Source: a virus
Lineage: Duplodnaviria > Heunggongvirae > Uroviricota > Caudoviricetes
Strand: one strand, 5' to 3'
Virus record (IMG/VR): IMGVR_UViG_2531839524_000004
Length of the DNA stretch: 64,000 nt
Numbering within the stretch: position 1 is the first letter of the stretch; each line of letters starts with the position of its first letter. Both the position numbers and the translations under genes were made by a program. The notes under the pieces were generated by a model. That model did not search any database. It worked only from the letters and a program-made list of their open reading frames with translations, and had not been told where the DNA came from. Of this stretch, positions 1 through 64,000 are shown piece by piece.

Positions 1-2368
1 TCGAGCGGAAAACCAGATTTTCGCGGCAACATTCGTGAAAGCCCGGCAAGAGGCTCTGGATAAGATCCAGAAAATCAATGATGACGGTTCACTTTCAGAT
101 GACGAAAAGAACAAGCTATTGGCACCGTTACGTGAAACGGTAAACAAAAGCTATCTGGAGCCTGCGCAAAAACTGGTTGATTCACTTTCTTCTCGTAAGA
201 ATGCGACCGAGAAGCAAATTGCGACTCTTAATGATCAGCTTGAAAAAGCCAAAAAGGATGGAAATACCGAGCAGATCCAGAAACTGCAAGGCAGTATTCG
301 TGGTTATCAGGAGCATTTGGAAGCCGTTGCTCAGGAGCTGACTCAGGCAGAGTTCGAGAGAGATAACGCGGCCAAAACTGGTAAGGGCGTAATGTCAAAC
401 CAGGGGACTGTTCTTGGGTTAGGTACAACTGATAAAGCTGCTCAGAAGGCGCTGGCGCAATATATGCGAAACCAGATGGATTCTGCGACTTATCAACGTA
501 CTTTGCCTGACGGCACTCCGATGATGGACTTCGAAGGTAAGCCGATTATTGGGCCTAAACAACTCAAGACGCAGCTTAATTTGCAGAAAGCATCCAGCGC
601 CAGCTCTCTGGAGAAAATGAGCGATGAAGAGCGTGCCGCAGCCATTGCTGCACTGACTAAAGCTCGTGAACAGGATGCCGCAGCCGCCGAGAAAGCAGCC
701 CAACGATCAGCTAACGCCTCGCAGCGTGCGGCCAAGAAGGAACAGGCAGCGCAACAGAAACTGGCAGCCGGATACCAGAAGGCTCTGGACAAAGCCGATC
801 AGCTTATGGGGCAAATGGGGGAAAGCTCTAAGGCTACGGTATCGTTTGATCAGTCTCTTCGCGATACAACGAAATCGCTGACAGATTTGGCTAATGCGGT
901 TCCTAACGAGTTCATCACTCAAGAGATGATCGACAAGGCGAAAAAACGTCTTGAAGACCTCAAAAATGCGACACCTGAATATCGCGAGATGTTTAATCGC
1001 CGCAATGTTGAGCAGATGATCTCCACCTGGGCGCCGGAGGCGGATTCCATTATTAGTGCTGGCTATACGCCGTCTCGCGAAGAGAAAGTTGCTGATTTCG
1101 AAGACACCTACAACCGCAATCTCAAAGCGTTGATAGAACTTCGTGATAAGGCGTCTGATCCTAAAGTTGTGGCGCTTTATACAAAGAAAATCAATCAACT
1201 GATTGCTGCTGGCAATACCGCGCTTATTAAAGAGACGGGGACTGCGACGCAGAAGTTGGCACTGGAATACGAAAACCTGGCAGAGCAGATCGAAAGCACC
1301 TGGACTGATTTGTTTAGTGGCTTAACTGATGTCCTGACTGATTTCGTTATTAACGGGAAGATGAGCTTCTCCAGCCTATCTCAGTCCATTTTGAAAGATA
1401 TCACCAATATGGTCGTGAAGTCGCAAATCACGCTGCCTCTAATGAACATGTTGGGGATGGGAACCACCGCAGCTGGTAGTTCACAGAGTGGCAATTTGCT
1501 CACTGGAGTTGCTTCTGCCGTTGCCAATCAAGGTGTACGAATGGGCAACACTGTTAATGGCGACAAGTCGGTAGGAGAAGCCACGAAGGAGACGTCCAGT
1601 TCGGGAACTGGATTGGGGCAAACAACACAGCAGACCACCAGCGCAATTGGCACAGCAACAAATGCGATTGGTAGCTGGGTATCGGGGCTATTTGATAGCA
1701 CCGAAGCCAAAGATGCTGAGACAAAAGCAGTGAAGGACTCCATCTTCTCGATGCAGAACCTCAGCTCTGTTACCGGCGCTCTGTCTGCCGCGTTTGCAAT
1801 GCTTGGAGCTAATGCTTCCGGCTCTGGTAATAAGTGGTTGAATTTCGGCGCGACAGTTGCATCTGGTTTGGTTTCAGTATGGGCTGGTGGTGGATTCGAT
1901 GGATTGATGTCCGGTTCTTCTGGCTCAACTTCCGGGTTCAACAATCTGACCAGTTCTGCTGCCGATGGCACGAATGGTATTCCTGCAATTCCGAAGTTTG
2001 CAAATGGTGGCATATTCGGAAAAGACGGCGTGATCCCGCTCCGGGCATACCAGAAAGGCGGTATCGCCAACTCACCTCAATTGGCGTTGTTTGGGGAAGG
2101 CGATATGAATGAGGCGTATGTTCCATTGCCTGATGGTCGAACAATCCCTGTAACGCTCAGTACCGATGGTATGAGTGGAGGAGGAAATGTTCTTTCTCCG
2201 GTATCAATTGAGATCAACGTCCATAGTGACGGTAGCACAACTGAATCCGGCGATACAGAAAGCATATGGAACAATGCCGCTCAACGGATGAAAGCAATCG
2301 CGCTTGAGACTATCGCTCAAGAGAAACGCCCTGGCGGATCACTCAACCCAAACACTCAACGTAACTAA
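1..2368 (+). CDS. Tail tape measure protein, 3' portion (gene starts upstream of the window)
   Basis: Reading frame is open from position 2 with no start; N-terminal part is charged and coiled-coil-like, C-terminal part Gly/Ser/Thr-rich; lies directly upstream of gpM/L/K/I/J-like genes. Confidence 0.75.
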   Translation, partial: RAENQIFAATFVKARQEALDKIQKINDDGSLSDDEKNKLLAPLRETVNKSYLEPAQKLVDSLSSRKNATEKQIATLNDQLEKAKKDGNTEQIQKLQGSIRGYQEHLEAVAQELTQAEFERDNAAKTGKGVMSNQGTVLGLGTTDKAAQKALAQYMRNQMDSATYQRTLPDGTPMMDFEGKPIIGPKQLKTQLNLQKASSASSLEKMSDEERAAAIAALTKAREQDAAAAEKAAQRSANASQRAAKKEQAAQQKLAAGYQKALDKADQLMGQMGESSKATVSFDQSLRDTTKSLTDLANAVPNEFITQEMIDKAKKRLEDLKNATPEYREMFNRRNVEQMISTWAPEADSIISAGYTPSREEKVADFEDTYNRNLKALIELRDKASDPKVVALYTKKINQLIAAGNTALIKETGTATQKLALEYENLAEQIESTWTDLFSGLTDVLTDFVINGKMSFSSLSQSILKDITNMVVKSQITLPLMNMLGMGTTAAGSSQSGNLLTGVASAVANQGVRMGNTVNGDKSVGEATKETSSSGTGLGQTTQQTTSAIGTATNAIGSWVSGLFDSTEAKDAETKAVKDSIFSMQNLSSVTGALSAAFAMLGANASGSGNKWLNFGATVASGLVSVWAGGGFDGLMSGSSGSTSGFNNLTSSAADGTNGIPAIPKFANGGIFGKDGVIPLRAYQKGGIANSPQLALFGEGDMNEAYVPLPDGRTIPVTLSTDGMSGGGNVLSPVSIEINVHSDGSTTESGDTESIWNNAAQRMKAIALETIAQEKRPGGSLNPNTQRN

Positions 2369-2410
2369 CTATCGACTGCCCCGGTCGGGGCAGTCTCACA
2401 AGGATGTGAG

Positions 2411-2746
2411 ATGGAAAGACAAACGTTTAATTGGTATCCAGATTACGAATCTGAAAAAAGCGTAAAACCGAATGTAACGGTACTTAATTTTGGTGATGAC
2501 TACGAGCAGCGACAGGCTCAAGGTCTTAATCGTATTAAAGAAGAATGGTCGTTAACCTTTACCAGATCATACAACGAAATTAATGCAATCGATGACTTCC
2601 TGACTGAGCGATCAGGCGTTGAATCGTTCTATTGGGTTAATCCAAGAGGCAAGCAGATTGTAGTTGTATGTGACAGTCATACGGTCAAGCGATATCAGGG
2701 GTACTGTGTCTTAACTGCTACATTCAGACAAGTATTTGAGGCTTAA
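2411..2746 (+). CDS. Minor tail protein (lambda gpM-like)
   Basis: 111-aa ORF in the canonical position between tape measure and gpL-like gene; call is by synteny and size. Confidence 0.55.
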   Translation: MERQTFNWYPDYESEKSVKPNVTVLNFGDDYEQRQAQGLNRIKEEWSLTFTRSYNEINAIDDFLTERSGVESFYWVNPRGKQIVVVCDSHTVKRYQGYCVLTATFRQVFEA

Positions 2747-2795
2747 GTATCTGGATAAGTAAGTACTAATTTACTATCATTGTGGCGCTGACAGG

Positions 2796-3527
2796 ATGTT
2801 AGCGCCTACTTATTTCAAGGATGAAACAATGGGAATTAAAGCTGATATTCAGAGCTTATCTCCCTCTGCACTCATTGAGTTGTTCGTACTGGATATGTCG
2901 AACACAACTTCAGGGGGGAAGCTATTCTTCCACGCCGGAACAAACGAACTGATGCAACCGGTCGTCTGGCAAGGAGTGACATACGAGCCGTGGCCAATAA
3001 AAGCATCAGGCTTTGACAAAACGGGCCAGGGAACGTTGCCACGTCCAAAAATTCAGGTATCGAACTTTGCCGGAACCGTCTCTGCGGAAGTTCAGGCAAA
3101 CGACGATCTTGTTGGCTGCCGCATTATTCGCAAGATGACGCTGGCTCGCTTCCTCGATGCCGTTAATTTTAAAGACGGTAATCCAACAGCAGATCCAAAC
3201 CAACATTTCCCGGATGAAATGTGGTTTATCGAACAGAAAACGCTCGAAACTCATCAGGTTGTCGAGTTTGAGTTGTCCAGTGTGTTCGATTTGATGGGGG
3301 TGCAACTGCCGTATCGTCAGATCATTAAAAACACCTGCCCGTGGAAATACCGAGGGCCAGAATGCGGCTATACCGGTCCATATTTCGACAAAAATAACCA
3401 GCAGACGTCTATGTCTGGTGCTGATTACTGCACAAAACGTTATGACGCCTGTAATGCGCGTCGGAATTATTTTGCCAACGGAGTGATCCATTTTGGCGGG
3501 TTTATTGGAGCTACGCGATATGGGTAA
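2796..3527 (+). CDS. Minor tail protein (lambda gpL-like)
   Basis: 243 aa; C-terminal Cys cluster 'CPWKYRGPECGY...C...C' as in gpL Fe-S proteins; a likelier start is the internal ATG at 2829 preceded by AAGGA. Confidence 0.7.
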   Translation: MLAPTYFKDETMGIKADIQSLSPSALIELFVLDMSNTTSGGKLFFHAGTNELMQPVVWQGVTYEPWPIKASGFDKTGQGTLPRPKIQVSNFAGTVSAEVQANDDLVGCRIIRKMTLARFLDAVNFKDGNPTADPNQHFPDEMWFIEQKTLETHQVVEFELSSVFDLMGVQLPYRQIIKNTCPWKYRGPECGYTGPYFDKNNQQTSMSGADYCTKRYDACNARRNYFANGVIHFGGFIGATRYG

Positions 3528-4317
3528 TAAAGCAATCCCTGAGCTTGGCTCTGATGTTATGCAGCAAATCTATCTCTGCGCCATAAATCGCTACCCTAAT
3601 GAAGCGTGTGGCTTTCTGGTGAGAACTAATGGCGACAAATATCGCTTTATGGAAGCGCGAAATGTTTCGGAGAACCCGCAGAACACTTTTGTAATGCACG
3701 TTGACGACATTATAGCGGCAGAGGATGCAGGTGACGTAATCGCAATCTGGCATTCACATACTGATGAATCAGCAGAAGCATCTGATGCCGATCGTGCAGG
3801 CTGTGAAGCGACGGAAGTTCCGTGGATGATTCTGGCTATTCGCAAGAATGTTGAGGGAGATGCCCCTTTCCATTTTAGCGAGATGAATGTGATCACACCT
3901 GATGGTTTCGAAATGCCATACCTGGGTAGACCGTATGTATTTGGCGTATTCGATTGCTGGATGTTGTGTCGGGACTATTTGAAGCGTGAGTTTAACGTCG
4001 AGCTTAACCCGAACGCACACCTGCATATTCCATCGTGGTACACCGGCGATAACGACATTCTCGACCAGAACTACCGAAACGAAGGGTTGGTACGGCTTGC
4101 GCCTGGAACAGAGCCTCAACGTGGGGACGTCTTCTTTATTCAATACGGGAAAATGCCAGATCACTGCGCGGTTTATATCGGCGATGGAATGATTCTTCAT
4201 CACCAGATCGACCGTCTTAGTTGTCGTGCTTATTACGGCGGAATGTATCAGAAACATACGACGCATCACTTGCGTCACAGAGACTTGCTCAAGGGAGATG
4301 AGACGTGTCTGAGTTAG
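3520..4317 (+). CDS. Tail tip assembly protein (lambda gpK-like; JAMM/MPN plus NlpC/P60 domains)
   Basis: 'AIWHSHTDESAEASDADR' is an HxH...D JAMM-like motif; C-terminal 'FDCWMLCRDY' and 'DHCAVYIGDGMILHH' fit an NlpC/P60 Cys/His pair. ORF track starts at 3493; start trimmed to the ATG at 3520. Confidence 0.7.
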   Translation: MGNKAIPELGSDVMQQIYLCAINRYPNEACGFLVRTNGDKYRFMEARNVSENPQNTFVMHVDDIIAAEDAGDVIAIWHSHTDESAEASDADRAGCEATEVPWMILAIRKNVEGDAPFHFSEMNVITPDGFEMPYLGRPYVFGVFDCWMLCRDYLKREFNVELNPNAHLHIPSWYTGDNDILDQNYRNEGLVRLAPGTEPQRGDVFFIQYGKMPDHCAVYIGDGMILHHQIDRLSCRAYYGGMYQKHTTHHLRHRDLLKGDETCLS

Positions 4318-4898
4318 TTCATGTGCAGCTTGGCGGACCTATGGCTAAACATTTTGGTCGCCACTGGCATCTAAAGGTGCGCAATACAAAACAGGCTCTG
4401 GATTTAATTGAAGCCAACAAGCCTGGGTTTAAAGCATGGATGAAGCGCAATATCAAAACCTATGACAGTTACCACATCCAGATCACCAATAAACAGGGCC
4501 ACAAGTGGTCTGTTGACGAAAGTGAATATCAGATGATGGGGCAGTCTGACAACATTGCCAAAATCCGCATTACACCTGTTCCGCGAGGAAGCGGTGGATC
4601 TGCTTTTGGGTGGTTTCAGACGGTAGTAGGGGCCGCTTTGTTGGTTGTATCGGCGGTAGTGATGCCTGCTTTAGCACCTCTCGGTTTGTCACTGATGATG
4701 GGCGGCATATCACAAATCATATCGCCGCAAGCCACTAACGAAAGTGTGAGACAGGCAGATAACTCGAACTCTTATTATTTCGACGGCCCTCAAAATACAG
4801 AAAACCAGGGCAACCCAGTACAACTTATCTATGGCGAGGAAATTCTGGTTGGCTCACAGGTTGTGAGTTCTTCAATCACGATTGACCAGCTAATGTAA
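4305..4898 (+). CDS. Tail assembly protein (lambda gpI-like)
   Basis: 197 aa with a hydrophobic C-terminal segment, between gpK-like and gpJ-like genes; GTG start overlapping the upstream gene. Confidence 0.55.
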   Translation: MSELVHVQLGGPMAKHFGRHWHLKVRNTKQALDLIEANKPGFKAWMKRNIKTYDSYHIQITNKQGHKWSVDESEYQMMGQSDNIAKIRITPVPRGSGGSAFGWFQTVVGAALLVVSAVVMPALAPLGLSLMMGGISQIISPQATNESVRQADNSNSYYFDGPQNTENQGNPVQLIYGEEILVGSQVVSSSITIDQLM

Positions 4899-4909
4899 AC
4901 AAGGATTTT

Positions 4910-7900
4910 TTGAACATGGAACAGTTCAAGAAGAAAAAGCTACCGCTGTTTATTGCCGGTGCGGGTGGTAAAAAAAGCAGCAAAAGCTCCAGTCGTACAC
5001 CGGTTGAAGCCGACGATACCGTAAATTCTCGTGCAATGGCCGCTATCCTCGATCTTCTTGGGGAAGGGGTAATTGGCGGCTTAGTAAATGGCGCAAGATC
5101 TATTTTTATCGACGATCTGCCGATTGTAAATGAAGACGGTTCCTCCAACTTCAGCGGAATCACATGGGATTTTCGCGACGGTTCACAAGACCAGACTCCA
5201 ATGTCTGGCTTTGATTTCGTTGAAACGCCTAAATCCGTCAATATCCAGTTAAAAAAAACACATTATGTAACGGTTTCAATCGATAACGATGAAGCTGATC
5301 GGGTTCGTGTCATCATGAAGTTTCCTTCTTTGCGAAGCATAGATAAAAAAACTGGTGACACGAACGGTACGACTGTTGAGTACAAGTTCCAGATAGCAAA
5401 TGGCGACTCAACATTTGTAGATGTGGTCGCGGAAGGGGAAAAAAGCGTTGGCATTAAGCTAACAGCAAAGAAGACCGGCGTTTATTACCGTAGCTATGAG
5501 CTGAAGCTGCCTAAGCCTGGACGCGCATACAAGGTTCGTGTAGTCCGTATTACCGATGATAACAGTAGCCAGTATCTCTATAACGATACATGGGTGGATT
5601 CAATCGGGGAAATTGTCGATACACCGATGAACTATCCAAACTCTGTTTTGGTTGGATTGAAGGTAAACTCTGAGCAATTCGGCAGCACCATGCCATCTCG
5701 CTCTTATCTGGTGCGTGGCCTAAAAATTCGAGTACCTTCAAACTATAACGAGTCCAGTAACACTTACGCTGGGGTATGGGATGGCACTTTTAAGCTGTTG
5801 TCTTCTTCGAACCCCGCGTGGATTCTCTTTGATTTGCTGACCAATGCTCGATATGGCCTTGGTCAGTATGTGTCGGAATCTATGATTGACCTTGGCCAGT
5901 TGTACCAGATTGGTCGATATTGTGACGAAGAGGTCGATGATGGCTTTGGTGGCAAAGAGAAACGCTTTGCAATCAATACGCAGATCACCAGTCGACAGGA
6001 CGCATACCGGCTAATTCAGGATATTGCTGGAGCATTCCGCGGCATGGTGTTTTGGGCTGGTGGGATGGTTAACATCATGCAGGATAGCCCATCAGATCCG
6101 GTAATGATGTTTACCAACTCTAACGTCAAAGATGGATTGTTTACCTATAAAGGTTCTGCGCGTAAAGATCGCCCATCCGTTGCGCTCGTAACCTACAACA
6201 ACAAGGAGGACGGTTATAAGCAAAACATCGAGTACGTTGAAGATCAGGACGCAATGCGCCGTTATGGTGAGCGTAAGACAGAAGTCGTAGCATTTGGCTG
6301 TACAAGCCGAGGGCAGGCTCACCGAGTTGGTTTATGGCTTTTATATACCGCCAGAATGGAGTCGGATGTAATTACATTTACTGCCGGCTTAGACGCGTCA
6401 TTTCTGATGCCTGGTGAAACCGTTCTGATTCAGAACAAATATCGCGCAGGCAAACGTAACTCAGGTCGAATTGTGGCGTTTACCAAAAACAGCGTCACAC
6501 TCGATGCGCCTGTGTCGTTAGCCAAAGGCGGCTGCTTTATTCGAATACTGAATCAGGAAGGCAAAATCGTTGAACGCGATGTTCTTGAAACTGGCGAAAA
6601 TATAACAAAAGTTACGTTTTCAAAAGCCCTGTCTTCGGCTGAAACGCCTGTTTTGAACGGCGTCTGGACTATTACAGAACCAGACCTCGAACCTATGCGC
6701 GTTCGCATCGTTAACATCGCGCAGGGGGAAACGCCGGGTAGCTTTGACATCACCGCTGTTGAGAACAATCCGTCTAAATATGAGGCGATCGACAATGGTG
6801 CAACGCTTATCCCGCAAAATACGACGGTATTGGACCCGACTTACTCCAAGCCGTCTAATTTGCAAATCACCGAAGGGACTTATCTCTCAAGCCCTGGCAA
6901 CCTGTCAGTAAAACTGACTGCAACATGGGAAGGGAAATCTCCAGAGTATTGGATCAGTTGGCGACGTTCTGATGAAAACAATGTATCGAACTGGCAATCG
7001 GCGCGTGTAACCGAAGAGCAATACGAAATCGTTAATGTTGCGGAGAATGGACGCTACGACTTCCAGCTGTATGCGGTTTCATTCAACGGTAAAAAAACAG
7101 AGATTATCAGTACCGTTTATCAGGTGCTGGGCACAATGACACCGCCAGATGCCCCAACGTCATTAACGGCCGTTGGAGACTATCGTAATGTGATACTGAA
7201 TTGGGTTAATCCAGATTCGGTAGACCTTGATCACATTAATGTTTACGCGTCCCAGACCAATAATCTGGATACGGCGAAACTGATCGCAGAGTCTGCAAGC
7301 ACCACCTTTACACATGCTGGTCTTGGGGATAGCGAAACGTGGTATTACTGGGTTCGAGCATCGAACAAGCGAGGTATGTTAAGTCCTCCGAACTCAAACT
7401 TGGGTACAGAGGCGACAACTCGCGATGTACTGTCGTTCCTGACTGGCAAAATTACATCTTCCGAGCTTGGTCAGGCTCTGCTTGAGGACATCAACAGCAA
7501 AGCCTCTCAAGAAGCCGTTGACGAGTTAAATGAGCATATCAACCAGAGCGTCGAATCTTTGGAGGGGGCGGTAAACGACGTTAAGGAAGATATAGCTGAA
7601 TTAGATAAGCAGTTCAGCGATAACCTCGCGGATTTTGAAATAAAATTCAACGAGCGTAGCGATGCTTTGGAGAACGCACAAACCGAGCTTAAAGGGGAGG
7701 TTTCGGCAACGATCGACAAGGTCAATGAAGCGTTTGAAAAAATTGATGCTACTGATGCTGCAATTGTTGAAATCGAAAATACAGTATCTGAACACGATAA
7801 AGCTCTCGCTAATACAGTCGAGGCAATAAAGGCTGCAAGAGATGAAGCGGCGGCTCTTATTGCTAAGGAAAGCGAGGCTCGTGTTGAAGGCGATGCTGCA

Positions 7901-9643
7901 AACGCTAAACAACTGGAAGTGTTGCAGTCAACGGTAGAGGAAAGCTCCGCTGCCGTTGAAGAAATGAAAAAGACGGTTGCAGAGGTCGATCGTGCAAGTG
8001 CAGAACTGACTACGAACATTGAGGCGTTAGCCAAAACAAATATTGACCTGGCTCTTCGTCAAGATGAAGACCAGCACAAGCAGATGGTCAATAACGCGAA
8101 GATCGCAACAACACAGAAAACCTTTGCTGATGATATGTCTGCAATGGCTACGAAGGTTGAAGAAATTCGCGTAGAAATTGGCGAAGACATTAAGGCCAGT
8201 ATTCTGGAAGAGTCCACCGCGCGTGCCGATGGCGATGAAGCGTTAGCAAAGCGTGTCACTCAGCTGCAATCTAAGTTTGAAGGAGATATCAGCGCGGCGA
8301 TTAGTACAGAACAGGAGGCTCGTACATCTGCCGATGAAGCTTTGACGAAACAAATAACTCAGCTTGAGTCGAAAGTAAGCAACGATATTGTCGCAGCCAT
8401 TAAGGAAGAGCAAGAAGCCCGAGCAACGGAAGATTCGGCTCTGGCAAGCCAGATCACCCAACTTCAGGCAAAAGTTGATGATGATATTTCTGCTGCAATA
8501 CGCAGTGAGCAGGAGGCTCGTGCGAGCGGAGACTCTGCGTTAGCTAAACAAATAAACCAGCTTCAAGCAAAGGTTGACGGTGATATATCCGCCGCCATCA
8601 CTCAGGAGCAGGAGGCCAGAGCAAGTGCTGACGAGGCGCTCTCACGAGAAATTAACAGCCTGCGGGCGCAGACCGGAACTGACATTGCCGCAGCCGTTGC
8701 TGTAGAGACAAAGGCAAGGACTGACGCTGATAGTGCATTGTCCAGCCAGATTACATCTCTTACAGCAAAAGCTAATGATCTCGAGGCGTCTCTTGCCAAA
8801 GAAACAACGGCTCGTGCAGATGGGGATACCGCTTTAACAAAAGAGGTTTCAAGTTTAAAAGCACAGACTGCGAAAGATATTAGTGCGGCCGTTGCAGTGG
8901 AAACGCAGGCTCGAACTGATGCTGACTCGGCGTTGTCATCTCAGATCACCAAGCTGACCTCTCAATACAAAGAGGATATTAAAGCGGCTGTGGCAACCGA
9001 AACGAAAACGCGTACAGAGCAAGATGCGGCATTGGCGACCCAAATCACAAACTTAGAGTCTCAAACAGCAGCCAACATTTCTGCGGCGGTCACAACTGAA
9101 ACGACAGCGAGAACGCAGGCAGATAATGCTCTAAGTGGGCGAATCGATACTCTGAAAGCAGAGGTGGATGGAAATACCGCGACAATTCAACAGCAGGCAA
9201 CAGCTATTGCTGATACCAACAAAAAAGTGTCAACCGCGTGGACGTTGAAAATGGAGACTTCAACGAGCGGAGGGCAGAAGTATGTTGCCGGTATTGCGCT
9301 TGGTATTGACACCACTGGGCTATCTCAGTTTTTGGTTCAGGCGGACAGGTTTGGTTTGGTCAACTCTGTCAACGGGAAGATCACCACGCCATTTGTTATC
9401 GAAAACAGTATTGCCTATATGAATGGTGCTTATATCAAGGATGGCACAATCACCAATGCAAAGGTAGGCGATCTGCAATCTACCAATTTTGTTAGCGGTA
9501 GATCTGGATGGCGATTCGGTAAAAATGGAACGCTTGAAATAAACGGTAATAGCGGCGGCAATGGGCGATTGGTCATTAATGGTCAGCGGATTGACGTTTA
9601 TGACGATAACAACGTCCTACGAGTAAGAATTGGCCGTCTGTGA
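4910..9643 (+). CDS. Tail tip / central fibre host-specificity protein (lambda gpJ-like) with an inserted coiled-coil repeat array
   Basis: 1577 aa following the K/I-like genes; large N-terminal region typical of gpJ-like proteins; C-terminal half holds tandem 33-aa repeats. Confidence 0.8.
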   Translation: MNMEQFKKKKLPLFIAGAGGKKSSKSSSRTPVEADDTVNSRAMAAILDLLGEGVIGGLVNGARSIFIDDLPIVNEDGSSNFSGITWDFRDGSQDQTPMSGFDFVETPKSVNIQLKKTHYVTVSIDNDEADRVRVIMKFPSLRSIDKKTGDTNGTTVEYKFQIANGDSTFVDVVAEGEKSVGIKLTAKKTGVYYRSYELKLPKPGRAYKVRVVRITDDNSSQYLYNDTWVDSIGEIVDTPMNYPNSVLVGLKVNSEQFGSTMPSRSYLVRGLKIRVPSNYNESSNTYAGVWDGTFKLLSSSNPAWILFDLLTNARYGLGQYVSESMIDLGQLYQIGRYCDEEVDDGFGGKEKRFAINTQITSRQDAYRLIQDIAGAFRGMVFWAGGMVNIMQDSPSDPVMMFTNSNVKDGLFTYKGSARKDRPSVALVTYNNKEDGYKQNIEYVEDQDAMRRYGERKTEVVAFGCTSRGQAHRVGLWLLYTARMESDVITFTAGLDASFLMPGETVLIQNKYRAGKRNSGRIVAFTKNSVTLDAPVSLAKGGCFIRILNQEGKIVERDVLETGENITKVTFSKALSSAETPVLNGVWTITEPDLEPMRVRIVNIAQGETPGSFDITAVENNPSKYEAIDNGATLIPQNTTVLDPTYSKPSNLQITEGTYLSSPGNLSVKLTATWEGKSPEYWISWRRSDENNVSNWQSARVTEEQYEIVNVAENGRYDFQLYAVSFNGKKTEIISTVYQVLGTMTPPDAPTSLTAVGDYRNVILNWVNPDSVDLDHINVYASQTNNLDTAKLIAESASTTFTHAGLGDSETWYYWVRASNKRGMLSPPNSNLGTEATTRDVLSFLTGKITSSELGQALLEDINSKASQEAVDELNEHINQSVESLEGAVNDVKEDIAELDKQFSDNLADFEIKFNERSDALENAQTELKGEVSATIDKVNEAFEKIDATDAAIVEIENTVSEHDKALANTVEAIKAARDEAAALIAKESEARVEGDAANAKQLEVLQSTVEESSAAVEEMKKTVAEVDRASAELTTNIEALAKTNIDLALRQDEDQHKQMVNNAKIATTQKTFADDMSAMATKVEEIRVEIGEDIKASILEESTARADGDEALAKRVTQLQSKFEGDISAAISTEQEARTSADEALTKQITQLESKVSNDIVAAIKEEQEARATEDSALASQITQLQAKVDDDISAAIRSEQEARASGDSALAKQINQLQAKVDGDISAAITQEQEARASADEALSREINSLRAQTGTDIAAAVAVETKARTDADSALSSQITSLTAKANDLEASLAKETTARADGDTALTKEVSSLKAQTAKDISAAVAVETQARTDADSALSSQITKLTSQYKEDIKAAVATETKTRTEQDAALATQITNLESQTAANISAAVTTETTARTQADNALSGRIDTLKAEVDGNTATIQQQATAIADTNKKVSTAWTLKMETSTSGGQKYVAGIALGIDTTGLSQFLVQADRFGLVNSVNGKITTPFVIENSIAYMNGAYIKDGTITNAKVGDLQSTNFVSGRSGWRFGKNGTLEINGNSGGNGRLVINGQRIDVYDDNNVLRVRIGRL
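8186..9174 (+). repeat. Ten tandem 99-bp (33-aa) repeats inside the gpJ-like gene
   Basis: Repeat units such as 'DISAAISTEQEARTSADEALTKQITQLESKVSN' and 'DIVAAIKEEQEARATEDSALASQITQLQAKVDD' recur in-frame. Confidence 0.75.
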
Positions 9644-9736
9644 TGGTGGAAAAAAAATTTTATATCGGTAAGAATAGGTAAGTACTTACTTAATGGCGGG
9701 CAAGGATAGCCCGCCAAATCAAGGAGCATATTCAAC

Positions 9737-12700
9737 ATGTGGTACAGGGAAGGTACTATCACATTTACACAGGGTAGCAATACTCTGGTTGGGGCAGGGA
9801 CAGCCTGGAACGTAACAGCTAATGGGGTGTTGCCTGGGATGATCGTCATTGGCCCCGACAACAAGCTGTATGAGATCAAGCGCGTAACCAGTGATACGAA
9901 CATTGTTCTCTCAGAACCTTATACCGGCGAAACTCAGTCTGAAGTTCCGTGCCGAATCATTACGACCTATGAAGGCGACTTAACACAGTTTAGCGCGCGC
10001 TTTACTGCACTAATGTCGCGTATGTCGGCTGATTCCAAGTCCATGCGCAGTTGGTTGACTGCTCTGGATGAGGTGACAATCGAGCGTGAAGACGGTACAG
10101 AAGTGACCGTTAAGCCGCTAATGCAGATCGTCAACGAGCACAACGAAAACGTTGAGTGGTATAAAAATAACACTGACGCGATTGATGCTGCTGGCGACAA
10201 AGCTCGTGAGGCGGCGGCCAGTGCTGCCGCAGCAGCAGAAAGCGCCAATACCGCTGGAGAAAAAGCCTCTCAAGCGTCTCAAAGTGCATCCGCTGCGGCA
10301 TCCTCACAAAGTGCTGCAAGTGCGAGCGCAACTGCTGCGAAAAAATCTGAAACGAACGCACAAGCCGCAAAAGAAGCGGCAGCAGAATCAGCATCTTTAG
10401 CGTCGGCCAAAGCATCGGAGGCAGCAACATCTGCGTCCAGTGCCTCTGCATCTAAGGATGCAGCCAAAGCATCAGAGACTAACGCTTCATCGAGCGCAAA
10501 CGCGGCAGCATCATCGGCAACAGAAGCTGCAAATTCGTCTAAGGCAGCAAAAACGTCAGAGGCAAACGCAAAAGCATCTGAAACGGCAGCCGAACAGAGT
10601 GCATCGTCTGCAAACAGTTCGAAATCTGCGGCAGAAGCGTCAGCAAGCGCAGCCTCAGCAAGTGCGGATAGTGCTTCATCAAGTGCAACAGCGGCAGGAA
10701 AATCTGCGGATAGCGCATTGTCATCAGCGACAACAGCTACCACAAAAGCGACAGAGGCGACGAGTCAGGCTACAGCTGCTAAAAATTCAGCATCTGCAGC
10801 AAAAACCTCTGAAACAAATGCAAAGACTTCAGAAGACAATGCTGCTTCCTCTAAGGCGGCAGCTGCTGAATCTGCAAGTTCTGCGTCTGCATCAGCCTCC
10901 TCAGCATCCGCTTCAAAAGATGAGGCGACCAAGCAGGCATCAGAAGCGAAGGGCAGTGCTTCAACGGCATCCACGAAAGCAACAGAGGCGGCAGGCAGTG
11001 CGACGGCTGCATCTCAGAGCAAAACTGCTGCTGAATCCGCTGCGACCCGTGCGGAAGCTGCTGCTGATCGTGCTGAAGAGATTGCCGGTGCAGTTGCGAT
11101 GGAAGACGCAAGCCTTACAACTAAAGGTGTTGTGAAACTTAGCAGTGCTGTCGATAGCACCAGTGAATCGCTGGCCGCAACGCCAAAAGCAGTTAAAGCA
11201 GCCAATGACAATGCGAATAGCAGGGTGCCATCTAACCGAAAAATTAACGGAAAAGCACTGACTGCGGATATAACATTAACGCCGAAAGATATTGGTACTT
11301 TAAATTCAGTAACGATGTCTTTCTCTGGCGGGGCTGGGTGGTTCAAACTGGCTACGGTTACCATGCCACAAGCGAGTTCCATCGTTTACATCACATTGAT
11401 TGGTGGTGCTGGATATAATGTTAACTCCCCTATGCAGGCTGGTATATCTGAACTTGTTCTTCGTGCGGGAAATGGAAATCCAAAAGGTCTTACTGGTGCG
11501 TTATGGCGAAGGACATCGGTTGGATTTACTAATTTTGCATGGGTGAATACATCCGGCGATACATATGATATTTATGTTGAGATTGGCAATTATGCGACGA
11601 GTGTAAATGTCCACTGGGATTGTACTGCAAATGCGTCAGTTTCTATTTATACATCGCCAACATATTCAGCGAGTAAGCCTGCCAGCGTTACCGATGGTGT
11701 TGTTTATACGATGTATAGCTCACATCAGAAACCTACGCCATCAGATATTGGAGCACTGCCAACAACCGGAGGAACAGTTTCTGGTCCGTTGTCTGTTACA
11801 GGCGGATTAACTGGTTCATTGAATGGTAATGCAAGTACAGCAACGAAATTACAGACGACAAGAACTATCGGCGGCGGGAGCTTTGATGGTACTGCAAATA
11901 TTAATTTGCCAGGTGTTAATACGACTGGTAATCAGAATACAACAGGTAATGCGGCTACTGCTACGAAGTTGCAGACTGCGCGTACTATTAATGGGGTGTC
12001 GTTTGACGGTTCGGCAAATATTTCCTTGTCACCAGCAAATATAGGTTGCCCGGCATCTCCTACTGGTTGGTTAACTACAGGAAGTAATGGCGGAGCAATA
12101 ACAACAGCCCAGTTAGTGACGTTATTGCAAAATAATGGAGCCTTTAACACAAAGGCATGGATTGCTCGATGTGCGTGGGCCTATGCCAATAGCGCAACCA
12201 TACCAAATAGTGAAACTGGTTGTGGCGTTATTCCATTGGCAGGAGCTGTTATAGAAGTATTTAATAACGGTAGTAGTTCAAATAATTATACGATCCGCAT
12301 AACAACGGCCACAACGACAAGTGTTTCCGGTGCTCTCACTAATGCGGAGTTTATCTATGTATTTAATGGCACAGATTATTCTCCAGGATGGCGAAGAGTA
12401 TATAACACGAAAAACAAACCAACTGCATCTGACGTTGGTGCATTACCTCTTACCGGTGGTACATTATCTGGAGGTTTGACATCTTCTGGTGAGATCGTTT
12501 CAAAATATGCAAATGGTTTCCGCATTGCTTACGGTAGCTTTGGGTTCTTTATCCGTAATGACGGCGGCAGCACATATTTCATGCTAACAGCATCAGGAGA
12601 TACGTTAGGTTCATGGAACGGCTTGCGACCGATTACAATTAATAATACTAGCGGGGTTGTGTCTATTGGTAATGGACTAAATGTTACTGGTGGCGTAAAT

Positions 12701-13645
12701 GGTAGTTTGAACGGTAATGCTTCAACAGCTACGAAGTTGCAAACAGCGAGAAACATCAATGGTGTTAAGTTTGATGGCTCAGGCGATATCAACATTAATA
12801 CATTGGTATCTCGTGGCCGAGTTACGGCGTTAAGCGGCTCTACTCAAGGCACTGCTGGCATTCAAATGTACGAGGCGTACAACAATAGCTATCCGACCAC
12901 GTATGGCAACGTATTGCACATGAAAGGTGCGAGTGCTGCTGGCGAGGGTGAGTTGCTTATTGGCTGGAGTGGTACGAGCGGTGCACATGCGCCGGTTTTC
13001 ATTCGCTCCCGAAGAGATACCACTGATGCAGCATGGTCAGCGTGGGCACAGGTATATACCGCTAAGGATTCAATCCCTGGTGTGAATACAACCGGTAATC
13101 AGAACACTACTGGTAATGCTGCCACCGCCACAAAATTGCAGACAGCAAGGAAAATTGCTGGTGTGGCGTTTGATGGCTCTGCCGATATTACTTTGACTGC
13201 GGCTAACCTTAATGCCTATACGAAAACAGAGGTAACAAACCTTCTAAGTTCCTATGTGAAGAGCAGTTCTCTTCCAAGCATGACTGTGCGAACTTCCTCT
13301 GTTTCAGGTGGGGATATGGGCATGAGTTTGTCCGCATTCATTAGCCACCTTAAATCAAATGGGGCGTTTAGCAAAAGTTATTGGATTGGCTTTGGCGATG
13401 CTATGGGATTCAATGCTGGCAGTATCAACAATATAACGGGATTTGGTGCTGTAGAATTAGCAGAATCCATAATCGAAGTTTTTAATCTACCTAATGGTGA
13501 TTATACAATTCGTTTAACGACGTCACACAAAGCTGACTACGGTGGGATTACAAACGCAATCCTCGTTTATCACTACCGCAGTAATAGAAACCCGGCAGGT
13601 CAATGGCTTAAATTTGCCGGTACTCTTGGGGCTACAAACAACTGA
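9737..13645 (+). CDS. Tail fibre protein
   Basis: 1302 aa; Ala/Ser-rich low-complexity segment, then four copies of 'GNA(S/A)TATKLQT(A/T)R.I.G..FDGS' and two copies of 'GVNTTGNQNTTGNA', motifs typical of phage fibre repeats; more AT-rich distal part. Confidence 0.75.
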   Translation: MWYREGTITFTQGSNTLVGAGTAWNVTANGVLPGMIVIGPDNKLYEIKRVTSDTNIVLSEPYTGETQSEVPCRIITTYEGDLTQFSARFTALMSRMSADSKSMRSWLTALDEVTIEREDGTEVTVKPLMQIVNEHNENVEWYKNNTDAIDAAGDKAREAAASAAAAAESANTAGEKASQASQSASAAASSQSAASASATAAKKSETNAQAAKEAAAESASLASAKASEAATSASSASASKDAAKASETNASSSANAAASSATEAANSSKAAKTSEANAKASETAAEQSASSANSSKSAAEASASAASASADSASSSATAAGKSADSALSSATTATTKATEATSQATAAKNSASAAKTSETNAKTSEDNAASSKAAAAESASSASASASSASASKDEATKQASEAKGSASTASTKATEAAGSATAASQSKTAAESAATRAEAAADRAEEIAGAVAMEDASLTTKGVVKLSSAVDSTSESLAATPKAVKAANDNANSRVPSNRKINGKALTADITLTPKDIGTLNSVTMSFSGGAGWFKLATVTMPQASSIVYITLIGGAGYNVNSPMQAGISELVLRAGNGNPKGLTGALWRRTSVGFTNFAWVNTSGDTYDIYVEIGNYATSVNVHWDCTANASVSIYTSPTYSASKPASVTDGVVYTMYSSHQKPTPSDIGALPTTGGTVSGPLSVTGGLTGSLNGNASTATKLQTTRTIGGGSFDGTANINLPGVNTTGNQNTTGNAATATKLQTARTINGVSFDGSANISLSPANIGCPASPTGWLTTGSNGGAITTAQLVTLLQNNGAFNTKAWIARCAWAYANSATIPNSETGCGVIPLAGAVIEVFNNGSSSNNYTIRITTATTTSVSGALTNAEFIYVFNGTDYSPGWRRVYNTKNKPTASDVGALPLTGGTLSGGLTSSGEIVSKYANGFRIAYGSFGFFIRNDGGSTYFMLTASGDTLGSWNGLRPITINNTSGVVSIGNGLNVTGGVNGSLNGNASTATKLQTARNINGVKFDGSGDININTLVSRGRVTALSGSTQGTAGIQMYEAYNNSYPTTYGNVLHMKGASAAGEGELLIGWSGTSGAHAPVFIRSRRDTTDAAWSAWAQVYTAKDSIPGVNTTGNQNTTGNAATATKLQTARKIAGVAFDGSADITLTAANLNAYTKTEVTNLLSSYVKSSSLPSMTVRTSSVSGGDMGMSLSAFISHLKSNGAFSKSYWIGFGDAMGFNAGSINNITGFGAVELAESIIEVFNLPNGDYTIRLTTSHKADYGGITNAILVYHYRSNRNPAGQWLKFAGTLGATNN

Positions 13646-13848
13646 TTTAGGGATTATTTATATGGCTGTGTGGTTTAAAAATGCGATTTCACAGCCGCAA
13701 TCATAGGGATATATTAGTGAGTTACTAGATGCGAATATGAACAACCGTTAAACGGTATATGTATAGGTAGGTAAGTATATACCTACAATTAAAAGGAGAA
13801 GTGTGATATAAATCCGCCATCCCGATTTGACTTTTCACGGAGGAAAAC

Positions 13849-14172
13849 ATGTCGAACGAGATGGCGGGCGTTACAACAGAGCAAGTTGAGCGTATTGCCG
13901 CGATCGTTGCTCGGGAGGTTGTTGGCAAATTAGGCAAAGAGCTACGTGAAGAAATTGGCCAGGAGGTCAATGATCAGCTGAAAACCTACTTTGGTGATAT
14001 GACCCCGGCGCAACATAGTATTCAACACTCCAACCTGGACAAGCTCCTTAACCGGTTAGATTCCATCTCCAGTGGGTTCTTTGGCGGCATTGTTTCTAAA
14101 ATAACGTCGTTCATTATTACTGCACTGCTTTTGGGGTTAGCCGCGTATGGCGTAAAAAATGGACTGCAATAA
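13849..14172 (+). CDS. Holin-like small membrane protein (putative)
   Basis: 107 aa with a single C-terminal TM segment 'ITSFIITALLLGLAAYGV'; immediately precedes the putative endolysin with overlapping ends. Topology is atypical for a holin. Confidence 0.35.
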   Translation: MSNEMAGVTTEQVERIAAIVAREVVGKLGKELREEIGQEVNDQLKTYFGDMTPAQHSIQHSNLDKLLNRLDSISSGFFGGIVSKITSFIITALLLGLAAYGVKNGLQ

Positions 14173-14185
14173 CAGGAGATCAAGG

Positions 14186-14878
14186 ATGAAGACTCCGAGA
14201 GGCATTCGTAATAATAACCCCGGTAATCTTGATAAAGGATCACCGTGGCAAGGTCTGGTTGCGAATCCAGATGAACCGCGCTTTTGCACGTTTAAAGACC
14301 CTGTTTGGGGGATTCGTGCGTTGGCGGTGACTCTAATTACCTACCACGACAAACGTCGCGCAAAAGACGGCTCAAGTATCGATACCATTCGTGAAGTTAT
14401 TGAACGTTGGGCACCGCCGAATGAAAACAACACTGACGCCTACATTAATGAGGTGTCTAAAGCCGTTGGTGTAACCGCAGACATGATCATCGATCTGCAT
14501 GATTACGACATTCTTCGACCTTTGGTTGAGGCAATCATTCGCCATGAGAATGGGCGAGGTCCGCTAAAAACGCTGAACACCTGGTATGCGGCAGAAGTTA
14601 TTGAGGAAGGTCTGCGTCGAGCTGGCGTCGTTAAGCCGGTGAAAACCGTGAAGGCTGTTCCTGTAACTAAAGAAACAGCAGGCGCAACTGTCACAGCAGG
14701 TATTGGTCTGGCGCAGCTGGCCGATGTTATGCCGCAGGTTTCCGCTGCTATGGATAAAGCACAAGGTCATATCTCTAGCGGGGATACAGTACGCATCATC
14801 TTCGGTATTGCCACTATTGTTGTGGCTGGATTTATCGCCTGGTCGCAGGTAAGAAGACACCAGAAAGGGATGGTCTAA
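14186..14878 (+). CDS. Putative endolysin / peptidoglycan hydrolase with C-terminal membrane segment
   Basis: 'GIRNNNPGNL' N-terminal motif, which I associate with phage cell-wall hydrolases; located between holin-like and spanin genes; ATG at 14186 is preceded by AGGAG. Confidence 0.5.
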   Translation: MKTPRGIRNNNPGNLDKGSPWQGLVANPDEPRFCTFKDPVWGIRALAVTLITYHDKRRAKDGSSIDTIREVIERWAPPNENNTDAYINEVSKAVGVTADMIIDLHDYDILRPLVEAIIRHENGRGPLKTLNTWYAAEVIEEGLRRAGVVKPVKTVKAVPVTKETAGATVTAGIGLAQLADVMPQVSAAMDKAQGHISSGDTVRIIFGIATIVVAGFIAWSQVRRHQKGMV

Positions 14879-14879
14879 T

Positions 14880-15131
14880 ATGCTAGGCAGCCTGATGACA
14901 AAGCTCAAAGTTGCTTTGATTACGCTGGCTGCCGTTCTTTTCGTTCTGGTCGGCGCTTACACGATGGGCGGAAATGCGGCGCGACGAGCAATGGAAGAGA
15001 AGGCAAAACAGGAAGACAGGAAACGACTTCAAAGCACAGTGGACGTCAAAAATGAAACACTTGATGAGTTACGGCGCAAGGATGCTTCTACTGTTCATCA
15101 TGAGTTGCACAATAAGTGGTTGCGTGATTAA
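14880..15131 (+). CDS. i-spanin (Rz-like)
   Basis: 83 aa with N-terminal TM 'LKVALITLAAVLFVLVGAYTMG' then charged coiled-coil-like region; directly after the endolysin. Confidence 0.5.
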   Translation: MLGSLMTKLKVALITLAAVLFVLVGAYTMGGNAARRAMEEKAKQEDRKRLQSTVDVKNETLDELRRKDASTVHHELHNKWLRD

Positions 15132-15282
15132 GCCTCAATCCTCTGGTGTGCTTTTCTGCGATGCGGCTACACCGCTATACATCAGCCGTGATGATCTCAT
15201 GACCGAAGAGACTGAAAGGGAAGTACTTTTTCACAATATGATAGGGGAGCGATTGTGTGGATGGGGCAGAAAAGTGCCATAA
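15052..15282 (+). CDS. o-spanin lipoprotein (Rz1-like), out-of-frame overlap with the i-spanin gene
   Basis: 'MKHLMSYGARMLLLFIMSCTISGCV' has a signal peptide and lipobox-like 'ISGC'; start lies inside the i-spanin gene in another frame, the classic Rz/Rz1 arrangement. Confidence 0.5.
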   Translation: MKHLMSYGARMLLLFIMSCTISGCVIKPQSSGVLFCDAATPLYISRDDLMTEETEREVLFHNMIGERLCGWGRKVP

Positions 15283-15456
15283 TAAAAGCGGAATTTTCTA
15301 ACATAAAATTTGCATATTATTAGAGCACAAGGTAGATTTGAAGCATGGATGTCAAGTAAATCATACCTTGTTTTAATAAATCGACGCATACTCGTAGCCT
15401 CTAAACCGACAAGGTCGCCGCTATGACATAAAGTTATTACCGGCTAAGGTGGAAAC

Positions 15457-15855
15457 ATGCATACTGCACTTAACGCATCTCGTTCTATTCAGACGATAAG
15501 AGACTGTACCAAGATGATCGCATCGGTTCCGTTGCGACATTGGAATGACTCGCTCCAAATTCGTGAAATGAACAAACCGGGTATGCTTAAGGATCAGCGT
15601 TTCATCGTTAACCTTAAAAGTGACGTTGAAGAAGGCAAGTTTACCATCAAATTGTTTGCAGAAATGATGGTGCTCAACAATCGGTTACGTTTTCTTGTTA
15701 AGCCAGAAAAACAGTTTCCCGATGTTGTGCGTTGTGAACAGGATGCTTTCTATGAGATTGAAAGCAAAATAGCTAAATTTATCAAAGATAAATACCGCGT
15801 AGATGTTAAAATAGCGAAACTGGATTCATCTACGGATATGCGGCTTGCTAACTAA
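15457..15855 (+). CDS. Hypothetical protein (first gene of a two-gene cargo operon)
   Basis: 132-aa ORF with its own upstream intergenic region; no motif recognised. Confidence 0.5.
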   Translation: MHTALNASRSIQTIRDCTKMIASVPLRHWNDSLQIREMNKPGMLKDQRFIVNLKSDVEEGKFTIKLFAEMMVLNNRLRFLVKPEKQFPDVVRCEQDAFYEIESKIAKFIKDKYRVDVKIAKLDSSTDMRLAN

Positions 15856-16632
15856 ATGTCACCATCATTCATAGCAGAGTATTCAAAAGTACTGTCTGGT
15901 TTCCCTGAATGTGAAGCAAGAGAGAAAATCAGAGTTGGCTACATGGTTAACTCTGATTTTTCTGTTTTACGGCTCACAGAGTGGTCCTTGATCGGGTCTA
16001 ATTATGATTACTGTTTGACAGTGTCATTTGTAGGCGACCCTGATGCAGATTGGCTTCAAGAACATGCAATGGATCTTGACGAGCAGGGGTATTCAGAAGC
16101 AGAGATAGTTCATAGTGTTCGTGAATTAGTTGGTGATGAGCAAGAAGATGATGACGGCATTCAGATCGCCAGGTTCGTCTACAAACGATTCCAGTTTCGC
16201 TCACAAAAAGGCTCTCATCTTGGGGTCCAGATTAAAGGGGCATTTGTAACCCCTTCAAAGGAACAAAAGGGACTTGCTAGAAGAGTTTACAATTTCCTTC
16301 TCAATTGGCATGACCATGTGGTATGTGATGACCATCAGACGGTTTACGGTGCCAGAATTTGGGCGGTCGGTATGCTTCTGGTCGGGCGTGTCCAAATCTA
16401 TGACAATTTAAACAAAGAATTTATAGATGTCCTTGTTGAAGGTGGTATTGGGCAGAATGGCGTCAAACCGTGGGACGCGCTGCTATTGAGCAGCGAGGCC
16501 CAGTTACGTCACTGGAACCCTATGGCCGTCAGCATAGACCCATCTAGTCAGATTCTCGCCATCATCTCCAAAGAAGACCGTCACATTGAAGTGGGCGTTA
16601 CAACTTTTGACGCCAGGTCTACCAACCATTAA
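15856..16632 (+). CDS. Hypothetical protein (second gene of the cargo operon)
   Basis: 258-aa ORF abutting the previous gene; followed by a rho-independent terminator; acidic stretch 'GDEQEDDDG'. Confidence 0.5.
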   Translation: MSPSFIAEYSKVLSGFPECEAREKIRVGYMVNSDFSVLRLTEWSLIGSNYDYCLTVSFVGDPDADWLQEHAMDLDEQGYSEAEIVHSVRELVGDEQEDDDGIQIARFVYKRFQFRSQKGSHLGVQIKGAFVTPSKEQKGLARRVYNFLLNWHDHVVCDDHQTVYGARIWAVGMLLVGRVQIYDNLNKEFIDVLVEGGIGQNGVKPWDALLLSSEAQLRHWNPMAVSIDPSSQILAIISKEDRHIEVGVTTFDARSTNH

Positions 16633-16640
16633 TTCCTAAA

Positions 16641-16661
16641 CCCGCTTCGGCGGGTTTTTGA
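16641..16661 (+). terminator. Rho-independent terminator
   Basis: 'CCCGCTTCGGCGGG' hairpin followed by TTTTT. Confidence 0.65.
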
Positions 16662-16787
16662 TGTTTCAGTTTCTTTATCAACCTACTAATTAACCTTTAC
16701 ACCGCAGCCGTAGGCATTTAGGCTATATCACATATAAGAAAACAAGTTGTTTCAGACGATAATTATATACGCAAAGGGAACTCTCCA

Positions 16788-17456
16788 ATGACCAAGATCT
16801 TTGTGGTTGGCGGCACAAAGGGCGGGCCTGGCAAATCCACCGTTGCCCAGCAAATTGCCGTTTGCCTGAAAGTCAAAAAGAAGAAGAAGGTTTATATCAC
16901 TGATATAGATATTCAGCGCACGACAACAAGCTGGTGTGAAGACCGTCGACAGAACGAAGACCTTGAGCTGATTCCTTTTGCATACGTTCAGGATGACATC
17001 ATTAAGCACCTAAAATCGCTTCAGGGTAGAGCTGAGTTTGTAGTGGTAGATGCTGGTGGCTTTGACTCCGAAATTCAGCGACAAGCGATGCTGATGGCCG
17101 ACGTTATCATTATCCCGCTGCGTCCTAAGCGTCGTGATTTGAAATCTTTACGTGACATCGATCCTATTATCGACAATGTTCGTAATGTAAACGATAAAGT
17201 GAAGGTCCGCGCGGTCATGAACCAGTGCCCGGCTTTGCCATCACAAGTGTCTCGCATTTTGGCGGCTAAAGAGATTGTCGAGACGTTTGGCATCGAGTCT
17301 GCGCCAGTCAATTTATATAACCGCAACGTCTATGATGATGCGGAAGAGTCTGGTCGTTCTATCTTTGAAATGACCGGTAGCGAGCGCGACAAAAAGGCGG
17401 AAGCCGAGTTTGAAGAATTTGTAGATTATCTGTTGAGTCTGGAGGAAGAAGAATAA
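16788..17456 (+). CDS. parA: ParA-family partition ATPase
   Basis: Deviant Walker A 'GGTKGGPGKST' near the N-terminus; 222 aa; followed by a small DNA-binding partner gene. Confidence 0.8.
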   Translation: MTKIFVVGGTKGGPGKSTVAQQIAVCLKVKKKKKVYITDIDIQRTTTSWCEDRRQNEDLELIPFAYVQDDIIKHLKSLQGRAEFVVVDAGGFDSEIQRQAMLMADVIIIPLRPKRRDLKSLRDIDPIIDNVRNVNDKVKVRAVMNQCPALPSQVSRILAAKEIVETFGIESAPVNLYNRNVYDDAEESGRSIFEMTGSERDKKAEAEFEEFVDYLLSLEEEE

Positions 17457-17815
17457 TGTCCATGAAAATGGGTGACCTAGCAAAGCGCAAAGAGCCTGAT
17501 GCACCGGCTAAGAACACAACTCCTTTGCGCCAACCAGTCAGACCACAGGGACGCCCGACTCGTGGCAAAGAGAAAATTAAAAGCCGCACAATGTCACTGG
17601 AGGACGAATACTTCGAACTGCTGGAGATGATGAAGTTCATCCCTCGCTTCGAGAAGTTCACTCGTTCTGACGTGATTCGAGCAGCCATTTTCCATCTGGC
17701 AGAGAAGTCACCGCAGGAAATCGAGGACATCGTGAAATTGAATGAGGCGATCACCGCTGCCGATGTCACGATGCGTACCGATGAAATCAAACGAGAGTTG
17801 ATGAAGAAAGGTTAA
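17456..17815 (+). CDS. Partition DNA-binding protein (ParG/ParB-like, putative)
   Basis: 119 aa with a basic, Pro-rich N-terminal tail and a compact C-terminal domain; start overlaps the parA stop. Confidence 0.5.
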   Translation: MSMKMGDLAKRKEPDAPAKNTTPLRQPVRPQGRPTRGKEKIKSRTMSLEDEYFELLEMMKFIPRFEKFTRSDVIRAAIFHLAEKSPQEIEDIVKLNEAITAADVTMRTDEIKRELMKKG

Positions 17816-17820
17816 AAATC

Positions 17821-17851
17821 ATGCATTGGCGCGTACATTGCGCCAATGCAT
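17821..17851. other. Perfect 12-bp inverted repeat with 7-bp spacer (candidate centromere-like site or bidirectional terminator)
   Basis: 'ATGCATTGGCGC-GTACATT-GCGCCAATGCAT' between the convergent partition gene and the GIY-YIG gene. Confidence 0.4.
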
Positions 17852-17867
17852 AACTACAGTGTCAGCT

Positions 17868-18635
17868 TTATGCCGCGCTAACACTATGTTCAGTCCTAAC
17901 CACCCCAACCTTCACAAAAGGGCTACCGTAGCTTGGTGGCTTCTTGATTAATTTGCCTACATACAGTTTTCTAATATGCTCATCGGCTATTCTGCCAACA
18001 AATTCATAACGTTTTGTGTCGGGGCCAAGAGCTATATCCCTTGTAAAGTACTGCTGAGAACCGGCTTTGACCCAGCATTCAATCTGATAAACTTCCATTA
18101 TCAGCCCACCATATGTAGCGTAGGCATATTTGAGATTCTCGTCTCTTGGAACCTTTGCCCATACGCCACGCGTAGCTTCATATAATGCCAGAGCGGACAT
18201 TCCTGACTTGTAGGTGCTGTTTAGCAGGAAGGCAAGACCGGCGTGCTCAGGAGCAATTTCAGTTTCCTCTTGCAGCACTAAGTGATGGTAGGCGTCCAGT
18301 GATATTCTGCCCATCATGGAACCACTTCCTCGTACCTTATTCGTAAGCTCTCCGACCCCCATAAGGTCGATGCATGTCGCCTCAACAAGTTTGGCTGTGG
18401 TTTCATCCATACCATGACGAAGTATATCTATGCCTAATTTTTTATTAGCCAAAAGTTCTTTGATCCGCATGGATTTGGGAGAGTCATCGGGATACTTGAT
18501 GTGATCGAGACAACGAGTCGATTTGCCTTTTCCTATGTAAAACGGTCTTTTCATCTTGTCTTCTGTATCATAGAGACAGTAAACATAGTATTTAGCCTTA
18601 TCCAATGATCTCGCGTATACCGATAAATCGTCCAT
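17868..18635 (-). CDS. GIY-YIG nuclease-domain protein
   Basis: N-terminal 'YYVYCLYD...RPFYIGKGKSTRCLDHIK' matches the GIY...YIG motif; about 200 aa of uncharacterised C-terminal sequence. Confidence 0.6.
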   Translation of the reverse strand: MDDLSVYARSLDKAKYYVYCLYDTEDKMKRPFYIGKGKSTRCLDHIKYPDDSPKSMRIKELLANKKLGIDILRHGMDETTAKLVEATCIDLMGVGELTNKVRGSGSMMGRISLDAYHHLVLQEETEIAPEHAGLAFLLNSTYKSGMSALALYEATRGVWAKVPRDENLKYAYATYGGLIMEVYQIECWVKAGSQQYFTRDIALGPDTKRYEFVGRIADEHIRKLYVGKLIKKPPSYGSPFVKVGVVRTEHSVSAA

Positions 18636-18909
18636 TATTGCATCTCTTTGCTACTGACTAATGCGTTCTATTTTACACATAAGTTTTTAATCAATTTAAC
18701 AGGCTCAAAGTGTAGAGCTTCTGGGCGTCTAAGACGACAAGTTAGCCTGCTTCTGTATATATAAATAATAAGTAACTTATTAAATATATATACGGAAGCA
18801 GGTCTTTTAAAAGACACCACCAGAACAACTCCCTTCCGTTTCCACTTCCAAAAACTGCCACCAGTCGCTATCATCCGCTCATTGTGATAAGTAAGTAACT
18901 ACCTACCAG

Positions 18910-19659
18910 GTGAGCCACATGAGCCAAATCTTTTTCGATACCATCGACAACGACCAGTACGACTTCATGACAGAGTGGAATACCGCTGTTATGGACAAGT
19001 GGGTCGCTGAAAACATTGGTTTGTCGCGCTGTAAAGACGAGGCTGAACTCTTCGAGACGAAGTGGTTTGATTACCGCGACATGCATCCTCTCATGGCCAC
19101 CTGTCTTTTTACGGAGGCATACAAACGTCAGTACTCAAATATCATGCTGACGCACGGTCGCGAACACTTTGAAACAGCTCCGTTCACCACCGGGTTAAAA
19201 CGCCTGCCTTATCAGGAGTTGTCGACTGCCAATAAAACGTCGCTATGGAAAGCACGCCAGTTTGCGGATCGCTATTGCTGCTCATACGACTACTTTATCT
19301 CCACCGTTCTTTCCGCAGCTGCACGACGGCTGTGGGACAAGCTGCCGCGCCCACAGCATTTGTGGCAGCCAGAACTGATTGAGATATTTGAAGAGAAATT
19401 AGCCAGACGCGCAACAACCCGTCTGGATGACTCTCTGGTTAGCTTTAAGCATATGGGAGACATGCAGTTCAACCCGATTCAGGAAAGCTATTTTGAGTGG
19501 ATTCTGGAGCGTTTGCGCACCATCCCTCGCAGCAAGCGCATACGCGCAATTTTCTCCGCTATCTGGCTAATGGAAATCGTTCCAGAGCGCCTTATTTCCG
19601 CCCACTTTCCAGAAGAACTGGAAGAAGCACGGCGGTTTATTGATCCCCTATCTAATTAA
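18910..19659 (+). CDS. Hypothetical protein (upstream of the helicase; possible replication accessory)
   Basis: 249-aa ORF preceded by the palindromic motif near 18885; no motif recognised. Confidence 0.5.
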   Translation: MSHMSQIFFDTIDNDQYDFMTEWNTAVMDKWVAENIGLSRCKDEAELFETKWFDYRDMHPLMATCLFTEAYKRQYSNIMLTHGREHFETAPFTTGLKRLPYQELSTANKTSLWKARQFADRYCCSYDYFISTVLSAAARRLWDKLPRPQHLWQPELIEIFEEKLARRATTRLDDSLVSFKHMGDMQFNPIQESYFEWILERLRTIPRSKRIRAIFSAIWLMEIVPERLISAHFPEELEEARRFIDPLSN

Positions 19660-19702
19660 CTAATACTAGAAAACAATTTGTTTAAAAAACAAAGGAAAGC
19701 AC

Positions 19703-21043
19703 ATGACCGAACTTTGCCATACAGGACGCGGGCTGTCCGAAGAGTTTGATGAAGATTTCCAGAACAGACTGACGGCATATTTTTGTCGTGATCACGAGTT
19801 TCTTACTCGTGCGGGAGATCTGGTTGTGCCTAGCCAATTTGCCAATGCGGCCAATGCCATATTGGTTAATATGGTTTCGGGCTATTACCGTATGTACAAG
19901 AGCGCGCCCTCTTCATCTGCAATTCTGGATATGCTTAAGCGTGCGAAACGCGATAAGACTATCCGTGAGGAACTATTCGCCGATGTTGTTGCTGCGTTTA
20001 AGCGCATTCTTGCAGAAAAATTGTCCGATACCTCGTACATGGTTGACCAGGTATCAACCTTCGCAAAAAGTGTAGCGTTTGATGATGCTCTGATTAAGGC
20101 TGCTGAACTGAAAGAGAAAGGCGACTTTCACGGGGCGATGGCAATCATGGCCAAGGTTCAGCAGATTGGATCGAACGAAGCGACCGGAATCTATGACTAC
20201 TACACCTCCGCAAGTGAGCGATTGAAAGCGCGTGAATATGAGGCTTCAGAGGAGTATGTACCAAACAGTATTACAACTGGACTCCCTCTTCTCGATAGGT
20301 TGCTGTACCAAAAAGGCTGGGCAAAGCGCGAAATGGTGCTCTTCATGGGGTTCGCTAAATCCGGTAAATCGACCGCAATGGGTGAGTTTTCCATAAACGC
20401 AACACTTGCTGGCTACAATGTTCTGTATCTCTCGCTGGAGGTTCACACCACCATTTTATCCGACCGTTTTGATGCAAGATTGTCGGAGACGGAAATGTCC
20501 AAGTTGGTGGAACGGCGCGATGAAGTTCATCGCAAGTTGGCAGAGTTGGGAGCTACGAAGGGTATTGGTAGTTTGTGGGTTGTTGAGCGTCCGTCAGGAA
20601 GTATGTCACCGGCAGATCTGGACCGTATGCTTAACAGCATGAAAGCCAACGGCATGGTGCCTGACATGGTTGTTGTCGACTACGCAGATTTGATGCGTGC
20701 CAGTTATGACCTTCGTGATGATCGCGCCAACATTCGTAGTATCTACACCGATTTACGTGCTCTTTATGACAAGCATAACGTTGCTGGGATCACGGCATCG
20801 CAGACAAACCGTGAAGGTGGCGCGTCAGAAGTTGCCACAATGATGCACGCTGCCGACAACATCGAAAAAGTACGTATTGCTGACCTGGTAATAACGATCA
20901 ACAAAACCGAAGAAGAAGAAGCGAAAGGAGAGGCTCGTCTCTACTTTGCTGGTTCACGTAACCAGCAGGGAGGGATCAGCATTCGCGTTAAACAAAACCT
21001 CGAACAAATGCGCTTCATTGAGCGAATCTTAGACGTTACCTAA
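19703..21043 (+). CDS. DnaB-like replicative helicase
   Basis: Walker A 'GFAKSGKST', Walker B-like 'VVVDYADLM', and 'SQTNREG' motif. Confidence 0.8.
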   Translation: MTELCHTGRGLSEEFDEDFQNRLTAYFCRDHEFLTRAGDLVVPSQFANAANAILVNMVSGYYRMYKSAPSSSAILDMLKRAKRDKTIREELFADVVAAFKRILAEKLSDTSYMVDQVSTFAKSVAFDDALIKAAELKEKGDFHGAMAIMAKVQQIGSNEATGIYDYYTSASERLKAREYEASEEYVPNSITTGLPLLDRLLYQKGWAKREMVLFMGFAKSGKSTAMGEFSINATLAGYNVLYLSLEVHTTILSDRFDARLSETEMSKLVERRDEVHRKLAELGATKGIGSLWVVERPSGSMSPADLDRMLNSMKANGMVPDMVVVDYADLMRASYDLRDDRANIRSIYTDLRALYDKHNVAGITASQTNREGGASEVATMMHAADNIEKVRIADLVITINKTEEEEAKGEARLYFAGSRNQQGGISIRVKQNLEQMRFIERILDVT

Positions 21044-21052
21044 AAAATAAGC

Positions 21053-22306
21053 GTGGAGAACACCTCCACGCTTGATTCATTGGTGAAACAACTTTTCTTT
21101 TGCCAAACCACAAAAGAAAAACACATGAGCCTTTATGTTATATCAACATTTAGGTTGGTCACAATATTGCCTGTTAAAAGTGGAATTATCGTGAGCGAGC
21201 TGAAAGAGCTAATTACCGAATTAGATTTTGAACAATGGTTGGATACTGAAGGTATCGTTTATCGACGTGGAGGCGTGAGTACTCGCGGTCGTGAAGTGAA
21301 TATCAAGGAGTGTCCGGTATGTGGCAGCTCCAACTGGAAGGTATATTTCAATCTGACCAGTGGCGTCGGTAAATGCTTCGCTGGTGATCATCCCGAAGAG
21401 ATTCAGTTCAATAAGCTGGTCTTCCTCAAGCACTACAGCGGCAAATCACGACGACAGTTCGAGGAATATGTGCAGAACGCCCTTCTTTCCCAGGGGTGGG
21501 CACCAAAGAAAGAAGAGCTAGTGCTTGCAAGCACAGTCGAGTTAGAGGGGCCAGTTGCACTCCCTCGTCATTACGAGCTTCCTATAGATGGTCGTCTTCC
21601 AGACTATCTGGTTGAACGAAACATATCGCCTGAAATGGCAAAGTATTTTGACCTACGATACTGCGTCGAAGGCAAGCACGCCTATGTAGATCCGTATACA
21701 GATCAGGTTAAAGGACAGATATTCGATATGCGAATACTGATACCGGTTTACGATCTGGATGGGGTAATGAAGACATTTCAGGGACGAGACATTACCGGTA
21801 CAGCAGAACGTCGCTACCTCTTTCCTATGCAGCTTCCAGCTTCAGGTAAGTTTCTCTACAACGGCCATAATGCAGTCGGCAAACAGACGGTAGTTGTCTG
21901 TGAGGGGGCGTTCGATGTTATGGGGGTCAAACGAGCTATTTTTGACGAAGAAACATTACGTGATTACGTGGAACCAATAGGAACGTTCGGGATGCATCTA
22001 TCTGGCAACACCACTCAGGATGCAGAAGATCAGCTGGGCGCGTTCCTGACGCTCAAGGCGCGTGGATTACGTAATGTGATCATGATGTGGGATAGTGAAA
22101 AGCAAGCTATACGCAACACTATGGCCGCAGCTAGGCGACTCACAAGTATTGGCCTTAATGTCAAAGTTGCGTGTTTGGGCGAGGAAGGACTCGACCCCGG
22201 CGATGCGACACCGGGGCAGATTATCAAAGCCTACTATTGCGCAAAACCTTATTCACGACAGCTTGAACTCTTAAGCAAGGTGAAAGGCATTGCAGCACTA
22301 GTTTGA
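21053..22306 (+). CDS. DNA primase (zinc-binding plus TOPRIM)
   Basis: 'CPVCGSSNWKVYFNLTSGVGKCFAGDH' zinc-ribbon-like element and 'VVVCEGAFDVMG' TOPRIM acidic motif; true start may be downstream of 21053. Confidence 0.7.
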   Translation: MENTSTLDSLVKQLFFCQTTKEKHMSLYVISTFRLVTILPVKSGIIVSELKELITELDFEQWLDTEGIVYRRGGVSTRGREVNIKECPVCGSSNWKVYFNLTSGVGKCFAGDHPEEIQFNKLVFLKHYSGKSRRQFEEYVQNALLSQGWAPKKEELVLASTVELEGPVALPRHYELPIDGRLPDYLVERNISPEMAKYFDLRYCVEGKHAYVDPYTDQVKGQIFDMRILIPVYDLDGVMKTFQGRDITGTAERRYLFPMQLPASGKFLYNGHNAVGKQTVVVCEGAFDVMGVKRAIFDEETLRDYVEPIGTFGMHLSGNTTQDAEDQLGAFLTLKARGLRNVIMMWDSEKQAIRNTMAAARRLTSIGLNVKVACLGEEGLDPGDATPGQIIKAYYCAKPYSRQLELLSKVKGIAALV

Positions 22307-23335
22307 ACCAGTATTAGTCACGTAAACATTGACCGAAAATGATTTAACTTCTGTGTTGAAGTTGTCAGTCATTACCGCGAGGTAGGCATTCTTGGTATCT
22401 CTGAATTGCTTCAGGATGATTTGAACGTTATCGGTGCAAACAAACGAGGTAGCCAGATTGCCTCCTTTCTCTGAAAAATCCTTTAGGAAAGTGCAGTCAA
22501 TTTTGCCATCATTAGCGGTGAAGGTGGCATCATCACCCTGCCAGGTAAATGTTGCGTTAACGCCTTTATCAATGGATTTAGCAATAAGTCGCTGAGTGGA
22601 GGATTTTGCTTTAGATCTTGCTGCTGATGGTTGGTATTTACCGCTTTCTTTTAGTTCTGCAATGTAATCACAGCCATTTTTATCTTCTTTATCGCAAGCT
22701 GCCTGATAAAGCTCAGCTGCTTTTTTATAATCTTTTTTAACCCCTTCACCATACTCATACATAATGCCAAGATTCGCCAATGCAGATGCACTGCCTAGTT
22801 CGATTCCTTTTTTATAATACTCTATTGCCTTTTTGTAGCTTTTTGGCACGCCTGCGCCAACATAATATAACTGTCCTAGATATGACGCAGATTCAGGGTC
22901 GCCAGCCTCTACTGCAAGTTTGTGATATTTCAGGGAAAGTTTTTGGTCTTTCTTACCCGCAAGTCCTTTATGATAAATAACACCCAGATTGTGATAAGAG
23001 TTGCCTCCAGCTGCATCACCAGCTTTCTTAAAGAGTTCCTCTGCCTTTTTGAAATTTTTATCAACCCCATACCCAAGGGCATACATTATACCTAGAGCAT
23101 TAAACGCTTCTTTGTTCCCCTTAGAAGTCGCCAGTTCAAGCCATTTTCTGGCTTCATCGTAGTTTTTTTCGACACCATGAATACCTTTCATATAGTCGAT
23201 ACCTAAAGCACTCTGTGACTCAACGTCGCCTGCTTTTGCCGCATCGATCAGCTTTTGTATTTCATAGGCATGTGCACTCCCCGAAACAAGTAATAGCGAC
23301 AACATAAAGAAAGATATTGGTTTGAAATGTTTCAT
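22298..23335 (-). CDS. Secreted Sel1-repeat (SLR) protein
   Basis: Signal peptide 'MKHFKPISFFMLSLLLVSGSAHA'; multiple ~36-aa repeats of the form 'A...LG.MY..G.GV.KNY.KA..' typical of Sel1; opposite strand to the flanking replication genes. Confidence 0.75.
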   Translation of the reverse strand: MKHFKPISFFMLSLLLVSGSAHAYEIQKLIDAAKAGDVESQSALGIDYMKGIHGVEKNYDEARKWLELATSKGNKEAFNALGIMYALGYGVDKNFKKAEELFKKAGDAAGGNSYHNLGVIYHKGLAGKKDQKLSLKYHKLAVEAGDPESASYLGQLYYVGAGVPKSYKKAIEYYKKGIELGSASALANLGIMYEYGEGVKKDYKKAAELYQAACDKEDKNGCDYIAELKESGKYQPSAARSKAKSSTQRLIAKSIDKGVNATFTWQGDDATFTANDGKIDCTFLKDFSEKGGNLATSFVCTDNVQIILKQFRDTKNAYLAVMTDNFNTEVKSFSVNVYVTNTGSN

Positions 23336-23516
23336 TTTTGGATTTTCACAAGATGGTTAGGTGGTTGTGGCTACTCGGTGTAAGGCTTTGTAATCACCGA
23401 TTGGTAAGGTTACTTCAATTTAGCTTAACTGTCAGCATACCCAATCGCCGAAAAGATAAGTAGATGATTACTTATTAGTGTGTAAGAATACTGCCATCTG
23501 TTAGCTAGGAGTTGGT

Positions 23517-24299
23517 ATGAAAGAAGAAATTAAGAGATTAGCCTGCAACATCATTGATAAAACTGGTTTAGAAATCAGCGAGAGCAATCGGCTAGACATC
23601 ATTGAAAAAGCCGTCAATACGGCAATGGATCATATCGCCACTCGTTTGGTCGAGATCCCGCTACCGGGGCTACCTTATCTGAAGGTTAAGTTGCGCGTAT
23701 GGGGCGAACCTGCACATGCACGACGTTCTGCATTAGTTGTTTTTGTACGCAAAGAAAACTTACGAACTCTAAAAGTGCAGGTTGGGGCGTGGTTTGATGG
23801 CAGAGTCATCTATACAGATACCATTATCTGTCCTCCAGGTGACGAACATATTGAAGCCGTCATTCGAGAATCAATTCGAGCTATGCGCAGTTTAGCTTTG
23901 CTGGAAGACAAGCAAAACTTTGAAGATTACTTGCTGTCGGTAAAAGCTGAACCAACATTGTCTCTGAAAGCCGATTTCGTCACCCCGACAAATCTGTTGG
24001 AGGTTTTGATTAATAAAGGGGCTAATGATGCTGTAAACCTAATCAGGGAAAGCGAATATTCGACTCTTTGCGACATGTGCAAAAGCCAGTTGGATCTGGT
24101 GCATATCGTTATTGATGCTGGGAAGGCATGTGATGGCGTAATGGCTGAATTTGCTGGGAAGATGGTCAGGATTGCTAACGAATTACCGATGATAGAGCAA
24201 GAGGCCAAATCATACGCCACCAATCATGTCACAGAGCTTCTTGCCCCCTATCGCTTAGAAAGCGATCAGCGCAAGATGATTAGCTGGGGAAGTTGGTAA
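23517..24299 (+). CDS. Hypothetical protein
   Basis: 260-aa ORF; no motif recognised. Confidence 0.5.
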   Translation: MKEEIKRLACNIIDKTGLEISESNRLDIIEKAVNTAMDHIATRLVEIPLPGLPYLKVKLRVWGEPAHARRSALVVFVRKENLRTLKVQVGAWFDGRVIYTDTIICPPGDEHIEAVIRESIRAMRSLALLEDKQNFEDYLLSVKAEPTLSLKADFVTPTNLLEVLINKGANDAVNLIRESEYSTLCDMCKSQLDLVHIVIDAGKACDGVMAEFAGKMVRIANELPMIEQEAKSYATNHVTELLAPYRLESDQRKMISWGSW

Positions 24300-24366
24300 G
24301 CTCTCTGTGTGTCGTTTTTTACGCAAATAATGATAGGTAAGCACAAGATTATTTCTGGCGGTAATT

Positions 24367-24837
24367 GTGAAAGCTGATTTGTCAAAAATCCCTTCTATTT
24401 CAGGAAATAACGGTTATTCACTTCGTTGTGAGGAAGTAAAGATAAACGGTGAGTCGGCATATTGCAGCTATTCCGTTTGCCAGCACACCATTCTTGCCTT
24501 CAAAGAAAACCGTCTTCCTCGAACTTCTTTCCAGTCGTGCGCAACCGCTATCAAAGCAGGCAAATGCAAGGCGTTAAAAATGATGGTTGAAGAGATTCGT
24601 AAAGGAGAATCTCTGTATTTCGAAGATATGACCGCGCTCATTAAGGAGGTTGAAGAACGGAATAAACAAGCCAGAACTATAAAACGAAAACGTGACAGTG
24701 TAACGATTAATAGCATGGTTAAGAAGAGCACCACATCACAAACAGCGATCACTGACGTGTATGCGGCGTTGCTTGAAGAAACAACAAAAGAAACACATGA
24801 GCAAATCGATCAACATATGGAGGCAAAACAACAATGA
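24367..24837 (+). CDS. Hypothetical protein
   Basis: 156-aa ORF with several Cys near the N-terminus; stop overlaps the ligase start. Confidence 0.45.
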   Translation: MKADLSKIPSISGNNGYSLRCEEVKINGESAYCSYSVCQHTILAFKENRLPRTSFQSCATAIKAGKCKALKMMVEEIRKGESLYFEDMTALIKEVEERNKQARTIKRKRDSVTINSMVKKSTTSQTAITDVYAALLEETTKETHEQIDQHMEAKQQ

Positions 24838-26156
24838 AAAAGTTGATCGCACTTAAGCATAAGCTGGACGAAATGAAAGCTATGGGAACCAATGCAAAAA
24901 AAGAGGCATTGGCCAACATGGATGACTTCGAGCAAAGCATGGTTTCATTGATGCTCAACCCTTTCATCCGTTTTGGGGTAAAGAAATACAAAGTGGCAGA
25001 GCCGCTTAGTGAGTCCGTCCCAAGTGACGAAAAAGCCATTGATATACTGAATAAGCTGGCCTCTCGCGAGCTGACGGGGAACGCAGCAATAGCTGCTGTT
25101 GAGTCTATCGTGGCGTCAATGTGCGCCGATGGGCAGGACGTGTTCCGTCGTTTCCTCTTAAAAGATCCGAAAGCTGGCGTTGGGATTAGCCTATGTAACA
25201 AGGTTTTTGAAAATCCCATTCCGAAATTCGAGGTGCAGCTGGCGTCACCGTATAAAGAAAAAGGCGACAAATACCCCTTCAAGCCAAATCCTAAAGCCAA
25301 ATGGCCGATGATTGGCAGTCTTAAGCTCGATGGTTTGCGAGTAATTTGCGAGGTTATTGTTGACGAGGAAGAGGTTAACTTCCTTTCTCGTACTGGTAAT
25401 CCAATCACGTCTCTCGATCACCTAAAGCCAGCCATGCTCGAATTAGGCAAACTTTCAGGCCACAAACACATCTTCTTCGATGGTGAAGGAACTGCCGGTT
25501 CATTTAACCAGTCCGTATCTGCATTGCGCAAAAAGAACGTGCAGGCAATTGGCGCTATTTATCATGTTTTCGACTTCTTCCTACCGGAATGGCGAGCACA
25601 GGCTAAATCCAAAGAGTATGCAAAGACAGGTATGAAGCTGAAAGAGCGCCTGGCTATGCTGGTGGCGTTGTTCAAAAACGATCGCAGTGAAGGCTACACA
25701 CAAGACATTCACCTGCATCCGTTCTATATCATCCATAGCCACGAAGACTTCATCGAACGCTTCATGAAACGCCTGGACGATAACGAAGAAGGGGAGATGG
25801 GCAAAGATCCGAACTCTGTTTACGAGTTTAAACGTACCCGCAGCTGGTGGAAGTTAAAAGACGAAGATTCAGAAGATGGTGAAATTATCGACTTTGAGCC
25901 GGGCGACCCGGACTCTGGTTTTGCCAACACACTTGGAAAAATTGTTATTCGTCTTGAAAACGGCGTCATCGTTCGTGCGAGCGGTATTAAGCATAAATAT
26001 CTGGACGAGATCTGGAACAACAAAGAGAAGTACCGTGGTCGTATTGTTGAGGTTCATTGTCACGAGAAAACACCGGATGGCAGCTTACGCCACCCCCGAC
26101 TGAAATGGCCGCGTTGCTTACGCGATACAGAAGATCGAATCGGAGATAAAGAATGA
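24834..26156 (+). CDS. ATP-dependent DNA ligase
   Basis: Adenylation motif KxDG in 'MIGSLKLDGLRV'; 440 aa. Confidence 0.7.
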   Translation: MKKLIALKHKLDEMKAMGTNAKKEALANMDDFEQSMVSLMLNPFIRFGVKKYKVAEPLSESVPSDEKAIDILNKLASRELTGNAAIAAVESIVASMCADGQDVFRRFLLKDPKAGVGISLCNKVFENPIPKFEVQLASPYKEKGDKYPFKPNPKAKWPMIGSLKLDGLRVICEVIVDEEEVNFLSRTGNPITSLDHLKPAMLELGKLSGHKHIFFDGEGTAGSFNQSVSALRKKNVQAIGAIYHVFDFFLPEWRAQAKSKEYAKTGMKLKERLAMLVALFKNDRSEGYTQDIHLHPFYIIHSHEDFIERFMKRLDDNEEGEMGKDPNSVYEFKRTRSWWKLKDEDSEDGEIIDFEPGDPDSGFANTLGKIVIRLENGVIVRASGIKHKYLDEIWNNKEKYRGRIVEVHCHEKTPDGSLRHPRLKWPRCLRDTEDRIGDKE

Positions 26157-26332
26157 TGCTCGGCTGGATGATTGCATTTTTAGCAGTTGGGTTTTTCATA
26201 GGTATTGTGGTGATGTCCAGTTGCATCAATGACTACATTAAAAGCGGTGTTATAGAAAGACGCGGTCGTATTTATCGCATTGTAGAAATAACCAACACCC
26301 TGAAGGAGATTAAGGATGATCGTATTAAGTAA
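26153..26332 (+). CDS. Small membrane protein (59 aa; below the ORF-track length cut-off)
   Basis: ATGA overlap with the ligase stop; 'MMLGWMIAFLAVGFFIGIVVMSS' TM segment then 'RRGRIYRIVEITNT'; paralogous to the ORF at 26528. Confidence 0.4.
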   Translation: MMLGWMIAFLAVGFFIGIVVMSSCINDYIKSGVIERRGRIYRIVEITNTLKEIKDDRIK

Positions 26333-26531
26333 ACGGGAGAAGGAAACGCTTCATGAAATCAGTAAGTGGCCGGAGTTCCCTGAGTACTGGAAGCCTAAAA
26401 CGCGAGCTAAGTTAGAGCGTTTAGGGTTGGTTGCAAACGTTTCTGAAACGTGGTGTTCGGCCAACTACCAGTTAACTGATAAAGGGAAAGTATTGCTACA
26501 GCAATTAGTAGAATCAGGAGTGTTAAAATGA
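26316..26531 (+). CDS. Hypothetical small protein
   Basis: 71-aa ORF overlapping its neighbours in a tightly packed string of small genes. Confidence 0.4.
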   Translation: MIVLSKREKETLHEISKWPEFPEYWKPKTRAKLERLGLVANVSETWCSANYQLTDKGKVLLQQLVESGVLK

Positions 26532-26680
26532 TTCCATACATCTCATTAGCTTTTATGGGTGGCTTCCTTATCGGCTTCGGCATCTGTCGTGATTTAATTA
26601 AGCAGGAACTTAAAACCAAAACACTGTGCATCGGAAAGCGTGTGTATCGGGTAGTTCATGAAACAAAGGTGAAAAAATGA
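26528..26680 (+). CDS. Small membrane protein (50 aa), paralog of 26153-26332
   Basis: 'MIPYISLAFMGGFLIGFGIC' TM segment then 'GKRVYRVVHETKV', same architecture as the 59-aa protein; ATGA overlaps at both ends. Confidence 0.4.
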   Translation: MIPYISLAFMGGFLIGFGICRDLIKQELKTKTLCIGKRVYRVVHETKVKK

Positions 26681-26967
26681 GCAATTTAACTTCTTGGGAA
26701 TGGTGGTTGGCCACCTATTTCTTAGCGGCCGGAGTCGCATTCGCCTTTTACGTAGGTCAGTTAGTCGTAAAACTGTTGCTGATTAAATTTGCTAGTCATA
26801 AACGTATCGATGATGGTCTGTGGCGTCTTGGCACCCTGGTGGAAACTCGCTACGGGCAACTTAAGGAGAACGAAACCATTACTATCCAAGCGAAACGATT
26901 CACTGCCACCATTACAAGAACACCTAGTCGTAGAGTGGCCTTGATCAAAAAAGTCACAACCGAATAA
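26677..26967 (+). CDS. Small membrane protein
   Basis: 96 aa with N-terminal TM 'WWLATYFLAAGVAFAFYVGQLVV'. Confidence 0.45.
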   Translation: MSNLTSWEWWLATYFLAAGVAFAFYVGQLVVKLLLIKFASHKRIDDGLWRLGTLVETRYGQLKENETITIQAKRFTATITRTPSRRVALIKKVTTE

Positions 26968-27202
26968 AAACATATTGATAAGTATTTACTTACTTATCTT
27001 TTGTGTATAAGATGACTTTGTTTTCGTTGAGACGCGACTGTTTGAACTTAAATACAAGTGCAAACGAAGAAGTCTATCTGGCAGTAGCCTAATAAGCCAA
27101 ACACCAGCGAGGTCAGTTTCCAGCCTCGTTACCGAAATGGGACACACTGAGCGAGTGGGATTGCAGAACGCAGGAGGGAACATTCATGTTCCCTCCGATG
27201 AA

Positions 27203-27281
27203 GTAACAGAATGGGCGGTTGGTATATTTTCAACTCCATATGACTCCCGGATTCTTAGCCACTGACCGCCCATTCTGTTAC
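27203..27281 (+). ncRNA. Hairpin element A (17-bp perfect stem, 45-nt loop), member of a three-copy family
   Basis: 'GTAACAGAATGGGCGGT' pairs with 'ACCGCCCATTCTGTTAC'; loop contains 'TTTTCAACTC' and 'GACTCC' shared with element C. Confidence 0.45.
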
Positions 27282-27356
27282 GTCATTTTGTTCAATTATG
27301 TCGTTTATACTGGGTTAAAAAGCGGCGACGTAGCCCGGCTGGTATGGTTAGCCAGC

Positions 27357-27479
27357 ACACAACGTTGAGGCCATTACATTTTTATCAATTCTAAGGTTCT
27401 ATTCACAGAGATACCGGCGAGCGTTGATATGTAACATGTTGGGCAAACATTCAATCGGAGTAGTGGCCTCAACGTTGTG
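27357..27479 (+). ncRNA. Hairpin element B (16-bp perfect stem, ~90-nt loop)
   Basis: 'CACAACGTTGAGGCCA' pairs with 'TGGCCTCAACGTTGTG'; stem closely resembles element C; loop begins 'TTTTTATCAATTC'. Confidence 0.45.
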
Positions 27480-27745
27480 AAGACGGGATTGTTGTGTAGG
27501 TTTAACCACTGTTGCCATTGGTGCCTGTTTTCACAACAAATGATTCCATACATCACATTGTATAAATTACAAAGTAGGTGCTGTCCTCAGAAACATCATC
27601 TACTTAAAGATTTTGCCTTCTACTATTGAGCGAAGTCGAAAGCGTCTGGCACTAACGAAAAGTGCAAGTAGCGGTGCGTTTCCTGGCAGAAACTAAACCG
27701 TCGCGATTGGCACTGTTGAGTAATAAATACTGGCAGTGCTGAATT

Positions 27746-27820
27746 GATGGTGTAGCTCAGCGGTAGAGCAGTTGGCTGTTAACCAACTGGTCGGTGGTTC
27801 GAATCCACCCACCATCGCCA
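27746..27820 (+). tRNA. tRNA-Asn (anticodon GTT)
   Basis: Acceptor stem GATGGTG/CACCATC, anticodon loop CTGTTAA, T-loop GGTTCGAATCC, 3' CCA encoded. Confidence 0.8.
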
Positions 27821-27825
27821 ATTTA

Positions 27826-27912
27826 GGGGAGTTAGTCCGTAGAGGTAGCGGTGTAGACTGTAAATCTACTGTCATGGCGACTCGGGTGGTTCGACTCCAT
27901 CACTCCCCACCA
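27826..27912 (+). tRNA. tRNA-Tyr (anticodon GTA), long variable arm
   Basis: Acceptor GGGGAGT/ACTCCCC, anticodon loop CTGTAAA, T-loop GGTTCGACTCC, encoded CCA; 87 nt. Confidence 0.7.
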
Positions 27913-27916
27913 AATT

Positions 27917-27992
27917 GCCGGTTTAGCTCAGTTGGTAGAGCGCCTGCCTTGTAAGCAGGATGTCAGCGGTTCGAGTCCGTTAACCGGCACCA
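27917..27992 (+). tRNA. tRNA-Thr (anticodon TGT)
   Basis: Acceptor GCCGGTT/AACCGGC, D-arm TAGCTCAGTTGGTAGAGC, anticodon loop CTTGTAA, T-loop GGTTCGAGTCC, encoded CCA. Confidence 0.8.
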
Positions 27993-28209
27993 ACACAACA
28001 GGAAAGAGCATTGAAACCCGCCGAGACTGCCCTGTTTTAAGCGTAAGTCCGTGCAAACGTCATACAGTGCTCTTTTCGTTGTGGTTGATGCGCAGACTGA
28101 TGCGCGGAAAGAAATGCCCCAGCGACACACGAGGCGAGTTCACACACTGCAATGCAGTCAGTAGCCGGGGTCGCTAAGCCGGAGATCAGTACCGGTAACC
28201 ACAACAATT

Positions 28210-28296
28210 GGAGAGTAGGGAGCATGGTGCTCAAGCGGTCTTGAAAACCGTCCCATTGTGCAAACGATGATGGTTCGATTCCATTACTCTCCGCCA
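28210..28296 (+). tRNA. tRNA-Ser (anticodon TGA), long variable arm (tentative)
   Basis: Acceptor GGAGAGT/ACTCTCC, anticodon loop CTTGAAA, T-loop GGTTCGATTCC, encoded CCA; D-arm is unusual. Confidence 0.55.
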
Positions 28297-28297
28297 G

Positions 28298-28376
28298 ACA
28301 CAGCGTTGAGCGGTTTGGCCTTTTAATCAACTCGATTAAGACTCCGCTAACATAAACCAGACCGCTCAACGCTGTG
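28298..28376 (+). ncRNA. Hairpin element C (16-bp perfect stem, 46-nt loop) abutting the 3' end of tRNA-Ser
   Basis: 'CACAGCGTTGAGCGGT' pairs with 'ACCGCTCAACGCTGTG'; loop contains 'TTTTAATCAACTC' and 'GACTCC'. Confidence 0.45.
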
Positions 28377-28450
28377 ATAGATAATTACGGCAGACGTTCT
28401 TAACCATAGCTTGCTAACATCCTAGCAACACTTTTTTCAGCGCAAAATTC

Positions 28451-28473
28451 AAAGGGGCTTCGGCCCCTTTTTT
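28451..28473. terminator. Bidirectional rho-independent terminator
   Basis: 'AAAGGGGC-TTCG-GCCCCTTTTTT' with an A-tract on the other side; between the tRNA cluster and the convergent minus-strand gene. Confidence 0.65.
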
Positions 28474-28488
28474 GTTGAACAGTGCAAT

Positions 28489-29751
28489 TTACTTTGCATA
28501 GTCGCCCAATTTTAATATTTCGCGCTTATATTCATTAACCATGCTACTGGATTCAGTATAAATTCGATTTAAAAGATTATCGTTATCTTTATTTTCATTT
28601 ATCTTAATTAGTGCTAATTTATATTCATAGTCATCAAATGCCACAATTAAATGGTGGCCTGGGATTATATCTTCGTCACTCTTAAAGTATATATCTTCAA
28701 GTATGTAATCTAGTTGATTAGATTTTCTTTTCTCGATGTAATCTTCAGCCATAGCTATTACATCATTCCTGTCATTTAACCTGTTTTTTTCGGAAGGCAC
28801 ATCTTCGTAATGTTGCACGATTGAACAACCAATAAGGCGTGGGATGTAAACGTCAAAATGAGTAACTCTATCATTCGCGGTTTTAAGTAGTTCCTCAAAG
28901 TAGTTTCTTACATGTAAAGGCAACTTCTCAAAGTAATCATTAATTATAGGAGAACAAGGAGTTTTATAATTCATAAGAACCGACGGTACGAGCTTTGGGT
29001 GTCGAAACATCCAGTCCCTTTTAACGTCCGATGGAACATAATAACTTTTAATGATATTATCAAAATAATTTATCATTCGAGATTTGAATATTTTGTTGAA
29101 TCTAAGGTTTATGAATGTATCCAGATAAGGCATATTTGAATAAGCATCATCAAAAAATATTTCATCATTGAAAAAATCATATTTATTCAATAAACAACAC
29201 AGTTTTTCCGAATTAATATGTTCACAATAATCGATTTTTAATCCAAAGATAGCAATGATCAACTTCATCTGAGGTGGGATTTTAAAAATTAATTGTGACA
29301 CATACGCTCTTTTTTCCTTGAGACATTCCCCATCAATATAAAATGAACCATCCACATACTCAAATATATTAATAATATGCTTCACATACTGTATTACCTC
29401 ATGCTGTCTTACCAATGGATAATATAGTCTATGTAACTCATCGCTGTTTAAATTAATTTTGTGTTTATCGATAATTTGTTTTGCAAGAAGACATAACTCA
29501 TCATGTTGATTTAATAAGGAATCAAACCATTGTTTAAATGCACTCTTTCGCATTTCGAACAATGATTCAGTTGTTAATTGAAGGGCTGAAAAAGCTGCTT
29601 TTGCACTTTTTCTCGCTTCGTAGGCATTCCATGCTGTTGCTATAAAAGCAAATGCTGTAGCCAATGTTCCAACAGTTTGACCATTTAAAACAACCCAATC
29701 CCAAAAAATGACGGTGAGCAGTAGTATAATAATGAAAATTAAAAAAGGCAT
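28489..29751 (-). CDS. Membrane-anchored hypothetical protein encoded in an AT-rich island
   Basis: 420 aa; two N-terminal TM segments then a large soluble domain with no motif I recognise; locus is visibly much more AT-rich than surrounding phage genes. Confidence 0.6.
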   Translation of the reverse strand: MPFLIFIIILLLTVIFWDWVVLNGQTVGTLATAFAFIATAWNAYEARKSAKAAFSALQLTTESLFEMRKSAFKQWFDSLLNQHDELCLLAKQIIDKHKINLNSDELHRLYYPLVRQHEVIQYVKHIINIFEYVDGSFYIDGECLKEKRAYVSQLIFKIPPQMKLIIAIFGLKIDYCEHINSEKLCCLLNKYDFFNDEIFFDDAYSNMPYLDTFINLRFNKIFKSRMINYFDNIIKSYYVPSDVKRDWMFRHPKLVPSVLMNYKTPCSPIINDYFEKLPLHVRNYFEELLKTANDRVTHFDVYIPRLIGCSIVQHYEDVPSEKNRLNDRNDVIAMAEDYIEKRKSNQLDYILEDIYFKSDEDIIPGHHLIVAFDDYEYKLALIKINENKDNDNLLNRIYTESSSMVNEYKREILKLGDYAK

Positions 29752-29925
29752 GTATGTATTTCACTCTACTAACTATAAAATATTAGGCTAATGTTAACCA
29801 AACAATGCCTTAATTAATAGATTGATCGAGGCTTTAATAGCTTTATAATGCAGACTGTAAAGATAAGTATGCACATACCTATCTTCTTTGTAAGTAAAGT
29901 TGCATATCAATTCTATGAGGTAACA

Positions 29926-30171
29926 ATGACGATCACTATCTACGGACGAGATAACTGCTCATACTGCAAACGTGCGGTCGAGCTGGCGAAGCAACTAAAG
30001 GGACATGGCTACGGTGATTATGAGTACATCGACATCACCACTGCCGGTATCGACAAGGAAAAACTAAGTGAAATTGTTGGTAAACCGGTAGAGACTATCC
30101 CCCAAGTGCTGATCGATGGCCAACCGATTGGCGGATACACAGAACTGGCTGCATACGTCAGCACCCTCTGA
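29926..30171 (+). CDS. Glutaredoxin / NrdH-like redoxin
   Basis: 'MTITIYGRDNCSYCKRAVELA' carries the CxxC active-site motif at the expected position; about 80 aa from the internal ATG of the 29848 ORF. Confidence 0.7.
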   Translation: MTITIYGRDNCSYCKRAVELAKQLKGHGYGDYEYIDITTAGIDKEKLSEIVGKPVETIPQVLIDGQPIGGYTELAAYVSTL

Positions 30172-30176
30172 TTTTA

Positions 30177-30198
30177 ACGGCTCACAGGAGCCGTTTTT
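30177..30198 (+). terminator. Rho-independent terminator
   Basis: 'ACGGCTC-ACAG-GAGCCGT' followed by TTTTT, immediately after the redoxin gene. Confidence 0.6.
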
Positions 30199-30250
30199 AT
30201 TCCCACCAAACTCACTCCCGTTTCCCTTAAAATTCAAAAAACAACGTCAA

Positions 30251-30283
30251 AATGATTCCATACCTACTATGTATGGAATCATT
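30251..30283. other. Candidate site-specific recombination site: perfect 13-bp inverted repeats around a 7-bp spacer
   Basis: 'AATGATTCCATAC-CTACTAT-GTATGGAATCATT', about 100 bp upstream of the tyrosine recombinase gene. Confidence 0.45.
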
Positions 30284-30381
30284 ACTGAAAATGAGTTACT
30301 TTGACTCTTGATCCTATAAGAATCTATGCCTAATATACTGTTTACTTATACAGTGAATCGGCGTAACTCGGTGATTGTCAT

Positions 30382-31485
30382 ATGAAAAATAGCTTTGACA
30401 GAGCACGCGCTGCGGAGAACACCTCAAAAGAGGCGATTGAGTATCTCGAAAGAGCATCTCAAATGCAGGCCGTTATGATCTCGCAGGTTAGCAATGATAT
30501 GAGATTCTCGGACGCATTCATGTTATTTACTCGCTTATCTCTGCTGATAACAAGACGTCGGCCGGAGATCGCTGTTCATTGTATTTTGATACATGTTTTG
30601 CCGCACATTGCTGATGTAAAAGTAAGTGACATTAATAGGTTCATGGTGAACCAACTGGTCAACCCCCTAATACTGGATGGCAAAATTGTTATGGGCCGCC
30701 GCGTTTTCTCTCTGATGAAGCAGTTCCTTAGCTGGTGTGCCTTCCAGGGGATGATCGACGTGTCACCGTTAAACGATATGTCACTAAACAAAGTTGCCGG
30801 TGGCGCAAAGCCCACGCCTCGCGAGCGGAAGCTAACCGACGCAGAGGTATGGGTGTTCTGGAATATATGGGACTACTTCAATGTGTGCGCTGGTACAAAA
30901 TGGGCGGCCAGGCTATGTCTTGTATCCGCAAGACGACCTGACGAAGTACTGCGGGCTAAAAAAAGTGAGTTCAACCTCCAGCGTGGGGTTTGGAATCAAG
31001 GCAAGAGAAACAAATCAGCCCGTGAGCATTCTCTGCCTTTAAGCACATTAATGCGCACATGCATTGAAGAGTTATTCGAATATGGTAAAGGCAGCCAGTG
31101 GCTTGTGCCTTCGAATAAAAAAATCGGGAAAGATCTTCCGATGTCTAAAGTGGCAATAGCCCAGGCATTACGCCGTATCCTGGAACGACCAGAACTGATG
31201 GAGCTTGAGCCATTTACACCACGAGATTTGCGTCGTACTGCGCGTAGTTACTTCCCAGCATTAGGCATAAGCCAGGAGGTATCACGTAAAATCATGAACC
31301 ACAGTCTTGAGGGGATAGATCGGGTCTACGACCGGCACGATTATATGGACGAGATGCGAGACGCCTTAGAAAGTTTCTCGACGTACATCGCATCAATCGT
31401 AGAGCAACCGGATTTAGACGAAATTGACCACAAATTCAAGGGAGATCGTCTATCGACAGAGCTTATTCGTGTAAATTTTTCATAG
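30382..31485 (+). CDS. Tyrosine recombinase / integrase-family protein
   Basis: C-terminal 'TPRDLRRTARSYF...IMNHSLEGIDRVYDRHDY' resembles the HxxR...H...Y catalytic region of tyrosine recombinases, with Arg where the first His is usual; 'SARRPDEVL' is a box I-like Arg. Confidence 0.65.
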   Translation: MKNSFDRARAAENTSKEAIEYLERASQMQAVMISQVSNDMRFSDAFMLFTRLSLLITRRRPEIAVHCILIHVLPHIADVKVSDINRFMVNQLVNPLILDGKIVMGRRVFSLMKQFLSWCAFQGMIDVSPLNDMSLNKVAGGAKPTPRERKLTDAEVWVFWNIWDYFNVCAGTKWAARLCLVSARRPDEVLRAKKSEFNLQRGVWNQGKRNKSAREHSLPLSTLMRTCIEELFEYGKGSQWLVPSNKKIGKDLPMSKVAIAQALRRILERPELMELEPFTPRDLRRTARSYFPALGISQEVSRKIMNHSLEGIDRVYDRHDYMDEMRDALESFSTYIASIVEQPDLDEIDHKFKGDRLSTELIRVNFS

Positions 31486-31866
31486 AGACTTTATGGCCTC
31501 AACAACCTTTTGTGATGCGCCTTTCTCTTTACCGAATCGCTCGTTATATGCAGCAAGAACCTGTTTTTCGTCCTCGTTAAGAGGAGCAGTGCCTTCTTTG
31601 TATAAAAATGCTGCGAGTTCGGGTTGGCGTTCTTCCAGCACCATCATCATAAGACGACTTGGCTCAATACCCAGTGCCAGCGCCAGCGGACGAACCTTAT
31701 CGATAGGCAAAGGAATTTTGCCGCTTTTAATTAAAGAAAGGTTGTTGGCGTTTTTATACCCAATTGTTTTGGCTATCTGGGCCTGGCTCATAGGTGAGGA
31801 TTCAATCAACCCTGCGATAAAAGCAGCGTAGCGACTTTCTATAAATTCAATCTTGTTGTCAGACAT
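31480..31866 (-). CDS. XRE-family helix-turn-helix transcriptional regulator
   Basis: 'SQAQIAKTIGYKNANNLSLIKSGK' HTH-like segment; 128 aa; convergent with the recombinase and divergent from the vWA/AAA+ operon across a 560-bp AT-rich region. Confidence 0.6.
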   Translation of the reverse strand: MSDNKIEFIESRYAAFIAGLIESSPMSQAQIAKTIGYKNANNLSLIKSGKIPLPIDKVRPLALALGIEPSRLMMMVLEERQPELAAFLYKEGTAPLNEDEKQVLAAYNERFGKEKGASQKVVEAIKSL

Positions 31867-32118
31867 TGTTACAACCTTTGCGCGTTCAATTCTCTCTGGT
31901 AAGTGCTTACCGATATTACATCAAAGGTTAGGGTTGTAAAGCTATTATCATTTTTTTCGATAGGCACTTAAAAGACCGGTTAAAGGCCATTGCACGGAGA
32001 AAAAATTAGCCCAAAACAGGTAAGAAAATTAACTTGCATCTAATATGGATGTATTCAGTATTGATATAAATTTTAGTAGTATTCCTTACAATAGTATAAG
32101 TAAGAATGGATTGATTGA

Positions 32119-32331
32119 ATGAACACCACTATTTCCAGCCTAATAGCTCTTGAGATCGGACACGTACAAAAATTAGCTGATGAGTGTGTAGCTGACATCC
32201 TCACCGAGCTACCGAATGAGCAGATTGAGGTTGGTGTGAATGACACAACTGGCTTTATATTCGAACTTAACAACAAACGCTTCACGCTTATCAATACCGG
32301 CTCCGGGTCTTTAGCCGTCAGAACCTGTTAA
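32119..32331 (+). CDS. Hypothetical small protein
   Basis: 70-aa ORF in the AT-rich intergenic region; coding status uncertain. Confidence 0.3.
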   Translation: MNTTISSLIALEIGHVQKLADECVADILTELPNEQIEVGVNDTTGFIFELNNKRFTLINTGSGSLAVRTC

Positions 32332-32429
32332 TCCCTCTTCTACCTGCGCGAATGGCTTAGTTCCCTGTTCGCGCAGTGCTACATTAAACACACTAGTAAA
32401 TAATTTGTTTTCATAACAAAGGATTAGCC

Positions 32430-34538
32430 ATGTCTAAAAAACGTTCCATCAAAGAGGTTCAGGACTTCCGTGACAGTGTAAAACGAGTAGTCGCTCTCCT
32501 TTCAGGTAAAAACATCCCTGTTGCAGAACGAGGGGACGACGCTTATGTACGCTATAACGATGATGGAGAGCCAATTCTCGTAAACATCCCATCAATCCCG
32601 GATAACGCAACACCGGCATTGATGAATGCTGTGCGCGGATTTCTCGATCATGAGGTTGCTCACATTTTGTTTACCGATATTCGTGTGTCCAACAAAATGA
32701 GAGAAAAAGGACGCGTTCCTTCCTGGTCGCTATGGAATGCCTTAGAAGACGTGTTCATCGAGCGAAAAATGGGTCAGGTCTTTAACGGAACAAGACGTAA
32801 TCTGATGGCAACTCAGCGCCTTATAATCGAAAAAGTCTTTAAACCAAAGGCTTCAGAGGCTATTGCTTATTGTGGCAAAGATCAGCGCGCGCTTTTTCTA
32901 AACTTCTTTCTCTGTCCGGTTGTAAGAGCCTGGGATGGCCAAGCACCGTTCGTAGATTTCATGGATGAATATTGGCCTGTCATTGAGAAACCAATTTCAT
33001 TATTAAAAGAACATGGTATCGATGTGGCCGTGCGTAACATGTCTTGCACCGAGGATTGTGTAAAGGTGGCTGCGACCATAGCTAAGATCCTCAAAGACAC
33101 TGAAAGTGAAAGCAAAGGTAAGGAGTCAGCTCCGGGAAAAACTTCCGATCCTTCAGACGCTGACCAGACGGATGCCTCTGGAGAAAACAATGAAGACAAC
33201 GAAGATCATGAGACACTCTCAGTGTTAGATAATCACAAATCTATCAAATCAGAATCACATAGTAAGTACAAACATGATAATAACGACAGTGATGATTCAG
33301 ATAATTCTGAATCATCAGAAACAATATTCGATGATACAGAAAATGATAAAGAGGTATCAGATTCTGATGCTTCTGATAACGCGGCGTCAGAATCATTAAC
33401 CGCTGACCACGAAAAAAGAAAAACGACAGAAGACGGCTCTTCAGATATCCCAACTCCGTCAAAAATGAGTCTGGAAGAGGCTTTAGAGGAGCTGGATAGC
33501 ATAGAAGATGAAGTCGGAGGCATGACAGAAGATGCTCTATCCGAAACGATTAAAAGCGAGTTAACAGAAAGCTCGAAAAGCGAATACAGGCCATACAATC
33601 GCTCATACGACTTCATCGGCTCGATTGATCAGGCAGAAGCCCATATCAAACGGCTTATTAAAACATTCTCCGATATTGATTTAGGTGGATATCCAATCAG
33701 CCGTTATCGCATCGTTCCTGAAGGCAACCAACTCTTCGACAAATATATTGAAAAGCACCTTTCGTCAGGTGTTTCGTCGACGCTGGCAAAAGACCTGGAA
33801 CGTGCAATAGCAAGCAGAAACAGAGTTCAGTTTATACCTGGCCAGCGTCGGGGGCGCATTCATGGTTCAAGTATCTACAGATTAACAATGAATGATGATC
33901 GCGTGTTTCGTAAAAAAGAAGAATCTAAAGCCGTTAACGCCTGTGTTCAACAAGTGATTGATTTATCAGGTTCAATGAGTGGTATAACGATACAATTGGC
34001 TCTTGCAAGTGCATATACCATCGCCGATGCCCTTGATCGAATAAATGTTCCCAACATTATCACCGGCTTCACTACATTTGGTAGTCATATGGCGGCAGGA
34101 GAACTTAAGGCTGTCAAGTATGAGTTCTCTCGCTTTGAATCTTTAATGCTACCTATCATCAAAAATTGGAATGAAAAGGTAAATTCTCGCGAAGTTCGCT
34201 CACGTATGGGGTGCGTAGGCTACACATTCCCACTTCTTAATAACGTGGATGGTGAAAGCATAGCCAGCCTTGCATCGTTATTTTCCGGTCGCATGGAGGA
34301 CAGGAAGATCATGCTTGTTCTGAGTGATGGCGCGCCGTGGGCTGTTGGGAGAGGTTTTGACGCTCATTTGCGTTCAGTTGCGAAGCAAATTGAAACGCAG
34401 ACTGATATTGATTTGATGGCAATTGGCATCATGACTGACGCACCGGAGAGATTTTACGCAAATCATGCCCTGGTAACGAGCGTTGATAGTCTTGGTGCAT
34501 CTGTAGTTACTGAACTATCTCGTATCATTTTGAAGTGA
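32430..34538 (+). CDS. vWA-domain protein (CobT-like) with N-terminal HExxH motif and acidic linker
   Basis: 'FLDHEVAHILF' (HExxH) at residues 74-78; long acidic Ser/Asp/Glu-rich central region; C-terminal 'VIDLSGSMSG' MIDAS-type vWA motif. Confidence 0.7.
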   Translation: MSKKRSIKEVQDFRDSVKRVVALLSGKNIPVAERGDDAYVRYNDDGEPILVNIPSIPDNATPALMNAVRGFLDHEVAHILFTDIRVSNKMREKGRVPSWSLWNALEDVFIERKMGQVFNGTRRNLMATQRLIIEKVFKPKASEAIAYCGKDQRALFLNFFLCPVVRAWDGQAPFVDFMDEYWPVIEKPISLLKEHGIDVAVRNMSCTEDCVKVAATIAKILKDTESESKGKESAPGKTSDPSDADQTDASGENNEDNEDHETLSVLDNHKSIKSESHSKYKHDNNDSDDSDNSESSETIFDDTENDKEVSDSDASDNAASESLTADHEKRKTTEDGSSDIPTPSKMSLEEALEELDSIEDEVGGMTEDALSETIKSELTESSKSEYRPYNRSYDFIGSIDQAEAHIKRLIKTFSDIDLGGYPISRYRIVPEGNQLFDKYIEKHLSSGVSSTLAKDLERAIASRNRVQFIPGQRRGRIHGSSIYRLTMNDDRVFRKKEESKAVNACVQQVIDLSGSMSGITIQLALASAYTIADALDRINVPNIITGFTTFGSHMAAGELKAVKYEFSRFESLMLPIIKNWNEKVNSREVRSRMGCVGYTFPLLNNVDGESIASLASLFSGRMEDRKIMLVLSDGAPWAVGRGFDAHLRSVAKQIETQTDIDLMAIGIMTDAPERFYANHALVTSVDSLGASVVTELSRIILK

Positions 34539-34633
34539 TTAAAACAGCCTTAATGATAAGTAACTACTTATCATAGTTAATGGTATATTTATATAAGAAA
34601 TTAAACGCTCATTAGAGAACAAAGGAAAAGCGC

Positions 34634-35869
34634 ATGACTACGACTGCACTGCAAAATGATAAAAATCCTTCTGATTACCTTGTTTGCAAGTGGTGCGGCA
34701 AATCATTTCATTATTTTAAGTCCCATGTAGCCAATGGTAATTGCGAGGGCATTCCTGAGTCAGTAAAAGATGCCGATCCTGACACTGTACTGAAAATGTA
34801 CACAACGCAGTTTCCAGACGAGCCGACGCTATCAAAAAAGGCACTTGATGCAATTCAAGCCAAACGTGCCGAGCAAAAAAGCGAAATAGCCAAATCTTCT
34901 GGCGTAACCAGTAACCCAGGCTACACAGGCACAGTTGAGTACAAGACAGATCTGGTCGCAGCTCACGAACTGCTAGGTGTAACGGTGAAAGAACTCGGGA
35001 CAAAACGTGGGGCGCCGCTCATGGTTAGCGTCAACGTCAATACGCCGTTTCCAGAGTTCGTTCCAGAAGTGAAGCAGGGCTACGTATATGGCGACTTTGA
35101 ACTGATCAAAGACATTTTCATGATGCTTGAACTTGGCATACCAGGCTATTTGTGGGGTCATGCGGGAACAGGCAAATCATCATTACCTACACAGCTATGT
35201 GCTTTGCTCAATCGTCCGTTAATCCGTGCCCAACATACAGCATCAATGGAAGAGGCTCATGTTACTGGTCAAATTCTGGCGCGTGATGGCTCTACGTATT
35301 TCGAACCTGGCTTACTTGCGCTTGCCATGAAGCATGGCTGGGTTTACCTCGCGGATGAATACGACTTTGCGTTTCCACAAATTCTTGGCGTGTACCAGCC
35401 AGTGCTGGAAGGTGAGGCGTTGGTTATCAAAGAGGCGACTCCAGAATGGCGTCGCATTACTCCGCATGAACGATTTGCTTTCATTGGTACTGGCAACACA
35501 AACGGTTCTGGTGATGAAACCGGCTTGTACCAGGGTACAAATATCCAGAACGCCGCAAACTTTTCGCGTTTTGGCATCGTTTCGAACGTGAAATACATGA
35601 GCAAAGAGGCAGAGATCAACATGTTGATAAATGCCGGCATCGTGGATGAATACGCTGAGAAGATGGTTAAGTTTGCCGGTATCGTTCGCGATGGATACGA
35701 AGAACACAATATCAGCCAACCAATTGGGCCTCGTGAGCTTTTGTTGTCGGCCAAGATTGGAATGATGCGAGGCGACTTTGTGACAGGCATTGAGCGTTCT
35801 TTCATTAACAAACTCCCTTCAGCTTCTGCGCAAGCGGCTCGTGAAATTGTTCAGAAAATATTTGGTTAA
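34634..35869 (+). CDS. AAA+ ATPase (MoxR / CobS-like)
   Basis: Walker A 'GHAGTGKSS' and Walker B 'VYLADEYDFAFPQ'; immediately downstream of the vWA protein gene. Confidence 0.75.
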   Translation: MTTTALQNDKNPSDYLVCKWCGKSFHYFKSHVANGNCEGIPESVKDADPDTVLKMYTTQFPDEPTLSKKALDAIQAKRAEQKSEIAKSSGVTSNPGYTGTVEYKTDLVAAHELLGVTVKELGTKRGAPLMVSVNVNTPFPEFVPEVKQGYVYGDFELIKDIFMMLELGIPGYLWGHAGTGKSSLPTQLCALLNRPLIRAQHTASMEEAHVTGQILARDGSTYFEPGLLALAMKHGWVYLADEYDFAFPQILGVYQPVLEGEALVIKEATPEWRRITPHERFAFIGTGNTNGSGDETGLYQGTNIQNAANFSRFGIVSNVKYMSKEAEINMLINAGIVDEYAEKMVKFAGIVRDGYEEHNISQPIGPRELLLSAKIGMMRGDFVTGIERSFINKLPSASAQAAREIVQKIFG

Positions 35870-35871
35870 TC

Positions 35872-36075
35872 GTGCGTAAAGGATGTTTCGGCTCTCTTAT
35901 CGCTGCTTCTGAAACTGGTAAGGCTTGTCTGGTATGTCCAGACAAGCCCGATTGTCACCAATCAGCAAAAGAAGTTGCGATTTCGATGTATGGGAAGTTC
36001 GTAGGCTTCCCCAATGACAAAATCAAAAAAACCAGAAAGGTAAAAACACATGAAGGCTCTAATGGTTCGAACTGA
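35872..36075 (+). CDS. Small Cys-rich protein (putative zinc ribbon)
   Basis: 'CFGS...CLVCPDKPDC'; 67 aa; overlaps the polymerase start. Confidence 0.35.
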   Translation: MRKGCFGSLIAASETGKACLVCPDKPDCHQSAKEVAISMYGKFVGFPNDKIKKTRKVKTHEGSNGSN

Positions 36076-39000
36076 CTTCTCTCTTGGGGAGTCGGCTCTA
36101 AAAGCAGAAAACGCGGGGAAGATTGCCAGAGAAGCTGGCTACACCGCTGTAATTTCGGCAGATAGCATGAATATTGCGAGTGTTATTCCACTACAACGTG
36201 CCGCTGGTGACGACATGGCGGTTATTTGTGGTGTGAAACTAAACATCGTTGATGATCCCACATACGAGCACCGGGCTAAACTTGCTAAAGAGTCTATGAG
36301 ATGTATGGAATCATTAGAGCGTGGGCGGAACTACTCGTTTACCGCTCTAATTAAAAATGAGCAAGGATATCGCGACATCTGCGAACTAATGACGGTGGCC
36401 AACACACGAGAACAATTCTACTTTGTACCGCGTCTCTCGCTCGATCAGCTGGTTTCTACATATGCCAAAGGCAACATCATCCTGCTTACTTCCGACATCG
36501 GTAGCGTGTTCCAACGCAACGATTTTGCAAAAATCATAAGCTCACTGATTACAGCGGGTGGAAAAGACAACTTCTATAGCGTGGTTTATCCGCACCCTAC
36601 CCCATTCTACGACCAGATTAACGTCCGAGCGATGAAAGTAGCTAGCGCACTGAAAATAGAGCCAGTGGCGTTCTATCCCGCTTATTACGAATCGATCGAC
36701 GATGCAGACATTAAAGACATTGCGCACATGGTTACGAACAACATCAAAATAGCCCAGCCGCATCGTCTGCGTATCCCCCACCAGCGAGATAACGCCGTCA
36801 ATGGTCGCCGCCATCTCCTTGAGGCGCTTAAAGCCTTCTCCGTTCGCATGGATGTGCCGGTAACAGCTGCAATGGCCTCAACAACGCAGGACACCATTAT
36901 CGAAGCCTGCACATGGCGCTGGCATGAATTGCCACCAGCACTTCCTAAGATGGCAGACGACGAACCTGCAACACTGATGAAACTTGCTGTTGCAGGGCTG
37001 CGTAAGCGTCTTACCACAAAAGAGTTTGGCTATATACCACCGGCTTCTGAGAACAGGGTTTATGTTGAACGACTTAAGTACGAAATGGACACGCTGACTC
37101 GCCTGGGATTCTGTGGTTACTTCCTGATGGTGCGCGATCTGATGAATCATAGTCGTGAAACTGGCATTCCCGTTGGGCCTGGTCGTGGTTCCTCTGCCGG
37201 TTCTCTGGTGGCGTGGTGCATAGGCATAACCAACGTCGACCCAATCCGTCACGGTCTTCTGTTTGAACGTTTCATCAACCCTGAGCGTCTCGACTTGCCG
37301 GATGCGGATTTGGACTTCAGCCAGGCACGTCGCCATGAGGTGATCGAGTATCTGAATGAACGCTACGGCGAAGATTACGTTGCAGGCATTCCGAACTTCA
37401 CCTACCTGGGCGCCGCCTCTGCACTACGTGACACTGCTCGTATTTATGGTGTGGAGTCCGCAGATATGGCGGTATCAAAAGAGCTGAAGAACGTCGAGGA
37501 TGATAGCCTTCCATTGGAGGAGCTGCGCGAACAACTGGCAAGTCTCGACAAATACGCGACAAAATACCCTGATGCATTCAATGCAGCCTGCAAGTTACAA
37601 AGCCTTATGCGTGGCTTTGGTAGGCATGCGGCTGGGATGATCGTAGCAGGTGTTCCTCTGACTGAACGTACACCGGTTGAACGTCGTGGTGACGCGCGTT
37701 GTATCGCATTTGACAAGCGTTACTGCGAGGCTATGGGCCTAATTAAGCTGGACGTACTTGGCCTAGCAACTCTCGATTTGCTCGATAGTGCAAAACGCTA
37801 TATCAAAGAGAACACGGGTGAAGATATCAACCTTGATGCCATTTCTCTTGAAGATCGCAAGGTGCTGGATGGTTTTGCTGCTGGGTACACTCAAGGTGTT
37901 TTCCAGCTTGAATCAGGCCCAATGCGCAAGCTGCTTAAGGACTTAGGTAGTGGCATTGAGCCAATGAGCTTTAAAACGGTCGTTGCTACGACTGCGCTCT
38001 TCCGACCGGGGCCAATTCAGTCAGGCATGTTGGATGACTATGTTTCTGTCGCCAAAGGTTTTATGACGCCAGAGTCACTACACCCCGTTCTTGATGAGCT
38101 TACCGCAGAAACCAACGGTGTGATTCTCTATCAGGAGCAGACGATGAACGCGACCCGATTGCTTGCCGGCTTCACAATGGCTGAAGCTGACGGCGTTCGT
38201 AAAGCGATCGGCAAAAAAGATATGGAAAAAATGAAGAGCATGGGCGAGAAGTTCATCGTTCAGGCTCAAGCTGGCTGGATAGACGTTGAGCTGGAAGATG
38301 GCACTACACAGCGCATTCACCGTGCGGAACATTTTAAATGCGAAGACGGAACTCTGAAAACTGTCGAAGAGGCACTTGAGCACGGCGCAAAACTACCTAT
38401 AAACGCAGTACGCGTGACAGCGTCACACCCAGGGCTATCAGAGATGAAAGCGAAGGAGATCTGGACCGCATTCGAAAAAAATGGTGCCTACCAGTTCAAC
38501 AAATCACACTCTGTTGCTTACTCCTTAATCAGTTATCAATCTATGTGGTTGAAAACTCATTATCCCGCAGAGTTTTTCGCTGCTGCTCTTACTATTCTTG
38601 GTGAAGATAAACACCAGGGGCTGGTTAAAGATGCGCTGACCTATGGCATTCGCGTATTGCCACCAGACGTTAATGTGTCATCTAACCGAATAGAGATCCG
38701 CACGCTTGAAGATGGCAGCCAGGTGCTGTTCGCGCCTTTCTCTGCTGTGAAGGGGTGTTCAGAGAATGGCTGCCAAGCCATCATGAGAGCGCGTGAAAAA
38801 GTTGGAGGTAAATTCGAGTCACTGGCGCAATTCGAAGAAGCTGTCGAGAAACGTGCCTGTAATAGTCGAGTACGCGAATCACTGCAAAAAGTAGGGGCGT
38901 TTGCATCCATTGAGCCTGGTAGTCTGCCAGCAACTGATCCAGAGCGTCTCCGCGACCAAGCAGAATTGATGGGAAACCTTGTCATAGACGCAGTTAAAGC

Positions 39001-39568
39001 CTCACGTCCGTTTGAAATGAACCCCAAACGATCGGCTGAAATTAACGTGCTCATGACACGGATGGCGGCTGAAATGGGTTTAGGTGATGAACTAATCCGC
39101 CCCAGCATTGGTATTAAGCCGAAAATCATGATCATTCTGGACAATGCGAACGGCAATGATGCTCGAACCGGTTACTTTATGGAGAACGGATACGACGATT
39201 TTAAGGCCAAGTTGCTGACGGCCGGAGATTTGCGTATGGGCGATCTCTATGTCACAGGCGTTTGCAAGAAGGTTAAAGACAAAGAAAAAGACTACACCAA
39301 AGACGAGATCGGCCAGTTCACCGACTTTATGCGTGAAGAGATCAATCTGGTGCGTCCGACCTATGTTCTGACGTGTGGTAGTCGGGCGACGTCGCTCTTC
39401 AACAACAAGAGCAAACCATCCGACCTGGTTGGACGCAAAGAGTATCTGCCAGAGCTGGATGTGACCGTTTTCTACGGCTTTAACCCGAATATTTTGTACT
39501 TTCGTCCAGAGGAAGGCGAGAAGCTGGAAGCAATTCTGGCAGAGGTAGCGGAGACTATTAGCAAATGA
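36050..39568 (+). CDS. dnaE: DNA polymerase III alpha-like replicative polymerase (DnaE family)
   Basis: 'GPGRGSSAGSLVAWCIGITNVDP...FERFINPER...DLPDADLDF' and 'FNKSHSVAYSLISYQSMWLKTHYPAEF' are hallmark DnaE motifs; N-terminal PHP-like region lacks the usual His residues. Confidence 0.85.
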   Translation: MKALMVRTDFSLGESALKAENAGKIAREAGYTAVISADSMNIASVIPLQRAAGDDMAVICGVKLNIVDDPTYEHRAKLAKESMRCMESLERGRNYSFTALIKNEQGYRDICELMTVANTREQFYFVPRLSLDQLVSTYAKGNIILLTSDIGSVFQRNDFAKIISSLITAGGKDNFYSVVYPHPTPFYDQINVRAMKVASALKIEPVAFYPAYYESIDDADIKDIAHMVTNNIKIAQPHRLRIPHQRDNAVNGRRHLLEALKAFSVRMDVPVTAAMASTTQDTIIEACTWRWHELPPALPKMADDEPATLMKLAVAGLRKRLTTKEFGYIPPASENRVYVERLKYEMDTLTRLGFCGYFLMVRDLMNHSRETGIPVGPGRGSSAGSLVAWCIGITNVDPIRHGLLFERFINPERLDLPDADLDFSQARRHEVIEYLNERYGEDYVAGIPNFTYLGAASALRDTARIYGVESADMAVSKELKNVEDDSLPLEELREQLASLDKYATKYPDAFNAACKLQSLMRGFGRHAAGMIVAGVPLTERTPVERRGDARCIAFDKRYCEAMGLIKLDVLGLATLDLLDSAKRYIKENTGEDINLDAISLEDRKVLDGFAAGYTQGVFQLESGPMRKLLKDLGSGIEPMSFKTVVATTALFRPGPIQSGMLDDYVSVAKGFMTPESLHPVLDELTAETNGVILYQEQTMNATRLLAGFTMAEADGVRKAIGKKDMEKMKSMGEKFIVQAQAGWIDVELEDGTTQRIHRAEHFKCEDGTLKTVEEALEHGAKLPINAVRVTASHPGLSEMKAKEIWTAFEKNGAYQFNKSHSVAYSLISYQSMWLKTHYPAEFFAAALTILGEDKHQGLVKDALTYGIRVLPPDVNVSSNRIEIRTLEDGSQVLFAPFSAVKGCSENGCQAIMRAREKVGGKFESLAQFEEAVEKRACNSRVRESLQKVGAFASIEPGSLPATDPERLRDQAELMGNLVIDAVKASRPFEMNPKRSAEINVLMTRMAAEMGLGDELIRPSIGIKPKIMIILDNANGNDARTGYFMENGYDDFKAKLLTAGDLRMGDLYVTGVCKKVKDKEKDYTKDEIGQFTDFMREEINLVRPTYVLTCGSRATSLFNNKSKPSDLVGRKEYLPELDVTVFYGFNPNILYFRPEEGEKLEAILAEVAETISK

Positions 39569-39702
39569 ACAAAGAGAACACCATAAAGGTGGTCAAAGAA
39601 TTTATGGAAGTGAACAGATTGGCGATGTGAGACAGTATCGGCTGAAGCGTCAAACCAGAGTAACGCGATCCAACATTTTTAGTAAGAAAGTCGCTTAATT
39701 GT

Positions 39703-39726
39703 AAGGCTCGCTAAGTAGCGAGCCTT
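39703..39726. terminator. Stable hairpin (terminator-like) downstream of the polymerase gene
   Basis: 'AAGGCTCGCT-AAGT-AGCGAGCCTT', 10-bp perfect stem, no strong T-run. Confidence 0.45.
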
Positions 39727-39746
39727 AATAGCAACAATAAGAGGAC

Positions 39747-40595
39747 TCAATATTTAACAAATATTTCATTAAGCCTAGGGTTAACTTGGTCATATTTATC
39801 TATGTCGTCTTTTAAAACTGAATGACATTTGACACCAATTTCAAATGCTATCAATATCGAATTTATATATTGATTATAGCATTCAATCAAAGATTTAATA
39901 TCAGATGATAGTTGTATCAACCGTGGATTGACTCTAAGAGCACTAATAACCTTATCATACTTGTTAAGCAACCCATTCAATTCATTAGCAAAATTATATG
40001 GATAACCATTTTGGTATGTATTTTCATCATCAGCAGGACCTAAATAATCACCAATGCACTTAAGTTTATTCTTAATGAATACAGCATCTTCAGTGGCATC
40101 TATATCATTTTTCGTTAAGAAAAGTTCTATCCACTTGTTCTTGTCCGACTCTTTCAAAAGGTTATTTTCTTTATCAAAAGTAATACAATAGCTATCACTT
40201 TTTTTCTCGTTGGAAATACTAATCATTTCCGCCAACTCGTCTTTACCTAAATGTTTCCAAAATATTACAGGGAGACCGTTGTCGTTTAGAAAAACGCGAA
40301 CAATGACAATCGGATCATTAATACTTTGCCAATAAATTAAATTTTTAATAGGTACAGAAACTCTTAGTGAATCATCGATTTTTTTACTTGTTGTTTTAAC
40401 TTGAACTCCAATAAACATACCTGTTGAATGACAGTTGTCATCATAAATCTCAACCTGAGCATCCAACCCCATGTCAATATCAAGAATTCGGCAAGGCCAT
40501 ACAAATTTATTTGAAATCCAATATGCGAAATAAAACTCACCAGCATTTCCGTTAGCAACTCTTTCGATATATCTCATGCCCTGATCGTTTGCCAC
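39747..40595 (-). CDS. Hypothetical protein with possible PD-(D/E)xK nuclease-like N-terminal domain, in an AT-rich island
   Basis: 282 aa; N-terminal 'GNAGEFYFAYWIS...ILDIDMGLDAQVEIYDD...FIGVQVKTT' gives a G-x-D...Q-x-K pattern reminiscent of restriction-endonuclease-like folds (inference); strongly AT-rich. Confidence 0.5.
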   Translation of the reverse strand: MANDQGMRYIERVANGNAGEFYFAYWISNKFVWPCRILDIDMGLDAQVEIYDDNCHSTGMFIGVQVKTTSKKIDDSLRVSVPIKNLIYWQSINDPIVIVRVFLNDNGLPVIFWKHLGKDELAEMISISNEKKSDSYCITFDKENNLLKESDKNKWIELFLTKNDIDATEDAVFIKNKLKCIGDYLGPADDENTYQNGYPYNFANELNGLLNKYDKVISALRVNPRLIQLSSDIKSLIECYNQYINSILIAFEIGVKCHSVLKDDIDKYDQVNPRLNEIFVKY

Positions 40596-40749
40596 TTCCG
40601 TATCCCTTGTTAAGTTATCACTGGAGCACTTTAGAGAACACTTTGATAATTAACAAGTTGCAGCCTAGTGGACAGACAAAGGCTATTGTTTGATGTAACA
40701 CCAGATAGTCATATAATTGATATATAGAAATAAGTAACAGGATACATTT

Positions 40750-41181
40750 ATGAACGCCGATATTTACGAGAAAATAATGTCTGATCTCGAGTTTGACCGA
40801 GACAATCTGGAAGACGTCTGGCGTAGACAACCTCGCCTGTTGATGGAGTATGGTTCAAAGCTCGCCCATGCAGAAAGAAGTGTCGCAGAGGCAAAACTTA
40901 ACCTTGAAGCTGTTGAAGCAAAGCTATACGACACAGAGCGTAAGAACTTGAGTATGAACGGCATTAAGTTCAACGAATCTGTACTAGACGCTAAGGTTAA
41001 AACAAACCCACAGTATCTATCTAAACGGCAGAAGTTGGATGAAGCACGGCACATCGCAGACATATACAAACATGCTGTCGCCGCCTTTTCGCATCGCCGA
41101 GACATGATCGTTCAGGCGTCGAAGATGGCCATTGTTGAATTAGAGCGATTAGGCTCTGAACGCTTTATCACTCCCCGTTGA
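40750..41181 (+). CDS. Hypothetical protein (predicted coiled coil)
   Basis: 143-aa ORF divergent from the AT-rich minus-strand gene. Confidence 0.45.
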   Translation: MNADIYEKIMSDLEFDRDNLEDVWRRQPRLLMEYGSKLAHAERSVAEAKLNLEAVEAKLYDTERKNLSMNGIKFNESVLDAKVKTNPQYLSKRQKLDEARHIADIYKHAVAAFSHRRDMIVQASKMAIVELERLGSERFITPR

Positions 41182-41298
41182 TTTTTGATAGATAATAAGT
41201 AAGTACTGATCTATCATTTAGCAGCTCGAAAGAGTCACGAATGAACGAAAGCCCAACGCGCATAGCGCCATCGGCCAAATCACAACAAGGAGAAACAC

Positions 41299-42327
41299 AT
41301 GTCTAAGACATTACTTGATTTGCTTAACAAAACTCGTGAAGACATTGCCGCCAAACGTGGTAACAACGTTGATCTGACTCGCTTAAAAGACGGCGTCAAC
41401 TATATCCGCATCTTCCCGAATAAAGACGACCCAAACGGTAAGTTCTTCCAGACTTTCGGTATGCACTACGTTAAGTATCAGAACGAGGAAGGTAAAGAAG
41501 CAACCAACGCTTATATTTGTGAGCAACATACTCACGGTCGCGCTTGTCAGCTATGCGAAATGGTGATGGAAGGTCGCGCTCGTCACAAGGGTAACAAAGC
41601 AATGGAAGAACGCATCGGTCAAATGCGTGCCACTCCTCGCTACCTGGTCAACGGCATTCTTTCTGCTCGTGAGGATTTCGCAGATGCTGAGAAATGCCAG
41701 TTAATCGAGCTGCCGTCTACTGTATTCGATGATATCTGCAAAGCAATCACCGAAGACATCGCTGATGATATCGGCAATCCACTGAGCAAAGAGGAAGGCT
41801 ACGCATTCCTGATTAAACGTACTGGCTCTGGTCGCGATACCAAATATGACGTCTCGCCTAAGCGTAAAGTCTACAAAGGCGATATCGAAGATAAATTCTG
41901 GAACACCCAGCATGATCTGATCGCATACGCAAATCAGGCTGATGAAACTCGTCTTCTGTCGACAGTTCGCACTATGGGTCGTCTGATTGGCATCGCTGCA
42001 CCAACTGCCGCAGCATCTGCACCAGCAATTTCCTCAACCGCGAAAACATCGGCTGCGGCACTACCTGGATTTGGCTCTGTCACTGGTCATACAGAAGGAG
42101 CGACGGCTGTAGCTACCGCTCATACCCCAGCTTCTGAACCAACCAGTCTGGTTGATGAAGAAATCCTCCGTGCCGTTGAAACTGAATTTAAACCAGAAGC
42201 AAGTTCCGCTGCCGTTGCCGTATCAGTCAAAGAGTCTGAAGCAGTCGCAGCGACATCTGTAGCAGCCGCATCTGCGACGGAAGATGAAGGTCTGGATGAC
42301 CTACTGAGAGAGCTGGACTCTCTGTAA
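41299..42327 (+). CDS. Single-stranded DNA-binding protein (T4 gp32-like, putative)
   Basis: His/Cys cluster 'HTHGRACQLCE' resembling a gp32-type zinc site; Ala-rich linker; acidic C-terminal tail 'EDEGLDDLLRELDSL'. Confidence 0.5.
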   Translation: MSKTLLDLLNKTREDIAAKRGNNVDLTRLKDGVNYIRIFPNKDDPNGKFFQTFGMHYVKYQNEEGKEATNAYICEQHTHGRACQLCEMVMEGRARHKGNKAMEERIGQMRATPRYLVNGILSAREDFADAEKCQLIELPSTVFDDICKAITEDIADDIGNPLSKEEGYAFLIKRTGSGRDTKYDVSPKRKVYKGDIEDKFWNTQHDLIAYANQADETRLLSTVRTMGRLIGIAAPTAAASAPAISSTAKTSAAALPGFGSVTGHTEGATAVATAHTPASEPTSLVDEEILRAVETEFKPEASSAAVAVSVKESEAVAATSVAAASATEDEGLDDLLRELDSL

Positions 42328-42336
42328 TCCCATTAC

Positions 42337-43332
42337 GTGACCAGTAAGGCGTCTACGGACGCCTTACTTTTTGGAAGGAATGTACCGGTGAATTATCTCT
42401 TCGTAGATGGCAATAGCCTGGGTTATTACCACCAACAATCTGACAAATTGCACAACGGCGAAATGGAAGTACAGGCTGCTTTCGGCTTTGTTAAGAACGT
42501 CCGTCGTTATGCCTCCATCCTCCATGCCCGACCTATGATTCTTTGGGATGGATTTAGTGACAAGCGTCGCGACTTTTACCCGGACTACAAAGCAAATCGC
42601 GACGACGATCCTGATATGAAAAAGATGAAGGAAGGCTTTGCTATCCAGAAGCCATACATCCTCAAAATGATGACCGCGCTTGGTGTTAACCAAATCATTG
42701 CAAAAGATGCAGAAGCGGATGATCTGGCCGGGCTGCTGGTATCCCGCATGGCACCGCAGCCAACCGTTGAACACATCTATCTGTTAACAGGCGATAGCGA
42801 CTGGCTTCAGTTAGTTCGCGAAAACGTAAGCTGGGTAAGCCTGCGTGAAGACGCCAAAAACAAGCAGGTTAATTTTGAGCAATTTGCGGAGCTGACAGGA
42901 TTCGCCACGCCTCGCGCATTTTTGGAAGCAAAAGCATTACAAGGCGATAACTCGGACAACATTAGCGGTGTTGGTGGCATTGGTGCTGGCGGTGCGAAAG
43001 AGCTGCTGCATGAATGGGGAAGTGTCGCAACGATGGTACGCGGCATCAACGACGGCTCAATCGTGGTTAATAAAGGGCGTCATAAGACCGCCTTCAACAA
43101 ACTAGCGAAGAATGCCTTCAACGAGAAAACAGGCTGTCGAATGCTCGAAGCGTTCAAGAGAAACATCACGCTAATGAACCTGATTGAGACGAAGTTTCCG
43201 CCTACCGAAATCGAAACAATCAAAGGCAATCGTGACGTGAAAGCATTCGAGCAACTGTGCTACGAGCTGAATTTCCGTTCGTTCCTTGAAGACCTTGAAG
43301 TGTTTGTTCTTCCATTCGAAAGGTATTGCTAA
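42337..43332 (+). CDS. 5'-3' exonuclease / flap endonuclease
   Basis: N-terminal 'VNYLFVDGNSLGYY' and helix-hairpin-helix 'GDNSDNISGVGGIGAGGAKELL' are characteristic of FEN-family nucleases. Confidence 0.75.
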   Translation: MTSKASTDALLFGRNVPVNYLFVDGNSLGYYHQQSDKLHNGEMEVQAAFGFVKNVRRYASILHARPMILWDGFSDKRRDFYPDYKANRDDDPDMKKMKEGFAIQKPYILKMMTALGVNQIIAKDAEADDLAGLLVSRMAPQPTVEHIYLLTGDSDWLQLVRENVSWVSLREDAKNKQVNFEQFAELTGFATPRAFLEAKALQGDNSDNISGVGGIGAGGAKELLHEWGSVATMVRGINDGSIVVNKGRHKTAFNKLAKNAFNEKTGCRMLEAFKRNITLMNLIETKFPPTEIETIKGNRDVKAFEQLCYELNFRSFLEDLEVFVLPFERYC

Positions 43333-43598
43333 TGCTTAAATCGATTATCAATGGCGCTACAACCACCCCTGCCCAACTGGCAAAAGAGATTGTCTTTTAT
43401 CACGGTGAGTACGCTGTCATCGCACTGCCGTCAATTCTAGGCGCTGCCGGAATGAAAGCGACAGATCGCGAGTTTGGATTAGTCAGCGAGCAGGTCGTAA
43501 AAATCCTCGCTCGTGTATCCAGACTCCTTAACCACGATGCGATTGTATTCGACGAATCCGCCGCTTTAAAACGAATCAACGAAACAAAAGGAGCCTGA
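43326..43598 (+). CDS. Hypothetical protein
   Basis: 90-aa ORF between the FEN and recombinase genes. Confidence 0.4.
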   Translation: MLMLKSIINGATTTPAQLAKEIVFYHGEYAVIALPSILGAAGMKATDREFGLVSEQVVKILARVSRLLNHDAIVFDESAALKRINETKGA

Positions 43599-43600
43599 TC

Positions 43601-44674
43601 ATGGCAAAAGGAAAATCCGCACTGGCACTTGCTCTGAAAAAGAAAATCGGTAGCAACGACGAAATTCAGAAAGTAACTCATTGGATTGATACAGGCTTTC
43701 CACCGTTAAACAAAGCTATTTCTGGTCGTTACGATGGCGGCTTCCCATGTGGTCGTATCGTCGAAGGATTCGGTCCTCCAAGTGCAGGGAAAACGTTCCT
43801 TGCAACAGCAGCGATGATCTCCGCTCAAAAACAAGATGGTCTGGCGGTATTCCTCGATCATGAAAACAGTTTTGACGTTGGCCTGGCTGTAGCCAATGGC
43901 CTGAACGCAGATGAGGATGACGGTCAGTGGGTATACAAGCAGCCTGATACCTTCGAAGACTCTGTAGAGTTGATCGGCACAATTCTTAAATTGGTACGTG
44001 ATGAAGAGCTTATTCCTGAATCAGCACCTATCTGTATCGTGGCTGACTCACTTGCGTCTATGGTTCCGAACTCCAAAGCCGAGAAGTTCGAAAAGATGGC
44101 TGAAGGCACTGCCAAAGACAAAGATCAGCTAAACATGAACGACAATACGGCACTGGCTCGTGCGACAAGTGCGAACTTCCCTACTCTGGCTTTGTGGGCA
44201 CGCAAATACAACGCCTGCATCATCTTCTTGAATCAGGTTCGCACAAAAATCGGTGTAATGTTTGGCGACCCTACTACGTCGCCAGGTGGAGATTCACCGA
44301 AGTTCTACGCTTCTGTACGTATCCGTCTTGGTGCATCGGTGATGAAGGATGGTAAAGAGAAGATCGGCCAGGACGTAGGCGCAGAATGCATCAAAAACAA
44401 AGTTGCACCACCGTATGGCAAATGCACCTGGAAATTCTACTTCGATCCTACTCGTGGCCTCGACGTTATCGAATCGCTCGTCGAGTACATGCTGGAAGAA
44501 GGATACCTGCCAAAGAACGCCAGCGGGCGAGTTGAAATTGGTGACAAGAAATACACCAAATCGCAGATCGTCGAGATGTATCGGGAGAAGCCACTGGCTG
44601 AAATCATTGCGGCTTTGCAGGCAATCGACGACCGAAGAGCAAAAGACAACCCCACCGAGTCAGTAGAAGAGTAA
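43601..44674 (+). CDS. RecA/UvsX-family recombinase
   Basis: 'GRIVEGFGPPSAGKTFLA' closely parallels the RecA Walker A region; 'ICIVADSLASMVP' is Walker B-like. Confidence 0.75.
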   Translation: MAKGKSALALALKKKIGSNDEIQKVTHWIDTGFPPLNKAISGRYDGGFPCGRIVEGFGPPSAGKTFLATAAMISAQKQDGLAVFLDHENSFDVGLAVANGLNADEDDGQWVYKQPDTFEDSVELIGTILKLVRDEELIPESAPICIVADSLASMVPNSKAEKFEKMAEGTAKDKDQLNMNDNTALARATSANFPTLALWARKYNACIIFLNQVRTKIGVMFGDPTTSPGGDSPKFYASVRIRLGASVMKDGKEKIGQDVGAECIKNKVAPPYGKCTWKFYFDPTRGLDVIESLVEYMLEEGYLPKNASGRVEIGDKKYTKSQIVEMYREKPLAEIIAALQAIDDRRAKDNPTESVEE

Positions 44675-44766
44675 ACACAAGGCGTCCACAGGACGCCTTT
44701 TTTATCTCTTGAAAATATATAAGTACTTACTTATTATTTTCGCATAACAACCACATAGGAAAACAC

Positions 44767-44967
44767 ATGATCAAAATCTATCTATTGGCAGTAGCCACAG
44801 GCCTTTCAGTGGCTCTCATCTACGGTTTACTGGTTCCGTCGCTGATTTCTACCAAGAGTGATTTAGCCGTCATGTTTGGAGTTATCGTTGGTTTTGGTGC
44901 TCCTGTAATCGGTCTTATTGCTGGTCGTAAGTTTATCAACTCATTAATCAAAGCAAAGGGGAAATAA
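44767..44967 (+). CDS. Small two-TM membrane protein
   Basis: 66 aa, two hydrophobic segments; immediately upstream of the SPFH gene. Confidence 0.45.
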   Translation: MIKIYLLAVATGLSVALIYGLLVPSLISTKSDLAVMFGVIVGFGAPVIGLIAGRKFINSLIKAKGK

Positions 44968-44970
44968 GTA

Positions 44971-45801
44971 ATGAAGAAAGGTTTACTTGCAGTTGCTCTG
45001 GCGGCTATTTGCACAATGGGTCTTACTGGCTGTGATCGCGTGGAGCCTGGATACGTTGGCATCAAAGTAAACAAATTAGGTGAAGACAAAGGGATCGGTG
45101 AAGTGGTTGGCGTTGGTCGCCAATGGACAGGTCTTAACACCGAACTTTACGTATTCCCGACCTTCAAACAAATGAAGACCTACGACGAACCGTTCACATT
45201 CCAGATGAGTGACGGTACTGCTATTGGTCACAAAATTGGCGTTGCGTATCTGGTTAATCGTGACAAGGTAACGACGGTGTTCCAGACCTATCGCAAAGGC
45301 GTAGACGATATCACCGAATCAGATCTGCGTCAGAAAATTGCCGACTCTCTAAACCGTTTGGCCAGCCGTATGACCACTGACTCATTTATCGACGGTGGTA
45401 AGGCGCAATTGCTGGACAACGCACTGAAAGATATTCAGAAAGAGATGTCTCCGGTTGGTATTGAGGTACTGAGCCTGTCATGGGTTGGAAAGCCTGATTA
45501 CCCAAAAACCGTCATTGAATCTATCAACGCCAAAGTAACGGCTAACCAGCGTACTCTGCAACGTCAGCAGGAAGTTGAACAGCGTAAAGCTGAGGCGAAT
45601 ATGCTACGTGAACAGGCTAATGGTGAAGCTGATGCTATCCGTGCTCGTGCGCAAGCAGAAGCCGACGCCATTCGTCTGCGCGGTGAAGCTCTGCGTCAAA
45701 ACCCGAACGTTATGGAGCTGGAAGCCATCAATAAATGGAATGGCCAGTTACCGCAGTACATGACTCAAGGGGCTAACACTCCTTTCATTACAGTGAAATA
45801 A
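44971..45801 (+). CDS. SPFH/band-7 (stomatin/HflC-like) lipoprotein
   Basis: Signal peptide with lipobox 'LTGC'; SPFH-like core; C-terminal Ala/Glu/Arg/Gln-rich coiled coil 'EADAIRARAQAEADAIRLRGEA'. Confidence 0.7.
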   Translation: MKKGLLAVALAAICTMGLTGCDRVEPGYVGIKVNKLGEDKGIGEVVGVGRQWTGLNTELYVFPTFKQMKTYDEPFTFQMSDGTAIGHKIGVAYLVNRDKVTTVFQTYRKGVDDITESDLRQKIADSLNRLASRMTTDSFIDGGKAQLLDNALKDIQKEMSPVGIEVLSLSWVGKPDYPKTVIESINAKVTANQRTLQRQQEVEQRKAEANMLREQANGEADAIRARAQAEADAIRLRGEALRQNPNVMELEAINKWNGQLPQYMTQGANTPFITVK

Positions 45802-45896
45802 CTCTCATTAAGAAGATCAGGCGTCCAGTTGGACGCCGTTTTATTCTCGTTATTATCACACACAAGAAAACAATTTGTTAAAAGGTTAAGTTAATT

Positions 45897-46721
45897 ATGC
45901 CCAACCACATTACAAACGAAATCCGAGTCATAGGTGGTACAAATAAACAACGCTTAGATTTCATACGTGCCATAACTAACAAAAAAGGTCTAATTGACTT
46001 TAATACCATTTGCAGACGTCCGAAAAGTATAGAAATGGAAGAAAACAATCATATCAGGCGCATGGCCTCTGCAATGGCGGGCGAAACAGTTTACGACCAC
46101 ATGTTCGGTGAATTAAAGACTCCAGAACAGGTCGAATTAGCTATGCGTGAATCAGGAATGACACGCAAGGAAATTCGCAAAATCAAAGAGCAGGCTCTTA
46201 TGCGGCTTGAGAATTATCGTCGCTATGGCTATTACTCATGGTTTGACTGGTCGCGAGCTAATTGGGGAACAAAATGGAATGCCTACAACATCGAAATGCC
46301 CGTAAAACGTATCCCTACACGTATTAAGTACGGCCATAATTTCCGCCATACACACGTTCGAGCATATGCAAAACGAATCTATAAAAAACGTCTTGCAAGA
46401 CATGCCGCAACTGGTAGTGAGTTGGTGATTCGCTTTGAAACAGCCTGGTCTATGCCAAAACCAATTTATCAAGAGATGGCTAGAAAGTTCCCGCACCTTG
46501 AGTTTGTAATACGTTATGCAGACGAAGACTTCGGCAATAACTGCGGATTCATTTTACTTCGCAACGGCAAATGGGAATATGACTACATTGCACCGGCGAA
46601 TAACAAACAATCGTCAGAAGAAAAAATCAAATGGCGCAAGTTCGCCTTTGAGTTATGTTGTCCTGGTATCACTCCACAAGAATACGGTCTAAATGAAGAA
46701 TACGAATACGCCGGATATTAA
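45897..46721 (+). CDS. Hypothetical protein
   Basis: 274-aa ORF; Trp/Tyr-rich segment 'YSWFDWSRANWGTKWNAYN'; preceded by the AACAATTTGTT motif. Confidence 0.5.
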   Translation: MPNHITNEIRVIGGTNKQRLDFIRAITNKKGLIDFNTICRRPKSIEMEENNHIRRMASAMAGETVYDHMFGELKTPEQVELAMRESGMTRKEIRKIKEQALMRLENYRRYGYYSWFDWSRANWGTKWNAYNIEMPVKRIPTRIKYGHNFRHTHVRAYAKRIYKKRLARHAATGSELVIRFETAWSMPKPIYQEMARKFPHLEFVIRYADEDFGNNCGFILLRNGKWEYDYIAPANNKQSSEEKIKWRKFAFELCCPGITPQEYGLNEEYEYAGY

Positions 46722-46768
46722 AAAAAATTGTCATTTAGCTTTACGCATGAAGCATAGAGGTTAATAAG

Positions 46769-47509
46769 ATGAAAAGAAAAATTGAAGAACCAAAAACGAC
46801 CCTTAATAAACATGGGGAAAAAATTCAAACACATCCAGCGTTCGGTCTTGTGAAAACAAGCCGTGTTAGCACAACTGGCATTCGCCTATTTGATTCAGAA
46901 CTGGAACATAGAGACTATATTGAAATAGGCGTTTACGAGGCGGAACTGTCCTTAGACAATGAACGAACCCGCCCACAAAGAAGTTGCAATAGACGGCCTT
47001 TAGTTGAAATTAGACTTAGCCAGGCACAATGGGCTGCTATGGTTAGCAGTTTTGGAGTGGGCGAAGGTGTGCCATGCACTATTTCATATAAAACCATTGG
47101 AGACTCAATTAGAGTTCATGATATTGCCGAGCAAAAAAGTATTCGGCAAAAATTCAACGATCAAATAAAGGCCGCTACGAATAGTGAGATTGATCGACTT
47201 AATCAGCAAGTTTCAGAGCTAGGTGAACTTGTGAAAAAAGGAAGAGCTGGAAAACGTGACCTTGAAGAACTATATAGAAAACTAGCATCTGCTGTAGCTA
47301 ACCTTCCTGAAAATCTGTGCTTTGCTACCGAATTAATGCAGGAACAAATGGATGAAATTGTCTCATCTGGAAAGGCGGAGATTGAGGCGTATGTTGCGGG
47401 CACGGTTATGCGTAAAGGGTTAGCAGCATTAGGCACAGAATCATGCATTAACGATGATCCTACTGTCTCTATCACCAAAATGGAAAGCGGTAAAGAATTA
47501 CTGCCATAA
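46769..47509 (+). CDS. Hypothetical protein
   Basis: 246-aa ORF; no motif recognised. Confidence 0.5.
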   Translation: MKRKIEEPKTTLNKHGEKIQTHPAFGLVKTSRVSTTGIRLFDSELEHRDYIEIGVYEAELSLDNERTRPQRSCNRRPLVEIRLSQAQWAAMVSSFGVGEGVPCTISYKTIGDSIRVHDIAEQKSIRQKFNDQIKAATNSEIDRLNQQVSELGELVKKGRAGKRDLEELYRKLASAVANLPENLCFATELMQEQMDEIVSSGKAEIEAYVAGTVMRKGLAALGTESCINDDPTVSITKMESGKELLP

Positions 47510-47529
47510 ATGCATCTGAGGTACTGACA

Positions 47530-47919
47530 ATGTTTTTAATTCAACCTGGGTTCGGTTTAAAGATAAAAAAAGGGCATATGTTTGGTGAGCGAGATTCCAA
47601 ACGAAAAATTCTGTCTATTCGATTACCATTTATCACCATTCATTGGTTAAACAGAGAGTCAACCGATTATTGGTATAAATGCGCAAGAGCAGCATTTAAC
47701 GACCCTGACTGGTTTGTAGAAAATCACCACGCGGTTCGTCAGGCAAAAAGAAAGGCTAATACGACATATATGAAGGCATATCAGGATGCCTGGGAAGAAC
47801 ATCGTGGCCGATACCAAAAAAACATTGAAAAACTTGAATCAGAAAATATGGACCTAAGAAGAAAACTCGGTGAAGCACGTCGAGACATCGAAGCATATAA
47901 ACGTCTTGTATCGGAGTGA
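47530..47919 (+). CDS. Hypothetical protein
   Basis: 129-aa ORF with basic/coiled-coil C-terminus. Confidence 0.4.
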   Translation: MFLIQPGFGLKIKKGHMFGERDSKRKILSIRLPFITIHWLNRESTDYWYKCARAAFNDPDWFVENHHAVRQAKRKANTTYMKAYQDAWEEHRGRYQKNIEKLESENMDLRRKLGEARRDIEAYKRLVSE

Positions 47920-47980
47920 ATATATCTTTGCTTTATTTTTTCAAAGGTGATTATTTTCCTATTTATAAGGAGAAGTAAAC

Positions 47981-48406
47981 ATGGCAGCAATTAAGAAACT
48001 CTACGATGCCGCAAACGCGGCTCTGGATGTTATTGATGATGAAGTATCAAAAGGCTTTCCTGAACCTGATTGGGCGCATCAGCTACGAAACGCTATCGCA
48101 GAAATGACCCCATCAGATCCAACCCCCGACGAGACAAACTGGCAGCGATTCATCCGTATGTACGCTCAGGAAATAGGTCCAACGCCAACGGCAGAGCAGG
48201 CAATGCTGCTGAAATACTTCAAAGAGGCGGGAGAGGATTTACCAATTGATGACTCAGCATATTGGTTCCACTGCGCATGGCGTAAGTATGACGTGATATT
48301 CACACAAGGCATGGGAAGCAAAGATATGGTTGTGTGGCATCTACTCCATATAGACACAGCCGTTGACAGAGTTATTGAACAGTTTTTCCCTAACCAAGAA
48401 GATTGA
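47981..48406 (+). CDS. Hypothetical protein
   Basis: 141-aa ORF. Confidence 0.45.
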   Translation: MAAIKKLYDAANAALDVIDDEVSKGFPEPDWAHQLRNAIAEMTPSDPTPDETNWQRFIRMYAQEIGPTPTAEQAMLLKYFKEAGEDLPIDDSAYWFHCAWRKYDVIFTQGMGSKDMVVWHLLHIDTAVDRVIEQFFPNQED

Positions 48407-48461
48407 TCGCCTATTCATAACTAACAAAATAAGTAAACACTAACCACAAAAGGAAAAACAC

Positions 48462-48737
48462 ATGAGAGTTTTAGTTCGAATCGTTACCAGCACTGTCTAT
48501 GACGTGTTTCCGCTTTTTATGGTCAAAGTCGATGGCCTTAACGATGAAGAAACTGACGCGCTGATCCAGCGTATTCTCGTTGAATATACAGGTCATGACG
48601 CTGATTCAGTGATGGTTGATGATGATGGTGTTTGTTGGCATAACGGCAACTGTTGGTACGTAGAAGAGACTCAACAAATCAGTGATGAAGATGCCGCACA
48701 TCTTGAGCGTATTTTAAGCATCAGCACTTTTGAGTGA
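48462..48737 (+). CDS. Hypothetical protein
   Basis: 91-aa acidic ORF preceded by the AAAGGAAAAACACATG initiation context. Confidence 0.4.
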   Translation: MRVLVRIVTSTVYDVFPLFMVKVDGLNDEETDALIQRILVEYTGHDADSVMVDDDGVCWHNGNCWYVEETQQISDEDAAHLERILSISTFE

Positions 48738-48777
48738 GTTTACAGTAAAATTTATATAAGTTAGTATCTACCTATCA

Positions 48778-48957
48778 TGAAGATTTTTATTGAATACTTG
48801 TTACTCATCGTTTCAATAGCTTTTGTCATCGACTGCATTTTCACCGGTGTCATTCGTAAAGTCTTTTCCCCGGTGAACGACGTAGTCATAAACGCTTTGG
48901 CTATCGTGCTCGTATTTAATTCAGCATTTGATCTAATCAAAGAGGTGGCAGCATGAA
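48778..48957 (+). CDS. Small membrane protein (59 aa; below the ORF-track cut-off)
   Basis: 'MKIFIEYLLLIVSIAFVIDCIFTGVI...' read directly from the sequence; overlaps the start of the next ORF. Confidence 0.3.
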
Positions 48958-49288
48958 GGCCATCCCATTCGCGCTGTTGTTCCTTTCTTCGATCGTTGTG
49001 GCCGACACCACTGTTTATCAGTGTGAAATGTCTGTAGCCGACGTTAAGAATGGCGCTCTTACCGACGTCATAAAAGCACCATATGGAGCGATGGTCGTAG
49101 ACAGCGGCGACCAGTTCTATGTTGTGCGTGACGATCGAGTGTTGTCATCCCCATATCTCACAAATCGTAATGGCAAATTAACCGGCGTCGGAGAAGACCA
49201 CTTCGTATACAACAAATACAAGGGCTTCTATGGCGTTCACGCTTCTCAGCAAAGCTACCTTTTCGATGACTGCAAGGAGGTTGGGTAA
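48953..49288 (+). CDS. Small secreted protein
   Basis: Signal peptide 'MKAIPFALLFLSSIVVA'; 111 aa. Confidence 0.45.
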   Translation: MKAIPFALLFLSSIVVADTTVYQCEMSVADVKNGALTDVIKAPYGAMVVDSGDQFYVVRDDRVLSSPYLTNRNGKLTGVGEDHFVYNKYKGFYGVHASQQSYLFDDCKEVG

Positions 49289-49500
49289 TGGCATTAACAC
49301 TGGCAGGTCTGGAAATCGAGAAAACAAGCGGCTACTGGCGTGCTAAGGGTTTCAAGCAGCCTGGCATTCTTGAGCGTCTGGAACGTGAAGATGGGTATAT
49401 CGTCCACCAGCGGCGTGAATGGCGTATGTACGATCCAGAAACAGGAAAACTGACTACAAAAGCCGGAACACTTTGGGGTCTGTTGAAGAAAATACACTAA
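49288..49500 (+). CDS. Hypothetical small protein
   Basis: 70-aa ORF overlapping the previous stop. Confidence 0.35.
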   Translation: MALTLAGLEIEKTSGYWRAKGFKQPGILERLEREDGYIVHQRREWRMYDPETGKLTTKAGTLWGLLKKIH

Positions 49501-49546
49501 ATGCAAACTGACTGCGGCTCGTTCCGCAGTCATATTTCATAGTCGT

Positions 49547-50081
49547 CACCGCTGACAGCATACACAATCAACTACCGCTGATAGCATATCGAGAGTCTAT
49601 CTCACCGCTCACAGCATACTTTACTCGATTTTTTACCGCTGACAGCATACTTAAGAAATTGCATGAATAATGTGTCCCAGTATGGGTATAACCAGAACAA
49701 AATTACCGCTGGCAGCATACGAATGTCTGACATATACCATTAATTACCGCTGATAGCATATCCAAACAAAAATTCCTCAATAAAACACCGCTGACAGCAT
49801 ACGTTCTATCAGGGAGTAGCAGGCAATAAATGCCTTTCACTACAAGCAATCAGCGCAATAGCAATAGAATGTTAGTGAGCGCAAACCTATATGGAATGCA
49901 CTCTTCGAGGTTAGTAACCACTGGGGAGGTATGACAGAGCATTGAGTGGTGATAGATGATTTACCGCTCACAGCATACGTTCATCTCACTATACCGCTGG
50001 TAGCATATCTTTAACCGTTCACAGCATACTTTTCAGAAAAATAGCCGCTGATAGCATACATTTCACCGCTGACAGCATATC
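49547..50081. repeat. Array of 12 iterons (17-19 bp, consensus (T/C)ACCGCTGACAGCATAC) downstream of repA
   Basis: Copies start near 49547, 49573, 49603, 49634, 49704, 49745, 49786, 49961, 49992, 50013, 50043, 50064; spacing is irregular and copies carry point variants. Confidence 0.85.
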
Positions 50082-51294
50082 AAAGCAGTTTGAGACTATT
50101 GGAAAGGATCTCAATCATCTTGATATTTTCAGGCGTCAAATTCTGCGAAAGTTCGGTTATCTTGTTGATAATGTTCTGTTTGGCATCAATTTCCCCAGCT
50201 TTCTCATCTGGTTTTTTGGGTTCGATGTCTTCAGGTTTTGGCGGTGCGACTTTGAGTTTTGGATTGCGGCTGTGAATCTGGATATAGATCGACCGCCCAC
50301 GCTTAATCTCGCTGTATTCGAGATAGCCCAAATCTTGGAGAGCTTTTAAGCCGTTACGTATAGTCTGATTCTGCGAGCTGACATTCCTGCTACTCAAATT
50401 GAGTCGCGCACGCAATCGAGCAAGCGATACCGGCGCAGGCTTGGTTGGAAGACTTTCGATGAAGGTGTACAGAGCCTGTGCTGTTTCTTTGCGTGGTAGC
50501 TTATTGATAACCTTTAACTGCAAAAGAACCTTATGGTCAAAGCGATATAGTTCGGCCAGCTTCGGTTCTGCATAGAACACCACCGTATCTTTCTGCTCGT
50601 TGTAGTCCACGCTATTGATGAGGTGCACCATCAGAAGCGAGATCTTGTTAGAGCCGTCGACGTTCTTTTCTTCATACGTTCTCTGGAAAGACAGAGTTGT
50701 ACGCATGATCTTCAAAAGACTGTTTGTAAGCCGGTCGCGGAGTGTTTTGCGGATCTGTGACGATGGATAGCCACAAAACTTAGCAAATTTCGTGATGCTT
50801 AACTCGACACGACCGTTAGGTTCGCCGTATTCTGCCAGCGAACGCACAACGCCCACCCACGTTTTGAAATCATGATCCATGTCGAGACGAGGACCGGTTA
50901 TCTTGATATCGGAATAGCCTTCAGAACGGGCTACTTCGAGCTGGACAAGCTCCTTTGAAGCATCGATCTCATTTGGCTTGTTACGTTTACTGTATTTTGT
51001 TCCCTTAAGCGTGGGGACGAACAACCCCAGTCGCATCAACGCAATTGGTTGGACTGTATTGTTGCTATTAGGGACAAGTTCCCCTGTGTACAATTCAAGG
51101 GAACCTTCTTCAAAGTTGTCGATGTTATCTTCTACTTCTTTGTTATTTTTACCTTTTTTATTTTTTGTGGACATGTGGACACCTTTGTCATTCAACCGCT
51201 GACAGCATACTTGATTTGCCGCTGACAGAATACCAAAAACAGTTGGCAGCATACGGTGAACCGCTGACAGACTATCAATTACCGCTGACAGCAT
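50080..51294 (-). CDS. repA: Replication initiator protein (iteron-binding RepA-type)
   Basis: 404-aa protein whose gene is bracketed by iterons on both sides, overlapping its start and stop; a P1 RepA-like arrangement. Confidence 0.7.
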   Translation of the reverse strand: MLSAVIDSLSAVHRMLPTVFGILSAANQVCCQRLNDKGVHMSTKNKKGKNNKEVEDNIDNFEEGSLELYTGELVPNSNNTVQPIALMRLGLFVPTLKGTKYSKRNKPNEIDASKELVQLEVARSEGYSDIKITGPRLDMDHDFKTWVGVVRSLAEYGEPNGRVELSITKFAKFCGYPSSQIRKTLRDRLTNSLLKIMRTTLSFQRTYEEKNVDGSNKISLLMVHLINSVDYNEQKDTVVFYAEPKLAELYRFDHKVLLQLKVINKLPRKETAQALYTFIESLPTKPAPVSLARLRARLNLSSRNVSSQNQTIRNGLKALQDLGYLEYSEIKRGRSIYIQIHSRNPKLKVAPPKPEDIEPKKPDEKAGEIDAKQNIINKITELSQNLTPENIKMIEILSNSLKLL

Positions 51295-51296
51295 AC
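51194..51296. repeat. Four to five iterons upstream of and overlapping the repA start
   Basis: 'AACCGCTGACAGCATAC' (51194), 'GCCGCTGACAGAATACC' (51218), partial 'TTGGCAGCATAC' (51243), 'AACCGCTGACAGACTATC' (51259), 'TACCGCTGACAGCATAC' (51280). Confidence 0.8.
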
Positions 51297-51299
51297 ATG

Positions 51300-51420
51300 A
51301 ACATGACTTCAGACCAGGCGTGGCGCGGCTTACAGCGATCGGGGATCTTATTTGATCTATATAAGGATCTATCTATGGATCTCTTTATTAGGATCTATCC
51401 TGTGGATATGTGAATAATTA
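51300..51420. promoter_or_regulatory. Putative replication origin core: GATC-rich AT-rich segment with a DnaA-box-like sequence
   Basis: Six GATC sites within ~60 bp (five as (A/G)GGATCT) and 'TGTGGATAT' at 51401-51409 (8/9 match to the DnaA-box complement), adjacent to the upstream iterons. Confidence 0.5.
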
Positions 51421-51495
51421 AAACAGGCATTTACTACCTTCGGCGCACCTGGTGGGTTATCGTTGCCTCGGCTAACAATCACAGAAAAATGACAT

Positions 51496-52140
51496 ATGGA
51501 TCTAAAACGCACGCGCTGGGTTCGTCGTCTTGAAGACGGCTCCTACACTATCGAATCAAATTCCAACCTGAATAAGCAGAAGTTGCTTTGTGACATCTGC
51601 GGTATAGCGGCGAAGTGCCCGATCTACGAAACCAGAATTAAACTTGATAAGGCTGGTGTGAATTTTCATTTAAACAGTTGCATCAGGTACGTTCCATTAC
51701 TCGCATTTCGTAAACCGATCATCGGATTGGATGCTCCCTACTTCAACACACTCCGTTCAGGTGTGACGTGGCGAGATCGTTTATCACCAGACAAGCTGAT
51801 TTGCCTCGTATCCGCAGACACAGGGAAAATCATCCGTTTTGGGAAAGTAGACAAGGTTTACTCAGGCCCAGTAGACGAAATGTTGCGGAAACACAGCCGG
51901 TTTAATCATCTCTGTATGGGTGGTGAGAAAATCGAGAAGGTAGAAGAAGTGATCCGCAAATCCTACGGACACTTTCTGACCAAAGATAGCCTGCTCACCG
52001 CAATCTACATCAGACATGTAAAACGTGAGTTCGACCTCGAATACCACAGCGAAGAAGAGCTTAACCTTGTTGACCCACGTCCAAAAGCTGGCGTCATAAG
52101 CATAAACGCAGCGCGTAAAAAGCCCACTGACGCGCTGTAA
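51496..52140 (+). CDS. Hypothetical protein
   Basis: 214-aa ORF adjacent to the replicon; no motif recognised. Confidence 0.5.
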   Translation: MDLKRTRWVRRLEDGSYTIESNSNLNKQKLLCDICGIAAKCPIYETRIKLDKAGVNFHLNSCIRYVPLLAFRKPIIGLDAPYFNTLRSGVTWRDRLSPDKLICLVSADTGKIIRFGKVDKVYSGPVDEMLRKHSRFNHLCMGGEKIEKVEEVIRKSYGHFLTKDSLLTAIYIRHVKREFDLEYHSEEELNLVDPRPKAGVISINAARKKPTDAL

Positions 52141-52394
52141 CCCTCCAGATCGTATATTGGCGTAGATAGAATCTACGCCTCCTCAAAATAGCTCTCATAG
52201 CGTTCTACAGTGATTCTGTCTTATTTTTAGTCATATAGACAAGCAAACTTGCGCCACAATAAATAGGTATATACTTACTTATAAATTTTGTATATTAAGG
52301 CGCTCGTTTCATTCCTAACATACCGTTATGCATAGTTGTTTACCTCATCATTGCTCTTAGAATTTGTATCAAAATAACCACAAAGGAAAAATAC

Positions 52395-53480
52395 ATGACT
52401 TTGCCATACGGCGTCATTTCTGACTGCCACTACCACAAATGGGATGCGTTCTCCACGACGAACGCTGAGGGGCTTAACTCCAGACTTGAAATACAGTTGG
52501 AAGCAACGAAAGAAGCAGCCATCGCCATGAAGAAGGCCGGTTGTAAGTACATGTTGGTTGCCGGTGATACATTTCACGTCCGAGGAACTGTGTCCCCTTC
52601 TGTTTTGCATTACGTAACTGAAACGTACAAGTGGATTATCAACGAGCTTGATCTGATAGTAGTAATGCTGGCCGGTAATCACGATCTTGAAACCAACGAT
52701 TCAGTATATAGCGCCAACGCAGCAGCATCGCTGAGTTCTATCGGCGTGGTAATCGTATGTGGCAAGCGCCCACACTCAATAAAAATTGGTGATGTGACTG
52801 TCCACCTGATTAGCTGGCGTAACAATCATGCGGAGCTTATCAGCGATCTGAAAGCATTACGTAAGAGCGTAGAAGGTGATAATCATGACGTTGTTATCCA
52901 TACATCCATTAACAAAGCCATTCCAACAATGCCTGACGTCGGTATCGATGCGCAGGAGTTAAAGGATATCGGCTTTCGTCTCGTGCTTAGTGGGCATTAC
53001 CACAACCACAAAGAGGTCATTCCTGGAGTTATCAGTGTCGGTGCGCTGACCCATCAAAATTGGGGAGATGTTGGATCTCTGGCTGGTTACATGATCGTAA
53101 ACCCGGACGGCAGTTTCAGTCACTACGAAACCAGTGCGCCTAAATTCATTAACCTGGAAGATTATGTTGCCGATGACCAAATTCGCGGCAACTACGTGCG
53201 TTTCCGCGCCGTAATCGAGAACGATGAAGAAGGCATTAAGTACCAGAACATCCTTAAAACAATGGGTGCAAAAGGTGTTGTGTGCAACTTCATCCGTAAG
53301 TCATCAATGATGGAAGGGACAGCAAGCACAACGGAAACCAGCAAAATCGATAGCCTGGGAGAGTCGGTATCTGCTTATTGCAAGATTGTCCACGATACTG
53401 ACGGCGGATTTGATCTGAGCAAGTTGGATATTTTGTGTCAGGAAATCCTCACCGAAGCGGAGAGTTCGGAGGCTGTGTGA
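52395..53480 (+). CDS. sbcD: SbcD/Mre11-family nuclease
   Basis: Calcineurin-like phosphoesterase motifs 'VAGDTFH', 'LAGNHDLE', 'LSGHYHNH'. Confidence 0.8.
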   Translation: MTLPYGVISDCHYHKWDAFSTTNAEGLNSRLEIQLEATKEAAIAMKKAGCKYMLVAGDTFHVRGTVSPSVLHYVTETYKWIINELDLIVVMLAGNHDLETNDSVYSANAAASLSSIGVVIVCGKRPHSIKIGDVTVHLISWRNNHAELISDLKALRKSVEGDNHDVVIHTSINKAIPTMPDVGIDAQELKDIGFRLVLSGHYHNHKEVIPGVISVGALTHQNWGDVGSLAGYMIVNPDGSFSHYETSAPKFINLEDYVADDQIRGNYVRFRAVIENDEEGIKYQNILKTMGAKGVVCNFIRKSSMMEGTASTTETSKIDSLGESVSAYCKIVHDTDGGFDLSKLDILCQEILTEAESSEAV

Positions 53481-53518
53481 GGCAAAGTCGTTATGGGAGC
53501 TTTCGAGACTTTGCCATC

Positions 53519-53713
53519 ACGATGAAAAGACTTGAACGAGGCCAGACGGTGATGTTTCACAAGCCCTACCCGCCACAAGGAAATCCCGTAGCGTTTTATC
53601 TTGGAAGGTTAACCAGAAAAGGCGTATTGAGGCGCAGATCCTTCCCGGCGCATACGGAGTTCAGATTGAAAGAAGGTCAAAAGCTAACACACGGTATCAA
53701 AGGTGTTATATGA
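53519..53713 (+). CDS. Hypothetical small protein between sbcD and sbcC
   Basis: ORF track gives 53435-53713; the in-frame ATG at 53519 clear of sbcD is a likelier start; basic 64-aa product. Confidence 0.3.
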   Translation, partial: TMKRLERGQTVMFHKPYPPQGNPVAFYLGRLTRKGVLRRRSFPAHTEFRLKEGQKLTHGIKGVI

Positions 53714-55626
53714 AGTTTTTAAAGCTCCAGGTTGAGAATTTTATGGCTATCGCCAGCGCGGAGGTCGAGTTAGATCAGCGTGGTTTAGTGCTCATTCAGG
53801 GTGTTAATAGTGATGATAGTTCCGCATCAAGTAATGGCTCTGGAAAGTCAACTCTAATGAATAGCCTGATGTGGTGTCTTTATGGCGAAACAGCTCATGG
53901 TGTGAAGGGGGACGATGTGTTGTCTACCGACCATGAAAAGAACTGTCGTGTTGCAGTAACCATCGAGGATGAAGGCAAGAGATATGCGATCATTCGTCAC
54001 CGTAAACACAAAGAGTTCAAAAATCGTCTTATCGTTCGTGGTGAAGACGGCGATATGACGAAAGGCAAAGATGCGCTGACGCAAGAGTTCGTCGAGCGTC
54101 TGATCGGTGCATCTAAAGAGGTTTTCATGGCTTCCATCTATGCGAGCCAAGAAGCTATGCCAGATTTACCTGGAATGTCCGACAAAAACCTCAAAACCAT
54201 CGTAGAAGAAGCCGCTGGCGTTGACAGACTGACACGCGCCTACGCTATTGCTCGTGAGCGAGCTAATGCAGCTGCCGCACGTATGGATGTGGTTAAAACC
54301 AAATTGGAGTCGACAATCTCGACCATTGAGGCAACACAGTCAGAAATTGAGTCAGCGAAAGCCTCCTCTGAATCATGGGAGCAAGAGCGTTCTAAACGTT
54401 ATGACGATGCCCTGGCTGGGCTGGCCAGTGCCGAAGTTGAGTTAACGGAAGTTGAACTTGAGATCCGCACTCTTCCCGAACAGATCCGTGATACCGAGAA
54501 GGCAATCGAAAGTGAGCGCAAAAAGTTAGCCTCAAAAGAAGAACATGACGCCAAGTTGCTCAAAGTTCGTGGTGCGATAACTGATATTCGGGCAAGCATC
54601 AAAGCTACAGAAAATAGTCAGGCTGATGCAATGAACCGCGCGCGTAATTTTAAGACCAAAGCAGAAGAGGTTGGTACTAAAGTGGGATCACCATGCCCTA
54701 CTTGTGGCAAAGCCTACTGCGAAGAAGATCTATCAACGGTGAAGGAGAATTTCATTGAACAAGCACGTCAGGAAATTGGTCAGGCGAAGACACTTGCAGA
54801 GGCAATGGCTAAACACAAAACGAATCTTGAGAAAGCGTTAAGCATTGAGTCTGCCCTTGTTAAAACGACACCTGATGTAACGGCTATCATTGCCCGGATT
54901 GAAGAGCTTACGAAACAACTCTCATCTTTGCGTCATCGTGAGAAGGAGGTTGTTGCTATTGAGTCTCTTGTGACTCGTGCTCGTACTGAGGTCGATCGTA
55001 TATCAAAAGAGATTAATCCGTTTATTGCTCTTATCGCCAGACACGAAGATAACCTGGTATCCAGTAAGTCTACCTTCAAGTCCTTAAAAGATGAGTTGAA
55101 GGCTATTCAGGAACAAACGTTGCTATTGGAAAAAGCTCGTCAGGTCTACTCTCCTGCCGGGGTGCGTTCTCATATTTTGACGTCTGTTACGCCTTTCCTG
55201 AATACACGCACTGCCGAGTATCTCAATACGTTGTCTGACGGGAATATTACTGCTGAGTGGTCGACGATGGATGTCACTAAAAAAGGTGAGTATCGCGACA
55301 AATTCAACATTAGTGTGCAGAAGAAAGGTTCAAGTAAGTCGTTCCAGACCCTCTCTGGTGGTGAGAAGCGGAAGGTTCGCATTGCGTGTTCTTTGGCATT
55401 GCAGGATCTGGTTAGTAACCGGGCGAGTAAAAACATCGATTTGTTTATCGGCGACGAAATTGACGATGCACTCGATACAGCCGGTCTTGAACGCCTCATG
55501 GGTATTCTGGAGTCCAAAGCTCGCGAGCGAGGTACTGTGCTGATTATCTCCCATAAAGAGATGAAGTCATGGTTCCGGGAAACTATTACGCTGGAAGTTA
55601 AAGAGGGGCGCAGCTATGTCGTTTAA
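53710..55626 (+). CDS. sbcC: SbcC/Rad50-family ATPase
   Basis: Walker A 'SSNGSGKST', central zinc-hook-like 'CPTCG' within a coiled coil, signature 'LSGGEKRK', Walker B 'LFIGDEIDDALD'. Confidence 0.85.
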   Translation: MKFLKLQVENFMAIASAEVELDQRGLVLIQGVNSDDSSASSNGSGKSTLMNSLMWCLYGETAHGVKGDDVLSTDHEKNCRVAVTIEDEGKRYAIIRHRKHKEFKNRLIVRGEDGDMTKGKDALTQEFVERLIGASKEVFMASIYASQEAMPDLPGMSDKNLKTIVEEAAGVDRLTRAYAIARERANAAAARMDVVKTKLESTISTIEATQSEIESAKASSESWEQERSKRYDDALAGLASAEVELTEVELEIRTLPEQIRDTEKAIESERKKLASKEEHDAKLLKVRGAITDIRASIKATENSQADAMNRARNFKTKAEEVGTKVGSPCPTCGKAYCEEDLSTVKENFIEQARQEIGQAKTLAEAMAKHKTNLEKALSIESALVKTTPDVTAIIARIEELTKQLSSLRHREKEVVAIESLVTRARTEVDRISKEINPFIALIARHEDNLVSSKSTFKSLKDELKAIQEQTLLLEKARQVYSPAGVRSHILTSVTPFLNTRTAEYLNTLSDGNITAEWSTMDVTKKGEYRDKFNISVQKKGSSKSFQTLSGGEKRKVRIACSLALQDLVSNRASKNIDLFIGDEIDDALDTAGLERLMGILESKARERGTVLIISHKEMKSWFRETITLEVKEGRSYVV

Positions 55627-56359
55627 ATTAAGCCGCTCGCAGTTTTTGCAGGTATTTGCAGTGATGCAGTCGATAAAACTGATCAATGGGCATACTTCCA
55701 ATGGTGCGGCTCCACGTATTCTGTGGGGCAGCAACAATATTGACGGAGTACAATTCGCCGCGTTGCTTGGTCTAATATCCGAGACGCCATTGATGCAAAG
55801 TTTGAAATCACTACCACCTGGATGTATTGCGCCGATCCTGATTAATCCTTTTGTTGAGGGGGGATATCTTCCCAACGTCGGGCCTGGGTTTATTGCATCC
55901 CATGAAACTGAAGATCTTAACATTAATAGCGAAGGGTTCTTTGGGGGAATGGGTGCGCATCACTGTATGGCTTTCACGAACCTTATTCGACTTGCCAATA
56001 AGCGGGTGGATAGTTTGGCATCGCCAGGTGATGCTTTTACTGGTTTCCTTATCCAAAGGAGGGATAAAAAGTACAGTGCGGACAAACTACAGTTTGTTGG
56101 TAAGTATGGAGAAATGGTAGAAATCGAACTTCAGCTCCCTCATGTTTTAGCAAACGATAGTGCAGACAGTCGGAGGCTGTTGGGCATCATGCGTCATTTC
56201 ATAGCAAGTGGTGTTAAACATGCCGCAGATAAACGTGTCACGCAGGAAAATGAGTATTCAGACTTTGCAAACTATCCCCAACCAACGTTGCAAACGGCAA
56301 TAGTAGCCAATTCGTTGGAGGCGAGATTATTGGAAAACCCTATATGGGGAACATGGTAA
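55616..56359 (+). CDS. Hypothetical protein
   Basis: 247-aa ORF between sbcC and the RuvC-like gene. Confidence 0.5.
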   Translation: MSFKLSRSQFLQVFAVMQSIKLINGHTSNGAAPRILWGSNNIDGVQFAALLGLISETPLMQSLKSLPPGCIAPILINPFVEGGYLPNVGPGFIASHETEDLNINSEGFFGGMGAHHCMAFTNLIRLANKRVDSLASPGDAFTGFLIQRRDKKYSADKLQFVGKYGEMVEIELQLPHVLANDSADSRRLLGIMRHFIASGVKHAADKRVTQENEYSDFANYPQPTLQTAIVANSLEARLLENPIWGTW

Positions 56360-56368
56360 GGAGACTAT

Positions 56369-56938
56369 ATGAGTAAAAAAATCAGCGTAGTTGGTGTTGA
56401 TCCCTCAATGAGCAACTTTGGGCTTGCTGTGGGCACTTTAGACCTTGAGACGGACGAACTTGAGATTCACGGCCTTACTCTTGTTGAGACTAAAGCGGGG
56501 AGTAACAAAAAGACCGTTCGTGTGAACAGTGACGATCTGCGCCGAGCCAGTGAAATATGGCGTGTTGCGAAGCCAATCATTGATAAGGCAAATATGGTTT
56601 TTTGTGAGCTACCGGTTGGGAGCCAAAACTCTCGTTCGCAGACGTCTTACGGTATTTGTATCGGTGTACTTGCGTGTGTGGATAAGCCATTGATCCAGGT
56701 TACTCCAAACGAAATCAAGCATTTTGTCGGCAATAAACTTACTACATCGAAAGAAGAGATTATCCAGTGGGCTACGAAAAAACACCCTAAAGCACCGTGG
56801 CTGCGTCGTAAGCAATCTGGACAGGATGTTCTCGTGAACAAAAACGAACATTTGGCTGATGCGGTGGCTGCCATCCATACCGGTATGCAAACAGATCAGT
56901 TCCGCCAGGTGCGCGATGTTCTTAAGTCTCTCATTTGA
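56369..56938 (+). CDS. RuvC-like Holliday junction resolvase (putative)
   Basis: N-terminal 'ISVVGVDPSMSNFGLAV' matches the first RuvC catalytic Asp motif. Confidence 0.6.
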   Translation: MSKKISVVGVDPSMSNFGLAVGTLDLETDELEIHGLTLVETKAGSNKKTVRVNSDDLRRASEIWRVAKPIIDKANMVFCELPVGSQNSRSQTSYGICIGVLACVDKPLIQVTPNEIKHFVGNKLTTSKEEIIQWATKKHPKAPWLRRKQSGQDVLVNKNEHLADAVAAIHTGMQTDQFRQVRDVLKSLI

Positions 56939-57011
56939 TTTCATTGATAGGTAAGTGCTTATCTATTAACATGGGCCACTATATTTAGTGGCCCTCTTTA
57001 TTTGGTGATAC

Positions 57012-59327
57012 ATGATAAGCATCGTAAAACGTAACGGCCAAACAGAGCCGTTATCCGAAGAAAAATACAACCGCGTCGTAATGTATGGCGTAGAAGGCAT
57101 TCGTGGTGTAAGCGCATCCGCTGTAGCAATGGGAGCTGCGGCCAGCATTTTTGATGGGATGACCACCAGCCAGTTGCATGAGGCTTTGGTTAAATCTGCC
57201 GCTGATTTGATCTCACCAGAAGCACCAAATTACTCACAGGTGGCTGCCCGCCTGAACATTTTTAAAATCCGCAAAGATGCCTTCGGTCGTTACGACTATC
57301 CGAACTTCTACCAACACATTGTCAAGAACGTTAACAAGGGCGTTTATGACAAGGATTTGCTGACACATTATTCGTTTGAAGAGATCGAAGAACTCGGCAA
57401 TTACATTAAGCCGAAACGTGACGATCTTTTTGGCTATGCAGCTACGGTGCAGTTGCAAAGCAAATACCTCGTTCAAAACCGTGTTACTGGTGAGATTCAT
57501 GAGGGGCCGCAACATATCTATATGCTGGTAGGCATGTGTCTGTTCCAGAATTGGGAAGACGACTGCGCTGGCAAAACACGTATGGAGATGGTCAAAGGTT
57601 TCTATGACGTTACAAGTACGTTCAAACTGTCTCTGCCCACACCAATCATGGCCGGCGTCCGTACTCCAACCCGTCAGTTCTCCAGTTGTGTGCTGATTGA
57701 GTCTGGCGATAGTCTGAAAGGGATTAGTGCAGCTTCAGCCGCAATTATCGACTACGTTTCACGTCGTGCTGGAATTGGTATTGGTTTTGGCCGTATCCGT
57801 GCGCTGGGCAGCGAGATCCGCAATGGTGAAGCCACCCATACCGGAGTTATTCCATTCCTGAAGCATTTCCAGACGGCTGTTAAATCTTGTTCGCAAGGTG
57901 GTGTTCGTGGTGGCGCAGCAACAGCGTTTTACCCGATCTGGCATCTTGAAGTTGAAAGTCTGCTGGTGGTGAAAAATAACCGTGGTATTGATGAAAACCG
58001 CGTTCGCCATCTTGATTACGGCGTCATGAGTAACCGTCTAATGTACCGTCGACTCGTCAGAAGCGAGAACATCACTCTGTTCAGCCCGCATGATGTGCCT
58101 GATATGTACGAAGCCTTCTTCACAGACCAGGAGCTGTTTGAAAAGCTGTACCATAAATACGAAGCCGATGATTCAATTCGCAAGAAGTCAGTACCTGCCA
58201 TTGAGCTGTTCTCATCTCTGATGCAGGAACGAGCGTCCACGGGCCGAATTTATATTGCGAACGTCGATCATATTAATGAGCATGGCGCTTTCATTCCTGC
58301 TCTTGCACCTGTCCGCCAGTCAAACCTGTGCATGGAGATCACTCTACCCACTCGTCCACTGGCATTTACCGACGACCCGAACGGTGAGATCGCGCTATGC
58401 ACTTTATCCGCTTTTAACCTCGGAGCCATCCGTTCACTGGAGTCTCTTAAAGAGGTGGCGTTCTATGCCGTTGCTGCACTGGATTCGTTACTGGATTATC
58501 AAGACTATCCGATGGAGGCAGCCGAAGTGCCTGCCAAAGCTCGTCGTAGCTTGGGAATTGGTGTAACCAACTTTGCTTATTACCTGGCAAAGAATGGCGT
58601 TCGTTATTCTGATACCGCTGGCAATAAACTGGTGCATGAAACGTTCGAAGCTATCCAGTATTACCTTCTTGATGCCAGCTGCCGACTTGCTGAAGCAAAA
58701 GGTGAGTGTGACTGGTTTGAGCAGACCAAATACGCAATTGGTCAGTTGCCGATCGACCATTACCGTTCTTCATTAGACGAAAGTGGCGAAACCAACTTTG
58801 AGTTAAAGATGCCGTGGGAAGAACTGCGTGAACGTATTGCAAAATACGGCCTTCGCAACTCCACACTGACGGCACAAATGCCATGCGAGACTTCCAGCCA
58901 GATCACTAATTCCACCAACGGCATCGAACCGCCTCGTGGCCCGGTGTCAGTGAAATCTTCTAAGGACGGCATCGTCAAGATGGTCGTGCCTGAGTTTGAA
59001 AAACTGAAGGAACAGTATGAATACCTGTGGGATATGCCGGACAACCGCGGCTATCTGACAAAGGTGGCGATCATCCAGAAGTTCTTTGACCAGGCTATTT
59101 CGGCCAATACCAACTATGACCCTTCTCGCTTTGAAGGCGATAAAGTCCCAATGATGACGCTACTGTCAGATTTGCTTCTCGCCTACAAGATGGGAGTTAA
59201 AACGCTTTACTACCACAACACCAGAGATGGTGCAGGAAAGCGTGATGACGACGAACCGCAGAATCCACTGGCGCAAGCTGTAGCCGTCGAGCCAGAAGAT
59301 GAGTGCGACGGAGCCTGCAAAATCTGA
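57012..59327 (+). CDS. nrdA: Ribonucleoside-diphosphate reductase alpha subunit (class Ia)
   Basis: 771 aa; N-terminal ATP-cone-like 'MISIVKRNGQTEPLSEEK'; 'SNLCMEI' active-site region; C-terminal Cys pair 'CDGAC'. Confidence 0.9.
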   Translation: MISIVKRNGQTEPLSEEKYNRVVMYGVEGIRGVSASAVAMGAAASIFDGMTTSQLHEALVKSAADLISPEAPNYSQVAARLNIFKIRKDAFGRYDYPNFYQHIVKNVNKGVYDKDLLTHYSFEEIEELGNYIKPKRDDLFGYAATVQLQSKYLVQNRVTGEIHEGPQHIYMLVGMCLFQNWEDDCAGKTRMEMVKGFYDVTSTFKLSLPTPIMAGVRTPTRQFSSCVLIESGDSLKGISAASAAIIDYVSRRAGIGIGFGRIRALGSEIRNGEATHTGVIPFLKHFQTAVKSCSQGGVRGGAATAFYPIWHLEVESLLVVKNNRGIDENRVRHLDYGVMSNRLMYRRLVRSENITLFSPHDVPDMYEAFFTDQELFEKLYHKYEADDSIRKKSVPAIELFSSLMQERASTGRIYIANVDHINEHGAFIPALAPVRQSNLCMEITLPTRPLAFTDDPNGEIALCTLSAFNLGAIRSLESLKEVAFYAVAALDSLLDYQDYPMEAAEVPAKARRSLGIGVTNFAYYLAKNGVRYSDTAGNKLVHETFEAIQYYLLDASCRLAEAKGECDWFEQTKYAIGQLPIDHYRSSLDESGETNFELKMPWEELRERIAKYGLRNSTLTAQMPCETSSQITNSTNGIEPPRGPVSVKSSKDGIVKMVVPEFEKLKEQYEYLWDMPDNRGYLTKVAIIQKFFDQAISANTNYDPSRFEGDKVPMMTLLSDLLLAYKMGVKTLYYHNTRDGAGKRDDDEPQNPLAQAVAVEPEDECDGACKI

Positions 59328-59433
59328 CATATGGTGGGGGATATCCCCACCTTCTCTTTGATTTGTAAGCCTTGTTTAAACACATAAGATAACAACTTGT
59401 TTAAACGCACCAAAAAAGAAAAAGGAAAAACAC

Positions 59434-60576
59434 ATGTCATATTCAACGTTCCGTTTGGGTGCTAATGATGCAACCAAAGAGCCTATGTTCCTCGGACAAT
59501 CTGTCAACGTGGCACGTTACGATCAGCAAAAATACCGTGATTTTGAAAAGTTGATTGAACGTCAATTGTCTTTCTTCTGGCGGCCGGAAGAAGTTGATAT
59601 TTCGAGCGATCGTATCGACTTCAACACGAAGCTGCGGGACCACGAACGTCACATTTTTCTGAGCAATCTCCGTTATCAAACGTTACTCGATTCAGTTCAG
59701 GGACGTAGTCCAAATGCAACGCTGCTGCCGCTTATCTCTATTCCTGAACTGGAAACGTGGGTTGAAACGTGGTCTTTCTCTGAGACTATCCATAGCCGCA
59801 GCTACACCCACATTATTCGTGGCATGGTGGACGATCCGAGCATTGTTTTTGACGGTATTGTTACGGATGAAGAAATCATCAACCGAGCGATCAGTATCTC
59901 TGCTGAATATGACAGGCTTTATGGGATGACCTGCGAGCGCCAGTCGTTAGGTGAGAAGGAATTTGAGCGTCTGTACGTAAATGAATATGGCTGGGAGCCA
60001 TACCCTTTGCATCGTCAGCTTTTCCGCACGTTGGTGTCCATTAATGCGCTTGAGGCGATCCGTTTCTACGTAAGTTTTGCATGTACGTTTGCCTTTGGTG
60101 AACGGAAGTTGCTTGAGGGTAACACCAAAATTATGCGCTTTATTGCCCGTGATGAAGCTCTGCATTGCGAAGGAACTGAACGCATGATCCGCTTCATGCG
60201 TACCGGTCGCGAAGGTTTATTGTGGAAAGAGATTGCTGCTGATGAAGAAAACGTCATTTACGACACCATGAAATCAGTCGCCGAACAAGAAATGAACTGG
60301 GCAGACTATCTCTTCAAAGACGGTTCGATGATTGGTTTAAACGCGGATATTCTCAAAACCTATGTAAAATACCGCACCAATCTGGCTATGAATCGTCTTG
60401 GCCTGAAGGCTTTATTTCCAGAAGTTACCACAGATCCGCTGGTCTGGATGAACAAGTGGTTGTTAACCGACACACTGCAAATTGCACCACAAGAGGCAGA
60501 GCAAAGCACATATCTGGTAGGTCAGATCGATTCTACCGTGGATAAGGCTTCTCTAAGCCAGTTTGCAGACCTGTAA
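59434..60576 (+). CDS. nrdB: Ribonucleoside-diphosphate reductase beta subunit
   Basis: 380 aa immediately downstream of nrdA; ExxH iron-ligand motif 'DEALHCEG'. Confidence 0.85.
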
Positions 60577-60653
60577 ACCGATACAAAGCATTATGTGGCC
60601 TGGCAACGCTGGGCCACAATGGATCACAAGAATTAAGAAGGAACAAAACTAGC

Positions 60654-61523
60654 ATGAACTTTACCAAACTGACTGACCCCCTGAAACTTGCCACCGATCG
60701 TCTCATTGGATTTAAGCCAGAACCATATGAGTTGCATGAAGGTCATGGTGTAGCTACTGAAAGTATTTACAAGATGGTCGATCAGTTTCATGAACTCTTC
60801 CAGCATCCGAGACGCGTTATGCCGACACCAGAGCTGCTTCGTCTCCGTGCAAGCCTGATTCATGAAGAAGCTGTAGTGGAAGGTATTCCAGCCGCAATGA
60901 ATGGGGATATTGAGCAACTGCTGGATGCAATGGCCGACTTTTTATACGTTGGTGTTGGTACGATGGTCGCCATCAAAGGTGGTATTTCTACCGGCATGAC
61001 CTATTACACGCAGGAACAGAGCATTGATCGCTTTATGCAGACAATTTTTGTGCCCGGTAACACTGTTTTCGATGATATGGCAATGCCATTTCAGGAAGCT
61101 CGTGAGGCGTCATATATGCTCGAAGAGCTGGCAGATAAACTTGAGAACAAGACTGTTAAGGATTCTGAGCTGATTCAGGAACTGCGCCGTGTCATGAACA
61201 AAATCTATGTGGCGTGCATGATGACCTATCGACTGGCTGATTTCCTCGGTATCAATGTAGTCGAGCTGGTTGGCGAAATTCATCGGTCTAACATGACAAA
61301 ATTATGGCCTGCTGATGTCGAGGAACGTCGCCAGGCTGTGGCCAACTGCAAATACGACTCTTCAGACCTGGGATTTCGCCATGCTGATGGTACCGATAAG
61401 ATGATCGGTTTTCGAATTTCCGATGGAAAGATTCTGAAGTCTCCAACCTATAGTGATGTCGATTTATCCTCCTTTGTTGAGCAAGCTAAAGCCTCAGCAA
61501 TGTACGGAATGATCAAAAAATAA
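60654..61523 (+). CDS. Putative MazG-like / all-alpha nucleoside triphosphate pyrophosphohydrolase (tandem domains)
   Basis: Two segments with the 'EE..E...D' pattern ('LIHEEAVVEG...EQLLDAMADFLY' and 'LEELADKLE...RLADFLG'); located in the nucleotide-metabolism block. Inference only. Confidence 0.4.
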   Translation: MNFTKLTDPLKLATDRLIGFKPEPYELHEGHGVATESIYKMVDQFHELFQHPRRVMPTPELLRLRASLIHEEAVVEGIPAAMNGDIEQLLDAMADFLYVGVGTMVAIKGGISTGMTYYTQEQSIDRFMQTIFVPGNTVFDDMAMPFQEAREASYMLEELADKLENKTVKDSELIQELRRVMNKIYVACMMTYRLADFLGINVVELVGEIHRSNMTKLWPADVEERRQAVANCKYDSSDLGFRHADGTDKMIGFRISDGKILKSPTYSDVDLSSFVEQAKASAMYGMIKK

Positions 61524-61666
61524 TTGTAGGTAGTTATCTATCTATGTATATTGTGTTAGCGCGTTAAATTCCTGAAACAACTATTCGTTTTGGTGGCCTA
61601 TGGCCACCATTTTTTTATCTATCTGGCCTTGTTCCCTCAATAAATGTAAACTCACGCAATGAATAA

Positions 61667-62797
61667 GTGATTACTTATCTTTGTGAGGTTTTTGTGTCAC
61701 TCCTTTTGAATCGTGAGCATACGAACGGTCAGGTAACAAACGCATCGTATGCAAAAGTTATTGAGACGGTGCTTAAAAGCGGCGTGCAGGCTGATGATCG
61801 CACAGGCACTGGTACTTTAAGCACCTGCTACGTTCCCTCTTACTACATGCTTACTGGTGGGACTGTGCCGCTTATTTCTGGAAAGGCGGTAAATCTTAAG
61901 CCACTGCTTGTCGAACTTGAGTGGTATCTGAAAGGCACGGGCAACATCCAATTTCTCAAGGATAACGGCGTTAAGATTTGGGATGCATGGGCCGATGAGA
62001 ATGGCGATTTGGGGCCAGTTTACGGTAAGCAGTGGCGTCGATGGGAAGATACCCGCATCGTGAGCCATAGTGAATATCTGAGCAAGATCGCTACTTTCCG
62101 TGAACGCGGGTACAAAGTCGAGGGATACCTAGGTATCAGTGAAGATCGCGTAGTGCTGTCCCGTGAAATCGATCAGCTACAGCGTATTGTCGATACACTG
62201 CGCACGAACCCTACCGATCGTCGCATCATGCTTAACGCATGGAACGTAGGCGAGCTTGAGGATATGAAACTGCCACCTTGCCACTTTGTCTTCTCTTTGT
62301 GGAGTCGTGAGCTTGATTTTGAAACCCGTTTAACGATGGCAACTGACATTGGTCTTCAACACAGTCGCCTCGGTTACGAGTCTATCTACACCAAGATGCT
62401 ATACGATCTGGAGATGGACGGCAGTGTTACTGAAGCTGAACTGGATGAACTTGGAATCCCCAAACGCATCCTCAACTCCTGCCTCGTACAGCGTAGCGTA
62501 GACACTTTTGTTGGTATGCCATTCAATATTGCTGGCTATGGCATTCTCACTCATTTTCTCGCGAAGATTACGGGTCACATGGCCGGTGCATTTGTGCATT
62601 TTGGCTTTGACGTGCATTTGTACAATAACCACATGGAAAGTGTGCGTGAGCTAATGCAACGACAGGCTCCAGAGCATTCAGATCCGGTCGTTATATTCCC
62701 TAATGAATGGTCTGAGCTGGATGATTTCAAATGGGACGAGATTCTTATTCTTGGCTATGCCCCTCTACCGTGGATCAAGGTTCCAGTGGCGGTGTGA
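61667..62797 (+). CDS. thyA: Thymidylate synthase (ThyA family) with two insertions
   Basis: 'DDRTGTGTLS', 'IWDAWADENGDLGPVYGKQWRRW', 'LPPCH', 'QRSVDTFVGMPFNIAGY', 'HLYNNHM' match ThyA almost residue for residue; true start is probably downstream of 61667. Confidence 0.9.
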   Translation: MITYLCEVFVSLLLNREHTNGQVTNASYAKVIETVLKSGVQADDRTGTGTLSTCYVPSYYMLTGGTVPLISGKAVNLKPLLVELEWYLKGTGNIQFLKDNGVKIWDAWADENGDLGPVYGKQWRRWEDTRIVSHSEYLSKIATFRERGYKVEGYLGISEDRVVLSREIDQLQRIVDTLRTNPTDRRIMLNAWNVGELEDMKLPPCHFVFSLWSRELDFETRLTMATDIGLQHSRLGYESIYTKMLYDLEMDGSVTEAELDELGIPKRILNSCLVQRSVDTFVGMPFNIAGYGILTHFLAKITGHMAGAFVHFGFDVHLYNNHMESVRELMQRQAPEHSDPVVIFPNEWSELDDFKWDEILILGYAPLPWIKVPVAV

Positions 62798-62798
62798 T

Positions 62799-63212
62799 AT
62801 GGCAAGAGGTATGTATGTCTTATGCGAAATTGAAGGTGTGCTGGCAAATACCAGCCATCGTAAATCTGTATCTGACTCGGATGCAGGCCAATTCATTGCC
62901 GGTGATGAACTCATTTTCCCCACCAGCCGTATGTTGCGTGGTTTTGCTCGCTCAGGGGCTGAAGTGGTGCTTATCAGTAGCCGCTCTGAAACTCTTGAAG
63001 CGCCCACTAAACGATGGCTGAAAGATTTTGGTGTTGATTACGACTGGCTTCATCTCGTACCGAATAGCACTAGTTATGAGAAGCATATTAAGCGCACATT
63101 AGCGGAGCATAAAGGCGATCTGCTTATCGCTGCGCTGGTGCACGATCCTCGACTCCGTGCCGCTTTAGCTGACTCTCATCATAGACCGGTCATCTATGAG
63201 GTGAGCAAATGA
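62799..63212 (+). CDS. Hypothetical protein (possibly HAD-like phosphatase fold)
   Basis: 'MARGMYVLCEIEGVLANT' resembles HAD motif I but with E-x-E in place of D-x-D; ORF track gives 62703-63212 overlapping thyA, start trimmed to the ATG at 62799. Confidence 0.35.
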   Translation: MARGMYVLCEIEGVLANTSHRKSVSDSDAGQFIAGDELIFPTSRMLRGFARSGAEVVLISSRSETLEAPTKRWLKDFGVDYDWLHLVPNSTSYEKHIKRTLAEHKGDLLIAALVHDPRLRAALADSHHRPVIYEVSK

Positions 63213-63685
63213 AGATGATAGCTGCTGTTGGCCGTAACTATGAGATCGGCATAGCGAACGAACTGCCCTGGCGTTGTTCTACCGATCTGAAGCTATTTAA
63301 GAGACTCACCAAAAACGCCACTGTCGTTATGGGGCGTAAAACGATGGAAAGTCTCAAACGCCCTCTTCCAGAGAGTCATAACCTCGTTTTGACGCGCTCT
63401 CATGGCTTTGTACCAAATGGATTCTACCCTGCTGGTGTGGATGATGTGTTGCGATTACCAGAGCCTGTGTGGGTGATTGGCGGGGAACAAATTTACTCGC
63501 TATTCATGCCGCATGTTGAAGAGATTTGGCTCTCCCACATCGGCGTTGATGTGCCAAACGCCGATGCATTCTTCCCGGCAAGCATGATGCGTAATTTAGG
63601 CTTTGTGCCTGTTGAAACAGCTTATACCCAACGAGCCAGCGAGGAAGAGCCTGGCTTTTCGCAGATCGTATACAGAAGGTCGTAA
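63209..63685 (+). CDS. folA: Dihydrofolate reductase
   Basis: 'MKMIAAVGRNYEIGIANELPWR...VVMGRKTMESL' matches the DHFR N-terminal fold signature; 158 aa. Confidence 0.85.
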   Translation: MKMIAAVGRNYEIGIANELPWRCSTDLKLFKRLTKNATVVMGRKTMESLKRPLPESHNLVLTRSHGFVPNGFYPAGVDDVLRLPEPVWVIGGEQIYSLFMPHVEEIWLSHIGVDVPNADAFFPASMMRNLGFVPVETAYTQRASEEEPGFSQIVYRRS

Positions 63686-64000
63686 TGGATTACCGGATTG
63701 GGATCACTGGTGCTCAGGGCAGTGGGAAAACAACCCTGGCTAAATATATCGACAAACATTACGGAATCCCTTACGTGGATGCTGGTGTCGGAAGTTTGAT
63801 GAGCCGCCTCGGTGTTCGAGTAGGTGATTCTATGCCTCTATATGAGCGGCTTCAGATTCAAATGGAAATAGCAAAGCATATAGAGCTACTTACGCGTGGT
63901 GTTGAAGGCTTTGTTATCGATCGCACACCTGCTGATGTTATGGCCTACACGTTGGATTTGGTCGGCCATACAAATGAAGATCGGTGTATTGAGTTAGCCC
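63685..64000 (+). CDS. P-loop NTPase, putative (deoxy)nucleotide kinase (5' part; continues past window end)
   Basis: ATG overlaps the DHFR stop by 1 nt; 'MDYRIGITGAQGSGKTTLAKYI' Walker A near the N-terminus. Confidence 0.5.
   Translation, partial: MDYRIGITGAQGSGKTTLAKYIDKHYGIPYVDAGVGSLMSRLGVRVGDSMPLYERLQIQMEIAKHIELLTRGVEGFVIDRTPADVMAYTLDLVGHTNEDRCIELA

Follow-up and report, generated by a model that had tools for sequence, protein, structure and literature searches.

The window analysed here, a stretch of 64,000 nucleotides, belongs to an SSU5-like phage-plasmid with 96–98% identity to the Escherichia phages PhiR41_1 and Cyrano, and it carries a palindrome of 13–19 bp, AGAAAACAA-N-TTGTTT, directly 3' of the predicted promoter of five genes. 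In full the palindrome reads AGAAAACAA-N-TTGTTT(TCT), with AAACA-N3-TGTTT as the smallest conserved core; the sites are termed class-2, as distinct from the TAAGTA palindromes of the same DNA. The sites and the features around them are:

16638–16657 (+), intrinsic terminator before the parA promoter/operator
16737–16755 (+), candidate class-2 operator of parA, AGAAAACAA-G-TTGTTTCAG, 30.4 bits; perfect 13-bp dyad at 16740–16752, centre 16746, ATG 42 nt on
16788–17456 (+), parA, small Walker-type partition ATPase of 222 aa with Pfam matches to MipZ, AAA_31, CbiA and ParA
17456–17815 (+), gene of a 119-aa protein whose translation is coupled to that of parA; candidate centromere/operator-binding protein
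19640–19645 (+), -35-like hexamer TTGATC of the predicted helicase promoter, in invariant alignment columns
19668–19686 (+), candidate class-2 operator of the DnaB-like helicase gene, 28.2 bits; centre 19677, ATG 26 nt on
32395–32413 (+), candidate class-2 operator of the CobT-like gene, AGTAAATAA-T-TTGTTTTCA, 18–21 bits; degenerate dyad at 32398–32410, centre 32404, ATG 26 nt on
45820–45837 (+), intrinsic terminator directly before the ORF 45897 promoter/operator
45829–45856 (+), predicted sigma-70-type promoter of ORF 45897, TTGGAC-16-TATTAT, below the strict consensus scan
45865–45883 (+), candidate class-2 operator of ORF 45897 (DUF1281_C protein), 26.6 bits; centre 45874, ATG 23 nt on
59333–59351 (+), intrinsic terminator between nrdA and the nrdB promoter/operator
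59371–59381 (+), right-arm string CTTGTTTAAAC repeated 25 nt 5' of the nrdB operator
59387–59405 (+), candidate class-2 operator of nrdB, 28.4 bits; centre 59396, ATG 38 nt on

The AACAAYTTGTT core has four exact matches in the window against 0.10 expected, a number reached by none of 100 shuffles, and a weight matrix whose training set contained no window site returned exactly five sites at 18–30 bits, preceding parA, the helicase gene, the CobT-like gene, ORF 45897 and nrdB, with the next real match at 9.5 bits and a maximum over 30 shuffles of 19.3. A start codon follows 23–42 nt 3' of the palindrome at all five, and all five lie in non-coding sequence at most 60 nt 5' of a start codon, which makes up 3.4% of the window (P about 4.5e-8). 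The initial annotation had quoted such strings before the helicase gene, ORF 45897 and nrdB, and all of them are present within 0–5 nt of where it placed them (GAAAACAATTTGTTTAAAAAAC starts at 19669 instead of 19668, GAAAACAATTTGTTAAAAGG at 45866 and CTTGTTTAAACAC at 59371, and GATAACAACTTGTTTAAACGC spans 59388–59408); the recurrence it described stands and is larger than noted, the sites at parA and the CobT-like gene having been missed, and the motif is not common in coding sequence, whereas a motif common there was what it had named as fatal to the idea. In the Cyrano genome about 18 copies occur, including a tandem pair before terS, and many small ORFs with no assigned function are also among the palindrome-preceded genes. 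The second copy of CTTGTTTAAAC near nrdB, which is possibly an extra half-site for that operator, is kept in SSU5; with at most one mismatch the pattern has three matches against 1.64 expected, which is not beyond chance.

The palindrome also stands at the orthologous promoters of SSU5, of Enterobacter and of three Klebsiella lineages, and it is the main conserved block of upstream regions that have otherwise diverged among the Salmonella, Klebsiella and Enterobacter relatives. In six aligned, diverged parA upstream regions it is the only long invariant block, while the helicase alignment of six relatives contains three invariant blocks, namely the palindrome (AGAAAACAAnTTGTTTAA), the Shine-Dalgarno/start region and the -35-like hexamer. 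The orthologous sites of the CobT-like gene in SSU5 and pMT1 fit the consensus; the matching post-terminator intergenic slot of ORF 45897 is occupied in SSU5, K. pneumoniae L003 and pMT1; and the nrdB site is present in SSU5, in two copies in L003, and absent in L004 and L005, a gain and loss typical of transcription-factor sites. In L136, a distant lineage of 51% GC, the palindrome was found again before parA and the helicase gene, and there the TAAGTA-type sequence is changed and the class-2 palindrome unchanged, which fits two different binding proteins. In 5 of 7 lineages the palindrome goes with the par operon, and a related dyad lies upstream of parA in an Acinetobacter relative, in whose 50-kb replication region the multi-site regulon is absent. 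Four sites are kept in pMT1, which has lost parA and the 119-aa gene, a retention that is uninformative on decay because pMT1 is too recent an offshoot. The palindrome is therefore supported as a genuine conserved cis-regulatory class tied to promoters.

An intrinsic terminator lies 5' of the palindrome at three of the five window sites. Of 29 sites, 18 have a -10-like hexamer (at least 4/6 matches, with A2 and T6) that ends 17–21 nt 5' of the dyad centre, compared with about 0.3 sites at each of the other offsets, and this would place the dyad at about +5 to +15; as a strict sigma-70 consensus scan gave no plus-strand promoter at any of the five window sites, this geometry rests on weak hexamer matches. 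The predicted -10 of ORF 45897 ends 18 nt before the dyad centre, an arrangement also found in SSU5 and L003. The helicase -35-like hexamer (TTGATC, or TTGAGC in Klebsiella L004 and L005) is sited in the intergenic spacer after the upstream gene, 16–17 nt before -10 hexamers of the CATAAT or ATACTA type, and the predicted -10 of these promoters ends 10–12 nt from the dyad centre; such variation in promoter-to-dyad distance is as expected for an operator module.

Separation from the TAAGTA palindromes, also proposed in the initial annotation, is borne out by both sequence and position, the TAAGTA type lying in the -35/-10 spacer (as in TTGATA-17-TAACAT upstream of nrdA) and the class-2 palindrome just downstream of the -10. 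The accompanying idea of a class for replication and early genes does not hold, as its members include parA (plasmid maintenance), the tandem pair at the small terminase gene and the small ORFs of Cyrano; moreover, nrdA and cobS carry TAAGTA whereas nrdB and cobT carry the class-2 palindrome, and this split of obligate partners argues against separate temporal programmes. The likely immunity repressor of the element, an HTH protein (31480–31866), has a TAAGTA palindrome in its own promoter region.

The start context AAAGGAAAAACACATG, once drawn into the promoter class, proved to be a separate feature that only two or three of the five palindrome genes possess. With up to three mismatches it has seven matches against 1.2 expected, none of 100 shuffles reaching seven, and all seven are at start codons, six at ORF starts and one at the internal ATG 21125; the instances, with one-base-shorter variants, are:

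19691–19705 (+), AAAGGAAAGCACATG, helicase, one-base-shorter variant
21112–21127 (+), AAAAGAAAAACACATG, primase
34621–34636 (+), AAAGGAAAAGCGCATG, CobS-like AAA ATPase
36037–36052 (+), AAGGTAAAAACACATG, DnaE
41286–41301 (+), CAAGGAGAAACACATG, gp32-like SSB
44755–44769 (+), ATAGGAAAACACATG, small membrane protein, one-base-shorter variant
48449–48464 (+), AAAGGAAAAACACATG, 91-aa ORF
52382–52397 (+), AAAGGAAAAATACATG, SbcD-like
59421–59436 (+), AAAGGAAAAACACATG, nrdB

The true start of the primase is likely the ATG at 21125 inside the GTG ORF of 21053, in agreement with the PhiR41_1 primase annotation. The context is a conserved, A/C-rich, ordinary strong Shine-Dalgarno region apart from the palindrome, and would serve highly translated replication genes.

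We read the palindrome, with a probability of roughly 0.6, as a double-stranded DNA operator for a dimeric repressor encoded by the phage-plasmid. The dyad would coincide with the transcription start of sigma-70-type promoters or lie shortly 3' of it, with its centre roughly at +5 to +15, and these promoters would re-start transcription after the intergenic terminators. A dimeric or dimer-of-dimers protein of the phage-plasmid would bind there and, presumably as a repressor, keep the promoters low during plasmid-prophage life; about 18 operators per genome would make one regulon, taking in parA, lytic replication and nucleotide-metabolism genes, the packaging operon and a block of small genes.

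The preferred binder, which we infer only tentatively and which may well be another protein, is the 119-aa protein co-transcribed with parA, the first gene behind the best-scoring operator. Its gene is expressed in the Cyrano lysogen (PMC9928086). The protein always comes after a small ParA and is laid out as a disordered basic tail followed by an extended segment-helix-loop-helix; its KSRTMS(L/I)EDE and TRSDVIRAA segments are invariant among the operator-sharing groups at an overall identity of 53%, and two family members match Pfam RHH_1 just below threshold, exactly over the KSRTMS/TRSDVIRAA segment; its ribbon-helix-helix character is putative. Telling against this reading, a single dyad lies upstream of parA, against the repeat array usual for type Ib centromeres, and no such dyad was found upstream of parA in L133 and L134, which encode distant homologues. 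If the 119-aa protein binds, there would be a type Ib partition cassette with its autoregulatory, centromere-like site at parA, and the remaining palindromes would be dispersed copies that silence phage promoters as well.

For 13 of 14 sites, RNA-seq of the uninduced Cyrano lysogen gives the first gene behind the site 5.7–25.5 normalised counts, with a median of about 7.5 (PMC9928086, S1 table), the background being about 9.5 as implied by the fold-above-background figures of that paper (PMC9928086). The parA operon, with 50–89 counts, is the sole palindrome unit above background (PMC9928086, S1 table); the best operator thus stands at the one palindrome unit expressed in the lysogen, which counts against the repressor reading, and the silence of the other genes would be expected equally from promoters that need an activator and from repressed ones. 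Under positive control, which we consider unlikely, the dyad and its conserved flank (AG and CAC) would be the site of a phage activator, sigma-appropriator or antiterminator-loading factor; such a factor might turn the promoters on in lytic growth, possibly in a Q-like manner by acting on RNA polymerase that has paused in the initial transcribed region. Lysogen silence is joined here by -35 elements that are weak or absent, by the asymmetry of the motif (AG at -9/-8, mostly gene-distal), by a terminator hairpin in the leader after the tandem terS sites of Cyrano, and by the -10-like AACAAT hexamer that the dyad yields when T is at its centre (8 of 29 sites). However, the central base is free and the pause-inducing hexamer therefore not conserved, the helicase dyad ends about 7 nt before the Shine-Dalgarno and so cannot be upstream of the core promoter, the dyad-to--10 spacing varies by about 9 nt, no terminator stands between site and gene except at terS, and no Q-like or sigma-like gene was identified. 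Recognition as RNA, with the motif at the extreme 5' end of short leaders bound by a translational repressor, is quite improbable, even though the motif lies 19–42 nt upstream of start codons within the predicted leader in a mostly fixed orientation and a candidate is at hand in the FljA-family protein, whose gene belongs to the core of enterobacterial SSU5-like elements and whose chromosomal homologue blocks fliC mRNA translation. FljA proteins act post-transcriptionally (PMC2652032); CYRAN_114 matches Pfam Flag1_repress at 1e-80, with a weak Hfq-like match, FljA homologues are found in 831 plasmids including those of non-flagellate Klebsiella and Y. pestis, and none is reported from Acinetobacter, matching the absence of the multi-site regulon from the 50-kb replication region there. 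Yet the dyad symmetry, the free centre and the uncompensated arm changes point to recognition of double-stranded DNA by a dimer; the arms pair in no minimum-free-energy structure of the folded sites (z-scores -1.4 to +1.45), Rfam gave no family at the palindrome sites, and in several sites the motif is oriented opposite to the transcribed strand. The fljA-like gene itself lies outside the window with no adjoining motif, and may be a moron acting on host flagellin.

An Enterobacteriaceae DNA-binding protein recruited by the element to many promoters would explain why the motif is constant in Escherichia, Salmonella, Klebsiella and Enterobacter elements while the second palindrome class diverges, and why the Acinetobacter 50-kb region is without a multi-site regulon. 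We nevertheless hold this very improbable, since no E. coli regulator is known to us whose consensus is AAACAA-N-TTGTTT, the closest, IHF (WATCAANNNNTTR), is mismatched at two key positions, the Acinetobacter element too has a related dyad 5' of parA, and the close association with the par operon suggests a partner encoded on the plasmid. Equally improbable are pure partition sites, that is dispersed ParA centromere copies with no role in transcription, or recombination-promoting repeats at module boundaries: the best and most widely kept copy is at parA, the plasmid prophage N15 has dispersed centromeres, and the promoter/leader cassettes of Cyrano at 95–98 kb look paralogous, but every strong copy stands between a -10-like hexamer and a Shine-Dalgarno, a placement needless for either role, and the flanks differ wholly between lineages where the dyad is kept, which simple duplication does not explain.

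Several known systems resemble the proposed repressor regulon in part. The C1 repressor of P1, likewise a phage-plasmid with one short operator recurring at many promoters, binds round the genome overlapping or just downstream of core promoters and keeps lytic functions off in the plasmid lysogen, a DnaB-type helicase gene among them; its operator is, however, an asymmetric 17-mer (ATTGCTCTAATAAATTT) with no sequence similarity to the SSU5-like site, which is a dyad with a candidate binder only, and the likely immunity repressor of the SSU5-like element goes with the TAAGTA palindrome. In the linear plasmid prophage N15, palindromic partition sites of the sopC type are dispersed through the genome within or close to phage promoters, much as the candidate operators are in the SSU5-like element, and the partition protein can thus influence phage gene expression, but N15 has type Ia SopAB and four sites, against about 18 candidate sites and a type Ib-like cassette. 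KorB/KorA of the IncP plasmid RK2 use palindromic operators of 12–13 bp at about 7–12 promoters including the partition operon, an arrangement shared with the SSU5-like element, and KorB is a partition DNA-binding protein that is also a global transcriptional repressor; it is a large ParB-family HTH protein able to act at a distance, and the RK2 sequences (TTTAGCSGCTAAA, GTTTAGCTAAAC) are unrelated to the palindrome. Omega (pSM19035) and ParG (TP228), the ribbon-helix-helix partners of type Ib ParA ATPases, share with the SSU5-like element a small ParA, a small protein next in order whose basic N-terminal tail is flexible, and a binding site, a candidate one here, upstream of the par operon, that fold being only a candidate for the 119-aa protein. 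Omega binds short sub-sites of about 7 bp, direct or inverted, at several promoters and controls partition, copy number and other functions globally; the 6-nt arms of the SSU5-like site (AAACAA/TTGTTT) are centred about 7 bp apart, but omega uses arrays of 7–10 heptads whereas the SSU5-like element has one dyad per promoter and phage lytic genes as targets. As an analogy of position only, the SSU5-like sites recall operators of the lac O1 type, their dyads being centred about 5–15 bp downstream of the predicted start, and a protein bound at such a place blocks initiation or promoter escape.

The class-2 palindrome, AGAAAACAA-N-TTGTTT, was recovered within one base of all three sites proposed in the initial annotation, together with the additional CTTGTTTAAACAC, and its core AACAAYTTGTT has four exact matches in the window against 0.10 expected from the shuffled window. 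The fourth exact match, which had not been listed before, is a perfect 13-bp dyad, AAACAAGTTGTTT, located 5' of parA, and a fifth, degenerate copy, AAATAATTTGTTT, was observed 5' of the CobT-like gene. The genes behind the five sites are as follows:

16788-17456, + strand, small ParA
19703-21043, + strand, DnaB-like helicase
32430-34538, + strand, CobT-like protein
45897-46721, + strand, DUF1281_C protein (ORF 45897)
59434-60576, + strand, NrdB

A weight matrix was trained only on sites outside the window, taken from SSU5, a Klebsiella oxytoca plasmid and the part of Cyrano beyond the window span. It gives 18-30 bits to exactly these five sites, with the next real match at 9.5 and the best score over 30 shuffled windows at 19.3. 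All five sites lie in non-coding sequence no more than 60 nt from a start codon, a fraction that makes up 3.4% of the window (P ~4.5e-8), with 23-42 nt between dyad centre and ATG, and the palindrome is therefore not a common feature of coding sequence; the proposal of a distinct cis-regulatory class is supported. The direct repeat CTTGTTTAAAC, taken as a motif of its own, does not go beyond chance.

A 5-kb probe carrying the helicase gene shows 96-98% identity to the Escherichia phages PhiR41_1, Cyrano and CMS-2020a and 80% to Salmonella phage SSU5, indicating that the window is part of an SSU5-like phage-plasmid; nearly all window genes lie on the + strand. A low-GC island at 28000-30000 (36% versus about 46%) holds a 420-aa ORF on the minus strand (28489-29751) with no Pfam match, is probably acquired cargo, and differs among the window, PhiR41_1 and Cyrano. 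A cluster of three tRNAs is located at 27746-27989 (Rfam tRNA, 75.5, 41.6 and 74.9 bits), and Cyrano likewise carries three (Asn, Thr, Ser).

The comparison with relatives covered the replication regions of SSU5, one Enterobacter plasmid and three Klebsiella plasmids, in two of which the helicase protein is only 68-70% identical, as well as the whole Cyrano genome, an Acinetobacter relative and Y. pestis pMT1, and the class-2 motif was found again at orthologous promoters. In the parA upstream alignment the sole long invariant block is CA.ATAAGAAAACA..TTGTTT, with flanks that are unalignable between lineages, while upstream of the helicase gene AGAAAACAAnTTGTTTAA and a -35-like TTGA.C are invariant, as is the Shine-Dalgarno/start region. 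The nrdB site is kept in three lineages, one of them with a duplicate, and is missing in two, a pattern of gain and loss that represents the turnover expected for transcription-factor sites. Cyrano contains about 18 good class-2 sites genome-wide, located 5' of parA, the helicase gene, cobT, CYRAN_58, nrdB and CYRAN_85, 87, 101, 105, 106, 108, 110 and 111, with a tandem pair 5' of the small terminase gene (terS). The consensus from 30 sites is aaTTa.aCAc.a.AGAAAACAA-N-TTGTTTaa with a free central base; an ATAAG flank of some sites was considered as a tie to the TAAGTA palindromes, the other class of this element, and was rejected as only AG is conserved there. In a more distant relative of 51% GC (L136), the dyad is located 25-26 nt 5' of the parA and helicase starts, and the sequence of its TAAGTA-type palindrome differs from that of the window. 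The regulon is absent from the 50-kb replication region examined in the Acinetobacter relative, where a single AAACAAAATGTTT dyad lies exactly within the parA-like upstream region. In a 16-mer scan of viral contigs, multi-copy matches fell on contigs of about 90-112 kb, which we take to be the right size for SSU5-like elements; the other matches were scattered single ones, and no other known phage family was indicated.

The sequence pattern of the sites is what recognition of double-stranded DNA by a dimeric protein would leave: departures from the consensus are confined to one arm and uncompensated (AATAA/TTGTT, AACAA/TTATT, AACAT/TTGTT), the centre is free, and a few copies are inverted relative to their flanking genes. 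The arms are also unpaired in every minimum-free-energy fold of the five leaders, whose stability is no better than that of shuffles (z -1.4 to +1.45), and the Rfam 15 covariance models match only the three tRNAs in the window and nothing at the class-2 sites. An RNA hairpin or riboswitch-like element was rejected on these folding and Rfam results.

Intrinsic terminators precede three of the five window sites, so transcription must restart within the 30-80 bp that hold the motif. The terminators, and a predicted promoter, are:

16638-16657, + strand, intrinsic terminator 5' of the parA site
45820-45837, + strand, intrinsic terminator 5' of the ORF 45897 site
59333-59351, + strand, intrinsic terminator 5' of the nrdB site
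45829-45856, + strand, predicted promoter TTGGAC-16-TATTAT 5' of ORF 45897

A strict sigma-70 consensus scan found no + strand promoter at the five window sites, and the promoter model is accordingly based on relaxed hexamer statistics, in which a hexamer counted as -10-like when it had A at position 2, T at position 6 and four or more of six matches in all. The last base of such a hexamer lies 17-21 nt 5' of the dyad centre at 18 of 29 sites, against a background of about 0.3 sites per offset, and TTGACG, TTGGAC or TTGACC occurs 15-17 nt 5' of many of these hexamers. The helicase promoters differ, with a conserved TTGATC/TTGAGC and a -10 end just 10-12 nt from the dyad centre. These spacings would place the dyad centre between about +5 and +15, its distance from the promoter being variable. 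The helicase dyad ends about 7 nt 5' of the Shine-Dalgarno sequence and hence is no upstream activator site for a downstream promoter.

Other elements were observed around these promoters and those of the TAAGTA class. In Cyrano (L010, 40-135) the tandem class-2 sites have their centres at 63 and 88, with a GC-rich hairpin and T-run (AGAGCGCATGGACGCGCTCT GTGTGTTTT) between them and the small terminase gene; the arrangement in pMT1 is identical, and the late operon may combine a class-2 operator with a leader terminator. At nrdA (56944-57011) a TAAGTA-class palindrome occupies the 17-bp spacer of a good sigma-70-like promoter, TTGATA-ggtaagtgcttatctat-TAACAT, and a terminator-like hairpin, GGGCCACT-atattt-AGTGGCCC, with a T-run lies between this promoter and the start, which suggests leader attenuation or antitermination. 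A near-perfect 57-bp palindrome with a TAAGTA-type core (CCTGCTTCTGTATATATAAATAATAAGT/ACTTATTAAATATATATACGGAAGCAGG) is located at 18746-18802, its 28-nt arms being 89% complementary, and a near-identical one bridges the two ends of Cyrano's linear record, just 5' of terS and its tandem class-2 sites; a role as a recombinase target, a resolution site or a packaging-related site is possible.

The start context AAAGGAAAAACACATG, which had been put forward as a further regulatory mark of the class, has seven matches when three mismatches are allowed, where 1.2 are expected, and every one is at a start codon. The form (ACC)ACAAAGGAAAAACAC-ATG is common to 9-10 of 69 genes when two shorter variants are counted, namely those for the helicase, primase, CobS-like protein, DnaE, gp32-like SSB, SbcD-like protein, NrdB and two small ORFs, and these 9-10 genes share an AAGGA core 7-8 nt 5' of the ATG, an A/C-rich spacer and an unstructured leader. 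It is kept at the orthologous starts of distant relatives; of the five palindrome genes, just two or three have it. It is read as an ordinary strong Shine-Dalgarno initiation region, not as a second regulatory signal. The longest primase ORF begins at GTG 21053, while ATG 21125 carries the start context and fits the annotated length in PhiR41_1, making 21125 the likely true start. The description of the set as replication and early genes is not supported, since parA, terS and many genes of unknown function belong to it as well. Within one functional module both palindrome types can alternate, and NrdA/NrdB and CobS/CobT, which must act together, are split between them, which argues against the separate temporal classes that had been suggested.

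The RNA-seq data of the LF82/Cyrano lysogen (PMC9928086, S1 table) were the sole relevant data set found, and they do not extend to a time course of induction. In the Cyrano lysogen, first genes behind class-2 sites show 5.7-25.5 normalised counts, with a median of about 7.5 (PMC9928086); the fold values published there point to a prophage background near 9.5 (CYRAN_45, for example, has 95.75 counts and is listed as 10-fold). Thirteen of the 14 first genes are at or near this background, the exception being the parA operon, with CYRAN_28-30 at 50, 89 and 55 (PMC9928086). At 6 h in macrophages, log2 expression is 10.8 for the small gene 5' of cobT and 5.9 for cobT (PMC9928086), indicating no read-through into the class-2 unit. 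These data show that class-2 promoters are off in the plasmid state, which repression and a missing activator fit alike. An inverted repeat, CTGCGCGAA-N15-TTCGCGCAG, lies at 32344-32376, directly 5' of the cobT promoter/operator, with the SSU5 counterpart CTGTACGAACAG-N9-CTGTTCGTACAG showing a compensated CG-to-TA change in both arms; the Cyrano signal falls about 30-fold across it, and the repeat probably either acts as a terminator lacking a U-tract or binds another protein.

The 119-aa protein encoded at 17456-17815 (+ strand) is the leading candidate for the class-2 binder, a putative identification given a probability of about one in three. It is co-transcribed with parA and translationally coupled to it, as its ATG at 17456 overlaps the parA stop, an order found in all homologue contexts recovered, and ParA itself (222 aa) is of the small Walker type without an N-terminal DNA-binding domain, with MipZ, AAA_31, CbiA and ParA Pfam matches from residue 2. 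A basic tail predicted to be disordered (residues 1-45) is followed by KSRTMSLEDE, a predicted helix, a loop, FTRSDVIRAAI and a second predicted helix, a layout that by analogy is that of ribbon-helix-helix partners of type Ib ParA. The KSRTMSLEDE and FTRSDVIRAAI segments are invariant between lineages that share the operator and are only about 53% identical overall, and two family members reach Pfam RHH_1 just below threshold in exactly that segment (E 0.005 and 0.11). The family has 18 representatives among 1.8 billion proteins, located directly behind a small ParA in every context recovered. Autoregulation of type Ib par operons normally works through a site 5' of parA, and in that region nothing but the dyad is conserved. 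The 119-aa gene is also expressed in the Cyrano lysogen (PMC9928086 data). Three results speak against the identification. The region 5' of parA holds one dyad of two half-sites and no repeat array, and no dyad was found 5' of parA for two distant homologues of the 119-aa protein; one distant relative has two direct AAAACAA copies upstream of parA. Finally, pMT1 retains four class-2 sites without parA and the 119-aa gene, though as a natural knockout it is presumably too closely related to the window to be informative. Just 3' of the parA-partner gene in a distant SSU5-like contig (L134, 10364-10467), several GTTCGTT/AACGAAC copies in direct and inverted orientation form a centromere-like array that has no counterpart in the window. 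A perfect inverted repeat with 12-bp arms, ATGCATTGGCGC-N7-GCGCCAATGCAT, lies 3' of the par operon at 17821-17851, adjoining a convergent GIY-YIG-like gene (17868-18635, minus strand) whose place in Cyrano is taken by CYRAN_30 on the + strand, and is probably a bidirectional terminator.

Other proteins were weighed for the same role. The HTH prophage repressor (31480-31866) is also a candidate, but its own promoter region carries a TAAGTA-type palindrome and not a class-2 site. A minor rival is the FljA-family protein encoded outside the window (Cyrano L009, 26781-27302, minus strand; Pfam Flag1_repress 1e-80, and a weak Hfq-like match at the C-terminus). Its gene is core to enterobacterial SSU5-like plasmids; since Y. 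pestis pMT1 and Klebsiella, which is non-flagellate, are among the 831 records that have it, its function is probably internal to the element; post-transcriptional repression of the FljA type would need a target in the 5' leader RNA, however, and the unpaired arms, the dyad symmetry and the inverted copies do not agree with one. We know of no fit to the class-2 site among the host regulators IHF, RcsB, PhoP, MntR, Zur and the GntR type. In a wider reading, judged less likely than not, the parA partner would act both as a type Ib centromere-binding partner and as a global silencer, so that one protein would mechanically couple segregation to the maintenance of lysogeny in SSU5-like phage-plasmids. 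It would occupy about 18 dispersed dyads just past phage promoter starts and thereby keep silent the genes of lytic replication (helicase, the CobT/DnaE block and nrdB), the packaging gene terS and a whole series of small genes.

Phage-plasmids of the SSU5 type are widespread among clinical Enterobacteriaceae: their helicase gene by itself occurs in 930 plasmid records, and they often bear resistance genes (PMC9600943). No account of either palindrome class or of SSU5-type gene regulation was found in the literature covered. An operator defined at about 18 positions names promoters, predicts transcription starts and shortlists candidate regulators, and if the ParA partner is the binder, plasmid partition would be linked to control of the lytic programme. 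The class-2 set resembles the logic of P1 C1, as one sequence stands at many promoters (five in the window, about 18 in Cyrano) and the target genes are silent in the Cyrano lysogen (13 of 14), whereas the operators differ by inspection, the dyad AGAAAACAA-N-TTGTTT here standing against an asymmetric 17-mer, so that the likeness is one of analogy only. By such analogy, the class-2 sites may be regarded as operators through which a plasmid-prophage regulator acts at scattered places, in the manner of P1 C1, omega and KorB and of the dispersed N15 centromeres.

Follow-up and report, generated by a model that had tools for sequence, protein, structure and literature searches.

Background

Among proteins built from Sel1-like repeats (SLRs), the Hcp (Helicobacter cysteine-rich) proteins carry a disulfide-forming C-x7-C pair in every repeat, and the SLR-type T6SS immunity proteins (P. 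aeruginosa PA5086, PA5087 and PA5088; K. pneumoniae Sel1E) are directed to the periplasm and neutralise a toxin by direct binding. The PliC/MliC proteins (PF09864), whose eight-stranded β-barrel is likewise found in the periplasm, are recognised by a signature of SxSGAxY and YxxxTKG loops. Exported proteins are also encoded by classical morons, or lysogenic-conversion genes, such as bor and lom of λ, cor of φ80/N15 and llp of T5.

Clinical and livestock E. coli commonly harbour SSU5-like phage-plasmids, the accessory genes of which are for the most part uncharacterised. These phage-plasmids are carriers of resistance genes, for instance CTX-M-15 on pECOH89 (PMC3999498). Here we analyse a stretch of 64,000 nucleotides (the window), which represents an SSU5-like E. 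coli phage-plasmid, and describe an accessory gene whose product joins a Sel1 solenoid to a β-barrel. We found no functional study of this family in the literature on Sel1 together with phage-plasmids or superinfection exclusion, or under its RefSeq accessions.

The gene and its exported Sel1-repeat product

The open reading frame at 22298..23335 on the minus strand has exact bounds and constitutes a complete CDS of 345 residues plus stop, as judged from the ORF call and profile matches; the mature protein has a computed mass of about 35 kDa and a pI of 8.5. Its 5' neighbor in window coordinates, a DnaB-like helicase plus primase (19703-22306, plus strand), is convergent with it, the two overlapping by 9 nt, and the other flank is formed by an ATP-dependent DNA ligase (24834-26156, plus strand). 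The gene thus lies on the opposite strand inside the replication block, as the first-pass annotation had it, and the plasmid Rep3 initiator of the window is likewise on the minus strand. No RNA family was matched by an Rfam search of 22000-23700. We conclude that the gene at 22298-23335 is genuine and that its product is an exported Sel1-repeat protein ending in a β-barrel of no known class.

Reading of the sequence places a signal peptide at residues 1-23 (MKHFKPISFFMLSLLLVSGSAHA; 23267..23335, minus strand), with a basic n-region, a hydrophobic core of 13 residues and an AxA cleavage motif followed by YE, and without a lipobox. These features agree with the earlier call of a signal peptide, and in 23 distinct homologues its character is kept, though the sequence itself is not; residues 1-19 are unstructured in the AlphaFold model (pLDDT <50). 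The same annotation had called Sel1 repeats and named a profile search as the check on them. That search recovered the Pfam Sel1 family (PF08238) with E=1e-37 in five repeat stretches, the score of 127.6 bits lying above the cut-off of 30.7. Residues 24-230 (22646..23266, minus strand) accordingly form a Sel1-like solenoid consisting of an N-terminal cap helix, five repeats of 35-37 residues (approximately 41-218) and a C-terminal cap helix. The twelve helices of this α/α-hairpin fold are modelled at pLDDT >90, and Foldseek matched them to the Sel1-repeat structures 6ok3, 8sxq, 6deh, 4bwr and 1ouv, with a probability of 1.00 for several solved structures. The five-repeat solenoid is a protein-binding scaffold. 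Its last repeat and cap hold a Cys214-x7-Cys222 pair with Hcp-like spacing (22670..22696, minus strand), invariant in 23 distinct sequences, from which we infer a disulfide. Overall, we predict a Sec-exported, periplasmic protein of two modules, the Sel1 solenoid and the β-barrel, separated by a flexible linker and probably disulfide-bonded.

Structurally, the Sel1 array comes closest to LpnE, LceB, HcpC and c5321, the last of which is known as a protective antigen in uropathogenic E. coli (E~1e-11, approximately 31% identity). Together with the many carriers that are clinical and animal E. coli isolates, these matches raise the possibility of a virulence factor of the kind seen among other bacterial Sel1-repeat proteins, released or surface-exposed, that would bind a protein of the eukaryotic host such as an immunoglobulin or a trafficking factor. 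We consider this quite unlikely: the structural matches reflect the generic Sel1 solenoid, soil, water and wastewater have yielded carriers too, Pantoea and Leclercia possess homologues, and the protein sequence has only the Sec signal peptide and shows neither a lipobox nor an autotransporter or any other means of crossing the outer membrane.

A near-orphan β-barrel

The distinct C-terminal domain that the first reading had noted proved to be set off by a basic, disordered linker of 18 residues (231-248; 22592..22645, minus strand), which is the most variable segment in the alignment of homologues. Beyond it, the model and the homologues define an acidic (pI 5.2), eight-stranded up-and-down β-barrel at residues 249-345 (22301..22591, minus strand), the strands of which cover 249-340 (approximately 95 residues). 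Modelled alone, it reached a pLDDT of 90 and a pTM of 0.80. It contains an invariant Cys281/Cys300 pair and conserved NVQ, KNAY and TDNF motifs. Searches of Pfam at E≤10 with ten barrel sequences gave no consistent family, a barrel profile search against PDB sequences recovered nothing, and no NCBIfam family matched the barrel; its genuine relatives amount to only 7 clusters among 1.84 billion proteins. Two further candidates were set aside, namely P0123, which appeared to be a stand-alone barrel and is the 3' half of a split gene, and P0125, a spurious repeat match. The C-terminal barrel is a near-orphan domain without a Pfam family.

Fold comparison, including the BFVD viral library, found the same eight-stranded barrel in avidins, the Cap15 cyclic-dinucleotide receptor, lipocalin-like proteins, outer-membrane barrels and DUFs. 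As some of these folds (avidins, Cap15, lipocalin-like proteins) are shared by the barrel, one might propose that it sequesters a small periplasmic ligand, as in resistance, with the Sel1 array as a scaffold, and that the conserved polar motifs line a pocket. The weak similarity to the phenylmercury resistance protein MerG (E=1e-10; 41.8 bits, where the family cut-off is 350) points the same way, but it is confined to the Sel1 repeats. With no sequence relationship to any ligand-binding family found and no transport or resistance gene associated, this proposal appears very unlikely.

A recurrent accessory cassette

Comparison with phage Cyrano, which is otherwise collinear, revealed an indel of 1.2 kb that delimits a cassette at approximately 22239..23446. 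It contributes the last ~22 codons of the primase, the Sel1/barrel gene and the region upstream of it, and has a GC content of 40.9%, as against 45-48% in the flanks. The closest phages, Cyrano, CMS-2020a and PhiR41_1, all lack it. About 61 of 189 backbone-matched plasmids, or about one third, carry the cassette, and 58 of these 61 copies are full-length. The same architecture recurs at moron positions of λ-like prophages, where the gene sits beside tail-fibre genes, and of P2-like prophages; small plasmids and chromosomal islands carry it as well. The hosts are found in Escherichia, Enterobacter, Leclercia and Pantoea, and three or more phage backbones have gained the gene independently. No co-travelling partner or toxin gene was detected. 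In six or more contexts examined, the gene adjoins no effector and shares no neighbor. One chromosomal copy lies amid CdiA fragments, but is not arranged as a toxin/immunity pair. SSU5_041, another occupant of the same slot, was rejected as a relative, being unrelated and without a signal peptide.

These observations qualify the view, which is right for sequenced phages, that Sel1-repeat proteins are uncommon phage cargo. A Sel1-type match was found in only 15 of 50,697 phage records, none of them with the barrel, but the family itself is phage-borne: it corresponds to phrog_8741 (full-length match E=1e-143; barrel alone E=5e-66), annotated as 'unknown function', and is present in roughly one in three E. 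coli SSU5-like phage-plasmids as well as at λ- and P2-like moron sites. The phrog_8741 profile, with 380 positions, represents the common six-repeat form, the window allele being one repeat shorter. In SSU5-like phage-plasmids the Sel1/barrel gene is a self-contained accessory cassette, or moron, occupying a cargo slot between the primase and the next gene.

Comparison of the loci, and this alone, also uncovered a promoter-like element, CTGACA-N17-TAACCT, approximately 72-100 nt upstream of the ATG (23407..23435, minus strand). It travels with the cassette in six divergent lineages across unrelated contexts, and occurs once in the window against 0.06 expected. The element is weak by consensus and the Shine-Dalgarno sequence poor; a generic scan, whose threshold lies above the conserved element, returned no minus-strand promoter upstream of the gene and no terminator-like site downstream. 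Together with the low GC content and the minus-strand Rep3 initiator, the conservation of the element lends indirect support to the independent expression that the first reading had suggested.

Allelic variation and selection

The barrel is nearly invariant across the four host genera, the Sel1 array changes length in steps of 36 residues (the alleles comprise proteins of 345, 381 and 417 residues) and has been swapped by recombination, and the breakpoint between the allele-specific and conserved halves falls in the linker. The allele of the window is rare; pRM13322 of E. coli RM13322 has it, whereas pECOH89 of strain H89 has the common one. Recent positive selection on the divergent N-terminal half was considered and rejected, given saturated synonymous sites and a pN/pS of 0.15 among close alleles; because of this saturation, we take the N-terminal half to be an ancient allele imported by recombination. 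Among close alleles pN/pS is 0.15 for the Sel1 region and 0.05 for the barrel, the ω of the latter being 0.03-0.05. Both modules are under purifying selection, and consequently there is no gene-wide arms-race signature.

Such constraint bears on the notion that the gene is a decaying one or selectively neutral, hitch-hiking cargo. Two thirds of the backbones do without it with no obvious consequence, and split or truncated copies are occasionally found (L009, L013 and L023), yet the strong purifying selection on both modules, the intact frame and four invariant cysteines in 23 distinct sequences and the repeated independent gain by phage backbones make it extremely improbable.

The same data lend more weight to a role in modulating the host's own envelope, whereby the Sel1 array would act on an endogenous periplasmic enzyme or sensor (e.g. 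a lytic transglycosylase, a protease adaptor or a two-component sensor domain), and peptidoglycan turnover, stress signalling or surface properties would be retuned to the advantage of the element. A barrel that is near-invariant in four genera and purifying selection on both modules are more easily reconciled with a conserved target in the host than with a foreign target that evolves fast. Legionella EnhC, a periplasmic Sel1-repeat protein, inhibits the Slt transglycosylase, and the nearest named NCBIfam relatives, MotX, AlgK, ExoR and MerG, are periplasmic Sel1-repeat proteins with endogenous partners. However, the latter similarities are at the level of the Sel1 repeats only and all score far below the family cut-offs, and such a role does not readily explain why, in a single host species, the array shows deep allelic divergence, recombinational swaps and differing repeat numbers. 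We regard envelope modulation as a serious alternative, though a rather unlikely one.

Proposed function

Our tentative reading, to which we give a little less than even confidence, is by analogy: the gene may be a lysogenic-conversion factor whose product binds or inhibits, in the periplasm, a foreign protein entering the cell, in the manner of an orphan immunity or exclusion factor. We arrive at it from the Sel1-type T6SS immunity precedents and from the likeness of the barrel, in fold alone, to PliC/MliC and BtaiB. While the element is carried as a plasmid or in a lysogen, transcription would proceed from a weak sigma-70-type promoter belonging to the gene itself, and the product would bind and inhibit stoichiometrically a foreign protein acting in the periplasm. 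Candidate targets are interbacterial toxins (T6SS, CDI or colicin type) and the enzyme with which a superinfecting phage breaches the envelope. Target recognition might fall to the Sel1 array, which is variable, recombines and is polymorphic in repeat number. The invariant barrel might have an unchanging task, such as the blocking of an active site or attachment to some conserved component of the envelope; the resulting benefit to the carrier cell would explain the spread among temperate elements.

Several observations count against the binder/inhibitor reading. The likeness of the barrel to inhibitors is one of fold only, at no more than 18% identity, and avidins, outer-membrane barrels and DUFs have this fold too; moreover, the protein lacks the PliC/MliC signature motifs. 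The best Sel1 structural matches are generic or host-directed rather than immunity proteins. A cognate toxin is adjacent nowhere, and a gene-wide arms-race signature is missing. PADLOC-DB defence profiles gave nothing above noise, only a spurious 16-bit match to PtuA, and the promoter consensus and Shine-Dalgarno sequence are weak.

A more specific version of the binder/inhibitor reading, which we deem unlikely as it stands, is that of a modular phage-borne periplasmic 'orphan immunity / exclusion' factor, in which the invariant barrel would represent a new domain for inhibition or docking and the Sel1 array an exchangeable recognition cassette, its specificity being readjusted as arrays recombine and as entire 36-residue repeats are added or lost. 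If true, temperate phages and phage-plasmids would shield their carrier from toxins acting in the periplasm or from the lysins of superinfecting phages.

The cassette is among the most recurrent accessory genes of SSU5-like phage-plasmids, and, because several temperate-phage lineages acquired it independently, a benefit to the lysogen is probable. Identification of the periplasmic target would give a function to phrog_8741 and to a β-barrel domain without a family, and might show that phages can deliver immunity to interbacterial toxins or to superinfection; if mundane envelope tuning is at work instead, the gene would be an ordinary moron.

Comparison with known systems

The closest structural parallels are the SLR proteins HcpC (1ouv), c5321/EsiB (4bwr), LpnE (6deh), LceB (8sxq) and those of Oxalobacter (6ok3), with which the window protein shares export, five canonical repeats and an α/α solenoid superposed over 200-230 columns at approximately 31% identity. 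None of them has the C-terminal β-barrel, and the phage- or plasmid-borne location further sets the window family apart. Unlike in the Hcp proteins, the C-x7-C spacing occurs just once, in C214/C222 of the last repeat and cap, and no other repeat contains cysteine.

With the T6SS immunity proteins (Tli5/PA5087, Sel1E) the window protein has in common an exported Sel1-repeat fold, and Sel1E also possesses a C-terminal extension, of unknown fold. The match to their structures (5jkp, 6lch and 5jjo) is nevertheless weaker (E 2e-5 to 4e-4, approximately 21% identity), and T6SS SLR immunity genes adjoin their effector, whereas the gene of the window family is always solitary. The barrel corresponds to PliC/MliC in its eight strands and predicted periplasmic location; its likeness to these proteins and to the Bacteroides T6SS immunity protein BtaiB is confined to the fold (7-10% identity), neither SxSGAxY nor YxxxTKG being found in the window protein by a regular-expression search and no Pfam MliC match appearing even at E≤10. 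The barrels of DUF4251 (4gdz) and DUF1842 (8t0b), whose functions are unknown, show 18% and 7% identity respectively, with no profile-level match.

As a genetic unit, the cassette resembles the classical morons. The window protein differs from their products in having no sequence or fold relationship to them and in being neither a lipoprotein nor an outer-membrane protein. It is alike in that a lone gene encodes it, which some collinear phages have and others lack and which brings a promoter-like element of its own, a lower GC content and a product predicted to be targeted to the envelope; atypical GC and presence in the unrelated SSU5-like, λ-like and P2-like backbones are moron-type traits.

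Gene and protein architecture

The first-pass annotation had proposed a secreted Sel1-repeat protein with a distinct C-terminal domain, encoded on the opposite strand within the replication block, and each part of this description is upheld by the present analysis. The Sel1-barrel gene codes for 345 aa and lies exactly at 22298-23335 (-) in the ORF listing of the window; it is flanked by genes for a DnaB-like helicase, a DnaG/Toprim primase and an ATP-dependent ligase, of which the primase gene is convergent with it, the two overlapping by 9 nt. The Pfam Sel1 profile (PF08238) recovered five repeat stretches with a score of 127.6 bits (E=1e-37), well past the cut-off of 30.7, and sequence periodicity resolved the solenoid into five Sel1 repeats, each of 35-37 aa (residues ~41-218), capped by one helix at the N-terminal end and another at the C-terminal end. 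An AlphaFold2 model of the full protein, with ten homologues as input (mean pLDDT 83.6), displays a 12-helix solenoid (residues ~24-230; pLDDT >90), a basic disordered linker (residues 231-248) and, set off by the latter, an all-β domain (residues 249-340). Modeled alone with more distant homologues added, this β domain forms an eight-stranded barrel (pLDDT 90, pTM 0.80).

The N-terminus (MKHFKPISFFMLSLLLVSGSAHA, followed by YE) combines a basic n-region, a hydrophobic core and an AxA cleavage motif, and contains no lipobox. Its signal-peptide character is retained in 23 distinct homologues despite sequence drift, and these sequence features strongly argue that the protein is exported. Four cysteines are invariant in 23 of 23 distinct sequences, one of which is only 36% identical in the barrel: C214-x7-C222 at the last Sel1 repeat and C281/C300 within the barrel. 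In an exported protein, such invariant pairs suggest two periplasmic disulfides. A eukaryote-directed role appears improbable, since the protein has no route leading past the periplasm and its hosts include environmental and plant-associated bacteria.

A cargo slot in SSU5-like phage-plasmids

The window represents an SSU5-like E. coli phage-plasmid, and its region 21000-25000 is ~95% identical to the phages Cyrano, CMS-2020a and PhiR41_1, all three of which lack the Sel1-barrel gene. The window also codes for a Rep3-type plasmid replication initiator (50080-51294, -) and a ParA/MipZ-like partition ATPase (16788-17456, +), which are consistent with a plasmid lifestyle. Alignment with Cyrano revealed a ~1.2-kb indel (window ~22239-23446) comprising the final ~22 primase codons, the Sel1-barrel gene and ~110 nt upstream of it; the GC content of this cassette is 40.9% as against 45-48% in its flanks. 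The slot, which extends from the primase to a 260-aa gene (22239-23516), is empty in Cyrano, is occupied in SSU5 by SSU5_041 (L007:5309-6274, on the same strand as the Sel1-barrel gene), an unrelated 321-aa cytoplasmic ORF without a Pfam match, and in pECOH89-type plasmids holds an extra 137-aa ORF, likewise without a Pfam match, beside the Sel1 gene (L002:3977-4390). Given these differing occupants, the slot is a cargo hotspot of SSU5-like elements.

The cassette also provides the primase with a different 3' end (22239-22306), homology to Cyrano ceasing ~22 codons before the stop. Upstream of the 260-aa gene (+), a segment conserved with Cyrano (~23455-23516) contains the short palindrome-like AAGTAGATGATTACTT followed by TAAGAAT, and may be the promoter/operator of the downstream operon. 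Elsewhere in the window, a 31.7% GC island (28037-29751, -) with 420-aa and 110-aa ORFs, both lacking Pfam matches, probably constitutes a further accessory cassette; it adjoins an integrase-family gene (30382-31485, +). A 36% GC segment encodes a 282-aa DUF4365 protein (39747-40595, -), likely another accessory gene. Just upstream of the helicase block lies a gene (17868-18635, -) whose 255-aa product has a LEM-3-like GIY-YIG nuclease domain, and the segment 10001-11000, inside a 1302-aa ORF (9737-13645), displays an unusually high AT skew (0.30) at 52.7% GC.

Distribution, mobility and a promoter-like element

In PLSDB, barrel-coding DNA was recovered from 61 plasmids as against 189 with the backbone helicase (about one third); a count of 217 carriers proved to be inflated by flank-only matches. 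Some 30 plasmids of ~110 kb from Enterobacter hormaechei and Citrobacter freundii have more divergent versions, and in the single Enterobacter locus inspected the gene occupies this slot too. The barrel was found in none of 50,697 phage records, and in IMG/VR the SSU5 slot accounts for 20 of 24 loci with the gene. Beyond this slot, the gene directly follows a λ-type J tail-tip protein and tail fibre in two Leclercia prophages (L014, L039), lies downstream of a J-type tail-tip protein in a third (L037), and is situated between the tail tube (FII) and gpE chaperone genes of a P2-like tail module (L034). In two short metagenomic contigs it adjoins a PF03090 plasmid Replicase gene; these most divergent members (L009:1-647 and L008:1773-2327) are 36-45% identical in the barrel, and in the former the gene is broken into two ORFs, one for the Sel1 part and one of 91 aa for the barrel. 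Chromosomal contexts include that of Pseudenterobacter timonensis, among CdiA fragments, a NERD gene and an IS, and in Pantoea replicons the gene stands beside unrelated metabolic and regulatory genes. On the E. whittamii chromosome (NZ_JACSQI010000004) it sits beside a 146-aa fragment with homology to the SSU5-type primase (L011:8496-8936), which suggests that this copy was captured from a phage-plasmid. An all-against-all comparison of neighboring ORFs yielded no partner gene across contexts.

A generic scan upstream of the gene recovered nothing, and Rfam has no element at this locus. Comparison of the upstream regions of divergent copies identified CTGACA-N17-TA(A/C/T)(C/T)CT ~90-100 nt upstream of the ATG in both the window allele and the common one of E. 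coli, in chromosomal copies from E. whittamii and Pseudenterobacter, in an Enterobacter-type phage-plasmid and in the P2-like prophage, within DNA that is otherwise not alignable. The pattern occurs once in the window (23407-23435, -; 0.06 expected) and keeps the most highly conserved sigma-70 positions (TGACA; T1, A2 and T6 of the -10 hexamer) with optimal spacing, which fits a putative weak constitutive or regulated promoter. The Shine-Dalgarno is poor. Judged from sequence, the promoter-like element offers the strongest available argument that the gene may be expressed independently.

Evolution of the two modules

The proteins come as 345, 381 or 417 aa, lengths separated by exactly 36 aa, along with forms of 409-426 aa; the 345-aa form found in the window is rare, with 2 records in PLSDB, 3 contigs in IMG/VR and 3 E. 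coli genomes. When the window allele is compared with the common pECOH89 allele, the Sel1 portion (residues 24-170) is only 61% identical in nucleotides (pS 0.78, saturated; dN 0.36), as against 96.6% for the barrel (dS 0.15, ω 0.03); the backbone primase is 95.2% identical (dS 0.21, ω 0.04). This saturated divergence beside a near-identical barrel shows the 5' half to be an ancient allele imported by recombination, the breakpoint lying close to the linker. Recent positive selection is rejected as its source because synonymous sites are saturated. Two otherwise near-identical 381-aa alleles (L002 and L003) differ by 10% of nucleotides only in the last Sel1 repeats (window residues 171-230), pointing to further small-scale recombination inside the array.

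Among ten close 381-aa alleles pN/pS is 0.15 in the Sel1 region, 0.40 in the linker and 0.05 in the barrel, and across 22 sequences (distant P0124 excluded) mean identity is 82% in the barrel and 61% in the Sel1 region. Thus, the barrel is constant and the Sel1 array is more plastic, recombining and variable in repeat number, with purifying selection on both. The data establish an accessory gene for an exported protein of two modules, one that passes between temperate elements on its own and is subject to selection; that it is neutral cargo is barely credible.

Proposed function and comparison with known systems

We propose that the protein would be a lysogenic-conversion product acting in the periplasm by binding another protein. 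Our tentative preference is that it neutralizes an incoming foreign periplasm-acting protein, either as orphan immunity to an interbacterial toxin or by excluding a superinfecting phage's envelope-breaching enzyme. This is favored because Sel1-repeat proteins serve as established periplasmic immunity proteins (PA5087/88; Sel1E against VgrG4) and because the periplasmic inhibitors PliC/MliC and BtaiB use this barrel fold; the variable array and constant barrel would also fit variable recognition with constant action, and the gene's occurrence alone, at moron sites of three temperate-phage backbones unrelated to one another, would suit a task of benefit to any lysogen. Against it, no toxin gene adjoins the Sel1-barrel gene in any context examined, a gene-wide arms-race signature was not found, and the structural similarities are generic. 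The main rival, in which the protein would tune an endogenous enzyme or sensor of the envelope, accounts better for the invariant barrel and purifying selection, and we consider it possible but rather unlikely. That the protein binds a ligand is quite improbable.

Foldseek searches of the PDB with the full model matched the helical part only (200-230 columns), the top matches (~31% identity) being generic Sel1-repeat proteins, namely Oxalobacter Sel1 proteins, LceB, LpnE, c5321 and HcpC, with the Sel1-type T6SS immunity proteins PA5087, PA5086 and PA5088 ranking below them. The barrel matched nothing in Pfam, even at E≤10, or in NCBIfam, and has no sequence relative in the PDB. With phmmer, run exhaustively against 1.84 billion cluster representatives, only eight matches emerged, of which one was spurious and the genuine ones all have the Sel1-plus-barrel architecture or are fragments thereof. 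At the level of fold the barrel matches DUF4251 (9.9), DUF1842 (8.7), the Bacteroides T6SS immunity protein BtaiB (8.5), Cap15 (8.5) and PliC/MliC lysozyme inhibitors (7.5-8.0), as well as avidins and outer-membrane barrels, all at ≤18% identity. The closest counterparts in a library of viral structures are stand-alone phage proteins of ~110 aa, and one of these bears the annotation 'putative lysozyme inhibitor'. The PliC/MliC signature motifs are absent from the barrel, and the likeness to these and other proteins is one of fold, not of membership.

RefSeq names the gene product 'tetratricopeptide repeat protein' or 'sel1 repeat family protein', the family corresponds to phrog_8741 ('unknown function'), and our literature searches found no paper discussing it. 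The gene is a well-defined, experimentally tractable candidate, but no part of the evidence would much surprise a specialist. Compared with known systems, its product is a bona fide Sel1-repeat protein and hence of a known kind; what is new is that Sel1 repeats are fused to a near-orphan β-barrel, that the two modules are obligately coupled, and that the gene behaves as a promiscuous phage moron equipped with a conserved promoter-like element of its own.

What the first reader, a model, noticed from the sequence alone, without database searches (positions are those of the whole stretch)
26153..26967. String of overlapping small genes including two paralogous single-TM peptides missed by the ORF track
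Between the ligase gene and the tRNA region, five small ORFs overlap by ATGA junctions. Two of them (59 aa at 26153-26332; 50 aa at 26528-26680) are below the 60-aa cut-off and share an architecture: one TM helix followed by a conserved basic 'G(R/K)(I/V)YR(I/V)V(E/H)(I/E)T' tail. A third (26677-26967) is also membrane-anchored. Small membrane peptides of this kind often act in superinfection exclusion, lysis timing or toxin-like membrane functions.
Basis: seen in the sequence. Interest (0 to 1): 0.5.

Follow-up and report, generated by a model that had tools for sequence, protein, structure and literature searches.

The report
Paralogous small membrane genes behind ligase
Four tiny, tightly packed genes at the end of a phage-plasmid's DNA-replication operon are real and conserved, and two of them are duplicated copies of one membrane-anchored peptide; they are already catalogued as proteins of unknown function, and what they do is still untested.

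Summary
The window is an SSU5-like phage-plasmid, 98.6% identical to Escherichia phage Cyrano. Behind the ATP-dependent DNA ligase gene lie four small genes, not five: o1 (59 aa), o2 (71 aa), o3 (50 aa) and o4 (96 aa). Three junctions are ATGA overlaps and one is a 17-nt overlap. All four are real genes: dN/dS is 0.08-0.2 at dS of about 1 or more, Shine-Dalgarno sites are conserved, and each matches a PHROG of unknown function. They occur in hundreds of Enterobacterales phage-plasmids, including Y. pestis pMT1.

o1 and o3 belong to one family. The profile-profile E-value is 8e-6, the alignment is ungapped, bridging sequences connect them, and they share GxxxG and R-x-Y-R. Each has an N-terminal membrane anchor and a conserved basic tail that is probably cytoplasmic. 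o4 is also membrane-anchored but unrelated. o2 is soluble and looks weakly like a winged helix.

The genes are silent in the Cyrano lysogen, lie 10 kb from the lysis cassette, and are individually lost in natural variants. My best guess, at low confidence, is an accessory lytic-cycle module that tethers a cytoplasmic partner, possibly DNA or the replisome, to the membrane. This is ordinary "hypothetical protein" territory.

The more interesting feature is next door: a conserved, structured RNA (about 27018-27373) carrying a tmRNA-like tag frame (ANEEVYLAVA**) but no tRNA-like domain.

The parts
24834..26156 (+). ATP-dependent DNA ligase gene (440 aa). It is the upstream gene of the string, and its stop codon overlaps the o1 start (ATGA).
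   Evidence: Pfam DNA_ligase_A_M E 5.8e-13; PHROG 114 E 5.9e-126. Annotated as CYRAN_36. Junction sequence.
26153..26332 (+). o1: 59-aa bitopic peptide (alternative start 26156, as in SSU5). TM helix at residues 7-25, then tail RRGRIYRIVEIT and the conserved acidic E52/D55/D56.
   Evidence: PHROG 4381 E 1e-39. 40 homologue clusters. dN/dS 0.08-0.14 against SSU5 and Klebsiella. KD19 2.55. SD GGAG conserved. Cleanly deleted in pMB3825A_2.
26171..26227 (+). o1 transmembrane segment, including G13-x-x-x-G17.
   Evidence: Hydropathy. G13 and G17 are at least 90% conserved across both paralogue families.
26267..26293 (+). o1 tail motif R39-I-Y-R-I-V-E-I-T47.
   Evidence: R39, Y41 and T47 invariant in 29 homologues. 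R, Y, R invariant across both families.
26316..26531 (+). o2: 71-aa soluble basic protein, a probable small winged-helix protein. It overlaps o1 by 17 nt and o3 by ATGA.
   Evidence: PHROG 4054 E 1.7e-45. No hydrophobic segment. Only sub-threshold winged-helix hits: HTH_45 in 5 of 6 members (best E 0.0035), Csa3 C-terminal wHTH E 0.0015, TubR and PA1607 E 0.4-0.6. dN 0.24 with dS saturated.
26528..26680 (+). o3: 50-aa bitopic peptide, paralogue of o1. TM helix at residues 2-20, then tail GKRVYRVVHET.
   Evidence: PHROG 6302 E 1.4e-36. 30 homologue clusters. dN/dS 0.16-0.21. KD19 1.84. hhalign against the o1 family E 8e-6.
26636..26665 (+). o3 tail motif K37-R-V-Y-R-V-V-H-E-T46.
   Evidence: K37, R38, V39, Y40, R41, V43, H44 and E45 are invariant in 23 homologues. 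Tail entropy is 0.55 against 1.15 for the TM segment.
26677..26967 (+). o4: 96-aa bitopic protein with an N-terminal TM segment and a cytoplasmic domain of about 60 aa. It is unrelated to o1 and o3. RefSeq carries the misnomer 'C-type natriuretic protein'.
   Evidence: PHROG 4507 E 1.8e-58. 42 homologue clusters. dN/dS 0.08-0.10. KD19 2.0. hhalign against o1 and o3 E 0.1 and 0.016, TM only. The AF2 model (helix 6-61 plus hairpin 67-80) has mean pLDDT of only 67.6.

Best explanation
Shown. o1 to o4 are four genuine, translationally coupled genes at the 3' end of the replication-gene operon (helicase, primase, two unknowns, ligase) of an SSU5-like phage-plasmid. o1 and o3 are paralogues of one narrow family: a short N-terminal membrane anchor carrying GxxxG, a 20-residue linker, and an invariant R-x-Y-R-x-V..T tail.

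Inferred. o1, o3 and the unrelated o4 insert N-out/C-in, so their conserved basic parts face the cytoplasm. The GxxxG helices let them associate in the membrane. The module is switched on with the replication genes in the lytic cycle and is accessory, not essential.

Committed guess. The tails, together with the small winged-helix-like o2, hold a cytoplasmic partner at the inner membrane. The most likely partner is phage-plasmid DNA or replisome/recombination proteins. This would resemble the way phage phi29 p16.7 anchors replication to the membrane.

The confidence figure refers to this mechanistic guess. The descriptive layer (real genes, paralogy, membrane anchoring) I hold at 0.9 or above.
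For: Real genes:
- dN/dS 0.08-0.21 with dS of about 1 or saturated.
- SD sites conserved inside the upstream coding sequence.
- PHROG matches of E 1e-37 to 1e-59.
- The same four-gene order in a deeply diverged Klebsiella element.

Paralogy: plus bridging sequences from an HMM search of 1.84 billion proteins.

Operon context:
- ATGA coupling to the ligase.
- No promoter-like or strong terminator-like site between ligase and o4.
- All replication genes are on the same strand.

Lytic timing: 0-3 FPKM in the LB lysogen, like the ligase, and the genes are not listed among morons.

Cytoplasmic tails: no K/R residues N-terminal of the TM segment, and 9-13 K/R after it.

The tail as the functional part: the invariant positions lie in the tail, and in the o3 family the TM segment is variable apart from GxxxG.

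DNA link: o2 gives repeated sub-threshold winged-helix hits.

Accessory status: natural loss of o1 (L003), of ligase-o1-o2 (L008), of o1-o2 (L010), and of the o3 C-terminus plus o4 (L007).
Against: - There is no experimental datum on translation, localisation, topology or partners.
- There is no sequence or structural relative with a known function.
- The AF2 models have low confidence and give one long helix for o1, with no defined tail fold.
- Basic residues after a TM helix are also expected simply from the positive-inside rule.
- The winged-helix assignment of o2 is below every curated threshold.
- The Cronobacter element lacks o2 altogether.
- In cell-culture and macrophage conditions o2 to o4 read 3-4 fold higher than the ligase. 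This is noisy for such short genes, but it hints at some independent expression.
Confidence: 0.3

Rival explanations
1. Host-takeover peptides. The membrane-tethered tails bind and inhibit or redirect a host machine that works at the inner face of the membrane, such as the divisome, a protease or a transporter. This is how small early phage membrane proteins like SPO1 gp56 act. The two paralogues would have diverged to different targets.
For: - Early or lytic operon position and silence in the lysogen.
- Specific conservation of the tail.
- Patchy presence and individual dispensability, typical of accessory takeover genes.
- o1 carries an extra invariant acidic patch (E52, D55, D56) that o3 lacks, suggesting sub-functionalisation.
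Against: No similarity to any known inhibitor. This reading does not explain the nested winged-helix-like o2 or the constant pairing with o4. It is untested.
Confidence: 0.25
2. Superinfection exclusion during lytic growth. This is the first reader's idea, modelled on T4 Imm/Sp, which are early lytic membrane proteins. The peptides would alter the inner membrane or an injection-associated host protein so that a second phage genome cannot enter.
For: Single-pass small membrane proteins expressed with early genes. The family is confined to one phage-plasmid lineage, as expected for lineage-specific exclusion.
Against: - They are not expressed in the lysogen, so there is no prophage-type exclusion.
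- Almost nothing is exposed to the periplasm (0-6 residues before the TM segment of o1 and o3), and the conserved part is predicted to be cytoplasmic.
- No PADLOC hit.
Confidence: 0.15
3. Toxin-like or lysis-timing membrane peptides. These would be Hok/TisB-like depolarising peptides, or holin/antiholin-type regulators.
For: Size and a single hydrophobic helix. There is a sub-threshold PHROG holin hit for o4 covering the TM segment only (E 0.027).
Against: - The lysis cassette is elsewhere, at about 15465-16883.
- No Hok_Gef or holin family match at E up to 1.
- No antisense RNA, own promoter or leader architecture; the genes are coupled inside an operon.
- The TM helix is the less conserved part in the o3 family.
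- The predicted topology is the opposite of Hok.
Confidence: 0.08
4. The small ORFs are chance reading frames, and the resemblance between o1 and o3 is a composition artefact of two hydrophobic stretches.
For: The sequences are very short. The tail-only alignment on its own is only modestly significant (361 of 20,000 shuffles).
Against: - dN/dS of 0.2 or below across lineages with saturated synonymous sites.
- Conserved SD sites and conserved synteny at under 40% protein identity.
- The o4 control shows that TM-only similarity scores E 0.016-0.1, against 8e-6 for o1/o3.
- Bridging sequences score 32-37 bits to the o1 group and 50-54 bits to the o3 group.
Confidence: 0.02

Closest known systems
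PHROG 4381 (o1), 4054 (o2), 6302 (o3), 4507 (o4). These correspond to SSU5_045 to 048, the pMT1/pHCM2-type hypothetical proteins, and CYRAN_37 to 39.
   Same: These are the same genes: full-length matches at E 1e-37 to 1e-59, the same order behind the ligase, and 64-98% identity.
   Different: Nothing differs apart from allelic variation. PHROGs files o1 and o3 in separate families. The link between them is the only addition made here. No function is recorded for any of them.
Bacillus phage phi29 p16.7, the membrane anchor of phage DNA replication (from established knowledge; not tested by sequence beyond Pfam)
   Same: A small early protein encoded with replication genes, with an N-terminal TM anchor and a cytoplasmic helical/basic C-terminal part. 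o4 has this general layout, and o1 and o3 are shorter versions.
   Different: No sequence similarity and no Pfam hit at E up to 1. The tails of o1 and o3 (about 25-35 aa) are far too short for the p16.7 DNA-binding domain. DNA binding was not tested. The host and phage lineage are different.
T4 Imm/Sp and prophage Sie proteins (P22 SieA, HK97 gp15): superinfection exclusion membrane proteins (from established knowledge)
   Same: Small phage inner-membrane proteins. Imm and Sp are also made early in the lytic cycle.
   Different: No homology. Not expressed from the resident phage-plasmid. The predicted functional part is cytoplasmic, not in the membrane or periplasm.
Hok/Gef and other type I toxin peptides
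   Same: About 50 aa, with one N-terminal hydrophobic helix and a charged C-terminal part.
   Different: No Hok_Gef match. No antisense RNA or mok-type leader, and the genes are embedded in an operon by ATGA coupling. The predicted topology is opposite. Conservation is concentrated in the tail, clearly so in the o3 family.

Membership tests
PHROG 4381 / 6302 (SSU5-like phage-plasmid small hypothetical proteins) | Full-length profile match | tested here: met
   o1 matches phrog_4381 at E 1.1e-39 over 1-59/59. o3 matches phrog_6302 at E 1.4e-36 over 1-50/50.
PHROG 4381 / 6302 (SSU5-like phage-plasmid small hypothetical proteins) | Position directly behind the ligase gene in elements of about 100-120 kb in Enterobacterales | tested here: met
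One o1/o3 superfamily (proposed here) | Colinear, ungapped alignment with shared GxxxG and R-x-Y-R at fixed spacing | tested here: met
   (M, R39, Y41, R42 invariant; G13, G17, T47 at 90% or more).
One o1/o3 superfamily (proposed here) | Similarity beyond that of any two TM-first peptides | tested here: met
   hhalign E 8e-6, probability 84%, against o4 controls of E 0.016-0.1. Segment-preserving shuffle 61/50,000. Bridging sequences.
Hok/Gef type I toxins | Match to Pfam Hok_Gef | tested here: not met
   No hit at E up to 1.
Hok/Gef type I toxins | Own transcript with overlapping leader ORF and antisense RNA | tested here: not met
   The ORFs are coupled by ATGA or 17-nt overlaps inside the ligase operon, with no promoter-like site nearby on either strand.
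Holin / antiholin | Encoded in the lysis cassette next to the endolysin | tested here: not met
   Holin, endolysin, Rz and Rz1 lie at about 15465-16883, 10 kb upstream.
Holin / antiholin | Match to a holin family | tested here: not met
   Only o4 against phrog_2359 at E 0.027, confined to the TM segment. No Pfam hit.
Prophage-type superinfection exclusion / defence genes | Expressed from the resident element (moron-like) | tested here: not met
   log2(FPKM+5) is 2.3-3.0 in LB, which is 0-3 FPKM. The genes are not in the published moron list.
Prophage-type superinfection exclusion / defence genes | Match to a known defence-system model | tested here: not met
   PADLOC gives no hit for o1, o3 or o4.
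Prophage-type superinfection exclusion / defence genes | Blocks entry or growth of a second phage | not testable with these tools
   Needs plating or DNA-entry assays.
phi29 p16.7-like replication anchors | N-terminal TM anchor, encoded and expressed with replication genes | tested here: met
   This concerns architecture and context only.
phi29 p16.7-like replication anchors | Sequence membership (Pfam family of p16.7) | tested here: not met
   No Pfam hit at E up to 1 for any of the four proteins.
phi29 p16.7-like replication anchors | Binds DNA or replication proteins at the membrane | not testable with these tools
   Needs biochemistry or localisation experiments.
Winged helix-turn-helix proteins (o2) | Profile match above the curated threshold | tested here: inconclusive
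   HTH_45 hits in 5 of 6 members, with best E 0.0035 against a curated cut-off of 25.5 bits (the window protein scores 12.3). Csa3 wHTH E 0.0015. TubR and PA1607 E 0.4-0.6 on the recognition-helix/wing region.

The most novel reading that the evidence does not exclude
o1, o3 and o4 form a hetero-oligomeric inner-membrane platform, held together by GxxxG-mediated helix packing. Their R-x-Y-R tails, together with the winged-helix-like o2, would tether replicating or recombining phage-plasmid DNA to the membrane. That would be a previously undescribed membrane-anchoring system for replication in a Gram-negative temperate phage-plasmid, analogous to but unrelated to phi29 p16.7/p1.
Probability: 0.12. 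Interest if true: 0.55.

Novelty: new member of a known kind. Interest (0 to 1): 0.25.

Why it matters
SSU5-like phage-plasmids are common in clinical Enterobacterales. The string was found in 752 PLSDB plasmids, including Y. pestis pMT1. The adjacent conserved noncoding element is on plasmids of this kind in 259 of 5,426 complete E. coli genomes. Most of their small genes have no function assigned.

Showing that these four are genuine, selected genes, and that two catalogued 'unknown' families are one family with a sharply conserved cytoplasmic tail, gives a clean target for genetics: four short deletions and a three-residue motif mutant. In itself the result is modest, because it refines the annotation of known hypothetical proteins and reveals no new mechanism.

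The neighbouring tmRNA-like RNA noticed in passing is likely to be the more consequential feature of this locus.

Tried and rejected
1. o4 as a third paralogue. hhalign of full-length profiles gave E 0.1 and 0.016, confined to the TM segment. hhalign of the tails alone gave E 0.64. The visual resemblance of 'AKRFTATITRT' to 'GKRVYRVVHET' is therefore not supported.

2. Structure prediction. For o1 (using the combined alignment) AF2 gives one long helix, pLDDT 73, with the tail at 58-74. For o4 it gives a helix plus a hairpin, pLDDT 67.6. Both are too uncertain for a fold search, so none was run.

3. Sequence searches for a characterised relative. Pfam, NCBIfam, PADLOC and PDB profiles gave nothing significant. 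The o4 hit to tetrabrachion (E 0.14-0.25) was treated as coiled-coil-like noise.

4. The RefSeq name 'C-type natriuretic protein' for o4. No NCBIfam model supports it and no paper holds that phrase together with 'plasmid'. I treat it as a propagated misnomer.

5. The Pfam Phage_gp49_66 tag on homologue P0102. This protein is a deletion chimera of the o4 N-terminus with the downstream CYRAN_41-type gene.

6. Promoter and terminator scan around the string. It found fewer promoter-like sites than in shuffles and nothing between ligase and o4, so it gives no evidence for a separate transcription unit.

7. Tail-only pairwise alignment. On its own it is only weakly significant (p about 0.02). The case for paralogy rests on the profile comparison, the ungapped register and the intermediate sequences.

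8. A canonical tRNA-like domain for the tmRNA-like RNA. ARAGORN on the window and nine loci, Rfam at gathering score over the whole window, and a T-arm pattern scan found only the ordinary tRNAs.
Full report
**What the window is.** A megablast of 24800-27300 shows the window is an SSU5-like phage-plasmid. It is 98.6% identical to Escherichia phage Cyrano (OV696614, the plasmid-prophage of E. coli LF82) and 79% identical to Salmonella phage SSU5. Window coordinates equal Cyrano coordinates minus 11274. The finding lies at the end of a same-strand block annotated as helicase, primase, two hypothetical genes and DNA ligase. Behind it come about 780 nt without genes and then four tRNA genes.

**The observation.** The ORF list and the sequence confirm four ORFs:
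- o1 at 26153-26332 (59 aa)
- o2 at 26316-26531 (71 aa)
- o3 at 26528-26680 (50 aa)
- o4 at 26677-26967 (96 aa)

There are four small ORFs behind the ligase, not five. The ligase/o1, o2/o3 and o3/o4 junctions are ATGA overlaps, and o1/o2 overlap by 17 nt. Each start is preceded by a GGAG-type Shine-Dalgarno sequence at -6 to -12. These sites are conserved in SSU5, two Klebsiella elements and a Cronobacter element, even though they lie inside the preceding coding sequence.

**Are they genes?** Yes, on four grounds.
- Nei-Gojobori comparisons of the window with SSU5, pMT1, an Enterobacter plasmid and Klebsiella plasmids give dN/dS of 0.08-0.14 (o1), 0.16-0.21 (o3) and 0.08-0.10 (o4). o2 gives about 0.08, with dS saturated. 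In all cases dS is about 1 or higher. The ligase gives 0.03.
- Each protein matches one PHROG of unknown function end to end, at E 1e-37 to 1e-59.
- The 900-bp string is found in 752 PLSDB plasmids of Klebsiella, Escherichia, Enterobacter, Salmonella, Yersinia pestis (pMT1), Citrobacter, Shigella and Cronobacter.
- The same order (ligase, o1-like, o2-like, o3-like, o4-like) is kept in K. pneumoniae pMB7868_2, where the proteins have diverged so far that o1 scores only 43 bits against the window copy.

The genes are annotated in SSU5 (SSU5_045 to 048) and in RefSeq plasmids. Only o1 is missing from the Cyrano record. 'Missed by the ORF track' therefore reflects the 60-aa cut-off and is not a database gap.

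**Paralogy of o1 and o3.**
- Pairwise BLASTP gives 31% identity over 45 residues (E 3e-5 for the single comparison).
- Family alignments (29 and 23 clusters) compared by hhalign give E 8e-6 and probability 84% over 48 colinear columns.
- As a control for 'any two TM-first peptides', the o4 family scores only E 0.1 and 0.016 against them, on the TM segment alone.
- A shuffle that permutes the TM and tail segments separately reaches the real score in 61 of 50,000 trials. The tail alone gives p of about 0.02.
- A joint alignment needs no internal gap. It fixes M1, R39, Y41 and R42 (o1 numbering) in all 26 sequences, and G13, G17 (a GxxxG) and T47 in 90% or more.
- A profile of this alignment, run against 1.84 billion representative proteins, found only 23 clusters. 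Among them are intermediates that combine features of both groups. P0119 has an MIPYI N-terminus with a ...RRRVYRVVEIT tail. P0115 has ...DWIKQDIKSGIVRFGNRVYRVVHET. They score 32-37 bits to the o1 group and 50-54 bits to the o3 group.

All members with source information sit on contigs of 105-120 kb from Enterobacterales. o1 and o3 are thus one narrow family, which PHROGs currently splits in two.

**Architecture.** o1, o3 and o4 each have one N-terminal hydrophobic stretch (best 19-residue Kyte-Doolittle hydropathy window, KD19, 2.55, 1.84 and 2.0). There is no Lys or Arg before it and 9-13 after it. By the positive-inside rule (an inference) they insert N-out/C-in, with only 0-6 residues of o1 and o3 outside.

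In the o3 family the tail is far more conserved than the helix (mean entropy 0.55 against 1.15). In o1 the two are about equal (0.61 against 0.67), but o1 carries an extra invariant acidic patch (E52, D55, D56). o4 is unrelated to o1 and o3.

o2 has no hydrophobic segment. It repeatedly gives sub-threshold hits to the recognition-helix/wing part of winged-helix domains: HTH_45 in 5 of 6 members, the Csa3 C-terminal domain, TubR and PA1607. A winged helix is therefore probable but not established.

The AF2 models are of low confidence: o1 is one long helix (pLDDT 73), and o4 is a helix plus hairpin (pLDDT 68). I did not use them for fold searches.

**Context and expression.** The lysis cassette (holin, endolysin, Rz, Rz1) is at about 15465-16883, 10 kb away. 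No promoter-like site or strong terminator-like site separates the ligase from o4.

In the published LF82 RNA-seq re-analysis (PMC9928086, S1 Table; values are log2(FPKM+5)), CYRAN_37 to 39 read 2.3-3.0 in LB. That is 0-3 FPKM, the same as the ligase, and the genes are not among the morons. In the other conditions they reach log2(FPKM+5) of about 3.5-6.3 (roughly 6-70 FPKM). That is up to 3-4 fold above the ligase, which is noisy for genes this short.

**Natural variants.**
- o1 is cleanly deleted in E. coli pMB3825A_2. Alignments with the same 84% coverage in two pieces occur in another E. coli plasmid and in E. albertii and Shigella plasmids.
- A K. pneumoniae plasmid has lost most of the ligase, o1 and most of o2, but keeps o3 and o4.
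- Another K. pneumoniae plasmid has replaced the o3 C-terminus and o4.
- A Cronobacter element carries only one peptide, followed directly by an o4-like gene.
- pMT1 keeps all four, although an IS100 element lies upstream and no ligase gene is annotated there.

The genes are therefore individually dispensable. A peptide plus o4 is the commonest minimal pair.

**Interpretation.** It is firmly shown that the genes are real, that o1 and o3 are paralogues, that three of the proteins are membrane-anchored, that the genes are coupled to the replication operon, that they are silent in the lysogen, and that they are accessory.

It is inferred that the tails are cytoplasmic, that the helices associate through GxxxG, and that the genes are expressed in the lytic phase.

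My committed but weak mechanistic guess (0.3) is that the module tethers a cytoplasmic partner to the inner membrane. The partner is most plausibly phage-plasmid DNA or replication/recombination proteins, with o2 as the DNA-binding piece. In function this would be like phi29 p16.7, but there is no sequence membership.

The rivals are:
- host-takeover inhibitors of a membrane-associated host machine (0.25)
- exclusion during lytic growth (0.15)
- toxin-like or lysis-timing peptides (0.08)
- chance ORFs (0.02, refuted)

**Novelty.** These are known hypothetical proteins, catalogued in PHROGs, RefSeq and SSU5. What is added here is evidence of selection, the merging of two PHROGs into one family with a defined motif, the topology inference, and the correction of the o4 misnomer. 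Interest is low to moderate (0.25).

**Noticed next door (not part of the finding).** The 'empty' stretch after o4 is more conserved than the genes. Column identity is 88% across E. coli, SSU5, pMT1 and Klebsiella, and about 79.5% to Klebsiella, where the coding string is about 69%.

It folds far better than shuffles (z = -7.25) and shows compensatory changes in several helices (6 of 106 pairs with only 6 sequences).

It contains a reading frame at 27063-27098: GCA AAC GAA GAA GTC TAT CTG GCA GTA GCC TAA TAA, which reads ANEEVYLAVA**. In SSU5 and pMT1 the frame reads ANEDTYLAVA*, and in Klebsiella ANDNQYLAVA*. The Tyr codon varies synonymously (TAT/TAC) and only positions 3-5 change. From established knowledge, the E. 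coli tmRNA tag frame is GCA AAC GAC GAA AAC TAC GCT TTA GCA GCT TAA TAA, which reads ANDENYALAA**.

Rfam gives sub-threshold matches of just this region to beta_tmRNA (17.3 bits, E 0.011; 14.4 bits, E 0.035; model positions 208-304 and 217-304) and to tmRNA_permuted. A 1-nt indel upstream breaks the frame relative to any conserved start codon, so this is not an ordinary ORF.

No tRNA-like domain was found by ARAGORN, by Rfam at gathering score, or by a T-arm scan. No feature is annotated there in the E. coli records listed, out of 259 genomes that carry it. The exhaustive 2014 tmRNA survey of RefSeq plasmids and phages reported ssrA only in mycobacteriophages, plus Bacillus phage G and the TLD-only DS6A (PMC4131195). 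No paper in the library links tmRNA with SSU5, pHCM2 or pMT1 elements.

This candidate 'message-domain-only' tmRNA-like RNA deserves its own follow-up.

Noticed in passing
window 27018-27373 (tag-like frame 27063-27098), + strand: This is a conserved, strongly structured noncoding RNA candidate directly after o4. Column identity is 88% across E. coli, SSU5, pMT1 and Klebsiella, the fold z-score is -7.25, and some pairs show compensatory changes. It carries a tmRNA-like tag frame, ANEEVYLAVA** (ANEDTYLAVA in SSU5 and pMT1, ANDNQYLAVA in Klebsiella; the E. coli ssrA tag is ANDENYALAA**). Rfam hits to beta_tmRNA and tmRNA_permuted are sub-threshold. No tRNA-like domain was found by ARAGORN, Rfam or a T-arm scan. 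No feature is annotated there in the E. coli records listed, out of 259 complete genomes that carry it, and it is absent from the 2014 tmRNA survey of plasmids and phages. It may be a message-domain-only tmRNA derivative, acting as a decoy, a two-piece RNA or something else. It is potentially more interesting than the finding itself.
   Followed up: partly
window 27358-27377 / 27460-27479; also 27198-27219 / 27265-27286 and 27173-27196: Long inverted repeats (arms of 20, 22 and 11 nt) lie in the same noncoding stretch. The first pair lies at or beyond the 3' edge of the best-conserved block. It could belong to the same RNA or be a separate element such as a terminator or an origin-like site.
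   Followed up: partly
window 27346-27373: A 28-nt stretch matches, at 100%, a sequence annotated 'CRISPR' in an E. coli chromosome (NZ_LR778147.1, 1705873-1705900). This suggests a host spacer that targets this phage-plasmid region (H90).
   Followed up: no
window 27050-27113: The tag-frame region has an 81%-identical 64-nt match at an unannotated chromosomal site in E. coli A28 (NZ_CP028747.1, 1586864-1586926). There may be a related element in a prophage (H89).
   Followed up: no
window 26677-26967 (o4) and homologues: RefSeq/PGAP names many o4 homologues 'C-type natriuretic protein'. No NCBIfam model or paper supports this, and it looks like a propagated misannotation.
   Followed up: yes
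window 27746-28296; Cyrano CYRAN_40: The window has four tRNA genes (Asn, Tyr, Thr, Ser), whereas Cyrano has three (no Tyr). The published 'moron' CYRAN_40 (15x background) lies antisense across the Cyrano tRNA-Thr and tRNA-Ser genes. Its RNA-seq signal is probably the tRNAs themselves.
   Followed up: partly
window 28489-29751, - strand: A 420-aa ORF with a hydrophobic N-terminus lies here, preceded on the + strand by a strong terminator-like hairpin (28451-28470). At the corresponding position Cyrano has different genes (CYRAN_41 and glutaredoxin). This looks like a variable cargo or hotspot gene. It was not examined.
   Followed up: no
homologue P0102 (metagenomic) against window 26677-26850 and the Cyrano CYRAN_41-type gene: This is a chimeric protein: the first 58 residues of o4 are fused to the C-terminus of the downstream Phage_gp49_66-type protein. 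Some elements have therefore deleted the whole noncoding RNA and tRNA region.
   Followed up: partly
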